This document shows, piece by piece, positions 1-64,000 of a stretch of DNA of 64,000 nucleotides; the first letter of the stretch is position 1, and each line of letters begins with the position of its first letter. Source of the stretch: Octopus sinensis (taxonomy: Eukaryota). The translations under genes and the position numbers were made by a program. The stretch lies in contig NC_042998.1 in NCBI RefSeq assembly GCF_006345805.1, forward strand, positions 53,134,001 to 53,198,000. The letters are read 5' to 3'. Under the pieces are notes generated by a model, which was not told the origin of the DNA, searched no databases, and was given only the letters and a program-made list of their open reading frames with translations.

Positions 1-1009
1 ATTTCTAGCTATTATATTGATTTTTATCATTTTCTGATAAACAATCCTAGATCACAGTCAATATAGGTTAATTTCTTTAAAATTAAAAATAAATAAATAA
101 AATAAAAATGAACAAAGCGTAAAGTAATATAACAGCTGGTTAAAACCTAGCAATTCTAGTGTTGGCAAGAAAATTTTATTTTTATTTATTTATTTATTTC
201 CTTTTTATTTTATCTATTTTTTTTTGAGAAAAGTTATCAAAAATATTTTTTTAAATTCTACATATCAAACAATACTTTAGGAAATTGGTTCTTGTAAGAG
301 GCAGCTTTCAGTGTAATAAAGTCATGTAGATGTTAAAAATATTAAATGTCTGTATAAGACATGAAATTTCATCGCGCACCAGTGATTTTAGTTATAAGAA
401 AACAAAAATAAATAAATTCAAACAAAAGCAATAGATAGTAAACCAGTCACTTGGAATCAGCAGATTCACTGAGTTTGCTGTGATATTCCAGTAATTTCTA
501 TTTCCTTTCACAGAACAGAGAAACAGACTCCTAAAGTTAGTGTTGTTGTTGCTGTAGCCATCGTTTTCAATACTTCCTAACATTTGAAATTTGTTGAACT
601 GTGGCTGGAAAATAATTGAAATGGTTGTAACCATCTGCTTCTTTTGAATATTCATTAATGGAATCAGGAAAATGTCTGAAGAAATATCATTTGCTTGTTA
701 GATTTTCTTTTTCATCTGAACTCAAGTTCCTCATTATAGTCTATCATTATTATAGATGAAATACTTATAAAACTTTATCTTCATTATAGTTTCAATGCCT
801 ACTTTTCTATGATTTCCATAAGTTGGACAGGTCTGCAGTATAACTATGAACATTCTTAATATTATTTAATATCACCTGTGACACCCACATCTTCCTTGAT
901 CTTTCTACTATCAGGTACCTCCCACTATCAGAATAGAGAATTTCTTCATTAAATAGGTTACAACCATTCACATTAAATTTCCATACCAATACTATGGACA
1001 TGTTATTAG

Positions 1010-1240
1010 AATGTTGCAGGAAAGATTCACAAGATGTATTCTTCAAGCCAAGCCAACTGGTAGGAGACCTAGGAGTAGACCAAGAACAAGAAGGGTGGAT
1101 AATTTCCACAGTTTCAGTTGGTCATGCTTGGGAACCCAACCAGAAAGTCTAGTGACAGCTGTTTCTGATAGGACCCAATGGAGAAGGTGCCTGAGAACTC
1201 TACTTCCATGATGCTCCCAGAAACAGTGAATTGAGAAGAT
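1010..1240 (+). mobile_element. Decayed RTE-clade LINE, 3' end of ORF
   Basis: Translation KPTGRRPRSRPRTRRVD...AVSDRTQWR matches the RTE C-terminal G-x-R-x-RGRP...W...A-x-DR-x-x-WR motif. A similar remnant lies at ~53790-53980. Confidence 0.55.
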
Positions 1241-1737
1241 GGATGGAACACTAATGGTACAGGTGTACTTATGCTTTCATTTCTAATTCAGAACCAAAAT
1301 GTTAAAGAAGTTAATATAAAACTAAGTAAAGAACAAAATTCAAAGAAATTGGTGATGTATGCGTTAGCAACAATTAGTCAATAAATGAAACCGTAGAGTC
1401 AAATAAGTTCAGTTATTGTGAGAGGTGAATAATCTAACATTTCAGGCCTTCAGCTGAGATGGAGAGGATGGGTGTGGGGTGTGGGTGGGAGCGTCAGTCA
1501 TTTGTGATTAAAGTGACAACACTTTATCTTTCTCAGGGCAAGAGTCTGGAACATTAGAATGCTCACTGCTCATGGCAACTGAACTTATTGACCTCTGTTA
1601 TGAACTCCCCTATATCAATATAAGTTATATAAATCAAGAGGAAATCAATAAGTCATATAAGTTATAGAAAACTTTTACAAAATCCAGAAATATCAAAGAA
1701 CTGAAGAAAATTTAATACCAAATAACACAAATAGGCA

Positions 1738-2122
1738 CAGGCATGGCTGTGTGGTAAGAAGTTTGCTTCCCAACCACATGGTTCTGGGTTCAGTCCCACT
1801 GTGTGGCGGCACCTTTAGCAAGTGTCTTCTACTATAGTCTTGGGCCAATCAAAGCCTTGTGAGTGGATTTGGTAGATGGAAACTGAAAGAAGCCCATCAT
1901 GTATATGTGTGTGTCTGTGTGTGTGCCTTTGTTTGTTCCCTATCGTCACCTGACAACCAGTGTTGGTGTGTTTACATCCCATAAATTAATGGTTCAGCAA
2001 AGAGACCAATAGAATAAGTACTACGCTTAAAAAAAGTTCTGGGATCAATTTATTCGACCAAAGTCCATCAACGTAGTGTTCCAGTATGGCCACAGTCAAA
2101 TGACTGAAACAAATAAAAGAAT
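1738..2122 (+). mobile_element. SINE family A (tRNA-derived head, central microsatellite)
   Basis: Head tggctgtgtggtaag...gggttcagtcccact (A/B-box-like), body gccttgtgagtggatttggtaga, tail cagtcaaatgactgaaacaa. More than 15 copies in the window. Confidence 0.85.
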
Positions 2123-2384
2123 AAACGATAAATATATACTTCAGGTTTTCATCTGAATGGTGAAGCTCTTATTTATTAAGTGGACATACCTCTAATTTAA
2201 CTACAAATAATAAAAACAAACCAAAAAGACCAAAGCATTTGGCTCAAAAATAAAAGCCTAAATATTTATTAAGAAAATGCTCAGATCTGTCTTGTTTGTT
2301 ATATGAATCAACAACAAATTCTCTATATTGTCATTTTATCTGATATATTGGCAGTGAAATATCCTGTGTATCTCACAATATTAT

Positions 2385-3053
2385 TAATACGAGCTGGCCC
2401 TGTGCCAGAAAAAATGATGGCTAATTGAGGTATTTTATATATAAATAAGGTACAAAACCAAGTTTTTAGTTTCATAATTCTCATATTACCGAATTTACAA
2501 TATATCTTTCAACTGCAGTCGTTTTATATTCTTGATACACTCAGGCAATAATTATTTTCTCTTATGAGTTTGTATATGTATATGTTTGTGTAGGTGTGTG
2601 TGATTGTAATAATTATTTTTAACAAAACTGATAGAATATGGATGGTAAATCAAATTAATACACTTGTCAATGCTATCTAGTGGTTGTCTTTTGAGATGTG
2701 ACATCCATCATCGTTTGTTACTGAAAGAATGCTGGTTCACACATACATTCACATACTTCTCTTGTACACACATACACATACTCACAGAGTTGAAACACAG
2801 TTTGATTTTTCTTTTCAGCGTCGAATGTTCACCATCTCACTTCCATTGCACACACACACACAAATATTCACATACCTCCCTTTTACAGACACACACATAT
2901 ACTCACACAGAGTTGAAATACTGTTTGATTGTTTTTGTTTTCACTATAGAATTTCCATCATCCCACTACCAAGTTTGCCATCACTCCTTCCTTCCTTCCT
3001 TTCTCATTCATATGTTGTGACAGAGAAAAATACAAGAGTATTGTTATAATAGA
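2385..3053 (+). mobile_element. Possible non-autonomous Helitron/Helentron-like element
   Basis: Starts after ttaata, has internal ~120-bp repeats (ctcacagagttgaaa...), and ends gacagag...ttataatagat. Assigned by terminus resemblance only. Confidence 0.3.
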
Positions 3054-3379
3054 TAAAAAAAAACAGTGAAGAAAACATTAAATAAATAAAAAAAAAACAT
3101 GATGGCCATGGCTGAAATATCTTTGATCAAAGTCCTGCATACTTAGTGCTAACCAGGTTCTAATGAACAATAACAAAAAAATGATTATCCTAAGATTTAC
3201 CTTAAAAAATGTGAAACAAACTTCAAGTAGATCAGATAATTCATTGCAGGTTTACAGACCAGGATATCAAGCATAATGGCCTTGTTTAGAAAGTGCTAGA
3301 TGATATGAAGAATATCTGAACTTACAACTTCTCTAGTCAACTCAAGATGAGAATCTATAACTCTTTAGCATTCAGATTA

Positions 3380-3510
3380 CTCTGTCAAATGACCATACCA
3401 GTGCAATCGTCTCTCTTGCACACCACATCTGACACCTTTTCTGCCCAACTTTTCTCTCAAGATGCTTACACATTGCACAACCAGTGGAGCAATTGGGCCT
3501 CATCAAGAAA
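3380..3510 (-). mobile_element. RTE LINE ORF fragment
   Basis: Reverse complement aligns by eye to 49610-49700 (ttgagagaaaagttg...tgtggtgtgcaagagagacg...tggtatggtcat). Confidence 0.75.
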
Positions 3511-3596
3511 TGAATTTCTCAAGACAAGCTTCTTCACTTAAATGTATATTTTGTATATATGTTTGACAATTTTTGAGGTATTTGTTTCACAAGGGA

Positions 3597-3842
3597 TCAT
3601 CATCATCATCATCATCGTCGTTTAGCGTCCGTTTTCCATGCTAGCATGGGTTGGACGGTTCTACTGGGGTCTGTGAAGTCAGAAGGCTTCATCAGGCCCA
3701 GTCAAATCTGGCAGTATTTCTACGGCTGGATGCCCTTCCTAACGCCAACCACTCCGTGAGTGTAGTGGGTGCTTTTTACGTGCCACCCGCACAGATGCCA
3801 GACAGAGCTGGCAAACGGCCACGAACGGATGGTGCTTTTTAT
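3597..3842 (-). mobile_element. RTE LINE 3' terminal fragment with (GAT)n tail
   Basis: Near-identical to the reverse complement of 50780-51002, including one 62-bp repeat unit. Confidence 0.85.
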
Positions 3843-5067
3843 ACATTATATAGATATTATCACCATCATTTATTGTCTACTTTATCATGTTTGCATGGCT
3901 GAGATGGAATTTGTTGTAGTAGATTTTTTAGTTAGACGCCCTTCCTGCTGCCAGCTCCCACCTTTATCCAGCAAGGTAATATTTTCCCCACAACTTGACA
4001 TGACTTTCAAGAAAGACTGGAAACAATGACAGTGATGTTCATTTACACCCTCATTATTCCAAGTTTTAATTGTCATGTATAGTGTTTTGATTGATTCTGT
4101 AATAAGAACCAGACTGACAAAATGCTGATGTTCCATTCAACATCATGTCATGAAATATTTGGTTGTCTGACAGAAAAAAATAAACAGAAAAAAGAAGCCA
4201 CTGACACACTCATGTCCTCAGCTATTGATCCTATTTTTAATTCTTTCATTCACAATGCTTTGGTTCTTGACCTTATATGTAGCCTAGTTTAACACACTAC
4301 CAGCTCGACTTTGGTTACCTTTAACAGCATCCACTTTATAGATTTGAAGGTAATTTGGCTGCTATTTCTATGAGGTCTCAAGCAGATGGATAACACCCTC
4401 TTTTCTTCTTTTCAGTCTTGGAAGCCATTATAACGGTCATAGGACTTCTCTTTAAGGATCACTATCTCTTGAAGATCTTTAAAAGGGTTATAGAAACTTT
4501 CCTTCCTCCTCTGAAGACATAAAAATGGTATGAACATACTCTCAAATCATTTATCAATGCCTTGTTTTTCTATTTTACAAGCCTGTAAAACACAGAACCT
4601 TATCACAGATTCTTTCAACATATTGCAATATATTGCCAGATGTTATGTGTTCTTTGCTAAAAATCTTCCTTTACAAAGTGGTATGGTATTTGTGTTTATA
4701 TTTTCATCTATCATTAATAATCCTTTCTCTGTAAATAAACAGATGTCAAAGGTTATAATTTTTAGCATCATATTTCATTATTGATTTATTTTGTTATCAT
4801 TTTATCTTTTATTGATCAAGTTTCACTATAAACATTAAAAACATCGATCAAACAAATGTCAAATAGTTTTCAAAAGAGATCTTTCTGCTTGTCCCTCAAC
4901 TCAACATCAAGTATAAACGGCTTTGAAAGAAAATACTAAAATACATTATTCAAAAGTAAGTTTCTATTCTGAAATTTTCACATCACCCTTTCAGCTGTTA
5001 CTGTCTTCAACATCTCAGCAGGCTCCAGATAAAATTTTTAAAAGTTCAACACTTTATGAAGTCACAT

Positions 5068-5296
5068 TTAACACTTTAGCATATAAAACGGCCACATCCA
5101 ACCCAAATATCTTATTTGTTTCACGATTGAATAAGCCAATTCTGACATCTCACAACTACCCTACAAAATCATTCTAAAAATATACAATCACTTCATTGAA
5201 ATTTTGAAAGATGCAAGGTGGTACAGGATTAATTCAAAGCAATGTGAATAAATAAGTATTAATATATTCAGAATAATCTGAATATCAAAGGGTTAA
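5068..5296. mobile_element. piggyBac-type MITE (family 1)
   Basis: TTAA-flanked termini ttaacactttagcat...aatatcaaagggttaa. Relatives at ~22440-22630, 22891-23504, 32389-32604 and 52900-52996. Confidence 0.6.
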
Positions 5297-5531
5297 AAAG
5301 AATCAAATTTAAATTGGAGAGCTAAGCAGAACTTATAGATATAATATTACATAAATTGTTTTCCTGAAAGCAGTCATGGATATGTATCTATCTAGTGCAG
5401 ATATGGCTGCATGGTTCAGTAGTTTCCATTACAACCACATGCAAACATCGGGTAGATCTCTTCTACATTGACTCCAAGCTAACCAATACCTTGGGAGAGA
5501 ATTTCGAAGACAGAAACTGTAGAAAGGCCAT

Positions 5532-5592
<61 letters not shown>

Positions 5593-5625
5593 GTGTAGAT
5601 AGATAAATAGATAGATAGATAGATA

Positions 5626-5780
5626 AGTTTCTTTATTGGCCACACAGGGCTGCACACAGATGGGACAAGTTACAAGGTAGAGCTTTTCTTTTGGGGAAGA
5701 AAAAAAAAAGGTGGCGTAGGTTTTTGATCAAAAGGGATCGTAAAAGGGAAAAAAGAAAAAAAGAAGAAAAAAAGGAAAAG
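5626..5780 (-). mobile_element. Short 3' end of Tx1-like LINE inside a (GATA)n array
   Basis: Matches 27619-27770 (tttctttattggccacacagggctgcacacaga...ggtagagcttttctttt). (AGAT)n on both sides. Confidence 0.85.
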
Positions 5781-5832
<52 letters not shown>

Positions 5833-5899
5833 GACTAAGCACTTAAATGCAAAACAAGGTGGAAGAAATAATACTCAACTACCGAAGGTAGATTAATAT

Positions 5900-6045
5900 G
5901 CTTTTATTAAGCTGAAAATAATATTCACAAGCTGTTATTTAGTGATTCATATTACCATTTGTTGATTAGTTGTAACTGTCAATGAATGGTAACATGAAAC
6001 TCTGAGTAAAGATTTTCTAAAGATTTTCTCAGCTTTAATAAAAAT
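5900..6045. repeat. Imperfect fold-back, probable decayed Penelope-type pLTR
   Basis: ttttattaagctgaaaa pairs with ttttctcagctttaataaaa. Contains GAAAC-tctga-GTA, but the CUGANGA box is degenerate. Confidence 0.4.
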
Positions 6046-6058
6046 ATAAATATATATA

Positions 6059-6458
6059 CTAGCTTAAAAGTTCGCACGGAGTGCAGACTTTTAAGCTAGC
6101 TCCTGTGGAGGGCTAATTGGGCCAGAAACCCAAAACTAAAGAAAGCAATGATAATAAAGCATTTATTGGTACCCTACCAATATGGTATTGCTTTAAATTC
6201 AGTTTAAATGAAAAATTTGTTAGTTAACAAGTTTTTGGAGTTCCTTTAAAATTTGAACTTTCAACTGTTAGCATATAACAAATCTTCATCTAGATCTGTT
6301 CTCAATGCTGGATGTTCAAGAACCAAATGAAGGGCACATTTTCAATCCTAGGATCATCATGATTCCAAAATGGTATAATATGTCTGTGTAGAACAAATGT
6401 AGACCAAGATACAAAATTCCTGGATGGACAGAGGGACAGACAGAATTTCACGTTTATC

Positions 6459-6462
<4 letters not shown>
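6059..6462 (+). mobile_element. Helentron/DINE-like non-autonomous element
   Basis: 5' hairpin ctagcttaaaagt...gacttttaagctag, 3' (gaca)-type tract, both ends in (TA)n. Confidence 0.4.
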
Positions 6463-6496
<34 letters not shown>

Positions 6497-6519
6497 GATG
6501 CATTACATGTATCGTTTAT

Positions 6520-7285
6520 CTTTGATCTTTTACTTGTTTCAGTGATTTGACTGTGGCCATGCTGGGGCACTGACTTGAAGAATTTTAGTTGAACAAATCA
6601 GCTGCACTACTTATTTTCATTTTTATGTTTTTGATCCTGGTACTTTTTCTATTGGTCTCTTTTGTTAACCTGCTAAGTTACACAGATGGAAAAAAAAGAC
6701 ATTGTCAAGAGGTGAGGAGGGGGACAAATACAGATAGAAAAACCCAAATAGATATATGACAGGTTTCTTTTATTTTCCATCAACCAAATCCACTCACAAA
6801 ACTCTGGTTAACCTAAGACTAGTAGAAGACACTTGCCCTAGGTGGCATGTAGTGGGACTGAATCCAACACTGTATGGTTGGGGAGCAAACATCTTACCAT
6901 AGAGCAATGCATTACCAACTATCTTTATCTTTATTTTTTGCTTGCTACAGTCATTGGACTATGGCCATACTGGGTTTTAGTCAAACAAATCGACCCCAGT
7001 TCTTTTTCTTTTTTTAAAATCAGTTGCTTTTGTCAAACTGCTAAGAGGCAGGCATGTAAACAAACTAACACCACTTGTCAAATGATGGGGAGTTACAAGC
7101 ATACACACACATATGTGCATCAATACACAAACAATAGGTTTCTTTCAGTTTCTGTCTACCAAATCCGCTCAGAAGGTTTTGGTTGGAAAGAGGCTATAGT
7201 AGAAGCCACTTGCCCTTGGTGCAACACAACAGAACTGAATCCAAAACTATGTGGTTGGGAAGTAAGCTTCTTACCATACACACAC
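6520..7285 (-). mobile_element. Two adjacent SINE family A copies
   Basis: Reverse complement of family A tail, body and head, twice. Confidence 0.75.
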
Positions 7286-7879
7286 CGTATAAGTTAAGAA
7301 AAATTGAAATTTAGTTCAACAGAAATAACTACCCATTGATCTAACCAATATGTCTTGTTATTTGTAAATTAATTTGCAAAAATAATCTGTCATCTTGTGT
7401 CAATTTATTTTTTCCATTTTTTTTTAATTAAAATGATTTTTTCAAAATTTATAATTACATTTCTTTTAATAAATGTAATTAACTTTGTTTAAGTCAGCAT
7501 CATCAACATCAAAGAAATAGCTGTTAGTCGACGATTATCAGATATGTTTTCAACCGACATGTCGGACAAGCAGAAACAGACATTAGAAACCATCACACAG
7601 GACTATATTAGTGATACAAAGTTTTAACACTAATTTCAAAAGTAATTTTCATTTTATTCATTTATTTATTCACTTATTTTATCATCTTGCTTTCTAGCCA
7701 AGATGATCCTTCATAGGCATTCCTTTTAAATTTAGTGACAGGGAAGGAGAGAGGAATGTATCCTCAAATTGGAAGCCTTGCCTAAAAGCTTGCAAAACAA
7801 TGGACTTTACAAAAGGCACCCAAGGTGTCAGGTGGTGATGCCAAACTAAGCAGTAGATGCTAAGTCTACCAATTAATAA

Positions 7880-8085
7880 TGGTTTCTGATTTTGGTGCAA
7901 GGCCAGTCATTTTTGGGGAGGGGTAAATTGATTACATCAAACCCGTTGATCAGCTGGTCCTTATTTTATCAACTCTGATGAAAGGCGAAGTTGACCTCTG
8001 TGGAATCTGAACTCAGAATGCAAAGACAGATGAAATGCCACTAAGCATTTTGCCTGTTGCAGTGATGATCCTGCCATCTCACCAC
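7880..8085 (-). mobile_element. SINE family B
   Basis: gaaaggcgaagttgacctc...gaactcagaa...ctaagcattttgcc, homologous to 56975-57205. Further copies at 8520-8850 (+), 21500-21710 (+), 22650-22850 (-) and 42640-42790 (+). Confidence 0.75.
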
Positions 8086-8129
8086 CCTAGCCTGCCAATT
8101 AATAATAGTTCATGTAATGAATAAAGGCA

Positions 8130-8435
8130 AAGAACCCCTTTGGTCATGAATGACCATGAGATTGCACTTAAAAATTTCCACTCCAAGGCACAAATCTGAG
8201 CAAGGTTGTTTATGGAAGACCAGCAGTCACCCATGCATACCAGCCTCCTCTCTTGATGCCACTGAGAAAGGCAAAGGCCAATGCAGCTTGGCACCAGTGA
8301 CATCACAATTCATTCCTTGGTGCAACTTGAAATAGTGTCTTGCTCAAGAACACAACACTGCCTGGTTCAGGAATCAAACTTGCTACTTCATGAGTGTGAG
8401 CCTGTTGCTCTAACAATGGAACCATGCACCTTCAC
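8130..8435 (-). mobile_element. SINE family C
   Basis: Homologous to 11249-11588 (gtgtcttgctcaagaacacaac; gcagcttggcaccagtga). Confidence 0.75.
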
Positions 8436-10123
8436 ATGTAAGCTCATGTAAACTATTGTTATTATAATCATACATATCATCAGTGTTATCTTCCTCATAA
8501 CTCATTATTATCACAATTGAGATAGTGAGCTGGCAGAAATGTTAAAGCAGCAGAAAAAAATACTTCATACTTCTATATTCAAAGACTTCAAATTCTGAGT
8601 TCAAATCCCACCAAAGTTTACTTTGCCTTTTGTAAGGCAGTGAGCTCAAAGAATTGTTAGCAGATTGCACAAAATGCTGCTAAGCATTTTGTCCATCTGT
8701 GCATTCTGAGTTCAAATGCCCCTGAGGTTAACTTTGCCCTTCATCATTTCAAGGTTGATAGAATAAGTATGAGTCAGGTACCGGGGGAGTGAGATGTAAT
8801 TGACTAGACCCACCCCTCAAAAATTTTGCGCCTTGTGCATATAGCAGAAAAAATTATAATCAGAATTGCTTTATTACCATGGCATGACAAACAAGCATGT
8901 AGTGTCTTTCATACTAAATTGCATAACATTACAAAGAACTTTTATTCAACACTATAAATTAGGTTGATTTCATAAAGCATCAATGAAGTTCAACACTATA
9001 GAATAATTAAATCTTTAATGTTTGACATAAACCTGTAAAAATGCAACACACAGTGTGCAAATTCAATACAGCAGAGTGTGAAATTGATTTAAATTGTGTA
9101 AAATACCATTTTAAAGAGCAGATATTCAATGTTTATTGCATGTAGAATCCATGCTAACATGCATAAAGGCAACACTAAGGTGCAAAATTGCAATCTAATG
9201 TGTATACAGGTTTTTTAATGGAATAATCAATCAATATTCCTGTAGGATATTTAAAGCATAGCATATATTACTAATATGCACATATGGTGTGAGCTACAAT
9301 AGTAACACTGTACTATATATTTTTAAGTAGTTCTCATTGGTCTACATAGTATAGTGCAATTCTTTTCAAAATTAGCGATTTCAAAAAAAAAATACTGACC
9401 CATTGTAATATGTGATAGAGATTATGTGTTATGTTGATGTATATATAAAACTTCACTATATAGCTTCGGGTTGATTTTTACTCTCTCTCTCATATATATA
9501 TCATCATTATTATTTAAAGTTTATTTTCTATGCTAGCATGATTTGGACACCTTGATAGGAATCGGCAAGGCCAGGGACTGCACAAGGTTCCATAGTCTGT
9601 TTGGCTTCATTTCTATAGCCAGATGCTCTTCCTAATGCCAACCACTTTACAGAGCGTACTGGGTGCTTTTTATGTTTGACTATCACCAGTTTATCTCTCT
9701 ATCTATCTATATATTACATACATATACATACATATATACACATGTACATATATACATACATATATATACATATGTACATATATACATATATATGTACATA
9801 TATGTATACATATATATACACACATATATATATATATATATATAGAAATACAGATATATATATATGTATGTATATATAAAATTAATTAAGGGTAGAAATT
9901 GATATTTATCAATTAAGACCAGTGGTCTAGCATATTAAAAAAGAATCCGAAGATTAAAATATTTATATATACCAATTAAGGACTGAACACGAAAAGTGGA
10001 CAGTCAACATGCTAGATATAGACGTCAAATCGCCATTCACCACAAAAGATTATGTTCTCAGATCAAACTCAGCACAAAACCATAGCAATAAACAAGTGAA
10101 AAATATACGAAATAAAATAATTA

Positions 10124-10187
10124 CCCATGTACTAATTAGTTTCAGCTGTTATTTTCCGCAAGGAAAACTGCAGCCATCATCAGCATG
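10124..10187 (-). ncRNA. Type-I hammerhead ribozyme (inverted copy)
   Basis: Near-identical reverse complement of 10618-10681. Confidence 0.8.
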
Positions 10188-10617
10188 GTCCGTATATTTT
10201 TCACTTGTTTATTGCTATGGTTTTGTGCTGAGTTTGATCTGAGAACATAATCTTTTGTGGTGAATGGCGATTTGACGTCTATATCTAGCATGTTGACTGT
10301 CCACTTTTCGTGTTCAGTCCTTAATTGGTATATATAAATATTTTAATCTTCGGATTCTTTTTTAATATGCTAGACCACTGGTCTTAATTGATAAATATCA
10401 ATTTCTACCCTTAATTAATTTTATATAAATAAATATGTTCTCTAACCGATAAATTGACTGCTGCTAATTATTAGCTGCAGGCTAGTTTTCTCGGGCCTCA
10501 ACGCGCCAAAGTAAAGACATTTGAAAGATATATTCAAATGTAATAGGCTGAACTCCATGCATGCGATATTTCGGTATCGTGTTTGCATCTAGTCCAGCAA
10601 ATTACATTTATAACGGA

Positions 10618-10681
10618 CCATGCTGATGATGGCTGCAGTTTTCCTTGCGGAAAATAACAGCTGAAACTAATTAGTACATGG
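10618..10681 (+). ncRNA. Type-I hammerhead ribozyme
   Basis: ccatg-CTGATGA-t-ggctg..ttttcc ttgc ggaaaa..cagct-GAAAC-taatta-GTA-catgg. Stem I ccatg/catgg, extended stem II, palindromic stem III, GUA cleavage triplet. Confidence 0.85.
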
Positions 10682-10838
10682 GTAATTATTTTATTTCGCA
10701 TATTTTTCACTTGTTTATTGCTATGGTTTTGTGCTGAGTTTGATCTGAGAACATAATCTTTTGTGGTGAATGGCGATTTGACGTCTATATCTAGCATGTT
10801 GACTGTCCACTTTTCGTGTTCAGTCCTTAATTGGTATG

Positions 10839-10906
<68 letters not shown>

Positions 10907-10955
10907 CATATATACATACATATACATATATACATACATATATACATACATATAC

Positions 10956-11000
<45 letters not shown>

Positions 11001-11004
11001 CATT

Positions 11005-11248
11005 AGTTACATTTGACGGATATTTGTTTTCATCTTGTTTGTTGTTAACACAGCATTTCAGCTTATGTACCCTCCAGCCTTCATCAAGTATCTTGGGGAA
11101 ATTTTGAGCCCAGTTTCGAAATTTCCTCAAGACACCTGATGAAGGCTGGAATGTATATCAGCCGAAACGTTGTGTTAACAACAAACAAGATGAGAACAAA
11201 TATGCATCAAATCCAAATAATGTACAAAATTCCTCATCTCTTAAACAT
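11005..11248. mobile_element. Fold-back Penelope-type element
   Basis: Arms ~11010-11104 and ~11118-11212 are diverged inverted repeats. The right arm holds a hammerhead. Confidence 0.75.
11131..11176 (+). ncRNA. Minimal type-I hammerhead ribozyme
   Basis: gacac-CTGATGA-a-ggctg-gaatgtatat-cagcc-GAAAC-GTT-gtgtt. Stem III is only the ACGT palindrome. Confidence 0.75.
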
Positions 11249-11588
11249 CGGGGGGACCCCCTTCGGTCACGACACTGACCATGGGATTGCACCTAGAAAG
11301 TTACCCTCCTAATCGCAAGTCTGGGCAAAGTGGTTTATGGAAGGCCAGCAGTCGCCCATGCATACCGGCCTCCCCTCTCCACGCCACCAGTGTTATCCAA
11401 GGGAAAGGCAGCAGCCGATACAGCTTGGCACCAGTGAGGTCACAACTCATTTCTACAGCTGAGTGAACTGGAGCAACATGAAATAAAGTGTCTTGCTCAA
11501 GAACACAACACGCAGCCCGGTCAGGGATTCGAACTCACAACCTCACGACGTAAGCTCGACGCTCTAACCACTGAGCCACGCGCCTTCA
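11249..11588 (-). mobile_element. Full-length SINE family C with 11-bp target-site duplication
   Basis: tRNA-like head (minus) tggctcagtggttagagcg...gagttcgaatcc. TSD ctcttaaacat at 11238-11248 and 11589-11599. Confidence 0.9.
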
Positions 11589-11632
11589 CTCTTAAACATA
11601 GAACTGTATATACACACACACACACACACACA

Positions 11633-11669
<37 letters not shown>

Positions 11670-11670
<1 letters not shown>

Positions 11671-11920
11671 TATCTTTGCTAAGTTATGGAGACACAAAGA
11701 CACCAACGCCAGTTGCCAAGTGGTGGTAGGAGGACAAATATAAACACAAACACAGATATATAAAATATATATAAACAACAGACTTCTTTCAGTTTCTGTC
11801 TACCAAATCTATTCACAAGGCTTTGGTCAACTTGAGACCATATTAGAAGACAATTGCCCAAGGTACACACAGTGGGACTGAACCCAGGACCATGTGTTTG
11901 GGAAGCAAACTTCTTACGAC
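11670..11920 (-). mobile_element. SINE family A (partial)
   Basis: ctttcagtttctgtctaccaaatc...cagtgggactgaaccca. Confidence 0.75.
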
Positions 11921-12559
11921 ACAAACACATATGTGAGTATAGGTTGATGTGTAGTCATATCTGTGCAATGAATATAAGTTCCTGTACTTTATTCAGGAAA
12001 ATGAAAAATTATTTTTTATTTATTTATTATTTGGTCCATTTAAATGTCATTGGAAATAAGTGTTTTATTTGTAGGTATTTATGAAAGCAAACAACTGGAA
12101 ACAACATACGTCTAATTTGATATGTTCTTTTTAGCTCTACTCTTATGATGTCAAGGAAAAGGAAACAAGTAATGTTCAAGAATGATAGTTTGTTTAATCA
12201 ACCAACAAACTATGCTTCAACAATTTCTACAAAACAATCTAATCCAGCTCTGTATGGAATTTGGTAAAAAAAAAAAAAGATAAATAAATAAGTAAAATGG
12301 AAGTGAAATACCTAATAAAATGGTGAGGAAAAGTAACAATGTTTAACTAAGTATGTTTTATATGTGTTACACATCAAAAAATGTCATCTTTTTTTTAATG
12401 ATTTTTGTGGTGATATCATGTTCTTGTTTTAGGTGTTTTGACAGAGGTCAGTTCTGAGTAAGTAGACTTATGATCAATGGTTGTCCAGCTATAATCATGC
12501 AGTCAAGTTCGGTTGTAGGGGGGGGGGTCCACACAATATGTTTAGAACCAGATTGACAA

Positions 12560-12880
12560 ATACATCCTTTCTTTAAGATCACAGAATGTCATTTGAGAGT
12601 GATTTGGTTGCTATTTCTGACACATTCTGGAGCCTGATTATCCAATGTGCCCATTGATTAAGATGGTACAGTGTGATTTGAGGGCGATTTTGCTGCCATT
12701 TCTTTAAAATTTCTGGAGTACAATTATTCAATGTTTCCTATGATTAAAATAGTAGAGCATGATTTGAGGGAGATCTGGCTGCTATTTCTTACAAGTTTTG
12801 GAGCTCGATAATCCAATGTATCTTTTGTATAAGATACAAAGTGTGATACGAGGGACATTTTGCTGTTATTTCTTACTTGT
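12560..12880. repeat. Diverged ~88-bp tandem repeat, 4 units
   Basis: Recurrent aagat...tgtgatttgaggg.gattt.gctgctatttct. The same motif is dispersed at ~4340, 47890, 52750 and 57240. Confidence 0.65.
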
Positions 12881-13329
12881 CAAATTATGATATAGAGACA
12901 TCCCTTATTAGCTTCCTGTTATTTCATGCTTATAAGAGTTGTAGCTCATTAAATTAACAGTATTGTGCCATACCAGCTGAAATACTTCACAGGTTTAACC
13001 TATTTCTGTTATCACATTGCCCATCATAAAGACACTTACTTCACTTGCCTCCTAATATCAAAGTTTATCTTACAATAAATAAGTATACCCAGCATAGGTC
13101 AGATCACCAACGTACCACCCATGCTGCATGATTCTCATCTGCTACCAATATTTTGGTGCTTCTTTGCAGAAGATGTCTATATGAGAGGATTTCCCAAAGC
13201 AAATAACCACAGTAATATGATGTTCTAACATACATCCACATTAAGGAGGATATAAAGTTTGCTACTGTTGTTGTTTGGAACTAAATCAGTCCTGATAAAG
13301 GCTGTCTTAATGGTATTACAGGCCCATAG

Positions 13330-13590
13330 GAAAATCAGTGCACTGGACTCTATTGTATTTATAGGTTGACACTAAGCCACAATAAACATAAAGCAGAATT
13401 GGCCCCAGGACATTCGGTCCCAGAGCAACTATCCATATGCTGACCCTTATAGTATTTATTCAAGGCAAGCTACAACATAAATTGATCAGAATTGGGTCCC
13501 CAGGTAACTGTCCAGTGTCCTGGCTCCTATATTATGTTGTTATTGACAGCAAACCACAGCATACAGGGATCAGAATTAGGCCCCTGCAAC
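13330..13590. repeat. Diverged ~85-93-bp tandem repeat, about 3 units
   Basis: cagaatt(g/a)g(g)cccc at ~13394, 13487 and 13571. Confidence 0.5.
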
Positions 13591-13817
13591 AGTTCTGAAT
13601 TCCCATGTCTTAAGATAGCACAGGTCCTGACAAAATAGACCTATAACATAAAATATGTTCATGTGTTGACTATCCTGTTTTTTTTTTTAATATATACCTT
13701 GGATTACATTATACCATGTGACTTTTCTCACACAGCTTTGGTCAGTTTGAGGTACTGTGAAGTGAAACTGAACCCAAGACCCCATGGTTGGGAAGCAAGC
13801 TTCTTAACCACACAGCC

Positions 13818-13859
<42 letters not shown>

Positions 13860-14684
13860 TATATATTTATATATATAATATATGTCTGTCTGTGTTTGTC
13901 ACACAATATCTCTACTTACAACTGGTGTTGGCTTGTTTATGTTCCCATAACTTTGGCAAAAGAGATTGATAGAATATATATCAGACTTTTAAAAGGAAAA
14001 ACGTAAGTACTAGAATCGATTTTCTTTCTTTCTTTATTATTTTTATTATTTTTTTTTGTTATCTAAAACCCTTCAAGGTGGTGTCCCAGCATTAACCACA
14101 GTAAAAGATCCAAAAAGTGAATTAATACTCCAGAAAATTATAATCTTTATGATAAAAATTCCACTCAGACTTTTAGATATTATTTGATTTAGTATTTTTT
14201 TTTTCTTTTTCTAGATAATGGATATTCCCTGGCCTGAAGTCAGTAGACATAATAACTACATTGGTATAGATATTTATCTTCATGTGTAAAGTCAAGCAAC
14301 AGACAACATATCACATTCTATTTGTGATGAGATATTTGTGAAGAAGTTTCTGAACAGCTCCACCTGCTAAAAATAGCACCCAAATTGCTTTCAAAATATA
14401 CTTCACTCATAATCATCATCATTCTTTAATGCTCTCTTTTCCATGCTTGCATGGGTCAGTTGGAATTCTTTGAGGCAGAATGTTTTTTTTTCTACAGTCA
14501 GATGCCCTTCCCGCTGCCATCCCTCACTTGTTTCCAAGCAAAGTTATATTTTCTCTTGGTCAGACAAGTTTTTCACTGAAGGCAAGAAATGGACAACCAC
14601 ATTTGTATAACAGCGATGATCATTTATAACCTTCATATGACATCTAGATAAGGGGGACTCACAAATGTACACACACACATGGTG

Positions 14685-15445
14685 GCATGGGCCGGACGGT
14701 TTGACTGAGGACTGGTGAGCCAGATGCTGCACCAGGCTCAGTCTGATCTGGCAAAGTTTCTACAGCTGGATGCCCTACCTAATGCCAACCACTCCGAGAG
14801 TGTAGTAGGTACTTTTATGTGTGACTGGCACAAGAGCCAGTCAGGCAGTTCTGGCAACGACCATGCTCAAAAGATGTTTTTACGTGCTACCTGTACAGGA
14901 GCCAGTCCAGCAGCATTGGCAACGACCACGCTCGAATGTTGTTTTTTCACATGCCACAAGCACATGTGCCAGTAAGGCGACGCTGGCAACGATCAGACTC
15001 AAATGGTGCTTTTCATGTGTCACTGGCACAAGAGCACTCCGTGACCCTGGCAACGATCATGCTTGGATGGGCTTTTAACGTTCCACTGGCACGAGTGCCA
15101 ATCAGATGGTACTGTCATCGGTCACGTCAGTGATTTTGATTTGTTTACACTTGCCTCAATTGGTCTTCACAAGCAAAGTTCATTGTCCAATGAATGAGGG
15201 GTACTCATAAGTGGGCTGGTTACACCCCACATTTGGATGTGCTTTTAATGCTTCACTGACATGAGTGCCAATCAGGTGGTACTGTCAGTGATTTTGATTT
15301 TGATTTGATTTCACTTGCCTCACAAGCAAAGTTTATTGTCCAATGAATGAGGGGTATCCATAAGTTGGCTGGTTACACCCACTGGCATAGGCCAGGGCTA
15401 TGGTCTCACTTGGCTTGTCGGGTCTTCTCAAGCACAGCATATCTC
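14685..15445 (-). mobile_element. RTE LINE 3'UTR with diverged internal repeats
   Basis: gatgccctacctaatgccaaccactccgagagtgtagt followed by ctggcaacgacca(c/t)gctc repeats, homologous to 50190-50900. Confidence 0.75.
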
Positions 15446-15938
15446 CAAACACACACATCTATGAATCTATGTGTGTGTGTCTTTGTGTATGCATTTGTCC
15501 CCCACCACCACTTGACAACTGGTGTTGGTGTGTTTATGTCCCTGTAACTTAAGACCAACAGAATAAGTACCAGGCCTTACAAAAATAAAAATTAATAAGT
15601 ATTGGGGCCGATTCATTTGACCAAGATTCTTCAAGGCAGTGGAAAAAGAAAAAGAACACTAGGAATAACTTGAAATCCACTTTGAGAAACAATTATATAA
15701 TATGTGATTAACAATGATTTAAAAGTTAAGGGTTAATGGATATTTGATACTTTCAGCAATTATTTCTTTATTAATTTTATATATTAGAAAAATTGTGTAG
15801 ATGTATCAACATTCCTATACACAAAATGTCTATACCTATAACAGACACATAATACTTTGTAAAAGAAAAACAAGAAAAAATATATATACATACATACACA
15901 TCTATGTGTATGTGTGTGTATATATATATATATATATG

Positions 15939-15973
<35 letters not shown>

Positions 15974-15989
15974 TTACATATATACCATG

Positions 15990-16378
15990 CAGTATAAGTG
16001 CACCATTGTACAAGTAATTTTCTGTATGAGCAGAGATTCATGCAAATTTTTGTTTTGAAGTATGAGCAGAAATCTGCTGTACGAACACACTAATCATCCC
16101 ATCTTTAACGTAATTCAGTTAATAAAACCAGTTTACATTCTCTTTTTTATAATTACAGTTTGCATTCTCTTTTTTTTTATAATTGTCATTTTACTTGTAA
16201 CTACATCTTTTCTGATTTAAAACTCGTAAAAAATTATTTTCAGTGGATTTTGGGGTCTGGAATGGATTAATTATAGTTTAGTTAATTTCAATGGAGAAAA
16301 TTGATTTGTAAAATGAGTAAATCATAAGACGAGCTCAGTCATGGAATGAATTAAACTCATACTGCGAGGTATCACTGT
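15990..16378. mobile_element. Tigger/pogo-like MITE remnant
   Basis: Right end cgaggtatcactgTA resembles a Tigger TIR. The left end is poorly defined. Confidence 0.35.
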
Positions 16379-17091
16379 AATGTATTCACAGAGGATCATG
16401 AATTTAAATTACATTTAATTATAAATACTTTCCTTACTCTTTTCTATTTACATTCATATTAGTTTTTCCTTGAACACAGATAATAAACAAGTATGCAAAT
16501 GAAGATATTTGCATAAGCTTTAGAAGCAGATATTATGTTATTAGATGCCCTTCCTTATGTTATTACTTCTGATATCGCTAAAAATTATACAGCTATCTAT
16601 ATTCTATTTTATAGATGTTATGAGACCCTTTTATTACATTTACTGCTAATAGAATTTATATCATTATTAGCATAGCCATTCTTTAGAAGAGATGTCTAAA
16701 ATATACATTACCATCATTTCCTGATGCGTTTCTAATTATCACCATATATACACATACACACTTACATGTACATATATATGTATATTTACACATATACAAA
16801 CACATATGTATATGTCAAAATTTCATGAAGCAAACTGACAAAATTATATATATTTATATATATATACATACACACACATATATATATATATATATATCTA
16901 TATATATCTCTCTATATATATATAAGTTGAGGTTATAAGAGATAATGGTGTTGTTGAAACCCAAAGGTGTCAGGTAATGCTGAATAAGTGCTATAGACAG
17001 ACCATAGTTAAGTTCCAGATTCGGGTAATATTGCGAATAAAGGGTTCAACATTAGTTCTATGTGTATATAAGAATTTTTTTGCGTTATAAC

Positions 17092-17137
17092 ATAAAAAAC
17101 CAAGGCTGTATAGATCTATACAGCCTTGGTTTTTTAT
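17092..17137. repeat. Perfect 46-bp palindrome
   Basis: ataaaaaaccaaggctgtataga|tctatacagccttggttttttat, extending imperfectly to ~17066-17163. Confidence 0.95.
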
Positions 17138-17814
17138 CTTATTACCAAAAAATTCTTATATATATATATGTGTGCATGTGTATCTGTGCGTATATGTGTA
17201 CATGTATGTATGTATTATGTCAAAGGAACAATTATGACTGAGCTTTTATTTTTACTAAGGATTTTTCATATTTCTTTATCCAGCCTTTATGTTTGATTCA
17301 GAACATTAGTGTTCTGAAGGCCATTTGCCTACTAACATTTAAAAGCTATCTTAGCTTCATTCTCAGAATAAAACTAGTGTGGAATGGATTATTTTCATGT
17401 GTCTTGCAATAGTTTGCAAAGCATCATGGTGATTTTCCCTCTTTTTTTCTTTTAAATGCCAAACTTAAAATTTATTTAAGTCAAATCCAGTAGTTTTCAT
17501 ACTTAATTACACATACGCATGATATTCCTGTGTTTTCCATTACTAAACCTTCCATCGATACTCTTCTCATTCTTTTTGTTGTAAAATTTTGTGTAACTGA
17601 TGCTTCTTTATCAATTTTTGTTGCATGAACTACATTGTAGAGTGTTGAGATAGCTCGTTGTTCAAAATGTACAAAGGCTCAGTCAAACAATAGAGGTGTA
17701 TTGTATGCTCATTGCAGCAGTTTGATTCATGAACATTATAGCTGTCAAGTTTGCATTGAAATTTATATTCTACATTAGTTGTTAAAAGTATTTTCTAGGT
17801 TTTGTTTGTTCCTC

Positions 17815-18105
17815 ATCAAGCCACGCCTGGCTCATAAGGGCCAGTTTCCCGGTTTCTTTGGCATATAGTTTCCCCACCTGGACAGGACACCGGTCCGTCA
17901 CAGGTGAGCTGCTAGATGCAGGAGGAAAAAGTGAGAGAAAGTTGTGGCGAAAGAGTCAGCAGAAGTTCACCATTATCATCTGCCAGAGCTGCATGGAGCT
18001 TAGGAGCTTCAATCATAAACACGCACATCGGCCAGTCTGAGATTCGAACCCATGATCCCTCGACCGCGAGTCCACTGCTCTAACCACTAAGCCACGTACT
18101 TCCAC
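17815..18105 (-). mobile_element. SINE family D
   Basis: tRNA-like head (minus) tggcttagtggttagagcag...ggttcgaatc. Body aaagtgagagaaagttgtgg is shared with 29410-29708. Confidence 0.75.
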
Positions 18106-18465
18106 ATTCTGCGTTTTAGTTCATGGTTTTGTTTCATTATGAAGGCTCTTTTACGTTTTCATACTTTTATAATATATTTCAACTATGACTTTGTGGTTAG
18201 GTATGATATTTGTATTTTACTTTGTTAGTTTTTTCTAATTATATTTTCATCCATTCAATAACCTGGGTGCATTTGGTTCTTATGGTAGTCAATATACATC
18301 ATAAGATTATTTTCATTGGGTACAGGATTTTATAAGTGTAGTCAAATTCATTCTTGTGGCATACTGTGGTATGGTCAACTAATCAATTGAGGGACCTGTT
18401 GTTAATTAAGGTTTATTAAGAGAGCAGTAAATCTCACAACTTGATTAGGGGAGCACTATCTCAGA

Positions 18466-18626
18466 TTAATCCTTTTGATACCAACCTGACTGAAATGTCT
18501 CAAATGTCTTGTTTTCAAAAGTTCTAAATTAAAATCTTCCTCCAAACCTTGGTCACAATTTATGTTCTTTTACTAAATTCTTATATTTAAAATTGAAAGA
18601 AACACAGAGCATCTCAAAAGGGTTAA
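18466..18626. mobile_element. piggyBac-type MITE (family 2, internally deleted)
   Basis: ttaatcctttt...aaaagggttaa, homologous to 19429-19658. Confidence 0.6.
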
Positions 18627-18899
18627 AACTTATAGTATAGGGAAGATTTTAATCTTGATAGACAAACTCTGTAGAGCAGGTGGTACAATGAAATGCACCC
18701 AGTTCATCAGTAAAGGGGTGTGAGACTGATACTTAAAATTATGCAATAGAAAAACCAAATACTAATTGTATAAACAGGACTAAAAATTACCTTGTTAATG
18801 CTGTACATGATTGTGGGATGACTAGGTGGGAACATATGTCCAAGTGAGAAAACCCCTTGACTCATTCATCAAATGATTGTTTTTGTAATTCTTTTCTCT

Positions 18900-19420
18900 T
18901 GAAATGCAGTGGTGCATAGGTTGTTTGAAGTTTGTTTCACTCCAAGAAGTTTGTTCCACTACAGCACTGAAAATTTAGTTCTTTTCATCAAAAGCTCCTG
19001 TATCTAAATGGATGGGAAATTATGTAGAGAAAGCACTACAGCAATTGATTTATGAGTAAATGGACAATAGGAGGCTATGGCTATAGTATGAGGAAGTGAA
19101 TTTGACATCCAGAACACATAAGATGCTCTGATATTCTCATTGTATTTTCCCTAGAGGGTACTCTTGACAGAGTCTCTTACTCATGTGACTTAACTAGCAA
19201 CAGAGATGAGTGTTCTGGAGACATATAGACAAGAATAAAAGCACGGTGGAAAATTTTTAGAGAACTAATACCCCTGCTTGCAACTATGGGATTCTCTTCC
19301 CCATGTCTTTCTCAGGGGAAGAAAACCAAAAAAGACATGGAAAGAAAAAAGTGATGAAAGCCAATCTCATGAAAATGAACCTTGTGATGGAGATGACAAA
19401 TGATTACAACAAATGACAAG
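18900..19420 (+). mobile_element. Highly decayed RTE LINE fragment
   Basis: agaataaaagcacggtggaaaatttttagagaactaatacccctgcttgca resembles 49390-49445 (RIAWAKFRELLPLL). Confidence 0.55.
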
Positions 19421-19428
19421 ATACTGTG

Positions 19429-19658
19429 TTAGCCTTTTTGATATCAACCCAGCTGAAACCACTTCTGGCTCTGTAGTATAAATGTCTAGTTATCAAAAGT
19501 TCTGAATTAAAATCTTACACCAAACCTTAGTCACAATTTATGTTTGTAACACTAGTTTAATGATAACTAAATTATTTTACTAAATTCTTTGTTATATTTA
19601 AAATTAATTGAAAGAAACACAGAGCATCTCAAAAGAAATATGGTAACAAAAGGGTTAA
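19429..19658. mobile_element. piggyBac-type MITE (family 2)
   Basis: TIR-like ends ttagcctttttgatatc / ggtaacaaaagggttaa. Confidence 0.65.
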
Positions 19659-20804
19659 GGAATACCTGTCCAACCCATGCAAGCATTGAAAACCAGATAT
19701 AAAAATGATGACAATGACAAAAATAATAATAATAATAATGATGATATCAATAAATTTATCTCTTTCAAATACTCATATACAAATATGCATTTTCTTTCCA
19801 CTACATTAGTTTAACTCAGTATGATGGCATTAAAGAGTTTTCATTTCAGTCAATTAAATAAACCTTTAACAGCTTCAACTTTGCTATTACAACAAACCAG
19901 ATTTCTTCACTGTTCAGCATTTAAGTTTTGAAACCAAATACTTTAGAATGCTAATCCTTAGAGTGAGAGAAGCACTTTAGATAGCTGCCTATTGATTTTA
20001 GAATTAGTATTATTCTCAGCAGCTTCTTTACAATGATAAATCATTCCAATATTCTCATTTATTTACCATAAAAGCACGTGATTACTGTACCATTAAAAAA
20101 TAAAAAAAATAACAAACAAACAAACAAACAAACCGAAGTTACATGTACAAAGAACTGTTGGTTACTATCTGATGGTATAGTTTATATAGAATGAAATGAT
20201 GCCATGCACTAATCATAGGGATGTAGTGAGCTTCCTAACAACTTAGTTTCATTCATTCAAACATTCTAATTACCCAGCAGTCTAGTAGTTGTAGTAGCTG
20301 CTGTGTAGTCAGTATGACTGCATCTTCAACCGAATCACTTTTATTATTAGTGGATGAGAGAATAAGAAACTTGTCTGTTGAATGGGTTTTTTTGAAGTTC
20401 ATTCAGTGAATTGAAAGCTTTTCTGTTTAATGTAATTCCTGGATTGGATTCTGATTGGGGATAGAATGATTACAAGAAAACGAATGGCACCTAATTTAGA
20501 AAAGAGGAAATCTGAAATGCTGCAACAAATATTAAGAGGAAAACATGTAGAATAGTTGTTATTTCAAAAGCCAACTTGATAGAGAAATACACTTTAAGTC
20601 TTTTACTATCACTTGAATATGGAATAATAACAAAGTACAAGCATGGCTGCAGGGTAAAAAGGTTTGATTCACAACCATGTGGTTTTAAGTTTAGCCCCAT
20701 TGCATGGCACCTCAGCCATGTGTCTAGTATTATAGTCACCAATACCTTGTGAAAGAAATTTGGTTGATGGAAACTGTGTGGAAACCTGCTATGTATATGG
20801 TTTG

Positions 20805-20920
20805 TATGGGGGAGAGCTGAAAAGTTCCTGGCTGTAAGGGTATCATGAAAGACCTGGTTGAAGGACCAACTTTCGGAGTTCTTTTACAGGGCTTAGAAAA
20901 ACTGAAGGACCACAGCAATG
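20805..20920. mobile_element. Partial mariner-type MITE
   Basis: Reverse complement of the right half of 57829-58045. Confidence 0.6.
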
Positions 20921-21094
20921 TTTAGGTTCCATATAAGTAAAAGGTCAAGCAGCTTGATGGCTCATGCAATGGCAGAATAAAATTCCTTACTTGAGAAACA
21001 AGAAAGGATTGGCATCAAAAAGGTTGTCAGCCTTGCCAAGTCTTATCCATACTGTGCCAGTATAGAAAACAAGGGGATGTAACAACTACAACAA

Positions 21095-21395
21095 TGAATG
21101 AATGAATGAATGAAAAAATAGATGAATAAAAGAATAAGTGAATGAATCAGTGATTGAATGAAAATACAAAAGAAGGAATAAAAGAATAAAGAAAGAAATG
21201 AAAGAATAGATGAATAAAAGAATAAGTGAATGAATGAATAAAGGAATAAAAGAATAAGTGAATGAATCAGTGATTGAATGAAAATACAAAAGAAGGAATA
21301 AAAGAATAAAGAAAGAAATGAAAGAATAGATGAATAAAAGAATAAGTGAATGAATGAATAAAGGAATAAAAGAATAAGTGAATGAATGAATGAAA
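21095..21395. repeat. (GAAT)/(AAGAAT)-derived low-complexity array with a 120-bp duplication
   Basis: 21124-21240 is repeated at 21244-21360. Confidence 0.9.
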
Positions 21396-22890
21396 TAATT
21401 AATCACTGAATATCTTGAACAAGAAACTGACCAACAAGATTGTTATTTGTGTAGATTATTGACAAAGTATAAACTGATAAAAGCAGTGATGAGGTGTAAG
21501 GTGGCAAGCTGGCAGAATTGTGAGCACACCAGGCAAAATGCTTAGCAGCATTTCATCTGGCTTTATGTACTGAGTTCAAACTATGCCAAGGTCAACTTTG
21601 CCTTTTTGGGTCAATAAACTAAGTACCAGTTGAGTATTGGGGGTAGATGTAATCGAACTTAACCCCTTTGTCAAAATTACTGGCCTTGTGCCAAAATTTG
21701 AAATCGATATGAGTAATGAGGTTGAAAGGAGAGGACAGTTAAGGAATTTTCATAACATAAGCTCTGAGACTAAAGATTTCTAATTCTTTATTGCTATGAA
21801 ATGACAATAAATAATCACATTCTTAAAACCAAATGATTATGTGTGTGAGTGTGTGTGTGTGTGTGTGTGTGCGTGCGTACATATATATATATATGTGTGT
21901 GTGTGTAGATATATAAATACGTAATTTTAATTTGACAAAGACTGAAGACAAATATGTCTTATAAATTGTACAGAAAATTAATATTTATTTGAAGAGAAAC
22001 ACTCCTGAACATAAACATTATTACATTTCTTGTTTTCTTGTTTCAAGATGATGAACTAAATTTGACTATGCATAATGAAATGTAACAATTCTTATCAAAA
22101 ATATTAAAAATTGAAAAAAAAAACAAAAAAAAAACAAAAGCAATGTTAGTGTATTATTGTGTGTGCATGTGTAAAACAAAGAAAGTATGGAGAAGGAAAG
22201 TAGTAATTTAAGGATACATCTATATGAAGTAGGAAAGAGAACTGAAGGATAAGAGACAAGAGATGGAGAATAATAGAGGAAATAAGGAGAAAGACAGAAA
22301 GAGAAAGAGAGAGAGAGAGAGCAAGAAAGAAAGTGTAAGAGAGTAAGAGAATGGACAATAAGGGAGAGGAGGAGAGAATAGGAATGTGGAGAAAGAAAAA
22401 AATGATAATACAGAGTATTGAAAATTGCAAATGTTAAAACATTTAGCTTTTAAAACATCCATATCAGACCAAAATACTCTACCGGTCCTTTACAAAAATG
22501 GGCCAGATCTGGCCTCTCAATCTGACCCTACAATGTCATTTGACAAATAAGAAGTCACGTCACCATAATATCAAAGCCATGAGATAATGCAAGGCTAATA
22601 CAAAACAGGTTAAGCTGAATGCTAAAGGTAATACCTGTAATAATTATTTCTGATTTAGGCACAAGGCCAGCAATTTAAAGGGTTAAGTTGGTCTCATCGA
22701 CTCCAATAGTTCAATGATTCTATACTTCACTGACCCTTGCAGGACAAAAGCTGAATTTTGCCTCAGCATGATTTGAACTCAGAATGTAAGGAGATGGATA
22801 AAGTACTGCAAGACATTTTGTCCTATGCTCTAACACTTCTGCTAATCCACTACTCTTGGTTTTTTTGATTTAGACACAAGGCCATCATTT

Positions 22891-23135
22891 TTAAACCTTT
22901 AACATATCTGGCCCAAATAATCTACCTGTTTTATGCTCACACCTACCCTACAAAGTCATTTTTTAAAAAAAAGGTACAAGCATGGCTGTGTGGTAACAAG
23001 CTTGCTTCCCAACCACATGGCTCCAGGTTCAGTCCCACTGCATGGCACGTTGGGCAAGTGTCTTTTACTATAGTCTCATGCCAACCAAAATTTTGTGAGT
23101 GGATTTGGTAAATGGAAACTGAAAGAAGCCCATCA

Positions 23136-23174
<39 letters not shown>

Positions 23175-23504
23175 ATGTCTTTGTGTCTGTTTGTCCCCCC
23201 CACCATCGCTTGATGATCATTGTTGATGTGTTTACACCCCTGTAACTTAGTACTTCGGCAAAAGAGACCGATAGAAGAAGCACTAGGCTTACAAAGAATA
23301 AGTCCTGGGGTCAATTTCTTTGACTAAAAACCTTTAAAGCCATGCTCCAGCATGGCCACAGTCAAATGATTGAAACATGCAAAAGAATAAAGGAATCATA
23401 TAACCAAAATCTCACAGCTAGAAGATATTGCATGATTAATTCAACACAATGTGAATAAATAGGCATTACATTTTCACAGAGTAGCATGAATGCTAATGGG
23501 TTAA
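22891..23504. mobile_element. piggyBac-type MITE interrupted by a full SINE A (~22978-23395, +)
   Basis: ttaaacctttaacat...aatgctaatgggttaa. MITE internal sequence resumes after the SINE tail. Confidence 0.7.
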
Positions 23505-23652
23505 GGAGAGGAGTAAGTTGTTGACATCACCCCAAGTATTTGATTGGCATTTTATTTTATTGACTCTGGAGGCAAGAAAGGCAAAGTTGGCTTCAGCAGT
23601 GCATAAAGAACTAGTAACAACTTAGCCAATACAGCAATTAATAATAAGGAAT

Positions 23653-23698
<46 letters not shown>

Positions 23699-24452
23699 TG
23701 TGTGCAAAGGAAATTCTGACAAACAACATGATATTTAAATGTATACTTACATGATTGCAATGTAAAGAAGCTTTATGCTTCATTTCATATCAAATTAATG
23801 CCCTACAGATTTTTATCATTAAATCATTGCTTTTTCTATCAAGACACAAAATATTGAAAGGTTGAGTCAAAAGTACAGAATCCAAGTACAAACTTATATA
23901 TATATGTATATATGCATGTTCTTAATTATTGATATTACTTTAATTGCTTCCGAAAGTATACACTTCAATAATATAAGTGCATATAACTTTAGTTGATGGT
24001 ATATCATTTCAGCATACATGTTTCATGACTCTTAGATTTCTATACGATTGATATGCAAGCCTTGAACTTTCTTTCATCTGTAAATTGTATGATATCTAGT
24101 CTTTGAACGTTTATCCAAATATTAGGTTTCCATGATATACATACATACACACACACACACACATATACATACACACACACACATATACATACACACATAT
24201 ACATATGCACACACACATATACATATACACACATATATACATACTTAAATATATATACATACATAAATATATACATACATAGGTATGTTGCATCACCTAT
24301 TTTGTTATGTCATGCTTTGTATTAAAAAATAAGCTATAAATGTGGTTCAATCAATGTGTTGGTTAATCTGTGGTTTTCTCCATTTTCTAATTATATGCAT
24401 ACAGAAATATACATACCTACATACATACATATATATAATTAGAAATATTGCA

Positions 24453-24840
24453 TTTCTAAATCTCTTAGAGAGACTTAAACAGTAGCAGCATGATAAAGTG
24501 ATGGTTTGTTGCCAACTTAATGTGGCAGTCCCATGAAAGGGAAGAATGCTGCTGCTATTTAACCTCAGGAAACACTGTTTACAGTTGGCTAAGTGACACA
24601 AGCATTCTGTGTCCTTAAGTTTCCAAACAGGGGAGATAAGCACCTACACCCAGCAAAGCCAGCATCCAGAATTCATTTCGCTTGAAATTCTATAAATTTT
24701 CAATTGCAAATAAGCATTGACAGCTAGCAAGCCAAGCTACTCCAGACTGATGAAGAGCAATAACTCTGAAACTAGTCTCTGAATGCTGGCTTTGCTGGGT
24801 GGACGTGCTTATCTCCCCTGTTTGAAAATATAAGGACATA
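24453..24840. mobile_element. Fold-back Penelope-like/retrozyme element
   Basis: 24608-24670 is the inverted repeat of 24778-24840. Homologous to the 361-bp unit at 38989-40006 (tttctaaatctct, gtcctta, ggggaga). Confidence 0.75.
24743..24781 (+). ncRNA. Minimal type-I hammerhead ribozyme, canonical core
   Basis: caga-CTGATGA-agag-caataa-ctct-GAAAC-ta-GTC-tctg. Palindromic ACTAGT stem III, GUC triplet. Confidence 0.85.
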
Positions 24841-26949
24841 AAATACACCTGTTAAGGTGAATTGATATAGAGAGAGATTTAGAGTAGTGTAAAATACAAT
24901 TATAATTAAGGGTATACAGGAAACCATGCCTATGCCCTTAATTATAACAGCATTTTATACAATAATAAATCTCTATATATGTATATCTATATATTCAAAG
25001 GGCGTTTTGAGGTTCCACTCACAAGACATTGATTAACTTGGGGCTTTCATTGAAGACACTTGCCCAAGATAGCATGCAGTGGGACTGAACCCAAGACCAT
25101 ATTGTTGGGAAGCAAGCTTTTTAGCCACAAAGTCACACATGAAGAATATGCAATATTTTTGTCTGGAAATAATTTTGTAGATTCATGGTGACTGAGTAGT
25201 TATTGTTGCTGCTAAATCCCAATCTGGCACTAATCAAGCAAACATATAATCTAAAATTTTCCAGATGTGACCACCCAGTCATTTTTTTTTTGACGATATA
25301 GAATACTCTATCTAATGCACCCTTATTCAGGGTGTAATTTAAAGAAAGTTTTTGACTGCCATCTCCACTAGGGGCCAACAGACAGTAGCTCTCTTGTTGG
25401 ATTGTGATATCTGCATAGGATCAGTACATAAGTTAAGTTAAGTTAAGTTAATTTTTTGGAAGTCATATCCTATCACTGGCACAATAATGTATCTTTGGAC
25501 TAACCATTAGCTAATTTTTTGTTATTTTTTTTTTACATTTTACTGGAAATAATTAGACCATATCTAAAACAGGCCTGCTAATAAAGCTTTCACTAAATTA
25601 CTGATTGAATTAGAACACAGGTAATGAATTCTACCAAACTCAACTTAGCTTGTCCAAATTTACAAATAGTTAAGAAATGCAGAAATGTGGCAGACTGGCT
25701 GTGATTGCCATGGAAATTGCACCATTGCAGAAAAATTTGTGTCAAGAACTATATCATTACTATCGATAGAACAGACTCCAGACATTAAATCTTGACTCAT
25801 TTCTGCTTTATGACACTATTTATTTCACTATAAGTAATAGATATAGTACATATGTTGTGTGAAATCTTGTAGCAACTTATATTCAGAACAATATAGCATG
25901 CATTATATTACCTTTACTGGATACATTACCTTGGCATCTACTCATAAACAAGTCTGTACAACATAGTAATAGCTTCACTTTGAAATTGTGAACCCTATTA
26001 TATATATATATATATATATCAGCTGTGATCTCTCTGTCACCTAAACTGTTCATCAGCTTTCACTTTATATAATGTTTAAAGTTTGAAGGCTAACTCCAAT
26101 CTAGATGAGAACATATATAATACTACCTTATTGCGGTTGACAAAGTTGTTAATAATATAACAGATAAAAAGTATAAGAAAGAGTATAAGCATTTTAAGAG
26201 ATTAAAGAAAATAAATACATAAATAATCTAAATAATCAATACAATGCATCATTGGAAATATGATAAACTGGATTATAATGGATAGGATGATATTTTATAC
26301 AATAATCCTGACCTGATGAATATTTTTTTGCAATATAAGCACATTAATATATTTTGAATATAAACAGATTAATATATCTTTAGAATGATAAAGACTGAAT
26401 TTTGTCTAAAAAATTAGTAAACTCACATTAAAATGGAAATTATAATTTTTATGGTATTCTCACAAATATAATATTATACACCATGTGTATGTGTATATGT
26501 GTGTATATATGTTTGCATCTGTTCTGTTCTCTGTTGTTTTTGTCTTTCTTTTCCTTCTTCACAATGTACAGCTAATGATAGATATATACACACACATATA
26601 AACAAATATACACTTATCTTTTTTATGTACTTAAAATTATAGCTATCGAGAAATATATGATGAATATTTATTAAGAGCGATAGCAATACAACACTATGAA
26701 TGATTTCTATACAGATTTCATTTTCTTTTGTCTTCAGTTTCCCCTGCAAACTTTGTTAGGTTATGTAGAATCAGGACATTTGCATTTTGGTTCACAGACA
26801 GCTGACTTTTGTCTTCATTCATTAATGTATTCATGTACACACACAAATACACTCACACAAGCATAAATACATACACACAATTCATTTCAAAATGAACAAT
26901 TTGAGATTGAAAATGTATTTATACATACATAAATGTATGACTGTATGCA

Positions 26950-26997
<48 letters not shown>

Positions 26998-27522
26998 TAT
27001 ATATATATATTATATATATATATATGCACATATATATACATGCACATATATATATGTTCATATCGTATACACTCACACATATTCATTATGTATGTGTGTG
27101 TATATGTGTGTGTGTATACACACACACAAATTCATACATACTTATAAATACCTTTATAAATTTATATACACACATTCACAAATTCATACATATACATTTA
27201 TAGTTATATATACACACATTTAAACACACACGCACACACACTGTTATTTAAAACTTGGCACAATATTTCTTGCAGCTGATAATAATCATGTCAATCAGAC
27301 CAATAGCTATGCCAAGTTTTGAATAAAAGAATATTAAACTTTACGCTTGTATCATGTATTGAGTACTAAATTTAAAAGAAGACCATTTCAATTGAACCAA
27401 ATTCAATGAATCTGTGTGTGATTGATTGATTGATTAATAGACAGATAGTTATAGATAGAGAGATAGATAGATAGATACAGATAGATAGACAGACAGACAG
27501 ATGTGTGTGTATATATATATAT

Positions 27523-27553
<31 letters not shown>

Positions 27554-27558
27554 TAGAG

Positions 27559-27618
<60 letters not shown>

Positions 27619-27619
<1 letters not shown>

Positions 27620-28715
27620 TGTTTCTTTATTAGCCACACAGGGCTGCACACAGATAGAACAAATTACAAGGTAGAGCTTTTCTTTTGAAGGTTTAAAAAA
27701 AAAGGAAGGGGGAGTTTCGATCAAAAGGGATCGTAAAAGGAGAGAAAGAGGACAAAAAGAAGGGGGGTTAAAAAAAAAAAAAAAAGGGGGAGAGGAAAAA
27801 AAAATTGATCAATAGGGATCGTTATCACAGAAATGTCAATATGAAGTGTAAAGGGGAGGACAGGTGAGGTTTACCCGTGGAAAGAAAAGCCTACGGAAAA
27901 GACCACGGTAACCTCGGTCAATGAAGTCACATTTTATATGTCTTTTTTTTTTTTTTTTTTTTTTTTTGCAAATAAGCAACTCTCTGTTTTCGATTTCTGG
28001 GTTCATAGGACTATGCTCAAGGTGGCTTCGTCATTCATATGTGCCATTCTTGCTACATTCACCCATCTTTTTTTAAAACATTCGCTAGACAAAACTTGCC
28101 TCTCTACTCTCACTTTCCTTTTCAAGTGGTACTTGAAGAAGTTGATGAGAGATTGACCAGAGAGGAAAGTGTTTGTCTCCAATCCTTTCAGACGCGTCCA
28201 CCAGATACATTCTTTCGCCATAGCCACAAGGATGATGAAAATAGCTCTTCCTTCCCGTTTGAAGGAAGGAGGCGTGACAATATTGACGATAGACTCAGCT
28301 GATAAACCGACTCGTCCCACATGTGACAGCAGTTGTTTGACATAAGCCCACAGGTCGGAAATTGTTGGACACTGAACGAGTGCATGCAGAACGGTTTCGT
28401 CGCTCTGACCGCATCTCGGGCAGGTCGGCCCCGTGTTTCTCGAGCCGTGTCTGTAGAGCTTATCCCGAACGGGTAGCGCTTCTCGGTAGCACTGCCAGGC
28501 CAGGGATCTCTGGAAGTTGTCCATGGGCCCTGGCCCGAAAGTCGTCCCGAACAGGCGGGTCAGGTACTCCTCGTCGACGTCCAGGTTCGCCCCGAGCTCG
28601 TCGTCGTACCTCCCCTCCACTAAACCCCTATAGAATGCTTTGGTTGTGTTGAAGTCACTTAAGGTCGACCCAGGACGGCAGAGTTGCTTGAGAGCAACGC
28701 GACACTCGCGGTGCC
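27619..28715 (-). mobile_element. 5'-truncated Tx1/L1-clade LINE inserted in (GATA)n
   Basis: ORF2 C-terminus plus 3'UTR ending aataaagaaac. Long (GATA)n arrays on both sides. Confidence 0.85.

Positions 28716-28716
<1 letters not shown>
28003..28716 (-). pseudogene. LINE ORF2 C-terminal fragment with zf-RVT-like zinc knuckle
   Basis: Open frame WHRECRVALKQL...AWQCYREALPVRDKL...CPRCGQSDETVLHALVQCP...W. CCHC motif typical of L1/Tx1 ORF2; no start because of 5' truncation. Confidence 0.85.
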
Positions 28717-28811
<95 letters not shown>

Positions 28812-29409
28812 GGATGGACAGACAGAGACAGACAGACAGAAAGATTGATAAATCTTATACATATACACACATATATAAACACACATTATATATACATACA
28901 TATATACACACACATATATCATCCTCACCATCGCCATGATGATTGTTTTATTGTCTACTTTCCTATGCTTGCTTAGCTCAGATGAATTTCACTGAGGTTA
29001 ACTTTCAATGACCAGATGGCCTTCTTGTTGTTAACTTTCACTTGTTTCCAAGCAAGACATATTCCCATTGAAGATTGGAAACAAAAGAAACAGCTTGTAT
29101 GACAGGGAAGCTCATTTACAACACTTGCGAGATGTCAACATGAGGAGACACAAACATACACGCATACACATCCATAGACAGATATATATACACACATGGT
29201 TGACTTCTTGCAGTTTCTGCTAACAAAATCCACTCACAGAAATTTTAGTTAGTCCAGGGATAGAGTAGACATTACTGACACTTGCCTAAGGTGCCCTATA
29301 CTAGAACTGAACCAAAAACTATCTAGTTGGAAAATGAAATTCTTAGCTACACTGCCATACCTGCACCTGACACACATTCACACACACACATATGTATATA
29401 TATATATAG

Positions 29410-29888
29410 ATCACTGTGACCAACCAGGCTATCAGATGTTGCTACATAACACTAGTCACAATGCACTTCACATTGTTTTTCAAATGATGTCACGACGCTG
29501 GCTAAACAAGCAGGCTAACATAAGAAAGAGTGAGAGAAAGTTGTGGTGAAAGAGTACAGCAGGGATCGCCACCACCCCATGCAGGAGCCTCGTGGAGCTT
29601 TAGGTGTTTTCGCTCAATAAACACTCACAACGCCTGGTCTGGGAATCGAAACCGCGATCCTACAACCACGAGTCCGCTGCCCTAACCACTGGGCCATTGT
29701 GCCTCCACATATATATATGTGGTCGTAGGATCATGGTTTCGATTCCCATATGTATATATATATATATATATGTGGATGCGCAATGGCCCAGTGGTTAGGG
29801 CAGTGGACTCATGGCTGTAGGATCATGGTTTTGATTCCCAGACCAGGCATTGTGAGTGTTTATTGAGCGAAAACACCTAAAGCTCACC
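29410..29888. mobile_element. Two head-to-head SINE family D copies
   Basis: 29410-29708 (-) and 29772-29888 (+) share the head gcaatggcccagtggttagggcag. Confidence 0.75.
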
Positions 29889-29889
29889 T

Positions 29890-30460
29890 AAATGAGGGAA
29901 ATGGAAAATGGATTAAGCAATAATCTTTATTCAGCACAACGATTGGTTTGACCCATCCTGTGTCTGTCCCTTATGGGTAGGATATAATAGTATCTAGTTG
30001 TGTTGCATCCATCAATGCAAGATGTGTCTCATCAGGTGCATGGTGTAAATAAGATACATTACTACATATACTGAGATTCGCTTGGCATGTAGTTGCCGAC
30101 CATAATGTGTAGCCAACACTCTACAGGCAACTAAAACAGGCCAAGTGAATCTCATATCTTATTTACACCAGACACCTGATGAGACACACCTTGCATTGAT
30201 AAAGGCAACATAACTAGATGCTATTACATCACACTCTTAAAGGATAGATGCAGGATGGGTCGAAACAATTGTTGTGCTCAATAAAGATTATTGCTTATTC
30301 CATTTTCCATTTTTTTCATTCATTATAAACTCGACAAACACTGCAGAATTCATAACACAGATCCAGTGTCAACTATATCATAACTGTGGATGATATCATG
30401 TGGTCTAAATGGTGAAAGTGCTCTAATCGGAATTACTATTAGACATCTCTCCAAAGTCAA
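29890..30460. mobile_element. Fold-back Penelope-type element
   Basis: 29890-30056 and 30155-30320 are diverged inverted repeats, each with a hammerhead core. Confidence 0.75.
30173..30276 (+). ncRNA. Hammerhead ribozyme with long stem II
   Basis: cac-CTGATGA-gac...(ccttgcat...atgcagg)...gtc-GAAAC-aatt-GTT-gtg. About 79 nt between the core boxes. Confidence 0.65.
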
Positions 30461-30490
30461 AAATGTTACTTATATATATATATATACACA

Positions 30491-30682
30491 CAGTGATCCC
30501 TCGACCATCGTTGGTGTTATGTTCCAAAAACCCTTGCAGTAGTACTGTATAATTTTTTTTTAATTTTTATAACTTGTATATATTTATTTCATTATAAATG
30601 CAAAACAACACCACAGAGAAATCGACATAGGCTTAAATAGTAAACTATGATAGGTGGACTGTGATATGGTGAGGGATTACTG
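30491..30682. mobile_element. pogo/Tigger-type MITE
   Basis: TIRs cagtgatccctc / gagggattactg in a TA/CA context. Confidence 0.65.
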
Positions 30683-31699
30683 CATATATATAAGCACACA
30701 CACTCACACTCATATATATATATATAACTTTTAATTAAATTCCTGATTCTCAGTCAAAAGATCAAGGAGAACATTGCTGAATAAAGAAATGGAAGCATTA
30801 CAAATATAAAGTGCATAATTCTTGTTTCTGATATTGACTTGATAGCACATGCAAACTGTTAGAGCACTTTCACGCCTCACTAGAAGTTGAAAAGTGATTT
30901 TGCGAACAATAAAGAACAAGTCAAAATAAAAAAAAAGGAACAAAAGGCCTTTTCTCTTGTGATATTGCTCTTCTTAACTTGAGGGCAGTATCTACCTCTC
31001 TACATTAACCACACCTTCATCACAAAGTGGAATTCATAAAAGTTCAGAGTTGATCATATTTGTTTTCATCTTGTCCACAACAGCCACCAAATAGAATAAA
31101 ACTATCCAACCTTTTCAGACAAACGAAGGCAATGAGGTAATTCTCAAGATAATCTTGACTGATATTAAGCTGTTTGACATAATTCCACAATTCAGCAATG
31201 CTTGGATACAGAATGAGTCTCAGTAGATGGTTTCATTGCACTGTAACTATCTGAGAAGGGCTTAACTGATGATGCTTCCAAGCCTGTAGAGTTTATTTTG
31301 AAATGGCAATACCTCCTAATAGCATGGCTATTCCAAAGATTTCTGAGTGGTATTCATATACTCTGGACAGAAAGCTCTCTAAATCAATTATTCCTTTGAT
31401 CTCCATCAATGCCTAGAATCTTTCCAAGAACACTGTAATTCTTGCTCTTGTCAAAGAATCATCTATACAATGAGTGGATTGTTTTTTTATAACACTCCAG
31501 TTTTTCTACTGAGAGCTGCTGCAAGCCATTGAGATACAAACTTGGAATCAAACAACATACGCTTATCATGGGCCACTAAAAATCTAATTTTGCCTTTATT
31601 TTATCTACTACCACTGCCACCCAGGCCCACTGAAAAGCATGTACCTTAGCTCTGAGAATGCATTTCCTGAAGAAATGGTTCTACATTAATTTTATGGTT

Positions 31700-32230
31700 A
31701 GCACAGGATGTTGTTTGGTTGTGATGCTTTTCTAATTACCACTTTTAATCTATTAACTAGCCTCCCATCTAATCTATTGTTTTCTATGGCTAATTCTTTG
31801 CAATATCCTATTGATTCCATTCTAATGATTCAATTCAAGGCAGACAACCACTGTACATTCATACAGCATTTTTATAATGACCACCTCTATCTTGGTTCTC
31901 AACAGAAGATAGCAATGATATAATGTATGTCAATTATTTTCAAATCTGATCTAAAATTTTTCTGGACATGTATCTTGATAATACAATAAAGATAAAAAAT
32001 GTCTGCAAATATAGATTTTAATACACTTTGTTTGACAGCATCCATTTCGTGAACTAAATATCAGAGCAAACTCAGATGTTGCTTGTAGATAAAGGATATC
32101 AGCTGTTAAAGAGTGCATTTTTTATGAAAACTTTACCAGAACAATGATGATTAAAGTGTTCTTCACTGAAGCCAAAAGTCTTGTTACAGCTTGTTAATGT
32201 GATGTTTTTAGAAATGTAGTTTTCCCATCT
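31700..32230 (-). mobile_element. Very decayed LINE reverse-transcriptase remnant
   Basis: Minus frame AVKQSVLKSIFADIF resembles the GVKQG.VL.P.LF motif. Confidence 0.3.
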
Positions 32231-32388
32231 AGGGAATGTTAAAATTTGGATTTATGTAAACCTTGCAATCAGAATATGGGGGAAGCAGCTCTCTCCAACT
32301 GGTGAAAGACAAAATGCTTCTTCCTTTCAATCTAGGAAAAAAGGTAGAAGAGAAGAGTAGGTGGTCTGATGGGAAATTATATATCCCT

Positions 32389-32604
32389 CCCTTTAGCTTT
32401 CAGATTAATAAGTCAAATATAATGCATATTTATTCACATAGTTTTGAATTAATCATGCATTACCTTTGAGATTTTGATGATGCAATAGTTACTTTTAAAA
32501 TGATAATGTTGGGTAGATGTGAAAGGCTGGGTCTGGTTGGTTTTAACATAAAATAGATAGAATATATTGGCTGGATATGATCAGTTTAAATGCTAAAGGG
32601 TTAA
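32389..32604. mobile_element. piggyBac-type MITE (family 1)
   Basis: ccctttagc...gctaaagggTTAA. Confidence 0.65.
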
Positions 32605-32756
32605 ATATAATCTGCAACATTAAAAAAGCAGATAACATTGCAGCTTCAGTGGCACACACACAGAGTAAATCTCTCTGGAGCATACAAAGTTTGAATTTTA
32701 ACCAACTACTTCAAACTGAGAGGTAATAAAATAATAGGATATTGTGACTTTATTCT

Positions 32757-33080
32757 AGGGGCTCAGTGGTTAGAGCATCAGGCTTACAATCATGAGGTAA
32801 TGAGTCTGATTCTTGGATTGAGCTGTGTGTTGTGTTCTTGAGCAAGACACTTTATTTCATGTTGCTCCAGTTCACTCAGCTGCAGAAATGAGTTGCAACA
32901 TCACTGGTGCCAAGCTGTACTGTTCTTTGTCTTTCCCTTGGATAACATCGGTGCCATGAAGAGGGAAAACTGGTATGCATGGGCAACTGTTGGTCTTCCA
33001 TAAGCAACTTGCCCAGACTTGTGCCACAGAGGGGAAATTTCTAGATGCAATCCCATGGTCATTCATGACCAAAGGGGGTC
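32757..33080 (+). mobile_element. SINE family C
   Basis: ggctcagtggttagagc...gtgttcttgagcaagacactt...ccagttcactcagctg. Confidence 0.85.
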
Positions 33081-33604
33081 TTTATCCTTTTTATAGAGAA
33101 ATAGATAAATTGTAACAAATATATAAATAGCAAATTCCAAGAACAGAATATACCATTTAGTAAATGCAAGGGTTATTATCAACAAAGAATTTATAATAGC
33201 AAGATCGCCAATGAGAAGATGAGTATATGAAAGATTTGAATAATTAGCTTTCTCATTGTACTGTAGTTATGAAACAGATCTGTAACTGGCTGTAGATTAT
33301 TCGGTACTGGGCCACAGGGCCACACAGAAAGAATACATATTCAATCTCATTTCTATTTCCATGAGTGTCACAGTCTGCATGGTGTTTTCTTATTATATAT
33401 GTAATAATTAAATAATAGTGTTTGGAAGGAAATCCAGCCATAGAAAAAAACAAAAAGACATGCCAAAGCAGACAGTAGAGCTTGATGCAGTCTTCTGACT
33501 TGCCAGCTCCTGTCAAGCCATCCAACCTTGCCAGCATAGAAAAAAGACGTTAAATGAAGTTGCTGATGATGATGATGCACTTTTATTGTGCACCTACAAT
33601 GTTG

Positions 33605-33820
33605 GACAAAGGGGACCATATCAGATGTTATATTTTGGTGACAAAAATCACTTAACTATATTGATGCTATTAGTTGAGATACAGAACATGAAACTGAGGA
33701 TCTACCAAAATTAATGTCTGTCAGAGATTCCTGGTTCAGGAATCTCTGTTCCCTAGTAGTATCTCGATTGCCACCACTTGAAGGTGAAAGAAACTAATAA
33801 CTGAATTTCAAGCCAACATG
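33605..33820. repeat. Unclassified dispersed repeat (second copy ~36380-36620)
   Basis: Shared gacaaaaatcact...gagattcctg...ggaatctc...ccacttgaa.gtgaaagaaactaata. Confidence 0.7.
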
Positions 33821-34764
33821 ATACCCTGGTCCATGGAAAAATTGTCTCATAAAACTTGATCATGGTTCAAAAAGGTTGGGGAAGGCTATTACAAGTGATA
33901 GGGAGAAAAAAGAACAATATGAATTTATGGGTGTTTACTGGTTTAAAACCAGCTTTCTTTGGATGAATGGCATTATACTATAAACAGTCAGTGTAATACG
34001 AATTTCACTCTCATTATTCTCATGGGTTCCATAGAAAACACACCAAGAGGAAACTCTCATTAAAATAGCTTTCTATGTCAATGCAAATCCACAACAGGCA
34101 TCGTGGATAATTTAGCTGGACCGGTTTGATAAACATTGTTTTATGGAATTGTCCTGAAGTAATTTCATTTACTTCCAAATATTTGACAATTGTATTAGTA
34201 CCACAAGCAAATCATTTGTTGATTATGTGACCCTTGCAAGTTAAGCTGTCCTATAGGATCCCATTATCAGTGAAGCATGAACCAGTGAATCAAAACTAAT
34301 AAAAGTTTGCTTGAGAAAGAAAGACTAAGCTAACGAGTTAACGATCTCACAAGATAAAAGCTAATGGTCTATGTACATTCCATGCTAAGACACAGACCAT
34401 TTATCAGCTGGGGAGTTAATCAGTTTAAATTTGGTTTAATTTGTCCATAAAAGATGTAATAGTTAACCAGCTGAACTTAAAGCACATTAAATCACAGGTT
34501 TGGGTAGTGTACATTCTTTGAGAAAAGCATCATATTGTATTTCACAATAAATTAGTTCGCAGATAAATAATTTCATAAATTAAAAAAAAAGCAGCTTAAT
34601 TCCCAATCATATAGTTTTGGGTTCAGTTCCATGGCATGAAACCTTAGGAAAGTGTCTTATACTATAGACCTGAGCTGACCAAAGCCTTGTGAGTGGATTT
34701 GGTAGACAGAAACTAAAAGAAGCTCATCAATGTATGTGTGCGCCTTTGCATTTATTCTACACTA

Positions 34765-35098
34765 AGGAGTGGCTGTGGGGTAAGTAGCTTACTTATGAAC
34801 CACATGGTTTCGGGTTCAGTCCCACTGCATGGCACCTTGAAAGAATGTCTTCTACTATAACCTCGGGCTGACCAAAGCCTTGTGAGAGGATTTGGTAGAT
34901 GGAAACTGAAAGAAGCCTGTCGCAGAATGCCACTTATATTTGAACACTATACAAATATTCCTTTAAAAAAACTTTTCTTTTAATTTTTCTAAATTTAATT
35001 ATTTAATCATTACAGTTGAAAAGGTCTCAAAATGACCGAAACCGGTACTGAAATGTTCTTTATAAAATTATTTTAGCATTTTCTATTTTGACTTGTTT

Positions 35099-35143
<45 letters not shown>

Positions 35144-35340
35144 GTATGTGTATGTATATGTTTGTGTGTCTGTGCTGGTGTGTTTACGTCACCATAACTT
35201 AGCTGTTTGGCAAAAGAGGCCGATAGAATAAGTACTAGGCTTACAAAGAATAAGTTCTGGGGTCAATTTGCTCGACTAAAGACGGTGCTCCAGCATGGCC
35301 ACAGTCAAATGACTGAAACAAGTAAAAGAGTAAAGAGTAA
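34765..35340 (+). mobile_element. SINE family A split by a Penelope-type fragment (~34925-35102)
   Basis: Head and body run to gaagcctgtcg, then foreign sequence and (TA)n, then the tail ggtgtgtttacgtcacc...tgactgaaacaag. Confidence 0.7.
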
Positions 35341-37761
35341 AAGAGAGTAGTTTGACAGTCAATGTTGGTTTGTTAATGTCACTGTAACTTAGTAGTTCAG
35401 CAAAGGAGACCAACAGGATAAGTAACAGGCTTAAAAGACAATAAGTACTGTGGTCAAATTGTCTAACTAAAACCTTCAACACGGTGCTCCAGCAAGGCCA
35501 CAGTCTAATGACTGAAACAAGTGAAAGACAGAAGAAAGATAATTAATACTGACTGGATTAGTCTGTAACATCATCATTTCAATACTAATTTAAATCTTCT
35601 TTGTGTTTGCTTACTCACAAAGAAAGGTAATATACACATTTATATATGTGTAGGTTAGTGAAGACACATGGTTCACCATCATAAGGCCAGGAGTTCAATT
35701 CCCAACAGTGCCTTGTATCCTTGAGTAAGATACTTTGCTTCATATTGCTCCAGTCAACACAAGGAAAAAAGGAGTTATACCTGTAATTCAAAGGGCCAGT
35801 CCTATCACAGTCTGTGTCACACTGAATCTCCCTAAGAACTACATTAAGAGTACATGTGTCTCTTGCATGTTAATTGCATGAACAGGCTGTTCCACTGATT
35901 GGATCAAGTGGAACCCTCAGGTTGCTATATAATTATATTCCCTATCAATGTTTCCATGCTGCTATCCAAAAAGATACACAGGATTCTTGTAAATGTGAAG
36001 CAGAGGAATGGATAGTTAATCTTCCAACATTTATATTTATATTGATCTCTGCTCCATATGAAGTGTAGATCACTAGCATGCCTTCATGCAAACACGATAT
36101 AGATTTAATCATATTGCTACATAATCACACAAAGTCTACCCAGCTGTGAATGGTAACCCTGCGATGGACTAGCCTTCTCTACTGAGCTGAAACCTGATTT
36201 ATAGAGAAGGAACTTTAAAATTATCTTAATGTTATATACACCGAGTTTCTCATTTGGGCTCAGAACATCTTATGACATAAACACAAGACCACAGGGAAGA
36301 TTATTTGTAAACATACTCAATGCATCGCTACTATTGCTGTTCAATGCAAGGTAGGGATTTCAGGCCTCAACTACCATGTTCAACAGAGGGGGACATATCA
36401 TATGTTATATTTTGGAGGCTTTGACACCCTCACAAAAGACAAAAATCACTCCTCAACCACATAGATGCTGTTAACTGAGACACAGAACATAAAATTAAAG
36501 ATCTGCCAAAACTAATGGCTGTCAGGGATTCCTGATGTAGGAATCTCCATTCTCTGGTAGCATCATGATTGCTACCACTTGAAAGTGAAAGAAACTAATA
36601 GCTGAATTTTTAGCCAACAAAGGAGCCTTTACACGGTCAGTTGATCAGTTAAAAATAGTGAAATCTCACTTAGATAACACCCTAAAATCTTTTGAAAAAC
36701 AAAAAGGGGCTTATTGGATAATGCTGTTCAGAGTACACAATATCAGGAGAAAAAAAATGGCTGGGATACTTTTGATCGCAGCCCTTCTTTATCAGGGCTG
36801 ACGCAAGCATAAAAACAAAATGTGATCTGTAGCAGATAAAAGCTAGCTTGTAATATAAAATATGTAACCACTCAGATGGAAATCCTGGTGGAAATTTTAT
36901 TCCATTGTTTACAACAGGAAGTTATGCTCCAGGAAGTTGCATATATCAAGAAGTTTATCAATGATTATATACATGCATATTACACATATATATGTGTGTG
37001 TGTATGTGTATATATATATATATATAGCAAAGAAAGACTGAGTATTTACCCTTTATTACATATATGTGTGTGTATATGTATACGGTAGAGAAAGACTGGG
37101 CTATTTACCCTTGTATATACACATATATATCATATGTATACTTATATATGTGTACATATTTGAGTGTGTAAGAGGAAGGAGAGTGTATTTACAGATGTAG
37201 ATCAAAAAGTTATTCAATGAGTAAATTTGTTGCTATATATCATAACAATTCATAGATTGTTAGAGAATTCAATATATATTCTTCAACAGAGTGATGACTA
37301 AATCACATGGTCTCAAATAACTTTATCATCGGCAATACAAATGACATGAGTTGATGTATGGTTTGATGTTACTGTGGCTGAATAAATGAGCTGCTTCGGT
37401 CTAACCTGCTTCATACAACTAAAACCATTCATAAAATTTTTCTTGTCTTACATAAACAATATATATGTTTGTACTCCGACTGTCTCTTTCTCTCAAACGT
37501 ACATACACACATTACAAACCTGTATTAGTTCATGTGAGTTAATGTGCGAATGTATATGTTTATGTACATATATTCATTATCATTTTTGGGACTGTAAGAG
37601 TACAGGCATTACAAAGATATCTGGGAGGAGTATGCAGATATTCATATATACACATATAGGCATGTATATGTGCATGCTTACACATATATCTATGTGCTAC
37701 ATGTGTGTGTTTGTGTATGTGCCTATGTCTGTATGTGTATATACATATACATATATATATA

Positions 37762-38140
37762 TGGCTGTGTGGTAAGTAGCTTGATAACCAACCACATGGT
37801 TCCGGGTTCAGTCCCACTGCGTGGCAACTTGGGCAAGTGTCTTCTGCTATAGCCCCGGGCCGACCAATGCCTTGTGAGTGGATTTGGTAGACAGAAACTG
37901 AAATAAGTCTGTCGTATATATTTATATATATATATATATATATATGTGTGTTTGTCCCCCTAGCATTGTTTGACAACCGATGCTGGTGTGTTTACGTCAC
38001 CGTCACTTAGCGGTTTGGCAAAAGAGACCGAAAGAATAAGTACTGGGCTTACAAAAAGAATAAGTCCTGGGGTCGAGTTGTTCGATTAAAGGCGGTGCTC
38101 CAGCATGGTCGCAGTCAAATGACTGAAACAAGTAAAGAGA
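37762..38140 (+). mobile_element. Young full-length SINE family A
   Basis: Complete head, body, microsatellite and tail, with CpGs retained. Confidence 0.9.
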
Positions 38141-39216
38141 GAGTATATGTATACATACATATATATATATATGCATACACATATATATACATATATATAC
38201 CTATATATATACATACATATACATACTCATATGTACATACATAGTATACATACATATACATACATACACATACATACATACATATACACACATACATATA
38301 TATATACATACATATTTATATATACATACATACATATATATATACATATACATATATATACATACATATATATATATACATACATATATATACATACACA
38401 CATATACATACATATATGTATATACATACACATGCATATATACATACATATATATATGTATGTATATATATACATACATATACATACATGCATATAATTT
38501 CAGATGCATGTACAACCAAGAAAGAATATTTTTGCTTATAAATATAACTAAAAAGAAATCAAAGGTTGCTGAGAAAACACAAATAAGATGCACAATAAAG
38601 AGCAGTTTGGTCTGTTTTATTACCAACATAAATTTCACATTGCACTTCAATAAAAGCATTATATAATAACATCAAAGGACTTAGAAAAAAAATCAGCTGA
38701 GAGTGAACAATGTCATAGGTACTTTTCAGCAAATTTCCTTCTGATGTGTCCAATATTGTTCCGGATTCATTTGAGTTAGGAACTAATTTAACTAAAACAA
38801 CTATATCAGATACAGGTATATCTGTGTGGCTAAAAGAGTCCCTTTGTAATCAAATGGTTTTGGGTTTGATCCTTTAAATTCCTTTTTTTCCCCACACTAT
38901 GGTAACTTAGGTAGGTGATTTTTACTGTAGACTTGGATTGGCCTCTATCTTTTGAAATGGTGTGGAAGGTTGTCATATATATATATATATCAGAAATACT
39001 AAATTTCTAAATCTCTCATAGAGACATGTACGATGGTGGGGCGATAGAATGGTTGTATACTGTCAATCTAACACGAACGTGACAGTAGGGGAGTATACCA
39101 CCACTGTATAGCCCTAGGAAGCATCAACACCTCCTGATGGCTTGGACACATTTTTCCTGTGTCCTTATATACATTTACGAAGGGGAGACAAATACCCCCA
39201 GCCATCTGGGCTGCAT

Positions 39217-39259
39217 CTAGGGACACGTGTTTCAGGATGATTGTCCTTCATCGGCCTAG
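39217..39259 (-). ncRNA. Hammerhead-fold motif, variant core CCGAUGA
   Basis: Minus strand: ctagg-CCGATGA-agga-caatca-tcct-GAAAC-acgt-GTC-cctag. Confidence 0.75.
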
Positions 39260-39577
39260 AGTAGCAGACACCGGTCAGCTGACGATACCTGTCTCAACTC
39301 GTAATGTATATATCTAAATTTCAGTGAAGTCTATTCACTGATTATCAAAATCAGAAGTACTAAATTTCTAAATCTCTCGTAGAGACATGTACGGTGGTGG
39401 GGCGATAGAATGGTTGTATACTGTCAATCTAACACGAACGTGACAGTAGGGGGGTACACCACCGCTGTTTAGCCCTAGGAAGCATCGACGCCTCCTGATG
39501 GCTTTGACACATTTTTCCTGTGTCCTTATATACATTTACGAAGGGGAGACAAATACCCCCAGCCACCCGGGCTGCAT

Positions 39578-39620
39578 GTAGGGACACGTGTTTCAGGATG
39601 ATTGTCCTTCGTCGGCCTAA
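39578..39620 (-). ncRNA. Hammerhead-fold motif, variant core CCGACGA
   Basis: Minus strand: ttagg-CCGACGA-agga-caatca-tcct-GAAAC-acgt-GTC-cctac. Confidence 0.75.
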
Positions 39621-39792
39621 AGTAGCAGACACCGGTCAGCTGACGATACCTGTCTCGACTCGTAATGTATATATCTAAATTTAAAAATTTAGTATTTCTG
39701 ATTTTGATAATCAGTGAATAGATTTCACTGAAATTTAGATATATACATTACAAGTCAAGACAGGTATCGTCAGCTGACCGGTGTCTGCTACA

Positions 39793-39835
39793 CTAGGCCG
39801 ACGAAGGACAATCATCCTGAAACACATGTCCCTAG
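39793..39835 (+). ncRNA. Hammerhead-fold motif, variant core CCGACGA
   Basis: ctagg-CCGACGA-agga-caatca-tcct-GAAAC-acat-GTC-cctag. Confidence 0.75.
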
Positions 39836-40000
39836 ATGCAGCCCAGGCAGCTGGGAGTATTTGTCTCCCCTTCGTAAATGTATATAAGGACACAGGAAAA
39901 ATGTGTCAAAGCCATCAGGAGGCATCGATGCTTCCTAGGGCTAAACAGCGGTGGTGTACCCCCCTACTGTCACGTTCGTGTTAGATTGACAGTATACAAC

Positions 40001-40041
<41 letters not shown>

Positions 40042-40199
40042 TGTGTTTGTGTGTATGCACGTATATACATATGTATGTACATATACATATATGTGTACAC
40101 ACACACATGCACACATATTATAATAAAGGGTAATAATCATTAATAATTTTACCGGGTGGTCAGTGCAGAAATAAAAACCTCATAGGTAGGTTTTATGAA

Positions 40200-40413
40200 A
40201 TATTTTATAATTATATACATAATTATTACAAGGGATTGGCTTTACACCTCACCATGCACGCCAAATGCCAAATAGACGCCAAATGCCCTATTACCACCTT
40301 AAAATCTTGGAGAGTTTAAGGTGGTAATAGAGCATTTGGCCTTTATTTCTACAGTGCTTCATGAGGCATAAAACCAATCCCTTGTTATAATTATGTATAT
40401 AATTATTAAATAT
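40200..40413. repeat. Long imperfect hairpin
   Basis: gccaaatgccctattaccaccttaaa / tttaaggtggtaatagagcatttggc, with outer arms ataattatatacataattat..caagggattgg / ccaatcccttg..ataattatgtatataattat. Confidence 0.85.
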
Positions 40414-40437
40414 GTTATACATATATGTATATATATT

Positions 40438-40918
40438 GTCACCCCCATATTTCAAGATTTCTGCACAGATTCCATCAGACTCTGGAGACTTATTGTTATT
40501 CAGCTTATTAACAGCTAAGTAAATGTCATTTAGAGTTGGTTCAAATGCCATCTCTTCTATAACCAGAAGGTGTTTAATTTTTTCTACCATCCTCAAGAGA
40601 TTGCAGACCTGTTTCAGAATGACTGATAAGATCACAATTGTCAGCATATTAAAGTTCCCTATATGTCTATGCATACCATTGAATGCAGTGTATGCCAGAA
40701 GGTTTGCAAATCTAGCAAAGGCCTCAAAAGACATTTTAAGATCCACAAAGATCAGAAATTATCAGCAGCTCTTGGTGGTTCAAATCAGATATGCAATCTG
40801 TATGGGTGTCTTTTTAGAATATTTGTCTGGTTTAAAAAGCCACATCAGATGCCATGATGGTTCTAAGGTATAGGTACAGGAGGTGGTCAAACTCTGCATA
40901 AGGAGTAGACAACCACCA
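40438..40918. mobile_element. RTE-like LINE remnant with inverted 5' piece
   Basis: Minus ~40438-40560: EPTLNDIYLAVNKLNNNKSPESDGICAEILKYGG (start of RT). Plus ~40600-40860: CSVCQKVCKSSKGLKRHFKIH and GLKSHIRCH (C-terminal C2H2 fingers). Confidence 0.7.
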
Positions 40919-40939
40919 TATATATATACATATATATAC

Positions 40940-40995
<56 letters not shown>

Positions 40996-41004
40996 TATAT
41001 ATAC

Positions 41005-41053
<49 letters not shown>

Positions 41054-41762
41054 TTTACAAAACACAACAAACAGAAAATTTTATAAAAGACATAACAAAA
41101 AAATTTGTAACTTATTCCTCATCAGTCAACATCCAAAAGATCATTACAATTTCGTGCATTTAACGTACACAAAAACACATATGTACACATCCACACATAA
41201 GTAAGCATTGAGATGCAAAGCAAAGTGGAAAAAATAGTATTCAAATACCTAAGACAGAGAAAAATACTAAAATACTGTTTTATTAAAGACGGAAAAAATT
41301 CACAAACATTGACCATTCATCAGATTGTTGTAATCATCATCATCATCATTTAATATTTGCTTCCCATGCTAGAATGGACAGTTTGACAGGAGTTGGCCAG
41401 GCAACATATTTTATGGCTGGATACCCCTCCTAACACCAAACACCCTGCAGAGTGCACTGAGTGTTTTTCATGTGGCACGAGCACAAGTGAGGTCAGTTTT
41501 GGCATGGTCTTTACAGCTGGATGCCATTTTAAATGCTAACCACTTATAATGGTAAACTGAATGCTTATGTATGGCACCAACCCCATATTTGTTGTTGGCA
41601 TCCTTTTTGTCTTGGGAGACAATGGAGTTGAGCATAAAATAATCTAGCCAGGCTTTTACATTTCATATCCTAATACATCTCCTGCTGTGGCTGTGTAGTC
41701 CTATCCTGGACAAACACTCCCTCTAGCAGGTTCCGCAAATGTAGCCTCATATATATGTATTT

Positions 41763-41801
<39 letters not shown>

Positions 41802-41938
41802 CACTTAGGCATAGTGATAGTAATAACCTGGTGTTAGAACTCAATATACATATGATTCAGAATGAAGCATCAGTTGAAAACAGAACAGTGATAAAAAATT
41901 AGAATGTCAAAGGAATAAACAATTATGTTATATATATT

Positions 41939-41972
<34 letters not shown>

Positions 41973-43398
41973 TTATGTATATATACATACATTACATATT
42001 ACACACATATGCTTGTGAGGGGTGTATATATGTTTTATTATCATTGCTATTATTATTTTATTTGAAAGTTTCATTCTAAAGTTCAGAAGTCCATTTCAAT
42101 TGAACAAAAGCAAAAAATGATTGAAACGGATCACTAATCCATAGAGCAAATCACTCAAATAACAAAAAATATTTACTCTCAACCTCATGCATTGCATACT
42201 TCACTGAACATAGTTTCCTCCCACAATACTGTCATAGGTTGGATGGTTTGACAAGACCAGTCAAAGCCATAGATACTGCATAGCTCTACTCACACTTTAC
42301 CAGATTGAAAATTGAAGCATATATTAGGCAGTAGAGTCTCAGATAAACTATATTTTAAAAAACAAAAAATGATGTCATGATTGGAACACTTTTGGTCATA
42401 GATTTGTTCAATTTGAGTTGACCTGGGGTTAAAGAATAACAAGTCCATATTTTTTTTGTTATTTATTTCAGTTACATTTTTTTGTTTATGTACGTTAATA
42501 TATTTTAATGTTAGAAATCATAAAGTTGTATTATTATAAAACACTAGCTCGACCTGTGAAAATTTCACAGAAAGCATTAAAAAATGTATGCATCTGTAAA
42601 TAGAGTACTGGTGCCATGTGAAATGTTTGTATATTATGACTGTCTGTCTTTATGTTTTGAGTTCAAATTCTGTTGAGATTGACTTTGCCTTTTGTGCTTT
42701 CACAGTCGATAAATTAAGTATCAGTTGTGTACTGGGGTCGATCTAATCAACTGGCCCCCACCCCACAAAAAATTCAGGTCTGGAAAAGTATATTATGACA
42801 GTTACAGAATATAGAAAGTAATGTAACACCAATGACTATATAATCCAACCAAAATACCTGTTACACAAACGTAAAGGGAATTACTATTTATCCTTAAAAT
42901 ACATTGTACGTATTCAAAGAGCCTTAATGTACAAATTGAAATTCAAAAGAATGAAATAATAAATGGATTTATAAATGAAAGTTTGGTAATTGCGTTTATT
43001 TCCACCATACGACACTTATTATTGCAAACATGTTTTAACTAACCTAAACTAGGCACACACACAAATACATTCATATATATATATATATATATATGTCTTG
43101 AGTTGCAGCTGTAATTGAAAGAGGCCAGCCTTATCATATTCTGTGTGAGGCTGAATCTCCCTGAGAACTACGGTAATGTCATGCATGTCTGTGGAGTACT
43201 CAGCCATTTATGAGTTAATTTTATCCTCGTGTAGTAAGGAAAAGTGAAATTGACATCCAATATTTGCTGTGTATGTATCTATGTATCTACTACTCTTGTG
43301 ATGTGATAAACATTTAAAAACATAAAACGAATGCCATCACCACTCACTGCCTCTTTCACTCTCTCTCTCTTTCTCTCACATATGTATGTGTATATATA

Positions 43399-43438
<40 letters not shown>

Positions 43439-43899
43439 GATGAGTATATAGGGATAAATTATCCAGGCAGGTACTGTAAGAGATCCCAGGTATAGTCCAG
43501 GTTCCAGCTAATCACATCAGGTAGTCAGAAACACCAAGGATCGCTTAATGTGAGCAATCCTATGGTAGTTCTTCTGATGGGTAAATCCGAGTGGGTAAAT
43601 CACTGGATTATGAATATTTTCAGGTGTAAAAGTCCCAAACTATTACAAAGAATATGGAGATGGATAAGTCATCAAATTTTTCCCTTTAATTATAACAGTT
43701 AATTGCAATAATTAAATATACAGCATAATTAGTTAAGATGGCCATAGAGAATTGCAGGCTGCATATGCAATCTGCAATATTCTGCTATGCATCTTCATTC
43801 AGGGTCTTTCCACAGGTATGATCCGAAGCAAACTGAATTTATTTATGCATGGCTAGCTTAGTTCTTTATTATATTATATACCAATTATGCTGTACAATT

Positions 43900-44165
43900 A
43901 TTTGTTAAAACTAAAGGAAAAATTTGAAGATGTACCAGTCTGTGTATTCTTTGTAGGCTGCGTGTGTATCGTTGGTGATTTTTTTTCCTCCGTCTTCCCT
44001 TTCTTAGATCTTTTCTTTTCCTGTGTTTCTGACGACGAGCTCCGCTCGAGACGTTGAATCCTCCTTCTTTCCTTCCTTTCCTGAGCGTCCAATAACACTA
44101 TACTTGTTCCACGTCCTCGCGTTGTTGTGTTTTCTCTTTGTGTTTTCATGTTTGGATTAACTTTA
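43900..44165 (+). mobile_element. Penelope-type pLTR fragment with mutated hammerhead
   Basis: CTGACGA-c-gagc-tcc-gctc-GAGAC-GTT at 44029-44055 (GAAA changed to GAGA). Ends in (TA)n. Confidence 0.6.
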
Positions 44166-44175
44166 TATATATATA

Positions 44176-44209
<34 letters not shown>

Positions 44210-44210
<1 letters not shown>

Positions 44211-44680
44211 CCATGTAACTGTCTCATTAAAACCACTCTTCAAGTGTTGGGCAATATCCTGTGCTTGTGAAGACCTGTTGAGCTGAGTGAAATCATAGTC
44301 ATGGCCAATGCCAGTGCTGTCTGATTGGCACACATGCTAGTGGCATGCAAAAAGCACTGTTTGAGTGTTGGGCCTCACGTAGGTAGTGACAGGTGACCAA
44401 GACCTTTGACGATATACTATGTTTGTGTAAATCTGTCAAGCCAACTGAGACCATACTCGTGGCTGATGCTGGTGTCAGGTCAGTGGCACCCATGTCAGTG
44501 GCAGATAAAAAAAAATCACCCACTACACTCTCAGAGTAGTTGGCATTAAGAAGGGCACCCAACCATAGAAACCTTGCTAAATCAGATCGGTACCTGGTTC
44601 AGCTCCCTGGTTTGCCAGTTTTCAGTCTAACCATCGGACCCATGCCAGGATGGAAAGCAGATGTTAAATGATGATGATGA
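44210..44680 (+). mobile_element. RTE LINE 3'UTR fragment with (GAT)n tail
   Basis: cacccactacactctcagagtagttggcattaagaagggca...gttaaatgatgatgat. Other tails at ~9500, 33430, 41335, 45705, 47650 and 55850. Confidence 0.8.
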
Positions 44681-46790
44681 TAATATATATGTATAAATTT
44701 ATTGAACAAAATTGGAAATGAAAGTGAAAAAGTATAAAAAATATTTTCAAGAGACAAATAGGATTATAACCTGATAAACAAGGATTCTGACAAACCAAAG
44801 AGAGAAAGACAGACATTGTTATTTTATAATTGCTTTATGCGAGACGAAACTATTTTATAAATTTAGAATCTCATTTTGTTGTTGCCATTTTGTTTATCTC
44901 TTGTGAGGTAAGTTGAATATTCATTAGAAACATATATTTGGAATCTTTCCACTAAGTACAGCTGACTGAATTTTCAAAACAGAATTATAATAAAGCTGGA
45001 AACAAAAAAAAATAGCAGTTAAATTACATGATATCACATCCTGTGGATTTGGTAAATGGAAACTTAAAAATGCCCAGCATGTATATATATGTGTGTGTGT
45101 GCGTGTGTGCGTGCGTGCGTGTGTGCATGCGTGCGTGCATGTGTGTGTGTGTCTGCCTCATTACTGCCTGACAACTGGTGTTGGTTTGTTTATGTCCCTA
45201 TAACTTAACAGTTCGGCAAATAAAAGACCAATAGGCTTAGTACCAGGCTAAAGAAACAAAACTAAAGAAACAAAACAAAAAAACCCCCAAAACGTACTGG
45301 TGTTGATTCATTTGACTAAAAAATTCTTCTAAGCAGTGTTCCAGTATGACCACAGTCTAATGACTGAAACAGATGAAATAGAAAATCAAAAGATAACTTC
45401 TTCTGGCTTTCTGAGTTCAAATCTCAATGAGGTTTTTTTGCTTTCCTTCTTTCTATTGTCAATAGATAAAGTAACAATGCAGGACAATAGACTGGCAGAA
45501 TCATTAGAACATTGGTTGAAATGCTTTGGGAAATTTGCTCTGGTTCCTTGTACTTTGAGTTCAAATACCACAGTGGCCTACTTGGGTGGTATATTTCACC
45601 CATCATCCTGTTTATCACTGTCACCAGTTTCTTGGGTGGCCTTTACAGAGCCAACTCTGTTGCAAGCATTTAATTGATGTCTTGAGTTCACCACTCTTAC
45701 CACATCATCATCATCATCATCATCATTTAACATCCATTGTCCATGCTGTCATGGGTTGGACAGTTTGACCAGAGCTGGCAAGCTGGAGAGCTGCCCCTGG
45801 CTCCAGTCTGATTTGGCATGGTTTCTATGGCTGGATGCCCTTCCTAATGCCAACCACTTTACAGGAGAGAGTGTGTAGGGTGCTTTTACATGGCATCACA
45901 TGTGTACTTTTTACATGACACTGGTATCTGTCTCAAAAAAACCTTGTAAAGGGTCATGAGCTCTGAGACCCCTTCTTCTTGATCTAGTGATTACAAATCA
46001 CACACACACACATCAATACTTAAAGTGAAACATTGTGCATATTAATCTCATTGAATCTTTCAAATTCTCTTTCTTGAAGCCAAACAGCATGGCCCTATTA
46101 ACAAGCAAACGAAAGGCATTGTTTCCATAGCAATTTTTTCATCTAGCATTATCATTATTAGTTTTTCAGATACATTTTCTCTGAAATGACTGAAAGTTAA
46201 TATACTAAGGTTTCCAGTCTAGTGCATTCCTTGTGATCTACAGTTCTAATTCTGAAGTAGAAATAGTTGTTGTTGTTGTTGTTTCACTCAAAATCAGCCT
46301 TGATTGAATAGACCTATGATCAAAGATCTGACTATCTGGTCTTTTTCTTTTCTTTTCTTTTCTTTTCATACATAGTTTATTCTGTAACAGTAGCTTTATT
46401 AGTTTCATTCATTGGTCGGTCTATGGATGTGCAAGGGCACTATGTCCAAGTGGTTTAGTCAATCAGACTACCATCTCCAACCCACCTAGAGCTTATTTCA
46501 ATCTGGTGTATATTTCCTCAATCTCTGTTTATAGAAAGGGAGAGTTATATTTTTATCAGACATGACAAGCGGGCAACTTGACACACCAGTTTACACCAGA
46601 GAATATAAAGACTCACACACATAACTGGTTTCTACAGTTCCTGTCTACTGTCACAAAGTATTGGTTACCCTGAGACAATGGTAGAAGCCACTTATACAAA
46701 GTACCACACAGTGGTACTAAACCTAGTACCACAGTTGAAATGTAAGCTTGTTAACTGTACAACCATATATGCACTCTTATTACTATAGAC

Positions 46791-47312
46791 CAGTGGCTCT
46801 AAACTGGGATCCATATGGCCCCTGGGACTCCCTATAAGATTTTTGGGAGTCCACACAACAAAATAGCAAATTAGGGGTTCACAATAATATTTTAAGGGTC
46901 CCTGAAAAATTTTACCTTATGTGTGATACACAGATGGATATAAATGATGAATGATTTCTAATGACATTCAATATAGTTGGACAATGTATAGCCAGGCTTA
47001 GCTTCATCAGTATAATCATAAAAATTCATTATATTCCTATAAGGGTAGTGAACTGGCAGAATTGTTTGCACCTTGGACAAAATGGTTAGCTGCATTTCTT
47101 CCAGCTCTTTACATTCTTTACATAGCTAAATTTCTTTCTCTAGCATTTTACACAGTTCAACCTACACAAGTTAATGTGGGGAAAGCAAAATAGGAATTTT
47201 GAAATGAATTTCTATAAAACTAGTTTTTAGACATTGAAGAGCTATGGAGGGTTCCCCAGAATAAAATAGTAATCACAGGGATCCATAGACAGAAAATGGT
47301 TGAGAGCCCCTG
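46791..47312. mobile_element. hAT (Charlie-type) MITE
   Basis: TIRs cagtggctctaaac / gttgagagcccctg. 8-bp TSD ctatagac / ctgtagac. Confidence 0.8.
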
Positions 47313-48489
47313 CTGTAGACTCTACTGTCATAACTGACAGATGAGGGTTTCACAATTTTTGGCTAAATAACCTGCAGAGATGATGTCTTTATGGTGATCA
47401 AATGTTTGATCACCCTACAGGTACATTATGCTGGTACAGGTGCACAATGTGTCACATGTCAAACATTGAAGTGGCCACAGTGAAATGTGAGGTGAAGTGT
47501 TTTCTTCAAGAACACAATGCACTAATAATGCCAGGTTCAGGAATGGAAACCACAATCTCTTGATTCTGAGTGCAACACCCTAAACATAAGGCCTCACACC
47601 TTTACATGCAACTGTATTAAGGACTACATTATTATTTTTTCATATTTTGTTAGTGCCACATAAAAACCTCTGGTGATGATGCCATGTAAAAAGTACCCCA
47701 TACACTCCATGGAGTGTTTGGTATTAAGAAGAGCATCCAGCTGTATAAACCATGCCAGAATGGACAATGGAACCCAGTATGGATCCTGACCTTGCCAGTT
47801 TTTGTAAAACCATCCAACCCATGCTAGCATAGAAAATCGATGTTAAATGTTGATGATGATGATGATGATATAATAGGGTGTAATTTGACTGAGATTTGGC
47901 TGCTATTTATAGCATGTCCAGAGACCATGCAGTGATACTCTCAATATCAGCTACTGTCAAAACTAGGCAACTGATATAAGGTGCCTAACTACCAATTCAA
48001 TTAAGTTTTATATTTCATGCGCTATATATAATGGTAGAGTAAGTAAATTAATATCTCAGTAACCCAAGCAGGAAATAAGCTCCTAGCAACAATGACTTTT
48101 CTTAATAATGGAGCAGGAGACCTTCTCAGCTAAGCTTACTACTGCCCTTAGGGGGCTGATTCTGAACAAGAAATGAAATCATCAACCTGTAGTTATATAA
48201 TATGAAACAAATGGAAACAAAAGGAAGATTAAAATCATGTTATCTGATAGTGAATAACTAGAGTTTATAGTCTTAATAAACAATCCCAAACAGGTGTAGT
48301 TAGTTATTTTGACATTTAATTAATATAAAATGTAATTAAGAAAGTATTTTTTAAAATTTCAAACCACATAAATGAATGAATATCATATTTCATAACAGTC
48401 ATTTATAATTGTTGATTAGTCTTAGATCAGCTCTGATTTAGCAGACTAACAGTTAAAGGTGTTTTCGACCTTGTTTATCTATCTTTTTT

Positions 48490-48930
48490 TATATTTTAAT
48501 TGTTTAAGTTATTAGACTGTGGTCATGCTGGGACACTACCTTGAAGAATTTTTAATCAAATGAATCAACCCCAGTACTTATTTTTTGAAAGCCCAATACT
48601 AATTCAATCAGTCTTTTTTGCCAAAACACTAAGTTACAGGGACATAAGCACAACAGCACCAGTTGTCAAGCAGTGGTGGGACACACACACACACACACAC
48701 ACACACATTCTACTTTCTTGTGTTCTTTTCTTTGTTTCAGTCTCTTAATTGTGGCCATGCTGGAGCACTGCTTTTAGCCAAAGAAACCGATCCCAGAACT
48801 TATTCTTTGCAAGCCTAGAACTTATTCTATCAGTTATTTTTGTCGAACTGCTAAGTTATGGGGACATAAACACACCAACATTGGTTATCAATCAATGGTG
48901 GGGGGAAAACTCAGATAGAGACACACACAC
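48490..48930 (-). mobile_element. SINE family A 3' halves (two)
   Basis: tgtggccatgctggagcact...gaactgctaagttatggggacataaacacacca. Confidence 0.75.
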
Positions 48931-48953
48931 ACGTGTGTATATATATATATATA

Positions 48954-49898
48954 CTATCAGAACTGGAGAAGTTTCAACTATCAGAACTGGAGGAGAAGTT
49001 TCAGGTGTGGAAACAAGGATTAGAATCGAAGGGCCTTAGAGTCAACCTAGCCAAAACCAAAGTCCTAATAAGTAGGAAGGTGGACCAACCACAAACGACT
49101 TCAGGTAGATGGCCCTGCTCGATCTGTAAAAAAGGTGTAGGTAGAAACTCTATAAGGTGCACCAAGTGTAAGCTATGGACACATAAGAGGTGCAGCAATG
49201 TCAAAGGTAGGCTAACTGGGAAGATAGTTTTCGTATGTGGCAGATGCTCAGGAACAATAAACACTGGAAATGTGCAGAGACCAACTTCTACCACGTTCCA
49301 GGGAGACAAACTAGAAGTAGTTGATAGCTTCTACTACCTAGGAGACCAAGTTAGTAGCGGGGGTGGGTGTGCTGAAAGTGTAACTGCTAGAGTAAGAATA
49401 GCCTGGGCAAAGTTTAGAGAGCTCTTACCCCTGCTGGTGACAAAAGGCCTCTCGCTCAGAGTAAAAGGCAGACTTTATGATGCATGTGTACGTACAGCCA
49501 TGCTACATGGTAGTGAAACATGGGCCGTGACTGCTGAGGATATGCGTAAGCTCGCAAGAAATGAAGCCAGTATGCTCCGATGGATGTGTAATGTCAGTGT
49601 TCATAATCGTCAGAGTGTAAGTACCTTGAGAGAAAAGTTGAACCTAAGAAGCGTCAATTGTGGTGTGCAAGAGAGACGGCTGCGCTGGTATGGTCATATG
49701 ACGAGAATGGCTGAAGATAGTTGTGTGCAAAAGTGCTACATCCTAGCAGTTGAGGGAACCTGTGGAAGAGGTAGACCCAGGAAAACCTGGGACGAAGTGG
49801 TGAAGCACGACCTACAAAGTTTAGGTCTCACCAAGGAAATGACTAGAGACCGAGACCTATGGAAGTATGCTGTGCGTGAGAAGACCTGGCAAGACTAG
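48954..49898 (+). pseudogene. RTE ORF C-terminal third (end of RT, PHD finger, thumb/C-terminal region)
   Basis: GLRVNLAKTKVL, LEVVDSFYYLG, AMLHGSETW, RRLRWYGHM, GRGRPRKTW, DRDLWK. No YADD motif or endonuclease (truncated). Confidence 0.9.
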
Positions 49899-50179
49899 TC
49901 AGGCCATAACCCGTGGCCCCTACCTGGGACGTAGTCAGTCCACCTGTGCATACCTTCCTTCTTGTGATACTTGTGAAGACCTGTTGAGGCAAGTGAAAAT
50001 CAAACAAAATCAAAATAGATGAACATCAATGGAATTTGTATCCTTGTGGTATCAGTGCCGGTGGCACACAAGAAAACCATCCGAACGTGGCCGTAGCCAG
50101 TACCGCACCGACTGGCCTCCATGCTGTGGGCACGTTACAATCACCATCCAATCGTGGCCGATCGCCAGCCTAATCTGGC

Positions 50180-50836
50180 TCCTGTGTCGGTGGCACATAA
50201 AAAACACCATCTGAGCGTGGTCGTCTGCCAGCCTTGTCTGGCACCTGTGTCGGTGGCACATAAAAACACCATCCGAACGTGGCCGTTCGCCAGCCTCGTC
50301 TAGCACCTGTGTCGGTGGCACATAAAAATAAAAAACACCATCCGAGCGTGGTCGTCTGCTAGCCTTGTCTGGCACCTGTGTCGGTGGCACATAAAAACAC
50401 CATCCGAGCGTGGCCGTTCGCCAGCCTCGTCTGGCACCTGTGTCGGTGGCACATAAAAACACCATCCGAGCGTGGTCATCTGCCAGCCTTGTCTGGCACC
50501 TGTGTCGGTGGCACATAAAAAAAAAAACACCATCCGAGCGTGGTCGTCTGCTAGCCTTGTCTGGCACCTGTGTCGGTGGCACATAAAAACACCATCCGAG
50601 CGTGGCCGTTCGCCAGCCTCGTCTGGCACCTGTGTCGGTGGCACATAAAAACACCATCTGAGCGTGGTCGTCTGCCAGCCTTGTCTGGCACCTGTGTCGG
50701 TGGCACATAAAAACACCATCCGAGCGTGGCCGTTCGCCAGCTTCGTCTGGCACCTGTGTCGGTGGCACATAAAAACACCATCCGAGCGTGGTCGTTCGCC
50801 AGCCTCGTCTGGCACCTGTGTCGGTGGCACATAAAA
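50180..50836 (+). repeat. 62-bp minisatellite, about 10.5 units, in the RTE 3'UTR
   Basis: cacctgtgtcggtggcacataaaaacaccatccgagcgtgg[ccgttc/tcgtct]gccagcct[c/t]gtctgg. Confidence 0.95.
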
Positions 50837-51004
50837 TCACCCACTACACTCTCGGAGTGGTTGGCGTTAGGAAGGGCATCCAGCTGTAGAAACACTGCCA
50901 GATCTGACTGGCCTGGTACAGCCTTCGGGCTCCCCAGACCCCAGTTGAACCGTCCAACCCATGCTAGCATGGAAAGCGGACGTTAAATGATGATGATGAT
51001 GATA

Positions 51005-52209
51005 CAAGGTGTGTAAGGTATTTGAGAATTACCTTTTTGGGGACATTGCTGCATGTTTTACTAACTCTGTATAATCTTTGCTTCAGAAATTAATAACGGC
51101 AAACCCTCAGCTTACTCAAGAAATGAAGAGACATGCTATTATTGTGATTATAAAGGCTGAGCATAGCTGTTTAGAAATACCTTGATTTTTAAAATTTGCC
51201 AGACCTTTCATCTACAGAGTTTGTAAGGAGCTGGAGACTGAAGATGGAAACATATCACCAATATCAAAGTATAAAAGCATTCTAAATGCTCTGAAATCAT
51301 CAGAACACCTGAATTTATCCAACAAGTTCAACAAACCATTGATTACAATCCCAGAAAGTCCATGAAGTCAATTGCTGAAGATATCCATGTATCAGAAGGA
51401 ACAGTCAGAAATGTTGTCCACGAAGACATCAGATATAAGTCTTATATGATGAGGAAAGGTCAATTTGTTAGAAAAAGTAAAAGAAAATCACTACATCAGA
51501 TCTAAAAGGCTCTTAAACAAACTGAAAAGTCAGAAGATTTGATTTAGTTTTTCTCAAATAAGAAAAACTTCGACCATGATCAGAAAGTTAACAGAAGAAA
51601 TGACATGTAGTTATGTGCAAACCCTTCTGAAATTCCAAGTGTTATGCATACAAAATTTCCAGCTACTATCATAGTTTCAGCAATGAAGGACATGTGATAC
51701 TTCCTTACTTCTTTCCACAAGGCCTTAGAGTTAACTCTGTCACCTGCATTGAGGCCTTGGAAATAATTGTTAAGCCCTGAACAGACAGTGTATGCAATGG
51801 AAGGTCATATGTGTTTCAGTAAGACTCTGCACTATCACACATGGAATGGATGGCTGAAAATTTTCATGATCATCTAGCCCCTAACATTTGGTCTCTTAAT
51901 TCCCCAGATCTCAATCCATTAGACTATTACATGTAGAGTGCTGTTGAGAGAGATGTCAATGGCTATGCCCATAACACCAAAGATTCTTTGAAACCTGCCA
52001 TAGACAGTGTAATGTTCAAAATGAACCAGGACCACTTGATTTGAGCGTGTAGATGATTTAGATCTCATATGAAAGCAGTTGTTGAAGCTGCTTCATTAAA
52101 GAAAAGAAGGTTTATTTTTATCCTCATAGCATTTTTTGATAAATAAAGTTATTATTTGTTATCTGGTGTTTTATGAACATAAATCTGTCCTCAAATATCT
52201 AATACACCT

Positions 52210-52211
<2 letters not shown>
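51005..52211 (+). mobile_element. Decayed Tc1/mariner transposon, probably maT (DD37D)-like
   Basis: TA-flanked TIRs caaggtgtgtaaggtatttgag / ctcaaatatctaatacaccttg. Broken transposase reads MKRHAII..., VSEGTVRNVVHEDIRYKSY, YVFQ*DSA, NSPDLNPLDYY, with stops and frameshifts. Confidence 0.85.
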
Positions 52212-52263
<52 letters not shown>

Positions 52264-52304
52264 CACACACACATATATATATATTTATATACACACACAC
52301 ATAC

Positions 52305-52464
52305 ATGTCTTCTTTCAGTTTCTGTCAATCGTATCTACTCACAAGGCTTTGGTTGGCTTGTAGCTATAGTAGAAGACACTTGACTAAGGTGCCACACAGT
52401 GGAACTGAACCCAGAACCATGTGGTTGGGAAGCAAACTTCTTACCACACCCCCAATCCTGCACC

Positions 52465-52509
<45 letters not shown>

Positions 52510-52680
52510 GTACATACATGATAGTCTTCTTTCAGTTTCTGTCCCCCAAATCCTTTCACAAGGCTTTGGTTGATCTGGGGCTATAGTAGAAGACACTTGC
52601 CTATGGTGCTATGCCCTGGGACTGAACCTAGAACCATGGGGTGGGGAATCAAACTTCTTACCATATAGCCATGCCTGCAT
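52305..52680 (-). mobile_element. SINE family A 5' halves (two)
   Basis: tctttcagtttctgtc...cacaaggctttggttg...gaaccatgtggttggga. Confidence 0.75.
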
Positions 52681-54675
52681 CTATGTCATCTTACTTTTTT
52701 TTTCTTTTTTTCCTGCTGGTGTACAAACAACGTCCTTTTAGCATGGTAGAATGTGATTTGAGAGAAATACAATTGCTATTTCTAGAATCTCTAGCAAAAA
52801 TACTATTCTGAGTGATTCATGGCTCTTAACCTAAGTATATTGATGTGATGGGACAAAGTACTGAAGGCTGATCTCTAAAAATAAGCAATCATATTATTGA
52901 ATTCGCAAAGCTGCAGAATATTGCATGATTAATTAAAAATTATGTGAATAAATAAGCATTACATTTGACAGAGTAATCTGAATGCTAAATGGTTAAGGTA
53001 TATAAATGGTTAAAGACACTATATACTTTTCACTGAGAACTGTGTTTTTATCAAGGTGAAGTAAAGAACATATATGAATCTTACATGATGTTTCTATAGT
53101 TTGTGGTTATCAGAAAGACTTAAAGAGTTAAGCTATGAATGGAAAATGAGTTGGCCAACAAGAGAAATTCACTTTGTTAGAATTTCAGTTGCCACTGATA
53201 TACAGTACTATTATAATTTTATTTAACTCAATGTCTTTTCAATAATAGAATTTAGAAGTACCCTGTATTATACAGAATATCCACTGCTATATATTTCTAT
53301 AGAAATTCTTTAACTGAAACAAATGTTTAGGACTTAGAAATCACATCAATTGTAGATATCATCTAAAGTGGTTGACCCATGACAGGAAAATAAAATTTCA
53401 GAAGGCATTTTGAAAAAGTCTTCTTTCTTCCTGGACACCTGCTAAGCACCATTTTCAGCTTTCAGCAAACAAAGAGATTGATGTATAAAGACGCAGAAGC
53501 TATGGGTTAACGTTGACTGTTGAACTAAGCAAAATCAGTTCACTCAAGTGAAAATGCCTACAGGAATCTAATTCAACAAAACAATAGATTTCCTCTAAGA
53601 AGAATGGAAGTAAAATTTCTGAAACATTAAACACCAGCTTATTCCTTTGTAATAAAAGCAATGCGGAATTCACCATTATAAGAGCCATAACCTAATCGGA
53701 AATAAGCTTTGCAATATATTAAGTGTTTTCTTTTTACCTGATATACTTTAGTTATTATTATCATCATCATTATTATTATTATTATTATCATTATTAGTCT
53801 TGTAGTTTGGGTATGTGGTTTGATCTGAGGAGAATATCAGAGGACAAATTTCACAGGCAAGGCTATCTAGTAGAAGACCCAGAGGAAGTCAATGAATGAA
53901 ATGGTTAGATAATACGAATAACCTGTGTTGGCCAAATCATTTCTTGATGGTTGCTATAGACAAAACCTTAAAAATATATGTCTGATATTGGTCCCATGAC
54001 CTTCAAAGGAACAAGAGAACAATGAAGATGGCTGAATGGAATATTTTGTAAGCAAACAACTTTAAAATATGCAACATCTAGACTAATACAGTAGATAAAA
54101 GGTCTGTTCATTTAGACATTATTTTATCATAACCATCATGTCCTTATCAATTTTCACTATGCTATTCTTACATAGGTCAGACAGAATTCACAGTCGTAGA
54201 TTTTCTATGGTTGGATGCTCATCCTGTCACCAACCCTCACCTGTTTCCAAACAAAATAATATTTCTCTGTGACCAGAAATATTAATATACGTTAGTGGAA
54301 ATGAATGATACTAACTGTATGACAGTAACACTTACCACTATTGTAAGATGTCGGGGTGGATGGACAGACAGACAGACAAACATCAATATATATCAGTATG
54401 TGTTCGTATGTTTATGTATATATATGTTATATATATATATATATATATATATCCGTTTATGGATTTGTTTTGCAAGATTCCTGGTGTGAAATTGTGTGTT
54501 GAAACAGCTGTTGTATTTTAGACAGTTTTTTTTTTTTTGCCAAATAGAGTGTGTTTATTTGGCATGAAAAAAGACGACCATCCCAAAATATAAAAATATA
54601 CATATTTATATATACATAGTTCATAATTGTTTATATATATATATGCATATTTGTTTACGTGTGTGTATACATACA

Positions 54676-54874
54676 CAGGATGTCCATAAATTATCTTTAC
54701 GATTTGAAAAAAATTCAGAAAATAATGAACAGTAAGGATAACTAAGCAGAGTTTATTGAAAATAGAAAGTTTTATTAGAAATATCTGAACACTTCCACGT
54801 GGGCTCCATTGGTTGCATGCAACACATCTTAATGATACCCGGTTTCTACCTAAAGACAATTTATGGACAACTTG
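54676..54874. mobile_element. Tc1/mariner-type MITE
   Basis: TIRs caggatgtccataaattatcttt / aaagacaatttatggacaacttg, followed by TA. Confidence 0.8.
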
Positions 54875-55026
54875 TATGTATGTATGTATTATATATATAT
54901 AAGTCATGTAGGTTTAACTACCACTTTTCTTAATTAATTAAATTAATGGCTTACTAGCGCAAACGACCAACTTCTTCCTGTTATTTTTCCTCCATTTCTC
55001 CTTGCATATATATATATATATATATA

Positions 55027-55073
<47 letters not shown>

Positions 55074-55547
55074 AACATAACACACACACACACATATAAA
55101 CATTCACACTCACTCACACATATATAGATTAATGTTTGTCTTTGTGTCAAATAATATATAAAATCAACTTGACATGAAACAGAAGAATCACTCAATACTT
55201 TCTAGTAGAATACTCAATATTTTTTTTACAAGAAGGGTGATAACTGGACTGAATCCAAGAGCCAGTAGTTGGGAAGAAAACATCTTACTATACAGCCACG
55301 CATGCATGCATGCATGCACACACGCATGCATACACACCACACACACACACACACACACGCAGCTTTTACTTCCTTCAATCATTAGACTGCAGCCATGCTG
55401 AGGCACCAGCTTGAAGAATTTTTAGTCAGATGAATCAACCCCAGTATTAGCACTTTTCTATCAGTCTCGTTTGCTGAACCACAATGTTACAGTGATGTAA
55501 ACACACCAACACCAGTTGTCAAGTGGTGGTGGGAGGCAAACACACAT

Positions 55548-55606
<59 letters not shown>

Positions 55607-55849
55607 TAATAAAAATACTAATATATATATATATATATACACATACAACGAGCATCTTTCAGTTTCCATAAACTAAATAGACTTATAAGGCTTTGGTTGG
55701 CCTGGGGTTATAGTTGAAGACATTTGCCCAAGGTGCTACACAGTAGGACAGAACCATGAACTATGCGATTGGAAACCAAACTTCTTGTCACACAGTCATA
55801 CTTGCTACTACATATATGCATATAAATAAATAAATGTATATATGTATAT

Positions 55850-55995
55850 AGTTGGCGTTAGGAAGGGCATCCAGCCGTAGAAACACTGCCAGATCTGACT
55901 GGGCCTGATGAAGCCTTCCGGTTTCACAGACCCCAGTTGAACCGTCCAACCCATGCTACCATGGAAAACAGACGCTAAATGATGATGATGATGAT
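55850..55995 (+). mobile_element. RTE LINE 3' tip
   Basis: Near-identical to 50860-51002. Confidence 0.85.
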
Positions 55996-56001
55996 GTATG
56001 A

Positions 56002-56036
<35 letters not shown>

Positions 56037-56406
56037 AGATAGAAGTGGAAATAGCACACTCCCTTGGCAGGAACCCACAAAGATTTCTTTTAGACAATAG
56101 ATAACTCTTACTCTCTAACACTTTGAATTCTATACCAAACTATATTTAAAGAAAACTTCAACGAAAAACCTCCAGACATGTTTTTGACCCCCGGACAGAA
56201 GATAAACGGTTTTTAGTTCAAATTTTTATAAATTTTTACTGATATTTGATAAGATAGGATTCATCCTCGAAGCCGGTAATATTTTCATTATATAATTTTC
56301 AAAATCATTTTATCAGATTCCTTCTTAATTTGAAATGTCTTAAATTTGCTTCTGTGCTATTTTATAAATAAAACTTTGATTTGAATAGATCTCTAATCTT
56401 TTTTCA

Positions 56407-56444
<38 letters not shown>

Positions 56445-56974
56445 CAGTGGTATACTGGGATTGATTCAACTTCCAGCTACAATTGAGTGTCACTTTGTGC
56501 CAATATCAGAAATCAGTCTTTCTTTTGTCTGATCTGATTATTTCAGAGTTCTTTCTTTGCCAACATCTTTCTACAAAATATTTACTTACTAATTGAAACT
56601 AAACATTTACTACAATCATTTGTAAACCTTCCAAGTCTCCTGTCTCAGAGGGTTGTAACAGTCTATCGGAGAGAAAGAAAGACAGAGAAAGAGAGAAAGG
56701 AGGGTTATGCATGTATGTATATCAAAATATTTACATATAATGGAGTATAAATACATGCCAAAAACAAGCAAGTATAACATTATTGCAATAATTTACATAG
56801 GAAATTTTTTTCTGGCACGAACATTTGCATTTTGAATTTTTTAAAAAATTTATATAAAGTAGTATCTGTTGTTGTATAATTCTTAGTTACCCTTGATCGT
56901 GCAGAACAACAATCAAAGGCATCAAGCCATCTTGCTATGAACAGGGAAACCAGGACCAGATTCAACATATCAGT

Positions 56975-57205
56975 TTCTTATTTCTTTATTGCCACAAGGG
57001 GCTAAACATACAGGGGACAAACAAGAACAAAGGGATTAAGTCGATTACATCGACCCCAGTGCGTAACTGGTACTTAATTTATCGACCTTGAAAGGATGAA
57101 AGGCAAAGTTGACCTCAGTGGAATTTGAACAGAATGTAACGGCAGACGAAATACTGCAAAGCATTTCACCCGGCATGCTAACGTTTCTGCCAGCTTGCCA
57201 CCTTT
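56975..57205 (-). mobile_element. Full-length SINE family B
   Basis: Head (minus) ggtggcaagctggcagaaacgttagcatgccggg, body gaggtcaactttgcctttcatcctttc, tail ...tgtggcaataaagaaa. Confidence 0.85.
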
Positions 57206-57292
57206 CAACATATCATTTTCTTTTAAGACAATAGGGTATGATTTGAAAGAGAACAGGTTCTTATTTCTAGCAAATTAAATGACTATTTAGAG

Positions 57293-57549
57293 CAATGGTT
57301 CTGAAATGGGGTCCATATGGCCTTTCATGGTGTACATAAGATTTAGTTTATCGAAATTTATGTACAATAAATTTGATTTATTTCAAATGTACACAAAATA
57401 TTTTAACAAATTTTTCATATGATTCCTAATGATATTGGATTATAACAATTTAATAATTTTTTTTAAAAACACTGAATATGTATGAGGGTTCAACTGAGTA
57501 AAACAGGAATCAAAGGAGATGATGCATAAAAAATAGTTGAGAAACGCTG
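57293..57549. mobile_element. hAT (Charlie-type) MITE
   Basis: caatggttctgaaa / gttgagaaacgctg. 8-bp TSD atttagag / atatagag. Related to 46791-47312. Confidence 0.75.
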
Positions 57550-57828
57550 ATATAGAGGTTCCTGTTTGGCAGAATTGATAGAATACCAGACCAATATATA
57601 TTCTAGTATTTGGTTATGTTCTTCAAATTATGCCTACCAAATCTGTTCAAAAGACTTTGATCAGTTTTCATGGAAGTTTGGAAATGAAGGACACCACTAA
57701 TATGACAGGGACATTCATTTACAGCTACTACACAAAGTCAAAGCAAGGAGGCAGTTACCCACATAAACACATGCATATATATATATTTACAGACAGACAG
57801 ACACACACAGACACACACACACACACAA

Positions 57829-58045
57829 TGGGGTGCTGAAAAATTCCTGGATTTGGGTAAAAGAAAATACAGGAGGGATCAGTTAATTATGATTTTATGC
57901 AACATATTTCCCTCTCAGATTCACACATTTATTGCAGTGGTCCTTCAGTTTTTCTAAGCCCTATAAAAAAAATCTCCGAAGTTTGGGCTTCCAGCCAGAC
58001 CTTTCATGATACCCTTAAAGCCAGAAACTCTTCAGCACCCTCCTC
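57829..58045. mobile_element. mariner-type MITE
   Basis: TIRs gggtgctgaaaaattcctgg / ccagaaactcttcagcaccc. Confidence 0.7.
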
Positions 58046-58263
58046 ATACATATGGGTGTGTGTGTGCACAAAAAAGGCTTCTTTCAATTTCCATCTACCA
58101 AATCCACTCACCAGGTTTTGATTGACCTTTCTTACTACACAGTCATTCTGGCACCTATGTATTTAAATAACTAAGAAGTATTTCTGTATAATATGTGAAT
58201 AAATACTTGCAAAAAATTGCTGTGCATGTATAAATTAGTTCCTGTATATGTGTGTGTGTGTGC

Positions 58264-58297
<34 letters not shown>

Positions 58298-58601
58298 CTT
58301 TAGCAATTAAGGACAACTCTATATATAAATATATATAGCTTTATATATCAAATTATTTACATATGCGTTATTGAGTTACTGTATGCATATATGCATGAGC
58401 TGGTTAGCCTATGTGTGACTGTGTGTCCAACAAGCAGCTGGAGGTGCCCGCTGTTGTATGCACTAGTTGCGTTAGTCACATGGTGGCTACTAGTACTATG
58501 TATTGATCATGTGGTTTTGAAGACTATTAATAAACTTGCGTGCAGTTGTAGTTTTCCATATATGTACATGTGTTCCACTCAATACTACAGACAAATATAT
58601 T

Positions 58602-58639
<38 letters not shown>

Positions 58640-58650
<11 letters not shown>

Positions 58651-58921
58651 TATATATAATATATATATATATAAGAGTGTAAATGTGTGTGATTAACTGG
58701 ACATATGTTTTCCTGTATCTATACATCATTGTAGAACTCTGTATTTGCGTAAGTATATATATAGTAAATTGATACACACACACACATAAACACATATTTA
58801 AACTGGAGATCTGATTGCTATTTGAGTTTCACGTGCTACAATCTTTCTGATATATATATCACACATATCATTATCATCATTATTTAACATCCATTTTCCA
58901 TGCTGGCATGGATTGGACCAT

Positions 58922-58952
<31 letters not shown>

Positions 58953-60161
58953 TACATACATACATATATATATATGTAATACATATTCCCACACATATAT
59001 ATAATATTATCATCCTCATCATCATCATCATTTAACGTCTCTACATATTAGTGTGCAAGCATGTGTATGCATTTATTCACATTATTATTGATATCAGTGT
59101 GGGTCTAAGTATTTCTGAGTATATTATGAGTTTCTATATTTGGTTATATAGTTTGATATGTAAATGATGGATGTTTGTGTATGCATGTGTATTCATTTTC
59201 CTTTAGTCTTTTGTTTGTCAGAGAGGGTGAATGTAAATGTGTGAATGAACATTGTGTGTATGTGTGTGTGTTTGCAAGTGTTTCCATATATATATATCTA
59301 TAAATATGTGTGTGTGTGTGTGTTTGTGTAGCTGTGTAGATATGTTTCCTCTGCCATCAGTGAAGTTGGCTGATAAAATATTGATTGCAGCATTCATTTA
59401 GAGTATTGGGTGACAGTAGATTGGTTGAGCTAGCCGGTTGGTTGTATATTGAAACAGTTGGTCTGGGCAAATTGGCTTTTCATTTTCAGCTGATAGTGTC
59501 TATTGGCTGGTGCTATGTCGGACGGGCAGTGAAGCTATTTGTATATTTTATCCAATAATTCACATTCATTGAAGTGTAGCCTACTTAAGAACTAGTTGAC
59601 TCATAGTCTATTTCTCCAAGCATGTAGCCTTTATTTTTTTTTTCAAATTTTAATGCACAGATTAGAGCAATAATAGACAAACCTGCACTAGTATTCATAT
59701 CTAAATGAAAGCAGCACCATCAAAGTTATTGAAATTACTGTTGGGATAACAGATGATGATACTGGTGGTGGTGGTGGTAGTGACCATGATGGTGGAAGGA
59801 ACTAACCTGTTTTATTATTAGTTTGTTTTGTATATTTTACTGTTTTGGTGGTGGGGTTATTTCTTTAAAATCATTTTATAATTATAATTAATTACTTTGC
59901 ACGGTGTTTTTTTGGTAATTTTTTTTTTAACTCTTTACAGTTTTTTGGCTATGGTGATGCAAGGAGTACCATCTTCAAAGGTTTTGGAGGCTTATGTAGA
60001 TGATATCAGCCCAGATCAGATGTTTTATCTAGAACTTATTAATATTGCTATAGATGAAGAGGCACTAAGTGGTCTTGGTGTAAATGGAGGTTACCAAGTG
60101 TGTGTGTGAATGTATATATATATATATATATATAAATATGTATATATACATACACAAACAT

Positions 60162-60199
<38 letters not shown>

Positions 60200-62178
60200 G
60201 TATGTATATATGTCACAATATATGGATTCAGGTAATCTGGTAGTACTGATAAAAAAATTTCTTTATGTATCATTCTATAAAACACATAGAATATATAATA
60301 TCATACAAGGATTTCTTTCACCTGAGGACATAGCTTAAATACTGCATTGTTTTGAAGGACATTTTTGCATTTTGCATTAATGCAGGCATGTAAATAACCT
60401 ATCTATTATTAAATATAATACTATATAGATTATTTATATGTTTTTAAGTTACAGAACAATTTGTTGTGTAATTAGAATTTTCTCATTGTTAAATAAAATT
60501 TCATCAAACTATTTCTCTGTCAGTTGTGACTTTATATATATGTATGTATGTATATATATATACACAAAAATTATTTATCATGGAAAAATAGCTAGGCATG
60601 CAGTGCATGCATTGCATACGTAGACCCTTCCCCCGGATATATATATATATATATATATAAATATATATATATAAGAGTGTAAATGTGTGTGATTAACTGG
60701 ACATATGTTTTCCTGTATCTATACATCATTGTAGAACTCTGTATTTGCGTAAGTATATATATAGTAAATTGATACACACACACACATAAACACATATTTA
60801 AACTGGAGATCTGATTGCTATTTGAGTTTCACGTGCTACAATCTTTCTGATATATATATCACACATATCATTATCATCATTATTTAACATCCATTTTCCA
60901 TGCTGGCATGGATTGGACCATACACACACACACACACACACCACACACACACACACACATACATACATACATACATATATATATATGTAATACATATTCC
61001 CACACATATATATAATATTATCATCCTCATCATCATCATCATTTAACGTCTCTACATATTAGTGTGCAAGCATGTGTATGCATTTATTCACATTATTATT
61101 GATATCAGTGTGGGTCTAAGTATTTCTGAGTATATTATGAGTTTCTATATTTGGTTATATAGTTTGATATGTAAATGATGGATGTTTGTGTATGCATGTG
61201 TATTCATTTTCCTTTAGTCTTTTGTTTGTCAGAGAGGGTGAATGTAAATGTGTGAATGAACATTGTGTGTGTGTGTGTGTGTGTGTGTTTGCAAGTGTTT
61301 CCATATATATATATCTATAAATATGTGTGTGTGTGTGTGTTTGTGTAGCTGTGTAGATATGTTTCCTCTGCCATCAGTGAAGTTGGCTGATAAAATATTG
61401 ATTGCAGCATTCATTTAGAGTATTGGGTGACAGTAGATGGTTGAGCTAGCCGGTTGGTTGTATATTGAAACAGTTGGTCTGGGCAAATTGGCTTTTCATT
61501 TTCAGCTGATAGTGTCTATTGGCTGGTGCTATGTCGGACGGGCAGTGAAGCTATTTGTATATTTTATCCAATAATTCACATTCATTGAAGTGTAGCCTAC
61601 TTAAGAACTAGTTGACTCATAGTCTATTTCTCCAAGCATGTAGCCTTTATTTTTTTTTTCAAATTTTAATGCACAGATTAGAGCAATAATAGACAAACCT
61701 GCACTAGTATTCATATCTAAATGAAAGCAGCACCATCAAAGTTATTGAAATTACTGTTGGGATAACAGATGATGATACTGGTGGTGGTGGTGGTAGTGAC
61801 TATGATGGTGGAAGGAACTAACCTGTTTTATTATTAGTTTGTTTTGTATATTTTACTGTTTTGGTGGTGGGGTTATTTCTTTAAAATCATTTTATAATTA
61901 TAATTAATTACTTTGCATGGTGTTTTTTTGGTAATTTTTTTTTTAACTCTTTACAGTTTTTTGGCTATGGTGATGCAAGGAGTACCATCTTCAAAGGTTT
62001 TGGAGGCTTATGTAGATGATATCAGCCCAGATCAGATGTTTTATCTAGAACTTATTAATATTGCTATAGATGAAGAGGCACTAAGTGGTCTTGGTGTAAA
62101 TGGAGGTTACCAAGTGTGTGTGTGAATGTATATTATATATATATATATATAAATATGTATACATACATACACAAACAT

Positions 62179-62212
<34 letters not shown>

Positions 62213-62655
62213 GTATGTATATATGTCACAATATATGGATTCAGGTAATCTGGTAGTACTGATAAAAAAATTTCTTTATGTATCATTCTATAAAACACAT
62301 AGAATATATAATATCATACAAGGATTTCTTTCACCTGAGGACATAGCTTAAATACTGCATTGTTTTGAAGGACATTTTTGCATTTTGCATTAATGCAGGC
62401 ATGTAAATAACCTATCTATTATTAAATATAATACTATATAGATTATTTATATGTTTTTAAGTTACAGAACAATTTGTTGTGTAATTAGAATTTTCTCATT
62501 GTTAAATAAAATTTCATCAAACTATTTCTCTGTCAGTTGTGACTTTATATATATGTATGTATGTATATATATATACACAAAAATTATTTATCATGGAAAA
62601 ATAGCTAGGCATGCAGTGCATGCATTGCATACGTAGACCCTTCCCCCCGGATATA
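58640..62655. repeat. Near-identical ~2.0-kb tandem duplication
   Basis: 58671 equals 60671 (ataagagtgtaaatg), 59897 equals 61913, 60621 equals 62635. Junctions lie in (TA)n. Confidence 0.95.
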
Positions 62656-62829
62656 TATATATATATATATATATTATCTAATTTAGTTTGATTTGATGCT
62701 CTGAAAGTTAAAGTTTCATGAGCCTCTAACAGAAATCTGTCTCTTTGAGGCTTAGATTACTGAATGGAGAAAAACTGTTAGCTCAAGATGTGTGTGAATA
62801 TCTCTTTAGCAATATATATATAAGCAATA

Positions 62830-63068
62830 ATAAATCTCTGAACGAGATATAAACAGTAACCGCTCGACAACGTAAGGTGTACTAGCCATCTGAATGTGGC
62901 TAGCCACTGGGGGTGGGGTGTTACTGATGCTTTTAGCCCCAGGCGATCAACGTCACCAGATGGACTTTAGACACTATCTCAGTGCCCTTGTGTTATTTGC
63001 AAAGGGAGGTCATCCTCCCTGAAAGACCTAAGTACTACATACGGACTATAGTTTCAAGGTAATTGCCT
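62830..63068 (-). mobile_element. Truncated member of the 24.5-kb / 39-kb hammerhead-element group
   Basis: taaatctct start and tttagccccagg motif shared. Minus strand agg-caatta-cct-t-GAAAC-tata-GTC; the CUGANGA box is lost at a (TA)n junction. Confidence 0.55.
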
Positions 63069-63604
63069 ATATATATATATATATCCGGTGTGAAGGGTCT
63101 ATGTATGCAATGCATGCACTGCATGTCTAGCTATCTTTCCACGATAAATAATTTTAGTGTAATATATAATTGATTACTAATAATTTTCACTAGATTCAGT
63201 GTAGTGATATTTATTTTTATTTTGCATTCCTTCATTTCTTAGTATGAAGTGTTCAAGAAAAAGAAAGACAAAGGAAAGCAAAGTTTTTACTGCTTGCTTT
63301 CAGTCATAGAAAGAGCAGTGACCAAACAAGAGAAAGAGAGAGAAGGCAGATATTTTGCTGCTTGTCTTTCATCTGTGTTAAGCAGCAGACACATTGTCAA
63401 CTTTTTTTCTCTTGAAGTGCTGTTGTTTTTACTGTCCTGTGCAGCAGAGATCAAAAACTTGCCTATTCGGAAGACTTTTTCTGAGGCTTTCCTCATAGTC
63501 GGACAGATTTAGACAAGAAATATTTAGTCAATTTACAAGTTTCTTTTATTGCTTTCTGATATATTTTGTATGATTATTCAGTACCAAAGAGTACACATTC
63601 TATC

Positions 63605-63816
63605 TTTTACCTTCAACTTGTTTCAATCGGTAGATTGTGGCCATACTGGGGCACCACCTTAAATAATTTTTAGTCTAATGAATCTAACCCAGTACTTTTT
63701 TTAAAGCCTGGAGCGTATTCTTTTGGTTACTCATGCCGTTACAGGAACATAAATACACCAACACAAGTTGTCAAGCATTGGTGAAGCAAAAACACAAAGC
63801 ACACATACAAACACAT

Positions 63817-63830
<14 letters not shown>
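63605..63830 (-). mobile_element. SINE family A 3' half
   Basis: ttgtttcaatc...tgtggccatactggggcaccaccttaa. Confidence 0.7.
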
Positions 63831-63864
<34 letters not shown>

Positions 63865-64000
63865 GGTAGGTCAACAAATAAGACAGCTACAATCAAAACA
63901 AAATCAGTTTATTTATAACTGATAAAGCTAGATCCAAGCAGCACACCCTTCAGTTTCCTTTCACTTCATCAATGCTGGATTTTCCGTCATTTGTAACTGC

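Follow-up and report, generated by a model that had tools for sequence, protein, structure and literature searches.

A non-coding hammerhead unit with a Penelope-type insertion footprint at a TA microsatellite of Octopus sinensis

An insert at positions 9873-10837 of the 64-kb window (the whole stretch of Octopus sinensis DNA that was analysed) is best explained as a non-autonomous element of the retrozyme type, mobilised by a Penelope-like reverse transcriptase (RT)/GIY-YIG enzyme that would have primed both nicked target strands on a tandem or circular RNA; we put the probability of this reading, which is a model built on the sequence, at roughly 0.7. Animal retrozymes, their link to Penelope and inverted Penelope insertions are already published, and the insert is notable for its unusually complete insertion footprint. 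In the sections of the literature cited here, the link between retrozymes and Penelope is drawn from shared hammerheads, co-occurrence and sequence trees, and the locus adds the Penelope integration footprint itself.

The insert is made of two pieces of one 506-nt unit, an inverted piece of 321 nt and a direct piece of 647 nt (10191-10837), which overlap by 3 nt:

9873-10193, minus strand: inverted 321-nt piece, an exact reverse complement save for one mismatch (10107/10699)
9873, minus strand: outer end of the inverted piece, which is the second preferred 3' end of the unit's family
10191-10193, no strand: overlap CGT (3 nt) that joins the inverted and direct pieces
10191-10696, plus strand: full 506-nt non-coding unit, GC 33.6%, strongly folded
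10697-10837, plus strand: partial second unit of 141 nt, which stops at preferred site 1 and whose final 3 nt (TAT) also match the target

The direct piece amounts to one full unit plus 141 nt, or 1.28 (~1.3) units, in that 10191-10331 recurs 506 nt later as 10697-10837 with a single mismatch (T at 10193, C at 10699). The preliminary description had reported this 506-nt repeat, which holds with that one difference and extends 2 nt beyond the 10835 given there. It had also reported a perfect 237-bp fold-back, and the complementary arms 9873-10109 and 10191-10427 indeed show 0 mismatches over 237 nt, with mismatch beginning immediately outside both. Its view of the loop between the arms can be kept in part: a minus-strand hammerhead does lie there, but the 81-nt loop is no separate feature, since it belongs to the 321-nt inverted piece, which is the reverse complement of 10613-10696 and then of 10191-10427. 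There is no further copy of the 506-nt unit anywhere in the 64-kb window. With a partial tandem, an adjacent inverted 5' copy and an AT-rich target, the insert has the architecture of a Penelope-type insertion, and the inverted piece and partial tandem uphold the earlier proposal to that effect.

These pieces also carry information about the template. Unit-to-unit continuity at 10331/10332 is found in the inverted and the direct piece alike, and so the junction was in the template; because the predicted hammerhead cut site is likewise read through in both, the template would have been tandem or circular, and either uncut or re-joined. The outer 96 nt of the left arm are 100% identical to the unit and 36% identical to the right flank. 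A plain fold-back of the right-hand cDNA is therefore excluded as their source, which argues against simple self-priming and against a read chimera. Read in the sense of the ribozyme, each outer end of the insert is a 3' end. It coincides in both cases with a CTTAATT motif and an adjoining TA tract, and the distances downstream of the predicted cut are 161 and 257 nt, which puts the two ends 96 nt apart. At the inner junction, the overlap bases 10191-10193 supply the two complementary strands of what may be a distal stem I helix.

A (TA/TACA)n microsatellite lies on both flanks of the insert, and within it are two copies of a 16-mer, absent from the preliminary description:

9863-9878, plus strand: left copy of the candidate 16-bp target-site duplication, of which the final 6 nt (TATATA) match the element end as well
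10835-10850, plus strand: right copy of the candidate 16-bp target-site duplication, beyond which (TA/TACA)n microsatellite continues

The two copies adjoin both insert ends as direct repeats, overlapping the element by 6 and 3 nt, and their core GTATGTAT is confined to the two junctions within 9690-11010. As background to this candidate, the two microsatellite flanks share 45 exact matches of at least 14 nt, and we regard the pair as a plausible target duplication that remains a candidate within a microsatellite. At TA tracts, chance alone would be expected to give a 3-6 nt overlap with a (TA)n target.

Whether the unit exists apart from this locus can be judged from public sequencing contigs. 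The unit is present, whole or in part, in 20 of the 24 listed runs (11 studies, 5 organisms), and so represents a multi-copy family; 16 of the listed runs contain at least half of the unit's words, and the maximum share in any run is 0.79. None of the 24 runs is on record as RNA; X7 and X17 are presumed to be RNA, from which expression cannot be inferred. Four runs (X1, X2, X7 and X17) were aligned to the unit in the rotation 10251-10756, as contigs only, which give no information on ends, strand or copy number; their summed depth is uneven along the unit and is no measure of copies either. Repeats yield short contigs in Logan, and the X1 and X2 pieces among those listed measure at most 155 nt. 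Two preferred end sites emerge from these alignments:

10320-10341, plus strand: preferred 3' end site 1, CTTAATT and then a TA tract, where copies run into (TA)n (15 contigs each in X1 and X2)
10410-10436, plus strand: preferred 3' end site 2, CTTAATT and then a TA tract, 96 nt past site 1 (a one-sided 'tail'; X2, X7 and X17)

Nineteen of 214 loose-end rows, with at most 30 letters each, bear on these sites. Seven of the 19 (46 contigs, from all 4 runs) pass from the unit into TA-rich letters at 10341 or 10424-10436, and these are the same two ends as those of the insert; the others include one exit at 10413, one (TA)n end before 10712 and 10 that by eye resemble diverged unit. The unit has 3 TA tracts of at least 6 nt, and the two end sites account for 2 of them. 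A third CTTAATT motif, within 10383-10400 and so between the end sites, has no TA tract, and no loose end falls there among the 19 of 214 rows.

All 30 bins of the unit are covered in each of the four aligned runs. The joint that returns after 506 nt is present in all four as well, which alone shows only continuity at that point. In X7, the hammerhead, the 506 joint and both end sites are all contained in a single 480-nt contig of depth 108.1, which shows 5 differences relative to the window, and the five short contigs around its only gap have a total depth of 107.3. The unit in this run closes into a 506-nt loop without outflow in the assembly graph, a graph that a tandem DNA array and a circle give equally. 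The proposal of a tandem or circular template is strengthened by this closed loop and by the unit junction seen in both pieces of the insert. Circular permutation, which had also been proposed, fits in that the unit closes on itself; the ends are not random, since copies stop at the two preferred sites. The main form in X7 agrees with the window at 10383 and 10393, where X1 and X2 carry those letters only as a minority (20-27% at 10383), and the window copy thus belongs to the subfamily that dominates X7. An opposite-strand joint at another place, 10264/10336, occurs in one X17 contig; the insert's own fold-back junction is found in none of the 4 aligned runs.

The unit is non-coding, as had been claimed. 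The longest plus-strand open frame in 10191-10835 has 36 codons, there is no ORF remnant on the sense strand of the unit, and a Pfam search of 137 window frames, a set that excluded low-complexity frames and those under 60 aa, gave no match to RT (Penelope RT included) or GIY-YIG. The sole RT-associated Pfam match in the window is a zf-RVT at 28 kb. Having no RT and GIY-YIG ORF, the insert is not an autonomous EN+ Penelope-like element (PLE). The unit folds strongly (z -7.3 as a linear and -6.2 as a circular molecule, the latter equalled by 0 of 40 shuffles; -5.5 for the minus strand), but 2 of 10 control windows fold at z <= -5.3. The control stretches 17000-17505 and 55000-55505 fold very strongly, with z -9.5 and -5.3 (12 shuffles each). 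Among 27 variant positions outside the hammerhead, 16 are unpaired, 9 keep their pair as a wobble and 2 break one, and none forms part of a two-sided compensatory change. A long hairpin is predicted at 10536-10609, just upstream of the hammerhead, and its five paired variant positions are all wobble-kept.

The hammerhead occurs twice:

10125-10188, minus strand: type I hammerhead copy 1, the same sequence as copy 2, with the cut predicted between 10130 and 10129 (consensus)
10618-10681, plus strand: type I hammerhead copy 2, with the cut predicted after A10676

The core of copy 2 comprises CUGAUGA at 10623, an extra U at 10630, GAAA at 10663 and GUA at 10674-10676. Stem I has 5 bp (10618-10622/10677-10681), stem II has 5 bp, an internal loop, 7 bp and a 4-nt loop, and stem III is palindromic (10667-10674). 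This is the type I arrangement, with CUGANGA, GAAA, NUH, three stems and stem I open, and it includes all the features that had been read from the plus strand (extended stem II, extra U after CUGAUGA, GUA). A strict hammerhead descriptor matches three places in the window (10623 plus, 10183 minus and 11136 plus), compared with 2 matches in 200 dinucleotide shuffles of 64 kb. The earlier phrase 'two intact hammerheads' needs qualification: both are there, but since the inverted piece is the reverse complement of parts of the unit, they are the same ribozyme sequence twice, they go undetected by Rfam 15, and the basal pair of stem II (10631/10662) is G-U and not the usual G10.1-C11.1. A C at this pair accounts for 10-14% of summed depth in X1 and X2.

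Rfam 15 gave 0 matches at the gathering score over the full 64 kb; at E up to 10 over 9850-11300 there were 27 matches with no hammerhead among them, mostly microsatellite-driven microRNA models. The neighbouring hammerhead motif at 11136 was likewise missed. With Rfam blind to both copies, the hammerhead call rests on core consensus, stems and covariation. The covariation comes from a single diverged X17 contig, with 22 differences over 197 nt, in which three double changes occur. Two are in stem II, where G-C becomes A-U at 10635/10658 and U-A becomes A-U at 10641/10652 with pairing kept; the third, at 10669/10672, preserves the stem III palindrome and is also seen in 4 contigs of X2. A 2-nt insertion at 10670 keeps the palindrome, and 1-nt insertions there break it. 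The diverged contig loses the basal pair 10631/10662, and a G>C change at 10638 (10-20% of depth) breaks one stem II pair. The minimum free energy fold of the hammerhead favours an alternative pairing (-21.4 kcal/mol, against -18.3 for the active monomer fold), which is uninformative if the ribozyme acts as a dimer. Self-cleavage of the predicted ribozyme cannot be assumed, because only 1 of 9 retrozyme dimers cleaved in vitro, according to the portion of a preprint cited here (bioRxiv 10.64898/2026.07.22.740005).

The insertion is likely to be young, as had been suggested. The arms are identical, the C at 10699 is found in none of the 4 aligned runs, and the observed/expected ratio of CpG is ~1.0 in the insert and 0.32 in the window; conversion between the arms could also have made them equal.

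Under the preferred reading, tandem copies would be transcribed, and the hammerheads, probably acting as dimers through the palindromic stem III, would excise 506-nt monomers, whose ligation into circles is possible. The borrowed enzyme of an autonomous PLE would nick both (TA)n strands ~16 nt apart. Each nicked 3' end would then anneal to a TA tract on its RNA template, an uncut tandem or a circle, and be extended, site 1 priming the bottom strand and site 2 the top strand, and the two cDNAs, of 647 and 321 nt, would meet head to head and be joined via 3 shared bases. An analogous process to such two-ended priming is the 'twin priming' of L1. Judged by title and abstract, neither of the 2 papers found on twin priming together with Penelope deals with the question. 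As far as the cited sections of the anole study go (PMC11167929), the two target strands are both cut and extended by the purified Penelope-like protein of an anole, which uses unprocessed RNA as template and starts at two internal RNA sites downstream of the hammerhead, which define a 'tail' and are without homology to the cut DNA. Pairing of TA tracts between target and RNA is our own, unproven extension beyond these data. A bolder version, in which a cephalopod retrozyme circle would aim at (TA)n by means of two RNA-encoded TA primer-binding tracts, with both nicked strands primed on the circle, is possible but seems to us rather doubtful. If it were true, two-ended priming would explain the head-to-head inversions of Penelope, and the locus would be anatomical evidence that Penelope enzymes integrate retrozyme circles. 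As for a partner, Octopus vulgaris has 30 recently active Penelope families, described in a main text that, in the sections cited, is without ribozymes (PMC13282606). The Naiad elements of octopus were considered and set aside: they prefer (TA)n, but are listed as having no canonical hammerhead and described as remnants in the relevant part of PMC8557442.

The same element could have acquired its inverted arm differently, by hairpin self-priming and a template jump, as modelled by Arkhipova et al. (2013), with end sites that reflect RNA structure or protein binding and not pairing with the target. This would change the mechanism and leave the identity as in the preferred reading. Self-priming has been proposed for head-to-head PLE repeats (PMC3846280, in the passages cited), the starts of the anole enzyme at non-homologous RNA sites would suit it (PMC11167929, likewise in part), and the junction bases 10191-10193 are able to pair within stem I. 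We nevertheless think it unlikely: the junction has no palindrome, with 81 nt between the arms, the left arm has 96 nt beyond the right-hand cDNA end, for which a further jump would be needed, and the left end is the family's second preferred end site. Another reading would make the insert the truncated end of an ordinary coding PLE, with the 506 nt composed of pseudo-LTR plus UTR and the tandem present only in the insert or its source. The usual pattern of PLE insertions, according to the cited parts of PMC3846280 and PMC8557442, combines an inverted 5' piece with a partial tandem, a tail and a target duplication, and PMC4209133, again in part, both describes hammerheads of the PLE type, to which ours belongs in preference to the canonical retrozyme type, and ascribes dual opposite-strand hammerheads 100-700 bp apart to truncated PLEs. 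Two older hammerhead fold-back stubs of that kind lie within the window. What makes truncation a distinctly improbable origin is the lack of any sense ORF remnant longer than 36 codons or of an RT or GIY-YIG match among the 137 frames, together with the closure of the unit without outflow in X7 and the share of aligned contigs continuing into unlike sequence, which is 0 in X1 and 0 in X2. The preliminary description had set its own reading against copies all attached to a coding PLE; no ORF-like exit, and nothing resembling coding sequence, appears in the 19 of 214 loose-end rows, although with short contigs and that number of rows a rarer coding parent could escape.

Amplification at the DNA level, as a satellite or a fold-back (MITE-like) element with no RNA step and the hammerhead as a passenger, seems very improbable. 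Part of bioRxiv 10.64898/2026.07.22.740005 discusses how PLE ends can be amplified locally in tandem to form minisatellites, and no RNA of the family is on record among the listed runs; against this, no fixed terminal inverted repeats are evident, copies end at two internal sites into (TA)n, the opposite-strand joint of one X17 contig (10264/10336) is a different one, and the hammerhead stems covary. We give least credence to an assembly or long-read fold-back chimera. Arms that are 100% identical, a microsatellite on both flanks and a junction unseen in the 4 aligned runs would all be consistent with such an artefact, but no mirror symmetry extends into the flanks, 84 nt of the arm derive from a segment 420 nt further downstream, both ends coincide with natural end sites of the family, the third copy has a different letter at 10699, and the runs probably come from other individuals (<=0.79 of words each).

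Comparison with known systems places the unit likely among the animal non-LTR retrozymes, at a locus without two consecutive complete hammerheads. In the cited parts of PMC7229834 (Cervera and de la Pena 2020) and bioRxiv 10.64898/2026.07.22.740005 (Li, Clavereau and Pollet 2026), these are non-coding, low-GC, self-paired and tandem, with one type I hammerhead per unit, and our unit has the same properties. Expression as unit-length linear and circular RNA is a further defining feature of retrozymes. Our unit differs from the 'active' copies, defined in the preprint by two consecutive complete hammerheads, in having 1.28 units and one sense hammerhead. Its 506 nt exceed the 150-450 bp of PMC7229834 and fall within the 51-972 bp of the preprint; the target duplication is >4 bp there and a 16-bp candidate in a microsatellite here, and the insert adds hammerhead traits of the PLE type, an inverted 5' piece and a tail. 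The preprint, as far as it is cited here, proposes animal retrozymes as non-autonomous Penelope derivatives. The term 'inverted' is absent from the main text of PMC7229834 and occurs in the preprint only in a reference title, and 'octopus' is absent from both main texts.

With the EN+ PLE insertions described in the relevant parts of PMC3846280, PMC8557442 and PMC11167929, the insert shares a partial tandem, an adjacent inverted 5' copy, a putative one-sided tail, a candidate target duplication, an AT-rich or (TA)n target and a hammerhead upstream of two internal 3' end sites. In contrast to them, it has no RT or GIY-YIG ORF, its tail is 96 nt compared with a published 30-40 bp, and both of its end sites carry a repeated CTTAATT and a TA tract that matches the target. 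Hammerheads of PLEs, according to the cited sections of PMC4209133 (Cervera and de la Pena 2014), have an extra nucleotide, a long helix II, a helix I of 4-5 bp and a palindromic helix III, and cleave weakly and as dimers. The ribozyme described here has the extra nucleotide, the long helix II, the short helix I and the palindromic helix III, along with a longer helix II (12 bp with an internal loop), G-U in place of G10.1-C11.1, a helix III that fits 3 bp and an A at the cut site. Non-autonomous Chlamys elements such as MRC1 (PMC8557442, in part) are also non-coding, with pseudo-LTRs, head-to-tail insertions and microsatellite targets, and are PLE dependants. They come, however, from green algae, are mostly without a canonical hammerhead, and have an established similarity to an autonomous family. 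The same paper, in the parts cited, already describes partial tandems, inverted copies, tails, (TA)n bias and non-autonomous head-to-tail derivatives.

No description of an octopus or cephalopod hammerhead or retrozyme family was found in the literature covered, which mostly leaves subscription papers outside and does not extend to Repbase and Dfam, where it may be listed as a Penelope fragment; nor was one found there of a family of non-autonomous inverted PLEs with hammerheads. The element would extend retrozymes to cephalopods. The locus offers a template that is small, young and non-coding and has two defined end sites, suited to work on the origin of head-to-head inversions and on (TA)n targeting. 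Metagenome matches to a 20-nt hammerhead pattern, at 6 loci with GC 56-62% and a match to the unit of at most 20-23 nt, were dismissed as chance, and the same pattern gave 0 matches in viral contigs.

Compared with the two other hammerhead stubs in the window, the unit shows no significant similarity (best E 0.11), in agreement with the earlier statement that it is sequence-unrelated. One of these, a fold-back at 11007-11223 right after the same microsatellite, has arms ~82% alike, an intact-looking core at 11136 and a decayed core in the left arm, and looks like an older Penelope end. The other, at 24604-24844 (core 24747, GUC ending 24777), has an inverted arm that starts ~2 bases from the predicted cut site; as a single case, it could mean that cleaved RNA was copied. 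Elsewhere in the window, a LINE-type ORF is represented by its 3' part, which includes a PHD-like finger, at 48870-49898; its highest-identity named relatives are in Octopus vulgaris (88% identity, 49% of the query covered) and O. bimaculoides (78% identity, 42% covered). The zf-RVT domain belongs to a 283-codon minus-strand frame at 28003-28854, probably the end of another LINE, and a weak match to a Tc3-type transposase helix-turn-helix, below the Pfam cut-off, lies at 51275-51502. Diverged tandem repeats of ~85 nt are found at 12540-12874 and 13363-13584, and a GC-richer tandem repeat at 50050-50980 gives rise to long repetitive open frames on the minus strand.

What the first reader, a model, noticed from the sequence alone, without database searches (positions are those of the whole stretch)
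9873..40006. Shared architecture: five hammerhead loci, all with 3' ends pointing outward
Seen: at 9.9, 11.0, 24.5, 29.9 and 39.0 kb the minus-sense ribozyme strand is always on the left and the plus-sense strand on the right. The 9.9- and 39-kb loci have TA-rich microsatellite at both ends. At least four unrelated sequence families are involved, an unusually high ribozyme density for 64 kb. Inference: one mechanism (priming from both strands of a TA-rich target by a Penelope-type RT/GIY-YIG) mobilises a diverse set of small ribozyme RNAs. If transcribed, the fold-backs are long dsRNA and possible ADAR or Dicer substrates, which matters because coleoids edit RNA heavily.
Basis: inference. Interest (0 to 1): 0.7.

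Follow-up and report, generated by a model that had tools for sequence, protein, structure and literature searches.

The report
Octopus ribozyme retroelements inserted head-to-head
Five spots in this probably octopus DNA hold small hammerhead-ribozyme repeats as back-to-back mirror pairs, mostly beside TA repeats, which is the known footprint of Penelope-type jumping genes that likely copied them; a role as RNA-editing targets is untested.

Summary
All five loci are inverted pairs of hammerhead-bearing sequence joined at their 5' ends. Only 7 of 11 arms or units keep an intact type-I core (shuffle mean 0.1). Loci C and E are related, so there are four families. A sixth copy at 62.8 kb is a single arm. 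Seven of 10 ends touch TA-type repeats, against a 2.2% base rate.

Public contigs show that family A is a repeat with a 506-nt tandem or circular unit. Both 3' ends of the locus recur across the family and join TA repeats.

Head-to-head inversion, partial tandems, unequal ends ('tail') and (TA)n targets are the published signature of Penelope-like elements (PLEs), and a purified PLE nicks and extends both target strands. These loci are therefore non-coding retrozyme or pLTR-like inserts, likely mobilised by PLE proteins. At locus A neither arm could be a plain copy of the other, which favours two RNA-templated priming events.

The mobilising element was not found. The genome-wide orientation ratio, self-cleavage, transcription and ADAR or Dicer use are not shown. 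Verdict: new octopod members of a known kind.

The parts
9873..10193 (-). Locus A left arm: -63 to +257 relative to the cleavage site; intact type-I hammerhead (C3 10183, H17 10130); long 3' end at a TA run
10191..10847 (+). Locus A right arm: 1.3 units of a 506-nt monomer; intact hammerhead (C3 10623, H17 10676); short 3' end at +171 on a TA run; 3-nt overlap with the left arm at the inversion point; the two ends differ by 86 nt
11004..11103 (-). Locus B left arm: decayed hammerhead; 3' end at about +52/53 on the TA run 10835-11000
11104..11248 (+). Locus B right arm: minimal hammerhead (C3 11136, H17 11171, stem III reduced to a 4-nt palindrome); continues at 11600-11606 to +84 and a TA/CA run; tail 31-32 nt
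11249..11599 (.). Later SINE-like insertion in the tail of B, with a 10-nt target-site duplication (11239-11248 and 11590-11599); related copies at 8132-8435 and 32760-33080
   Evidence: the SINE label is my reading of the sequence, not a tool result
24440..24670 (-). Locus C left arm: starts at the hammerhead cleavage site, has no core; 3' end 3 nt from a TA run, same end motif as the long end of E
24671..24860 (+). Locus C right arm: intact hammerhead (C3 24747, H17 24777; HH9 31.8 bits, E 6.6e-07 in a 91-nt search, below gathering); homology to the left arm ends near 24850; true 3' end uncertain
29891..30110 (-). Locus D left arm: decayed hammerhead with a long stem II; abuts a truncated SINE-like repeat, no TA run
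30111..30320 (+). Locus D right arm: hammerhead-like core near 30176 with a stem II of about 90 nt, palindromic stem III and a 3-bp stem I; failed the strict and relaxed scans; junction and 3' end approximate
38989..39682 (-). Locus E left arm: 1.9 tandem units of 361 nt, two hammerheads with a CCGA core variant (C3 39615 and 39254); long 3' end at +233 on a TA run
39679..40006 (+). Locus E right arm: hammerhead (C3 39798, H17 39830); short 3' end at +176 on a TA run; 4-nt overlap at the inversion point; the two ends differ by 57 nt
62820..63068 (-). Locus F (outside the finding): single arm of the C/E family, 5'-truncated inside stem II, TA runs at both ends, no inverted partner

Best explanation
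These loci are short non-coding repeats with type-I hammerhead folds, joined head-to-head and ending mostly on TA microsatellites, and they were likely inserted by a Penelope-type reverse transcriptase/endonuclease acting in trans.

Inferred steps: (1) A tandem or circular element RNA is bound by a PLE protein. (2) The protein nicks both strands of a (TA)n target. (3) Each nick primes cDNA at one of two fixed internal start sites downstream of the ribozyme. (4) Both cDNAs stop early and are joined at their 5'-truncated ends through 3-4 nt of microhomology. This leaves 3' ends outward and one end longer than the other (the tail: 31-32, 57 and 86 nt in B, E and A). If only one strand is extended, the result is a solo arm such as F.

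A and E are retrozyme-like (506- and 361-nt units). B and D may be retrozyme ends or the pLTR stubs of truncated autonomous PLEs. The ribozymes are of the type predicted to work as dimers, and most templates were copied across an uncut or re-ligated site.
For: Sequence, shown here. 5 of 5 fold-backs are head-to-head. There are 7 intact cores against a shuffle mean of 0.1, and 6 of 7 have a palindromic stem III. 7 of 10 ends lie within 5 nt of a TA-type run, base rate 2.2% (an eighth depends on an uncertain boundary). The longest ATG ORF is 87 aa.

Public contigs of family A. 2,199 and 1,826 contigs were laid from two runs taken as DNA (one of unknown kind, one guessed). A joint going back 506 nt appears in 4 of 4 runs. 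Loose ends behind 10341 are (AT)n in 15 contigs in each of X1 and X2. Loose ends at 10424-10436 are TA-rich in X2, X6 and X16. The one opposite-strand joint listed (X16) is head-to-head by my reading of tables 5 and 8.

One source for both A arms. They differ at 0 of 237 positions and share letters carried by only 2-16%, 19-27% and 37-46% of summed family depth. Yet 234 of 638 right-arm 20-mers are absent from the left arm, and only 229 of the 321 left-arm bases are colinear in the right arm.

Literature. PMC3846280 (head-to-head most frequent, 31-bp tail). PMC8557442 (inverted 5'-truncated copy, 30-40-bp tail, (TA)n bias; its supplement lists Octopus Naiad and Hydra PLEs with (TA)n preference). 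PMC11167929 (both strands nicked and extended, two RT start sites define the tail, uncleaved RNA is the main template). PMC4209133 (paired minimal hammerheads 100-700 bp apart on opposite strands in Schistosoma).
Against: No autonomous partner was found. 141 of 254 filtered window ORFs were scanned and none had a GIY-YIG hit. 0 of 5 family motifs were found in the PLE sequences of the PMC8557442 supplement (line breaks could hide a match), and the listed Hydra-1_Obim hammerhead differs from ours. The tails of A and E (86 and 57 nt) exceed the published 30-40 bp. D has no TA at either end and C's right end is unclear. In B and E the shorter arm lies within the longer one, so snap-back is not excluded there. 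PAc starts reverse transcription at sites not homologous to the target, whereas several ends here have TA-like letters at the junction. Family-wide data come from one family, as contigs, with 19 of 217 loose-end rows shown. No opposite-strand joint was listed in X1 or X2 at the 2% threshold, so the share of fold-back copies is unknown.
Confidence: 0.75

Rival explanations
1. Same PLE-type insertion, but the second arm is made by self-priming. Either the cDNA 3' end snaps back and copies itself, or an antisense transcript self-primes, as proposed for rotifer Penelopes.
For: There are 3-4-nt overlaps at the inversion points of A and E. In B and E the shorter arm is contained in the longer one. 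PMC3846280 reads junction palindromes as self-priming on an antisense template.
Against: At A neither arm is a colinear subset of the other. Both outer ends fall on sites that are joined to TA in many other copies, as expected if each end was primed at the target.
Confidence: 0.13
2. The fold-backs are not made at insertion. Either two independent copies landed in the same TA hot spot in opposite orientation, or DNA repair or replication template switching inverted part of a single copy later.
For: TA runs are hot spots: A and B share one run (10835-11000), and F shows that solo arms exist. TA-type repeats cover 6.5% of the window.
Against: The A arms are identical over 237 nt and share minority family letters. 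No TA spacer lies between the arms at any of the five junctions. Independent landings would not favour one polarity.
Confidence: 0.07
3. They are MITE-like fold-back DNA transposons with TA target sites that happen to carry ribozyme motifs.
For: Inverted repeats flanked by TA resemble Tc1/mariner-type MITEs (recalled). A Tc1-like fragment lies at 51275-51502 (weak Pfam hit).
Against: The ends are unequal, the arms contain tandem units, and the 5' truncation points differ between arms. The family has a 506-nt head-to-tail joint. A solo arm exists.
Confidence: 0.03
4. The near-perfect fold-backs are assembly artefacts from chimeric reads.
For: The A arms are 98-100% identical.
Against: The arms of B, C, D and E differ by 4-30%. 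In E, 9 of 21 variable sites are CpG although CpG makes up 26 of 276 positions, the pattern of ageing in the genome. Both ends of A match family-wide ends.
Confidence: 0.02

Closest known systems
Endonuclease-bearing Penelope-like elements (Penelope/Poseidon, Neptune, Hydra, Naiad), insertion architecture as in PMC3846280 and PMC8557442
   Same: Head-to-head inverted 5'-truncated copy, partial tandems, a tail at one end (31-32 nt in B), (TA)n target, type-I hammerhead near the 3' end.
   Different: No RT/GIY-YIG ORF in these inserts. Tails of 57 and 86 nt in E and A. No sequence match found to the Octopus Naiad or Hydra consensus sequences searched. Naiads lack canonical hammerheads.
Metazoan non-LTR retrozymes (PMC7229834; bioRxiv 2026.07.22.740005)
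   Same: Non-coding tandem units (361 and 506 nt), one type-I hammerhead per unit, GC 34-45%, dispersed repeats.
   Different: In the passages I read they are described as monomers and head-to-tail tandems; 'inverted' and 'opposite' do not occur in the main text of PMC7229834. Here they carry the inverted, tailed, TA-targeted PLE footprint. Circular RNA is not shown here.
Minimal PLE hammerheads (PMC4209133)
   Same: Short palindromic stem III predicting dimeric cleavage, an extra base 5' of stem II (A, B), and pairs on opposite strands 100-700 bp apart.
   Different: E has a CCGA core variant and D has a stem II of about 90 nt. No activity was tested here.
L1 twin and dual priming (PMC2837659)
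   Same: Both target strands prime cDNA, giving an inverted insert with an internal junction of little or no microhomology.
   Different: No poly(A) tail and no visible target-site duplication. The arms overlap in sequence and end at fixed internal sites.

Membership tests
Type-I hammerhead ribozyme | Core CUGANGA...GAAA...UH with stems I-III, open at stem I | tested here: met
   7 of 11 arms or units in the five loci (3 of the 7 have the CCGA variant); the other four are decayed or absent
Type-I hammerhead ribozyme | Rfam gathering score | tested here: not met
   C 31.8/52 bits (HH9), E 14.4/34 (Hammerhead_1), B none; A and D not searched alone
Type-I hammerhead ribozyme | Self-cleavage | not testable with these tools
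   Contigs cannot show RNA ends
Non-LTR retrozyme | Tandem units of a few hundred nt, each with a type-I hammerhead | tested here: met
   E: 361-nt period, 1.9 copies, two cores. A: 506-nt unit, joint in 4 of 4 runs. Not shown for B, C or D
Non-LTR retrozyme | Non-coding, GC below 50% | tested here: met
   GC 0.34-0.45, longest ATG ORF 87 aa
Non-LTR retrozyme | Expressed as circular RNA | tested here: inconclusive
   The 506-nt joint stands in two runs guessed to be RNA and also in the two runs taken as DNA, so tandem DNA explains it
Penelope-like element (autonomous) | ORF with telomerase-like RT and GIY-YIG endonuclease | tested here: not met
   No long ORF in the loci; no GIY-YIG among 141 of 254 window ORFs scanned
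PLE-mobilised insert | Head-to-head inverted 5'-truncated copy | tested here: met
   5 of 6 loci in the window, 0 tail-to-tail
PLE-mobilised insert | Two fixed 3' ends differing by a 30-40-bp tail | tested here: inconclusive
   B 31-32 nt fits; A 86 and E 57 nt are longer; C and D undefined. Fixed ends shown for A only
PLE-mobilised insert | (TA)n or AT-rich target | tested here: met
   7 of 10 ends, base rate 2.2%; TA loose ends in public contigs; D is an exception
PLE-mobilised insert | Sequence homology to the pLTR of an autonomous PLE of the host | tested here: inconclusive
   0 of 5 motifs in the PMC8557442 supplement; no genome or repeat library to search
PLE-mobilised insert | Target-site duplication | not testable with these tools
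   Hidden by the microsatellite flanks; no empty allele at hand

The most novel reading that the evidence does not exclude
Penelope-mobilised ribozyme fold-backs are a main source of the unusually abundant long, near-perfect double-stranded RNA and A-to-I hyper-editing reported for octopus, whose repeat source was left unassigned (PMC5625713). In this window they supply 1,718 of 1,973 bases in close, at least 90% identical, non-microsatellite inverted arms. Read-through folding would also switch off the ribozyme: predicted stem probabilities fall from 0.8-1.0 to 0.0 for A, B and E. If this window's 7 intact cores per 64 kb are typical, the genome holds far more hammerheads than the thousands reported for mussel or schistosome.
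Probability: 0.15. Interest if true: 0.7.

Novelty: new member of a known kind. Interest (0 to 1): 0.38.

Why it matters
The architecture itself is published for Penelope-like elements. Two things are useful here. First, retrozyme-like units carry the full PLE footprint (inversion, two fixed ends, TA target). This is structural support for mobilisation by PLEs, which a 2026 preprint inferred from phylogeny while leaving the mechanism open. Second, locus A separates two-ended priming from simple snap-back. A young, widespread family offers many loci with which to test how PLE inversions and tails arise, a point PMC8557442 calls undefined. The link to octopus hyper-editing would matter more, but it has no direct support yet.

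Tried and rejected
No whole genome is held, so the genome-wide orientation scan could not be run.

Family motifs found nothing in viral contigs or metagenome contigs.

The run search listed no holder on record as RNA; this is no evidence on expression. Summed contig depth was higher over the 3' half of unit A, but it is not a copy number and was not used.

Editing: the three E copies show 1 A>G among 21 changes and 15 C>T or G>A, so no ADAR imprint on the templates. One contig of depth 7 in a run guessed to be RNA has T>C at 10305, 10306, 10307 and 10321, letters seen in 0-2% of depth in X1 and X2. It lies at an indel-prone T run and has no matched DNA, so it was not accepted as editing.

C-left begins at the cleavage site, but 1 of 12 arms or units is not beyond chance by my rough estimate.

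Rfam miRNA hits are microsatellite noise.

Four look-ups of earlier findings returned nothing.

Eight paper searches listed no paper whose title or abstract start describes octopus hammerhead fold-backs. The library lacks most subscription papers, so this does not prove absence. The supplement of PMC7229834 could not be read and may list cephalopod retrozymes.
Full report
OBSERVATION. The window has 34.7% GC and is rich in microsatellites. Forty shuffles in 1-kb blocks gave a mean of 0.1 and a maximum of 2. Six of the 7 have a palindromic stem III, which predicts dimeric cleavage according to PMC4209133. Rfam gathering scores were not reached: C matched HH9 at 31.8 of 52 bits, E matched Hammerhead_1 at 14.4 of 34, and B had no hammerhead match. 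Aligned in ribozyme sense, all five loci have the minus arm on the left and the plus arm on the right; alone that is p=0.031 one-sided. Four arms lack an intact core: B-left, C-left, D-left and D-right.

CORRECTIONS. C and E are related (score 94, shuffle maximum 31-32), while the other 9 of 10 family pairs are within shuffle range, so there are four families. A sixth locus, F at 62820-63068, belongs to the C/E family, is cut inside stem II and has TA runs on both sides with no inverted partner. The window count is 5 of 6 head-to-head, 1 solo and 0 tail-to-tail. B is TA-flanked on both sides once a nested insertion with a 10-nt duplication is skipped. Seven of 10 ends lie within 5 nt of a TA-type run, against 2.2% of other positions; an eighth (C right) depends on an uncertain boundary, and D has none within 100 nt. 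Ends were partly recognised by where the microsatellite begins, so this enrichment is somewhat inflated.

ANATOMY. A is a 321-nt arm (-63 to +257 from the cleavage site) joined to a 657-nt arm of 1.3 units ending at +171. E is 1.9 units of 361 nt ending at +233, joined to an arm ending at +176. B ends at about +52/53 and +84. The two ends therefore differ by 86, 57 and 31-32 nt. The inversion points overlap by 3 nt in A and 4 nt in E. The loci are non-coding, with a longest ATG ORF of 87 aa and GC of 0.34-0.45. Most arms run through a cleavage site, so their templates were uncut or re-ligated (inference). In E, 15 of 21 changes are C>T or G>A and 9 of 21 fall in CpG, the pattern of ageing after insertion.

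EVIDENCE FROM OTHER COPIES. No genome is held. Locus A sequence is held by 20 of 24 listed runs from 11 studies and five coded organisms, all as contigs. One 506-nt unit was laid against four runs, and 2,199, 1,826, 12 and 50 contigs mapped. A joint going back 506 nt appears in 4 of 4 runs. Loose ends behind 10341 are (AT)n in 15 contigs in each of X1 and X2, and loose ends at 10424-10436 are TA-rich in three runs; 19 of 217 rows were shown. These are the two outer ends of locus A, so both are family-wide and target-joined. One shown row has TA before 10206, which is a 5'-truncated copy joined directly to TA, like F. The single opposite-strand joint listed joins two low ends, which I read as head-to-head. 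None was listed in X1 or X2 at the 2% threshold, so how many copies are fold-backs is unknown. The A arms differ at 0 of 237 positions and share letters that are in the minority in the family. Yet 234 of 638 right-arm 20-mers are missing from the left arm, and only 229 of 321 left-arm bases are colinear in the right arm. One source was thus copied twice, and neither arm is a plain copy of the other.

HOST. The highest-identity hit of a neighbouring LINE ORF is an Octopus vulgaris protein (88% over half the query); an O. bimaculoides protein gives 78%. Pfam on 141 of 254 filtered ORFs found LINE and transposase fragments and no GIY-YIG; no host exon was recognised. Whether the loci lie in a transcript is unknown.

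MECHANISM. Shown: the structure above. Inferred: a PLE protein binds tandem or circular element RNA, nicks both strands of (TA)n, primes at two fixed internal sites, and the two truncated cDNAs are joined at their 5' ends. I put this at 0.75, snap-back or antisense self-priming at 0.13, independent or later inversion at 0.07, MITE at 0.03 and artefact at 0.02. Not shown: the enzyme, whether one enzyme serves all families, self-cleavage and expression. Predicted folding of read-through RNA gives uninterrupted helices of 143-239 bp for A and 67-68 bp for E and removes the tested hammerhead stems of A, B and E, but not stem II of C.

COMPARISON. PMC3846280 (passages and Discussion) calls head-to-head the most frequently observed arrangement and describes a 31-bp tail. 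PMC8557442 (passages and supplement passages) describes an inverted 5'-truncated copy, a 30-40-bp tail and (TA)n bias. It lists Octopus Naiad and Hydra PLEs with (TA)n preference and says cephalopod Naiads are long inactive. PMC11167929 (main text) shows nicking and extension of both strands and two start sites that define the tail. PMC4209133 (passages) notes paired hammerheads on opposite strands 100-700 bp apart. PMC7229834 (passages; supplement unreadable) and bioRxiv 2026.07.22.740005 (parts 1-3 of 5) define non-LTR retrozymes and link them to PLEs. PMC2837659 (passages) gives the L1 twin and dual priming parallel. PMC8969392 and PMC9977147 (passages) confirm inverted pLTRs and very short non-autonomous PLE inserts. 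The loci fail the test for autonomous PLEs. A and E pass as retrozyme-like units, and all five fit the PLE insertion footprint. Homology to a host PLE stays open, with 0 of 5 motifs found.

EDITING IDEA. PMC5625713 (passages) reports exceptional hyper-editing and dsRNA potential in octopus, with no repeat annotation, and heavy editing of Penelope in lizard. In this window the hammerhead loci hold 1,718 of 1,973 bases in close near-perfect inverted arms, microsatellites excluded. Against the idea, E shows no A>G imprint (1 of 21 changes), and the only hint in RNA-like contigs is one low-depth contig. It remains a testable hypothesis at about 0.15.

VERDICT. Real and correctly oriented, but mostly the known Penelope footprint on octopod families that I did not find described. 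New member of a known kind; interest 0.38.

Noticed in passing
window 62820-63068 (-): Sixth copy of the C/E family, a solo arm between TA runs. It sits inside a separate 75-nt inverted pair (62576-62650 and 63085-63159, 91% identical).
   Followed up: partly
window 24867-24980: Palindrome next to the right arm of C, ending on TA. Its halves weakly resemble the long 3' end of family A (score 33), and it shares a 13-letter word with the start of the published Naiad_Ovul consensus. It may be a very short fold-back insert; chance is not excluded.
   Followed up: partly
window 24670: The 5' end of C-left coincides with the hammerhead cleavage site, as if copied from a self-cleaved RNA; it is the only arm that does.
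   Followed up: partly
window 29595-29885: Inverted pair of a SINE-like repeat (85% over 292 nt) with TA between the copies, directly left of locus D.
   Followed up: no
window 11249-11599: Nested insertion in the tail of B with a perfect 10-nt target-site duplication; it looks like one repeat inside another.
   Followed up: partly
window 40194-40419: Inverted repeat (77% over 196 nt) just right of locus E, overlapping a LINE-like fragment with a weak C2H2 zinc-finger hit at 40630-40854.
   Followed up: no
window 50142-50841: GC-rich tandem array of 62-nt units, 11 copies, downstream of a LINE ORF fragment (48870-49898).
   Followed up: no
window 28003-28854 (-): LINE ORF2 3' fragment with a zf-RVT domain (E 3.3e-08), cut at an (AGAT)n run.
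   Followed up: no
window 39798, 39615, 39254: All three family E cores read CCGA instead of CUGA, so the variant predates this insertion; activity unknown.
   Followed up: no
window 10305-10321, run X16: Four T>C differences in one contig of depth 7 from a run guessed to be RNA, rare in the two other large runs; antisense editing or a diverged copy.
   Followed up: partly
window 31047-31074: 28-nt match to the 3' part of family B with no core nearby; possibly chance or a relic.
   Followed up: no

Follow-up and report, generated by a model that had tools for sequence, protein, structure and literature searches.

A Retrozyme-Type Hammerhead Repeat of Octopus sinensis: Census of Truncation Points Around the Cleavage Site and a LINE at a Fixed Upstream Position

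Introduction

A 64,000-nucleotide stretch of the Octopus sinensis genome (contig NC_042998.1, positions 53,134,001 to 53,198,000; hereafter the window, with positions counted from its first letter) carries a hammerhead ribozyme motif next to an inverted partner copy that begins at the predicted cleavage site. A first-pass annotation of this locus proposed that the cDNA had run to the 5' end of a self-cleaved RNA, such that the junction would record cleavage in vivo. Does the junction carry this meaning, or can the arrangement be explained by the way in which the repeat is copied and inserted?

Animal retrozymes are non-coding tandem hammerhead repeats of comparable size, with mussel monomers described at 350-390 bp (PMC7229834), and a preprint describes a proposed derivation from the terminal repeats of Penelope-like elements (PLEs) (bioRxiv 10.64898/2026.07.22.740005). 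According to published descriptions, PLE insertions carry an inverted 5'-truncated partner and a tail at one end, and are biased toward (TA)n (PMC8557442), while both DNA strands are cut and extended and reverse transcription starts at internal sites (PMC11167929). The analysis below covers the window insertion, its relatives across the genome, and a LINE that was met upstream of many of the hammerheads.

The Window Insertion and Its Repeat Families

The motif at 24742-24782 (plus strand) contains the complete CUGANGA...GAAA...UH core together with stems I-III, as is typical of a type I hammerhead. Stem I is formed by 24742-24746 and 24778-24782; the core CTGATGA (24747-24753) is followed by stem II (AGAG/CTCT around the loop CAATAA, 24754-24767) and GAAA (24768-24771), and the GTC ends at C24777, after which cleavage is predicted. 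Stem III of the window copy is a 2-bp palindrome, ACTAGT, for which a self-duplex energy of -6.2 kcal/mol was computed; such short palindromic stems are the form reported as dimer-dependent (PMC4209133; PMC6765202). The earlier term canonical is loose for a motif with a 2-bp palindromic stem III and for a 39-kb family whose core is mostly CCGAYGA. No hammerhead family appeared among the 150 of 156 Rfam matches listed, which were microsatellite-driven miRNA and snoRNA hits; z-scores from single-strand folding were not significant, and no ORF of at least 120 aa was present at the insertion.

The insertion consists of two arms. The inverted arm (24437..24670, minus strand) spans monomer positions +1 (to +3) to ~234, and its 3' end coincides with the second preferred end of the family, beside a (TACA)n/(TA)n run (24400..24436) that is the likely insertion target. 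The sense arm (24669..24838, plus strand), which holds the sole hammerhead and has its first 2 nt in common with the inverted arm, covers monomer positions ~247-355 and continues from +1 to ~61. Read as its reverse complement, the left arm starts TCTGGATGCT at 24670; it aligns with the right arm from 24778 onward, and the resulting inverted repeat (24604-24670 versus 24778-24844) extends over 67 nt at 88%. The annotation's statement that the partner starts exactly at the cleavage site is therefore right in its coordinates and letters, but the junction bears 2 nt of microhomology (GA, 24669-24670), and for this reason the 5' end of the left arm is placed at +1 to +3 rather than uniquely at +1.

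Relatives were collected from the whole genome (2.7 Gb, 13,516 contigs). The hammerhead-core pattern gave 730 matches, as opposed to 1 for a reversed control, and the motif is thus far above chance expectation. From genomic copies of the family at 24.7 kb (family 1), a non-coding monomer of 355 nt was defined. Sampling of this family with four patterns downstream of the cut covered 220 loci (L031-L250, duplicates included; part of the listed matches) and yielded 301 arms in 185 loci, or 299 once near-duplicates were removed. An inverted partner is found at the 5' end of 184 of the 301 arms, the arms being joined 5'-to-5'. The 3' ends of the 299 arms fall largely into two classes, with 110 at 168-180 and 105 at 228-245 (preferred positions ~178 and ~233), and a TA run lies next to the 3' end in 128 of them. 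Both ends belong to these classes in 43 of 91 inverted pairs, comprising 38 mixed, 5 both-early, and 0 both-late pairs; the remaining 48, each with one other end, were left out of the count. The excess of mixed pairs has a P of 8e-8 under independence, a value that the pattern-based sampling may inflate, although the same does not apply to the zero count of both-late pairs. Non-majority letters common to two arms of one insertion occur at 0.018/nt, compared with 0.007 between loci (77 pairs).

The 39-kb family is represented in the window by two tandem 361-nt monomers (38989..39682, minus strand; cores CCGATGA and CCGACGA) and an inverted partner arm (39679..40006, plus strand), with a junction away from the cut site and a 3' end in (TA)n. 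Its monomer is homologous to the 355-nt monomer over the whole length, and 39 of its arms, sampled from the first 30 among 354 matches, use the two 3'-end positions of the 355-nt family. Some arms exceed one monomer length in both families. Partial tandems, an inverted 5'-truncated partner, a tail at one end, and a microsatellite target are accordingly all present, as in PLE-type insertions. A third and more distant relative lies at 62812-63075 (minus strand; 68% over 132 nt); it is 5'-truncated inside the ribozyme loop and has (TA)n on both sides.

As a hammerhead repeat, the flagged element is unremarkable and belongs to a class already known, the retrozyme type. In common with the metazoan non-LTR retrozymes described so far, it has a tandem monomer of ~355 nt, low GC, a type I hammerhead, a dispersed distribution as monomers and dimers, and a proposed dependence on PLEs (PMC7229834; bioRxiv 10.64898/2026.07.22.740005). 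The preprint counts an element as active when it holds two or more complete hammerheads in a row, and the window copy, with a single one, falls outside that definition; in the 39-kb insertion, two lie in tandem and their core is a variant. Circular monomer RNA is known for retrozymes (PMC7229834); the repeat is described here from genomic DNA. Inverted two-arm insertions and a resident site-specific LINE, treated below, also set it apart from the non-LTR retrozymes as these two sources describe them (PMC7229834; bioRxiv 10.64898/2026.07.22.740005).

Truncation Points at the Cleavage Site

A pile-up of 5' truncation points at the base after GUC was the check proposed for the cleavage reading. 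The 5' ends of the 299 arms are instead almost flat across the monomer, an outcome that the annotation itself had named as contrary to its proposal. Exactly one of 151 passages over the cut ends at +1, and this one is the window copy. Between -1 and +2, 6 ends were observed where 3.1 (global) or 4.0 (local) were expected (P 0.09-0.22). Among inverted arms only, the same interval holds 5 ends against 1.75 expected (P 0.033) with the window copy, and 4 against 1.75 (P 0.10) without it. Widening the interval to +/-10 nt gives 25 ends, compared with 16.3 by the global expectation (P 0.028) or 21.7 by the local one (P 0.27). When junction microhomology is taken into account and the window copy is left out, intervals compatible with +1 are found at 2 of 77 inverted junctions versus a mean of 2.45%; both carry 4-9 nt of microhomology, and 42% of monomer positions score as high. 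None of 20 passages in the 39-kb family has its end at -1..+2. The first genome search seemed to show an accumulation at query position 226, which is an artefact of the query's own junction, and the 30 loci concerned were excluded from the 5'-end counts.

In total, ~143 of the 151 passages continue beyond -5; the templates were therefore mostly uncut or re-ligated. The proposal that the window-copy cDNA reached the 5' end of a self-cleaved RNA can draw on the position of the arm's 5' end (+1 to +3), on the inverted-arm excess obtained when the window copy is counted, and on the self-cleavage and circularization described for related animal retrozymes (PMC7229834). It is opposed by the single end at +1, by the junction frequency without the window copy, by the empty interval in the 39-kb family, and by a PLE study, which reported that uncleaved RNA predominates as the substrate in vitro and that none of the RNA-seq reads end at the cut (PMC11167929). 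We consider it improbable that the window junction is a footprint of cleavage in vivo, and as a family-wide effect this reading is largely refuted. The census is a clean negative: a cleavage footprint is not supported as a property of the family, while a small excess of ends near the cut persists in some intervals. With templates that were probably mostly uncut or circular RNA, the window arm that starts at the cut is likely a chance truncation.

Stem Covariation and Core Variants

The annotation had further claimed that compensatory changes between the families point to selection on ribozyme structure, and the letters on which it relied (39-kb stems AGGA/TCCT and CTAGG/CCTAG, loop CAATCA) were confirmed. 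In an alignment of 14 motifs, 80.7% of stem cells pair, compared with 64.4% after shuffling, and 8 of 11 pairs vary on both sides; pairing reaches 90.9% in stem I and 58.9% in stem II, where five rows are badly aligned. At the family level, a 9-family test had included two families picked after their pairing was seen, and a 7-family rerun was relied on instead. Here, stem I holds 32 of 35 pairs versus 22.7 when permuted, with 4 of 5040 permutations as high, whereas the inner part of stem II holds 16 of 21 versus 14.1, with 288 of 5040 as high; both permutations are blind to kinship. Permutation at the family level with three clusters was uninformative, at a P of 0.16. The core-proximal pair of stem II is unpaired in 9 of the 14 aligned motifs (five rows imperfect) and in 6 of 9 structure-anchored family representatives.

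These pairing patterns show covariation in stem I across families and support selection on it at that level; for stem II, they speak weakly for selection, and the core-proximal pair is not kept. Single copies decay, with an undamaged core retained in only 55 of 124 family-1 passes, and any selection would therefore act on source lineages rather than on genomic copies. In the 39-kb family, the core is mostly the variant CCGAYGA (12 of 14 motifs read) and not CTGANGA.

A LINE at a Fixed Site Upstream of the Hammerhead

The strongest accumulation of 5' ends in the census lies at -58..-55, with 11 ends versus ~2.2 expected. Upstream of these ends are A-rich LINE tails, preceded by an ORF2 C-terminus or belonging to ORF1-like zinc-knuckle elements, and 13 arms end at 300-325, most of which then continue into the 5' ends of those same LINE elements. 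In the window, the corresponding site is empty (24721..24737, plus strand; monomer 299-315); in other copies, the LINE junction falls at its first base and the stretch is duplicated. Pfam matches to RVT_1, zf-RVT, and zf-CCHC (the ORF1 zinc knuckle) are above cut-off, whereas the AP-type endonuclease match, Exo_endo_phos PF03372, is under its curated cut-off at E 2e-4 on a 132-aa piece; PF03372 is carried by many database relatives of the LINE. The nearest solved proteins are L1 ORF2p. From its domains and behavior, we take the LINE to be Tx1-like.

Association with the repeat was also measured from the LINE side. Searches with LINE-only 3' fragments covered the best 40 of 813 and the best 40 of 165 candidates, with 30 loci examined for each, and gave 59 distinct LINE loci. 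Among these best-scoring candidates, 39 pass without interruption into a hammerhead repeat, and in 13 a short piece of the target comes next and then the 5' end of another LINE, such that 52 of the 59 3' ends are accounted for; the other 7 are unplaced, 2 of them beginning with the target motif. Omission of the two queries and of four loci met from the repeat side leaves 46 of 53. A relaxed core was detected downstream of the LINE in 32 of 59 windows and in 0 of 59 control windows.

Several repeat families that differ in their stems serve as hosts. The junction precedes the core by 26-27 nt in families 1 and X and, by eye, also in family Y; in the 39-kb family (L276), it occupies the aligned position, 34 nt before the core. 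Occupied sites are a minority, as 100 of 113 family-1 arms run through, and in the unrelated-looking family X, the LINE tail was found by eye at the matching offset in 4 of 24 copies. At L377, both flanks of a 5,046-nt LINE are preserved with a 17-nt duplication; both flanks with duplications were also found at L378, L227/L039, L454, and L460, with some loci showing 14-17 nt. The LINE thus has a fixed insertion site, with target duplication, in a multicopy target.

Several further features were noted. Several ORF1-only derivatives of the LINE (L227, L039, L182, L445-L464) measure 1.7-1.8 kb and are 70-85% alike; full-length copies are frequent among them, and at the target site they are arranged in tandem arrays. 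At L454, L449, L459, and the family-1 left junctions, the 5'-side target duplicate often has common variant letters that differ from the 3'-side copy, which suggests that the LINE RNA may bring along some upstream target sequence. Within the window, a 5'-truncated L1/Tx1-like sister LINE (27622-28715, minus strand) retains a 283-aa open C-terminal stretch and a similar 3' end, with 65-72% similarity to the hammerhead-targeting LINE over short stretches. On both flanks it is bordered by (ATCT)n and not by a hammerhead repeat; it is possibly a microsatellite-specific family and fits a lineage with switchable targets. Among distant LINE relatives in metagenomes, no convincing hammerhead was seen downstream in the 22 of 80 loci that were checked, most of the relatives being 25-48% identical and without a 3' end, and one weak core-like match lay at 2.3 kb.

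Composite Insertions and Likely Spread of LINE Pieces

LINE pieces also occur within inverted insertions of the Penelope style (L381, L373, L386, L457), and the LINE thus likely hitchhikes on the repeat. These composites end at the preferred 3' ends of the repeat, and in L381, the LINE tail is present on both arms. The simplest reading is that a composite RNA would be copied from the start sites of the repeat, through an uncut ribozyme, and into the LINE. Upstream of 20 long ORF2-LINE loci, a sense repeat was found in 2, an inverted arm in 3, and none in 15, a check made with family 1 as the only reference and in which one locus ran to the edge; of 20 ORF1-only loci, ~7 have a sense repeat directly upstream.

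In trees, the LINE tails cluster by host family, with 1 change versus 4.7 shuffled (26 rows) and 3 changes versus 9.5 shuffled (28 rows), unassigned loci being left out of both. This clustering limits the number of independent insertions that can be claimed and fits either a preference that co-diverged with the hosts or amplification of composites. It could mean that the junctions trace back to a small number of old insertions, a single one for each LINE subfamily and repeat family, which were multiplied as composites by the pathway of the repeat itself, with a weak or historical specificity. The 15 long ORF2 loci without a detected repeat upstream of the truncated LINE, the 3 with an inverted arm, and the two LINE tails of L381 are in keeping with such a history. 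However, two or more types of LINE join several repeat families at one offset, the ORF1-only tree interleaves families X, Y, V, and family 1 with starred branches that force 3 changes, and the LINE-target-LINE arrays (13 of 59) require re-insertion at that very site. Moreover, even a few founders at one homologous position imply specificity. We therefore regard a purely historical origin of the junctions as unlikely and favor targeted insertion of the LINE.

Mobilization of the Repeat and the LINE

The PLE dependence of the repeat is inferred from the architecture of its insertions. A motif scan, tblastn, and inspection detected no PLE ORF (RT plus GIY-YIG) beside any arm at loci L001-L390. 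The genome does contain a young PLE with an RT followed by a C-terminal GIY-YIG, represented by 150 matches at 99-100%. Many of its copies (L391-L420) do not differ across the 107-aa query, open frames reach 850 aa, inverted pairs are frequent, and its cysteine linker would make it Neptune-like. In the one locus set against the monomers, no similarity to them was seen, and downstream of the ORF, no hammerhead core was found in the 21 of 30 loci at which the ORF end was located. A PLE with a terminal repeat matching the 24.7-kb family was thus not found in the loci examined or in this one young PLE family.

Could the hammerhead repeat then be the LINE's own terminal repeat, with an L1/Tx1-type ORF2 moving composites and solo repeats alike and no PLE protein involved? 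Nearly all LINE 3' ends examined do continue into the repeat or a target piece, the composites do end at the repeat's preferred 3' ends, and the matching PLE is missing from the loci searched. Nevertheless, most repeats have no LINE (100 of 113 family-1 arms and 20 of 24 family-X copies run through), an otherwise continuous monomer is split by the LINE and carries a duplication, and the sister LINE with a like 3' end sits in (ATCT)n. In addition, insertion in (TA)n from two starts on two strands is described for PLEs (PMC8557442; PMC11167929). We therefore consider a terminal-repeat origin very unlikely.

We think it likely that the flagged locus is a ~355-nt non-coding two-arm insertion of the retrozyme type, probably copied by a PLE RT from mostly uncut or circular RNA, in which the start at the cut site is probably due to chance, and that the LINE at its one fixed site is probably targeted there. 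In this scheme, a Penelope-like RT/GIY-YIG protein would nick both strands of a TA run, and on each of the two strands, reverse transcription would begin at a different internal site of the repeat RNA. Extension of both cDNAs would end at random points, and the products would then join, often via microhomology. The hammerhead would cleave as a dimer and free monomers that may circularize, and this would produce no genomic pile-up at the cut. The AP endonuclease of the LINE would make its nick at a CA..CTAGC-like sequence that precedes the core, and the inserted LINE would be co-transcribed with the repeat. The composite RNA would then be copied from the sites at which copying of the repeat begins, past the ribozyme in its uncut state, and on into the LINE, which would leave 5'-truncated LINE pieces at new TA sites.

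Some observations weigh against this preferred scheme. The right arm of the window insertion stops at ~+61, which is not a preferred end, and a sense repeat directly upstream was found at only 2 of 20 ORF2-LINE and ~7 of 20 ORF1-only loci. Composite amplification alone could yield the clustering of LINE subfamilies by host family. The slight near-cut excess in some windows, the endonuclease match under the Pfam cut-off, and the failure to find a matching PLE count against it as well.

More speculatively, three layers of parasitism can be imagined, a possibility to which we attach only modest weight. A Tx1-like LINE specialized on hammerhead retrozymes, inserting 26-27 nt before the core, would be transcribed by its host repeat, and the hammerhead, 56 nt downstream, would trim the LINE RNA to a 3' tail that matches the target and could serve the next insertion. 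Penelope-type machinery would move the retrozyme and the LINE alike, and tandem hosts would release circular RNAs that contain the LINE. Such a target-matching tail would resemble that of R2 in rDNA, except that the ribozyme would be the target's.

Relation to Known Elements

The repeat resembles the PLE pLTRs with minimal hammerheads in its palindromic stem III, partial tandems, inverted partner, two 3' ends, and (TA)n, as these are described (PMC4209133; PMC8557442; PMC11167929). It differs from them in that an RT/GIY-YIG ORF is absent from all copies examined, and in that its two 3' ends lie ~55 nt apart, whereas a tail of 30-40 nt is described for the pLTRs. The census, made in a family that is non-coding, also provides genomic support for a PLE-type mechanism in which two internal sites are primed, on opposite strands, and the ribozyme is read through; this bears on the mobilization of animal retrozymes.

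Described targets of Tx1-clade LINEs include the Tx1D DNA transposon (Tx1L), U2 snRNA genes (Keno), and microsatellites (Kibi and Koshi) (PMC4494074; PMC6719617; PMC4640811). With target-specific Tx1 LINEs, as described, the octopus LINE shares an ORF1 zinc knuckle and an ORF2 with RT and C-terminal zinc motif, as well as a fixed 3' junction in a multicopy target and arrays at the target, the latter described for Utopia; for their AP-type endonuclease, the octopus LINE gives the match below cut-off noted above. Unlike the known members as described, it has as its target a ribozyme-bearing retroelement, which it enters at homologous positions in several families that have diverged, and it appears to be carried onward by the pathway of its host repeat, its likeness to Tx1 being one of domains and behavior. 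A published description of a LINE with hammerhead repeats or the terminal repeats of PLEs as its target was not found in a literature in which subscription papers and Repbase Reports were thinly covered, and a prior database note is possible. The main text of an octopus survey with L1-Tx1 and Penelope families does not contain the words "hammerhead," "ribozyme," or "target" (PMC13282606). A LINE that keeps to a set distance from the hammerhead in retrozyme families that have diverged would add a new class of target. If such targeting is true, the system would make it possible to ask how the specificity of an endonuclease keeps up with a target that drifts, and whether a host ribozyme can be borrowed for the processing of retroelement RNA.

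Elsewhere in the window, a tandem array of a 62-nt GC-rich unit (~11 copies) occupies 50142-50841, adjoined by a 342-aa RT-like open stretch at 48870-49898.

What the first reader, a model, noticed from the sequence alone, without database searches (positions are those of the whole stretch)
38989..40006. Tandem 361-nt retrozyme-like element with a variant hammerhead core (CCGAYGA) in all three copies
Seen: two head-to-tail units, each with a hammerhead fold on the minus strand (GUC sites 361 nt apart), plus an inverted third unit, no ORF, embedded in (TA)n. All three cores read CCGAYGA instead of CUGANGA while stems I/II, GAAA and the stem-III/GUC site are intact (palindromic ACACGUGU in two copies). 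Known: metazoan non-LTR retrozymes and Penelope pLTRs carry minimal type-I hammerheads whose palindromic stem III favours dimeric cleavage, and tandem copies yield monomeric or circular RNAs; U4 is normally near-invariant. Inference: a recently mobile non-autonomous ribozyme retroelement that may produce a 361-nt linear or circular RNA, using either a natural U4C variant or a damped ribozyme.
Basis: partly seen in the sequence, partly recalled or inferred. Interest (0 to 1): 0.85.

Follow-up and report, generated by a model that had tools for sequence, protein, structure and literature searches.

The report
Penelope-borne retrozyme with altered hammerhead core
This is one copy of a several-hundred-copy, protein-free jumping repeat whose hammerhead ribozyme motif carries C instead of the usual U at core position 4 in nearly all copies; it likely rides on Penelope-type retrotransposon enzymes and likely still cuts itself slowly, but neither cutting nor expression has been shown.

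Summary
The locus is a 1.9-unit tandem arm (minus strand, 38989-39682) plus an inverted arm (39679-40006) in (TA)n. It holds three type I hammerheads that read CCGAYGA. C4 is family-wide: 284 vs 6 exact genomic matches, and the U4 copies fit ordinary CpG decay. [quoted passage not shown] Corrections: the hammerhead is canonical rather than minimal, copies 2 and 3 are damaged, and U4C is a known variant that cleaves in viroid-like RNAs. New here: two unrelated hammerhead repeat families in this genome are also mostly C4 (7,487 of 11,393; 89 of the first 100 of 1,879), while an older sister family keeps U4. An ORF1-only element inserts at one fixed site in the unit. Best reading: a non-autonomous PLE-mobilised retrozyme with a slowed, dimer-dependent ribozyme and probably a circular template. 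No cleavage or RNA data were obtained, and no autonomous partner was found.

The parts
38989..39682 (-). Main arm: 694 nt, 1.92 head-to-tail units; 5' end truncated at unit position q262, 3' end at the fixed point q233 (q1 = first base after the GUC site)
   Evidence: 96 of 214 arms end at q225-244
39222..39582 (-). Cut-to-cut 361-nt monomer, the predicted linear/circular RNA; folds into a branched rod
   Evidence: -129 kcal/mol, z -6.0, 0 of 100 shuffles as stable; circular fold z -7.8 on 60 shuffles
39211..39267 (-). Intact type I hammerhead: C3 39254, variant C4 39253, palindromic stem III, C17 39222
39572..39628 (-). Second hammerhead (C4 at 39614, C17 at 39583) with a mismatch inside stem I
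39679..40006 (+). Inverted 5'-truncated arm, 328 nt (q210 to q176; family end point q178)
   Evidence: 90 of 214 arms end at q168-180
39785..39841 (+). Third hammerhead (C4 at 39799, C17 at 39830); outer stem I pair and stem III palindrome lost
38989..39043 (-). [quoted passage not shown]
   Evidence: 46 of 66 inverted pairs have one q178 and one q233 end; PLE tail described in PMC8557442
38975..38988 (.). Left (TA)n target flank
40008..40037 (.). Right (TA)15 target flank

Best explanation
This locus is a copy of a dispersed, protein-free 361-nt repeat family with a type I hammerhead motif fixed for C at core position 4, and it is likely a retrozyme copied by the reverse transcriptase and GIY-YIG endonuclease of a Penelope-like element, likely from a circular RNA made by slow, dimer-dependent self-cleavage. 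Steps: (1, inferred) a rare copy with two in-phase hammerheads, such as this one, is transcribed through both. (2, inferred) The two hammerheads pair through their self-complementary stem III and cut after GUC; U4C slows but does not abolish this. (3, inferred from other animal retrozymes) A host ligase closes the 361-nt monomer. (4, end geometry shown, enzyme inferred) The PLE enzyme nicks (TA)n, primes at two fixed points 55 nt apart, one per DNA strand, and copies past the ligated cut site. This gives more-than-unit tandem arms and an inverted, 5'-truncated second arm. My odds: PLE-mobilised non-autonomous element about 0.9; ribozyme still cleaves about 0.65; circle is the template about 0.5.
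For: PLE geometry: 186 of 214 arms end at two fixed 3' points, 109 of those 186 run straight into (TA)n against 1 of 28 other ends, and all 66 inverted pairs are 3'-out. This matches PLE features in PMC8557442. Young PLEs with 781-codon RT + GIY-YIG frames exist in the genome, and the one printed ends in (TA)n. Reverse transcription crosses the cut site: 46 of 70 arms sampled by a downstream anchor extend more than 10 nt past it, and only 3 of 70 stop within 5 nt of it. Constraint on the fold: 40 of 348 columns differ between four subfamily majorities, but 0 of 12 core positions do. In the 57-nt hammerhead only N7, two loop-2 bases and one stem I pair change, and that pair changes on both sides (G-C 115, A-U 18; one clade, one event). 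All three stem III variants co-fold as dimers. A CCGA-core hammerhead self-cleaves in vitro with a RACE-mapped site (10.64898/2026.09.16.752053). U4C in a viroid lowers activity but keeps infectivity (PMC3088659). Tandem units within one arm share rare variants (5 shared, 81 unshared) more often than nearest other loci do (10, 498).
Against: No cleavage or RNA evidence was obtained. No autonomous PLE shares DNA with the unit: best matches were 17-19 nt in 30 GIY-YIG loci and 17 longer PLE stretches. A systematic screen found low activity for all single mutants in the CUGA turn of one hammerhead (PMC9901934). 8 of 9 predicted frog retrozyme dimers did not cleave. Crossing the cut site is equally expected if the RNA is never cut. 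Zero core changes in 12 positions is not significant alone, the subfamilies were defined by those same variable sites, and part of the sample was picked by exact core patterns. Two of the 5 shared tandem variants come from one locus (L016) whose units are almost identical. The long rod shows no covariation beyond shuffles (1 compensatory vs 0.3 expected; 10 broken vs 10.1).
Confidence: 0.55

Rival explanations
1. The ribozyme is dead or irrelevant. U4C was fixed in a master lineage, and the element moves as uncut read-through RNA, with PLE template jumps regenerating tandems. The hammerhead shape persists by descent or as a binding site for the PLE protein.
For: No pile-up of 5' ends at the cut site (5 of 214 arms at q358-q5). 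Naiad PLEs thrive without canonical hammerheads (PMC8557442). C4 strengthens a predicted non-productive pairing of the core with loop 3. The CUGA turn is mutation-intolerant in one screen. Composite copies up to 5.9 kb were apparently moved whole (L084).
Against: Only structure-neutral changes in the hammerhead across subfamilies that differ at up to 32 of about 347 columns. A two-sided stem I change and three self-complementary stem III variants. CCGA cores cleave in other natural RNAs.
Confidence: 0.3
2. C4 is positively selected as a lock. C3-C4-G5 pairs with loop 3 so that the single hammerhead of the monomer circle stays off, and the lock opens only when loop 3 is used for dimer pairing in the multimeric precursor.
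For: In same-locus natural pairs the C4 copy's mispaired fold is 2.2 kcal/mol more stable than the U4 copy's (-17.0 vs -14.8; L033, L099). C4 is kept in all four subfamily majorities, while 14 of 25 CpG sites changed between them. U4 revertants arise at the CpG rate but stay rare. PMC7229834 notes that circles need an unknown block.
Against: Folding-model prediction only, without tertiary contacts. U4 copies are also predicted to mispair (0.4-0.9). One small U4 clade did spread (L037, L041, L044). The two other C4 families have no such loop 3. 11 of 25 CpGs were kept, so keeping this one is unremarkable.
Confidence: 0.2
3. It is the detached terminal repeat (pLTR) of an autonomous PLE or of the ORF1-bearing longer element, not an independent retrozyme.
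For: Retrozymes derive from pLTRs in frogs (10.64898/2026.07.22.740005). 14 of 214 arms continue upstream into an ORF1 cassette.
Against: Perfect unit-to-unit tandems with nothing between. The cassette has its own AATAAA end and a 17-nt duplication of the target, occurs as stacked dissimilar copies, and also occurs in other targets. No RT frame was seen in the 15 loci translated.
Confidence: 0.08
4. It is a satellite or MITE-like repeat spread by DNA-level mechanisms.
For: Tandem and inverted arrangement.
Against: Fixed 3' ends with variable 5' truncation, short arrays (longest arm 790 nt) and dispersal over many chromosomes are retrotransposition signatures.
Confidence: 0.03

Closest known systems
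Metazoan non-LTR retrozymes (Cervera and de la Pena 2020, PMC7229834; mussel 350-390 nt, axolotl 330/350 nt)
   Same: Size, no ORF, tandem units, one canonical type I hammerhead per unit, palindromic stem III, strongly self-paired monomer, coexistence with PLEs.
   Different: Core reads CCGA family-wide. Arrays are short and dispersed, with PLE-type inverted arms and a tail in (TA)n. Cleavage and circles were shown there and are untested here.
EN+ Penelope-like elements, Neptune-type, and their non-autonomous derivatives (PMC8557442; 10.64898/2026.07.22.740005)
   Same: Partial tandems, inverted 5'-truncated arm, one-sided tail, (TA)n targets, hammerhead in the repeat.
   Different: No RT-endonuclease. 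Tail is 55 nt rather than 30-40. Hammerhead is canonical rather than minimal. No DNA similarity to any sampled autonomous PLE.
U4C (CCGA) hammerheads of viroids and viroid-like RNAs (PLMVd variant as cited in PMC3088659 and PMC9608096; zeta virus ZV1 and betaviroid-like RNAs, 10.64898/2026.09.16.752053)
   Same: Same single core change, with all other core bases kept.
   Different: Those reported for ZV1 and the betaviroid-like RNAs are type III motifs in RNA replicons, where one strand or a few variants carry the change. Here it is the majority state of type I motifs in three high-copy genomic repeat families of an animal.

Membership tests
Non-LTR retrozyme | Short (150-450 nt) non-coding tandem unit, no LTR/PBS/PPT | tested here: met
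   361 nt, no meaningful ORF; no LTR pair seen; PBS/PPT not searched separately
Non-LTR retrozyme | Type I hammerhead in each unit, two in phase | tested here: met
   Sites 361 nt apart; only 6 of 214 arms hold two whole hammerheads, this locus among them
Non-LTR retrozyme | Highly self-paired monomer | tested here: met
   z -6.0; covariation in the rod not above shuffles
Non-LTR retrozyme | Self-cleavage and linear/circular RNA in vivo | not testable with these tools
   No read data obtained; needs in vitro transcription and RNase R / northern
Hammerhead ribozyme type I (RF00163) | Core C3 U4 G5 A6 N7 G8 A9 / G12 A13 A14 / A15.1-U16.1, H17 | tested here: not met
   All positions met except U4, which is C; a known tolerated variant, so 'works like' stands
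Hammerhead ribozyme type I (RF00163) | Three stems (6-bp I, 4-bp II, short palindromic III) and Rfam score | tested here: inconclusive
   Stems present in the intact copy; 14.4 bits, below gathering 34, as is a natural U4 copy at 17.4
Penelope-like element (autonomous) | RT plus GIY-YIG ORF | tested here: not met
   No ORF
PLE-mobilised non-autonomous element | Partial tandems, inverted 5'-truncated arm, one-sided tail, microsatellite target | tested here: met
PLE-mobilised non-autonomous element | Shared terminal sequence with an autonomous partner | tested here: inconclusive
   None in 30 + 17 PLE stretches drawn from the top 150 of 5,029 GIY-YIG candidates, mostly one family

The most novel reading that the evidence does not exclude
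U4C is not decay but a selected throttle on retroelement hammerheads in this animal lineage. Three unrelated families, together about 10,000 copies, converged on CCGA, a class that CUGANGA-only surveys would miss. In this family C4 also locks the lone hammerhead of the circle by pairing with loop 3, so cutting happens only in the dimeric precursor. The circle in turn carries a site-specific ORF1-only parasite, some copies of which were A-to-G hyper-edited as RNA and written back into DNA.
Probability: 0.2. Interest if true: 0.8.

Novelty: new variant of a known kind. Interest (0 to 1): 0.55.

Why it matters
The family supplies natural C4 and U4 copies in the same context, even at one locus, so the effect of U4C on a tertiary-type animal hammerhead can be measured directly. 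It bears on an open question: whether PLE and retrozyme hammerheads must cut for the element to move, and how a circle avoids re-cutting itself. It also shows that strict CUGANGA searches undercount hammerheads in some animal genomes by thousands. The fixed two-ended geometry over 200 arms is genomic evidence that a PLE enzyme moves a retrozyme, a link so far argued from co-occurrence and terminal-repeat phylogeny in the papers I read.

Tried and rejected
Expression: the run search listed no RNA holder on record, which is no evidence either way. Autonomous partner: none found. L042/L233 shares only a similar hammerhead. Linear cut monomer as the template: rejected, since 5' ends do not pile up at the cut. 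C4 as a private lesion: rejected. An ancestral U4 subfamily inside the family: rejected, since U4 copies are scattered among C4 clades (midpoint-rooted FastTree of 145 segments, supports not examined) and occur at the CpG rate, 6 of 131 vs 109 of 1,797. Rod covariation: not above shuffles. ORF1 cassette as the element's own gene: judged unlikely. It had no homologue at E<=0.001 among proteins of near length. Rfam microRNA hits are TA repeats and the inverted junction. Earlier scan findings: nothing. Ambros and Flores 1998 and Lunse et al. 2017 were not held.

Full report
Verdict. The feature is real and belongs to a dispersed retrozyme family with Penelope-type insertion geometry. Its hammerhead carries C at core position 4 throughout. 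That change is known from viroid-like RNAs. I found no report of it as the majority state of animal genomic families, and no cleavage or RNA data could be obtained here.

Observation. The minus strand carries a 694-nt arm (39682 to 38989) of 1.9 units with period 361. An inverted 328-nt arm follows on the plus strand (39679-40006), and both ends run into (TA)n. Three type I hammerheads read CCGAYGA, with C17 at 39583, 39222 and 39830. Only the 39222 copy is undamaged. The fold has a 6-bp stem I, an internal loop and four more pairs, a 4-bp stem II with a six-base loop, and a short palindromic stem III. This matches the 'canonical' metazoan form as described in PMC4209133 (I read parts 1-2 of 4), not the minimal PLE form. 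That the loops make tertiary contacts is inferred. Rfam Hammerhead_1 aligns end to end but weakly (14.4 bits; a natural U4 copy 17.4; gathering 34). The host is a 2.72-Gb animal genome with about 34% GC in this window. I take it to be a cephalopod from recalled repeat types, which no call tested.

C4 is a family trait. Exact 20-mers gave 284 C4 and 6 U4 matches, with controls at 0. A pattern open at position 4 gave 514 matches; of the first 100 listed, 92 were C, 7 T and 1 A (hand count). Position 4 is a CpG. U4 occurs in 6 of 131 segments, against 109 of 1,797 at other CpGs (loci fetched for being U4 were left out). U4 copies are scattered among C4 clades, with one small U4 clade of three loci. 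An older family sharing q52-115 at 71-75% identity in 11 of 25 loci has CUGA in 16 of 18 detected hammerheads, CAGA in 2 and CCGA in none. So U4 is likely ancestral.

C4 recurs. Two sequence-unrelated hammerhead repeats, seen by chance in flanks, are also mostly C4: 7,487 of 11,393 exact matches and 89 of the first 100 of 1,879 (hand count). Both sit near ends that run into (TA)n, as PLE termini do (12 loci of each read). The youngest autonomous PLE family sampled carries a U3-A8 core instead.

How it moves. Position q1 is the base after GUC. Of 214 non-redundant arms from 156 fetched loci, 96 end at q225-244 and 90 at q168-180, while 5' ends are spread over the unit. All 66 adjacent inverted pairs point 3'-out, and 46 of them pair a q178 end with a q233 end. 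Partial tandems, an inverted 5'-truncated arm, a one-sided tail and (TA)n targets are PLE hallmarks (PMC8557442, passages). The genome holds PLEs with intact 775-883-codon RT + GIY-YIG frames. None of the sampled ones shares DNA with the unit, so the partner is inferred. Among 70 arms sampled by an anchor downstream of the cut, 46 extend more than 10 nt past it, 3 stop within 5 nt, 20 stop 18-45 nt short and 1 stops 7 nt past. A cut linear monomer is therefore not the template; a circle or an uncut multimer is. Only 6 of 214 arms hold two whole hammerheads, so length must be regenerated by rolling-circle copying or template jumps. Shared rare variants between tandem units (5 shared, 81 unshared) resemble those between the two arms of one insertion (16, 212) and exceed nearest other loci (10, 498). 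The numbers are small, and two events come from one locus.

Does it cut? For: across four subfamily majorities 40 of 348 columns differ, none of them among the 12 core positions. Within the hammerhead only N7, two loop-2 bases and the stem I closing pair change, the pair on both sides in one clade. Stem III has three lengths, all self-complementary. These points are weakened by sampling on core patterns and by defining subfamilies on those sites. A CCGA-core hammerhead of zeta virus ZV1 self-cleaves with a RACE-mapped site (10.64898/2026.09.16.752053, passages). The viroid U4C variant is described as much slower in vitro yet infectious (PMC3088659, passages and section 8) or as unaffected (PMC9608096, one passage). 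The original paper was not held. CYGANGA descriptors are already in use (PMC13481778, passages). Against: CUGA-turn mutants were low in a pairwise screen (PMC9901934, passages), and 8 of 9 frog retrozyme dimers were inactive (10.64898/2026.07.22.740005, parts 1-3 of 5). Folding predicts that C4 strengthens a non-productive core-to-loop-3 pairing in the monomer by up to 2.2 kcal/mol. That could mean death or a lock that opens in the dimer.

Mechanism. I commit to a PLE-mobilised retrozyme with a slowed, dimer-dependent hammerhead and a ligated circle as template, following the life cycle proposed in PMC7229834 (parts 2-4 of 6). Shown: anatomy, copy counts, end geometry, read-through of the cut site. 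Inferred: transcription, cleavage, ligation, identity of the enzyme. This particular copy is mildly decayed (5 of 334, 15 of 348 and 10 of 291 sites off the subfamily majority) and may no longer be a source.

A passenger. 14 of 214 arms continue upstream into a 1.75-kb cassette with one frame of about 450 codons. It has a zinc knuckle (PF00098, E 8e-4, just under the curated cut-off) and Atlas neighbours among CCHC and ZCCHC3-like proteins (0.91-0.92). It ends in AATAAA, is flanked by a 17-nt duplication of q294-310 (L092, L159), stacks in tandem, and uses other targets elsewhere. It looks like an ORF1-only, target-specific LINE derivative; the HAL1/Tx1 likeness is recalled and untested. The site is empty at this locus.

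Novelty. Eight answered paper searches found no description of this family or of C4-majority hammerhead families in an animal genome. The library lacks most subscription papers. I did not open supplementary alignments, and Lunse et al. 2017 on PLE hammerhead variants was not held; any of these may already list C4 families. PMC6765202 and PMC3376415 (passages) added background only. Rating: a new variant of a known kind, interest 0.55.

Noticed in passing
L084 (G000:C1:73589057-73596763), also L092, L101, L113, L159-L162, L171, L184: An ORF1-only 1.75-kb element (zinc knuckle, AATAAA end, 17-nt target duplication) inserts at one fixed site about 20-35 nt upstream of the hammerhead core, up to three copies stacked; related copies target another repeat; 151 matches among 149 scored of 14,460 candidates.
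   Followed up: partly
L084 plus-strand about 3100-4630 compared with about 1320-2790: One ORF1 cassette copy differs from its neighbour by 96 A-to-G changes among 117 substitutions (1 G-to-A); an outgroup has A at 62 and G at 22 of 92 such sites. This looks like ADAR hyper-edited RNA written back into DNA, with the frame still open.
   Followed up: partly
L260-L271 and L272-L283, L191: Two further hammerhead repeat families with mostly CCGA cores (11,393 and 1,879 exact matches); PLE-like ends into (TA)n; the larger has about one third U4 with little decay at neighbouring CpGs, so probably two subfamilies.
   Followed up: partly
L235-L259: Older sister repeat family with a canonical CUGA hammerhead, an AUA cleavage triplet and a palindromic stem III, homologous over q52-115.
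   Followed up: partly
L217-L228: Young PLE family with a 781-codon RT + cysteine linker + GIY-YIG frame, an overlapping upstream 479-codon frame, and a U3-A8 covariant hammerhead core near its (TA)n end.
   Followed up: partly
window 39165-39171 and 39526-39532 (minus), unit q51-57: TATA-like box at the start of the stretch shared with the older sister family; a possible internal promoter. Many 5' ends also cluster just upstream, at q19-46.
   Followed up: no
window about 11131-11180 (+): A separate minimal-type hammerhead with a canonical CUGAUGA core.
   Followed up: no
window 40291-40746 (-) and 40663-40857 (+): A frame that looks like a LINE reverse-transcriptase remnant (motif recalled) overlapping a C2H2-like frame on the other strand.
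   Followed up: no
window 50142-50841: GC-rich 62-nt tandem array, 11 copies, with a 192-nt higher-order period.
   Followed up: no
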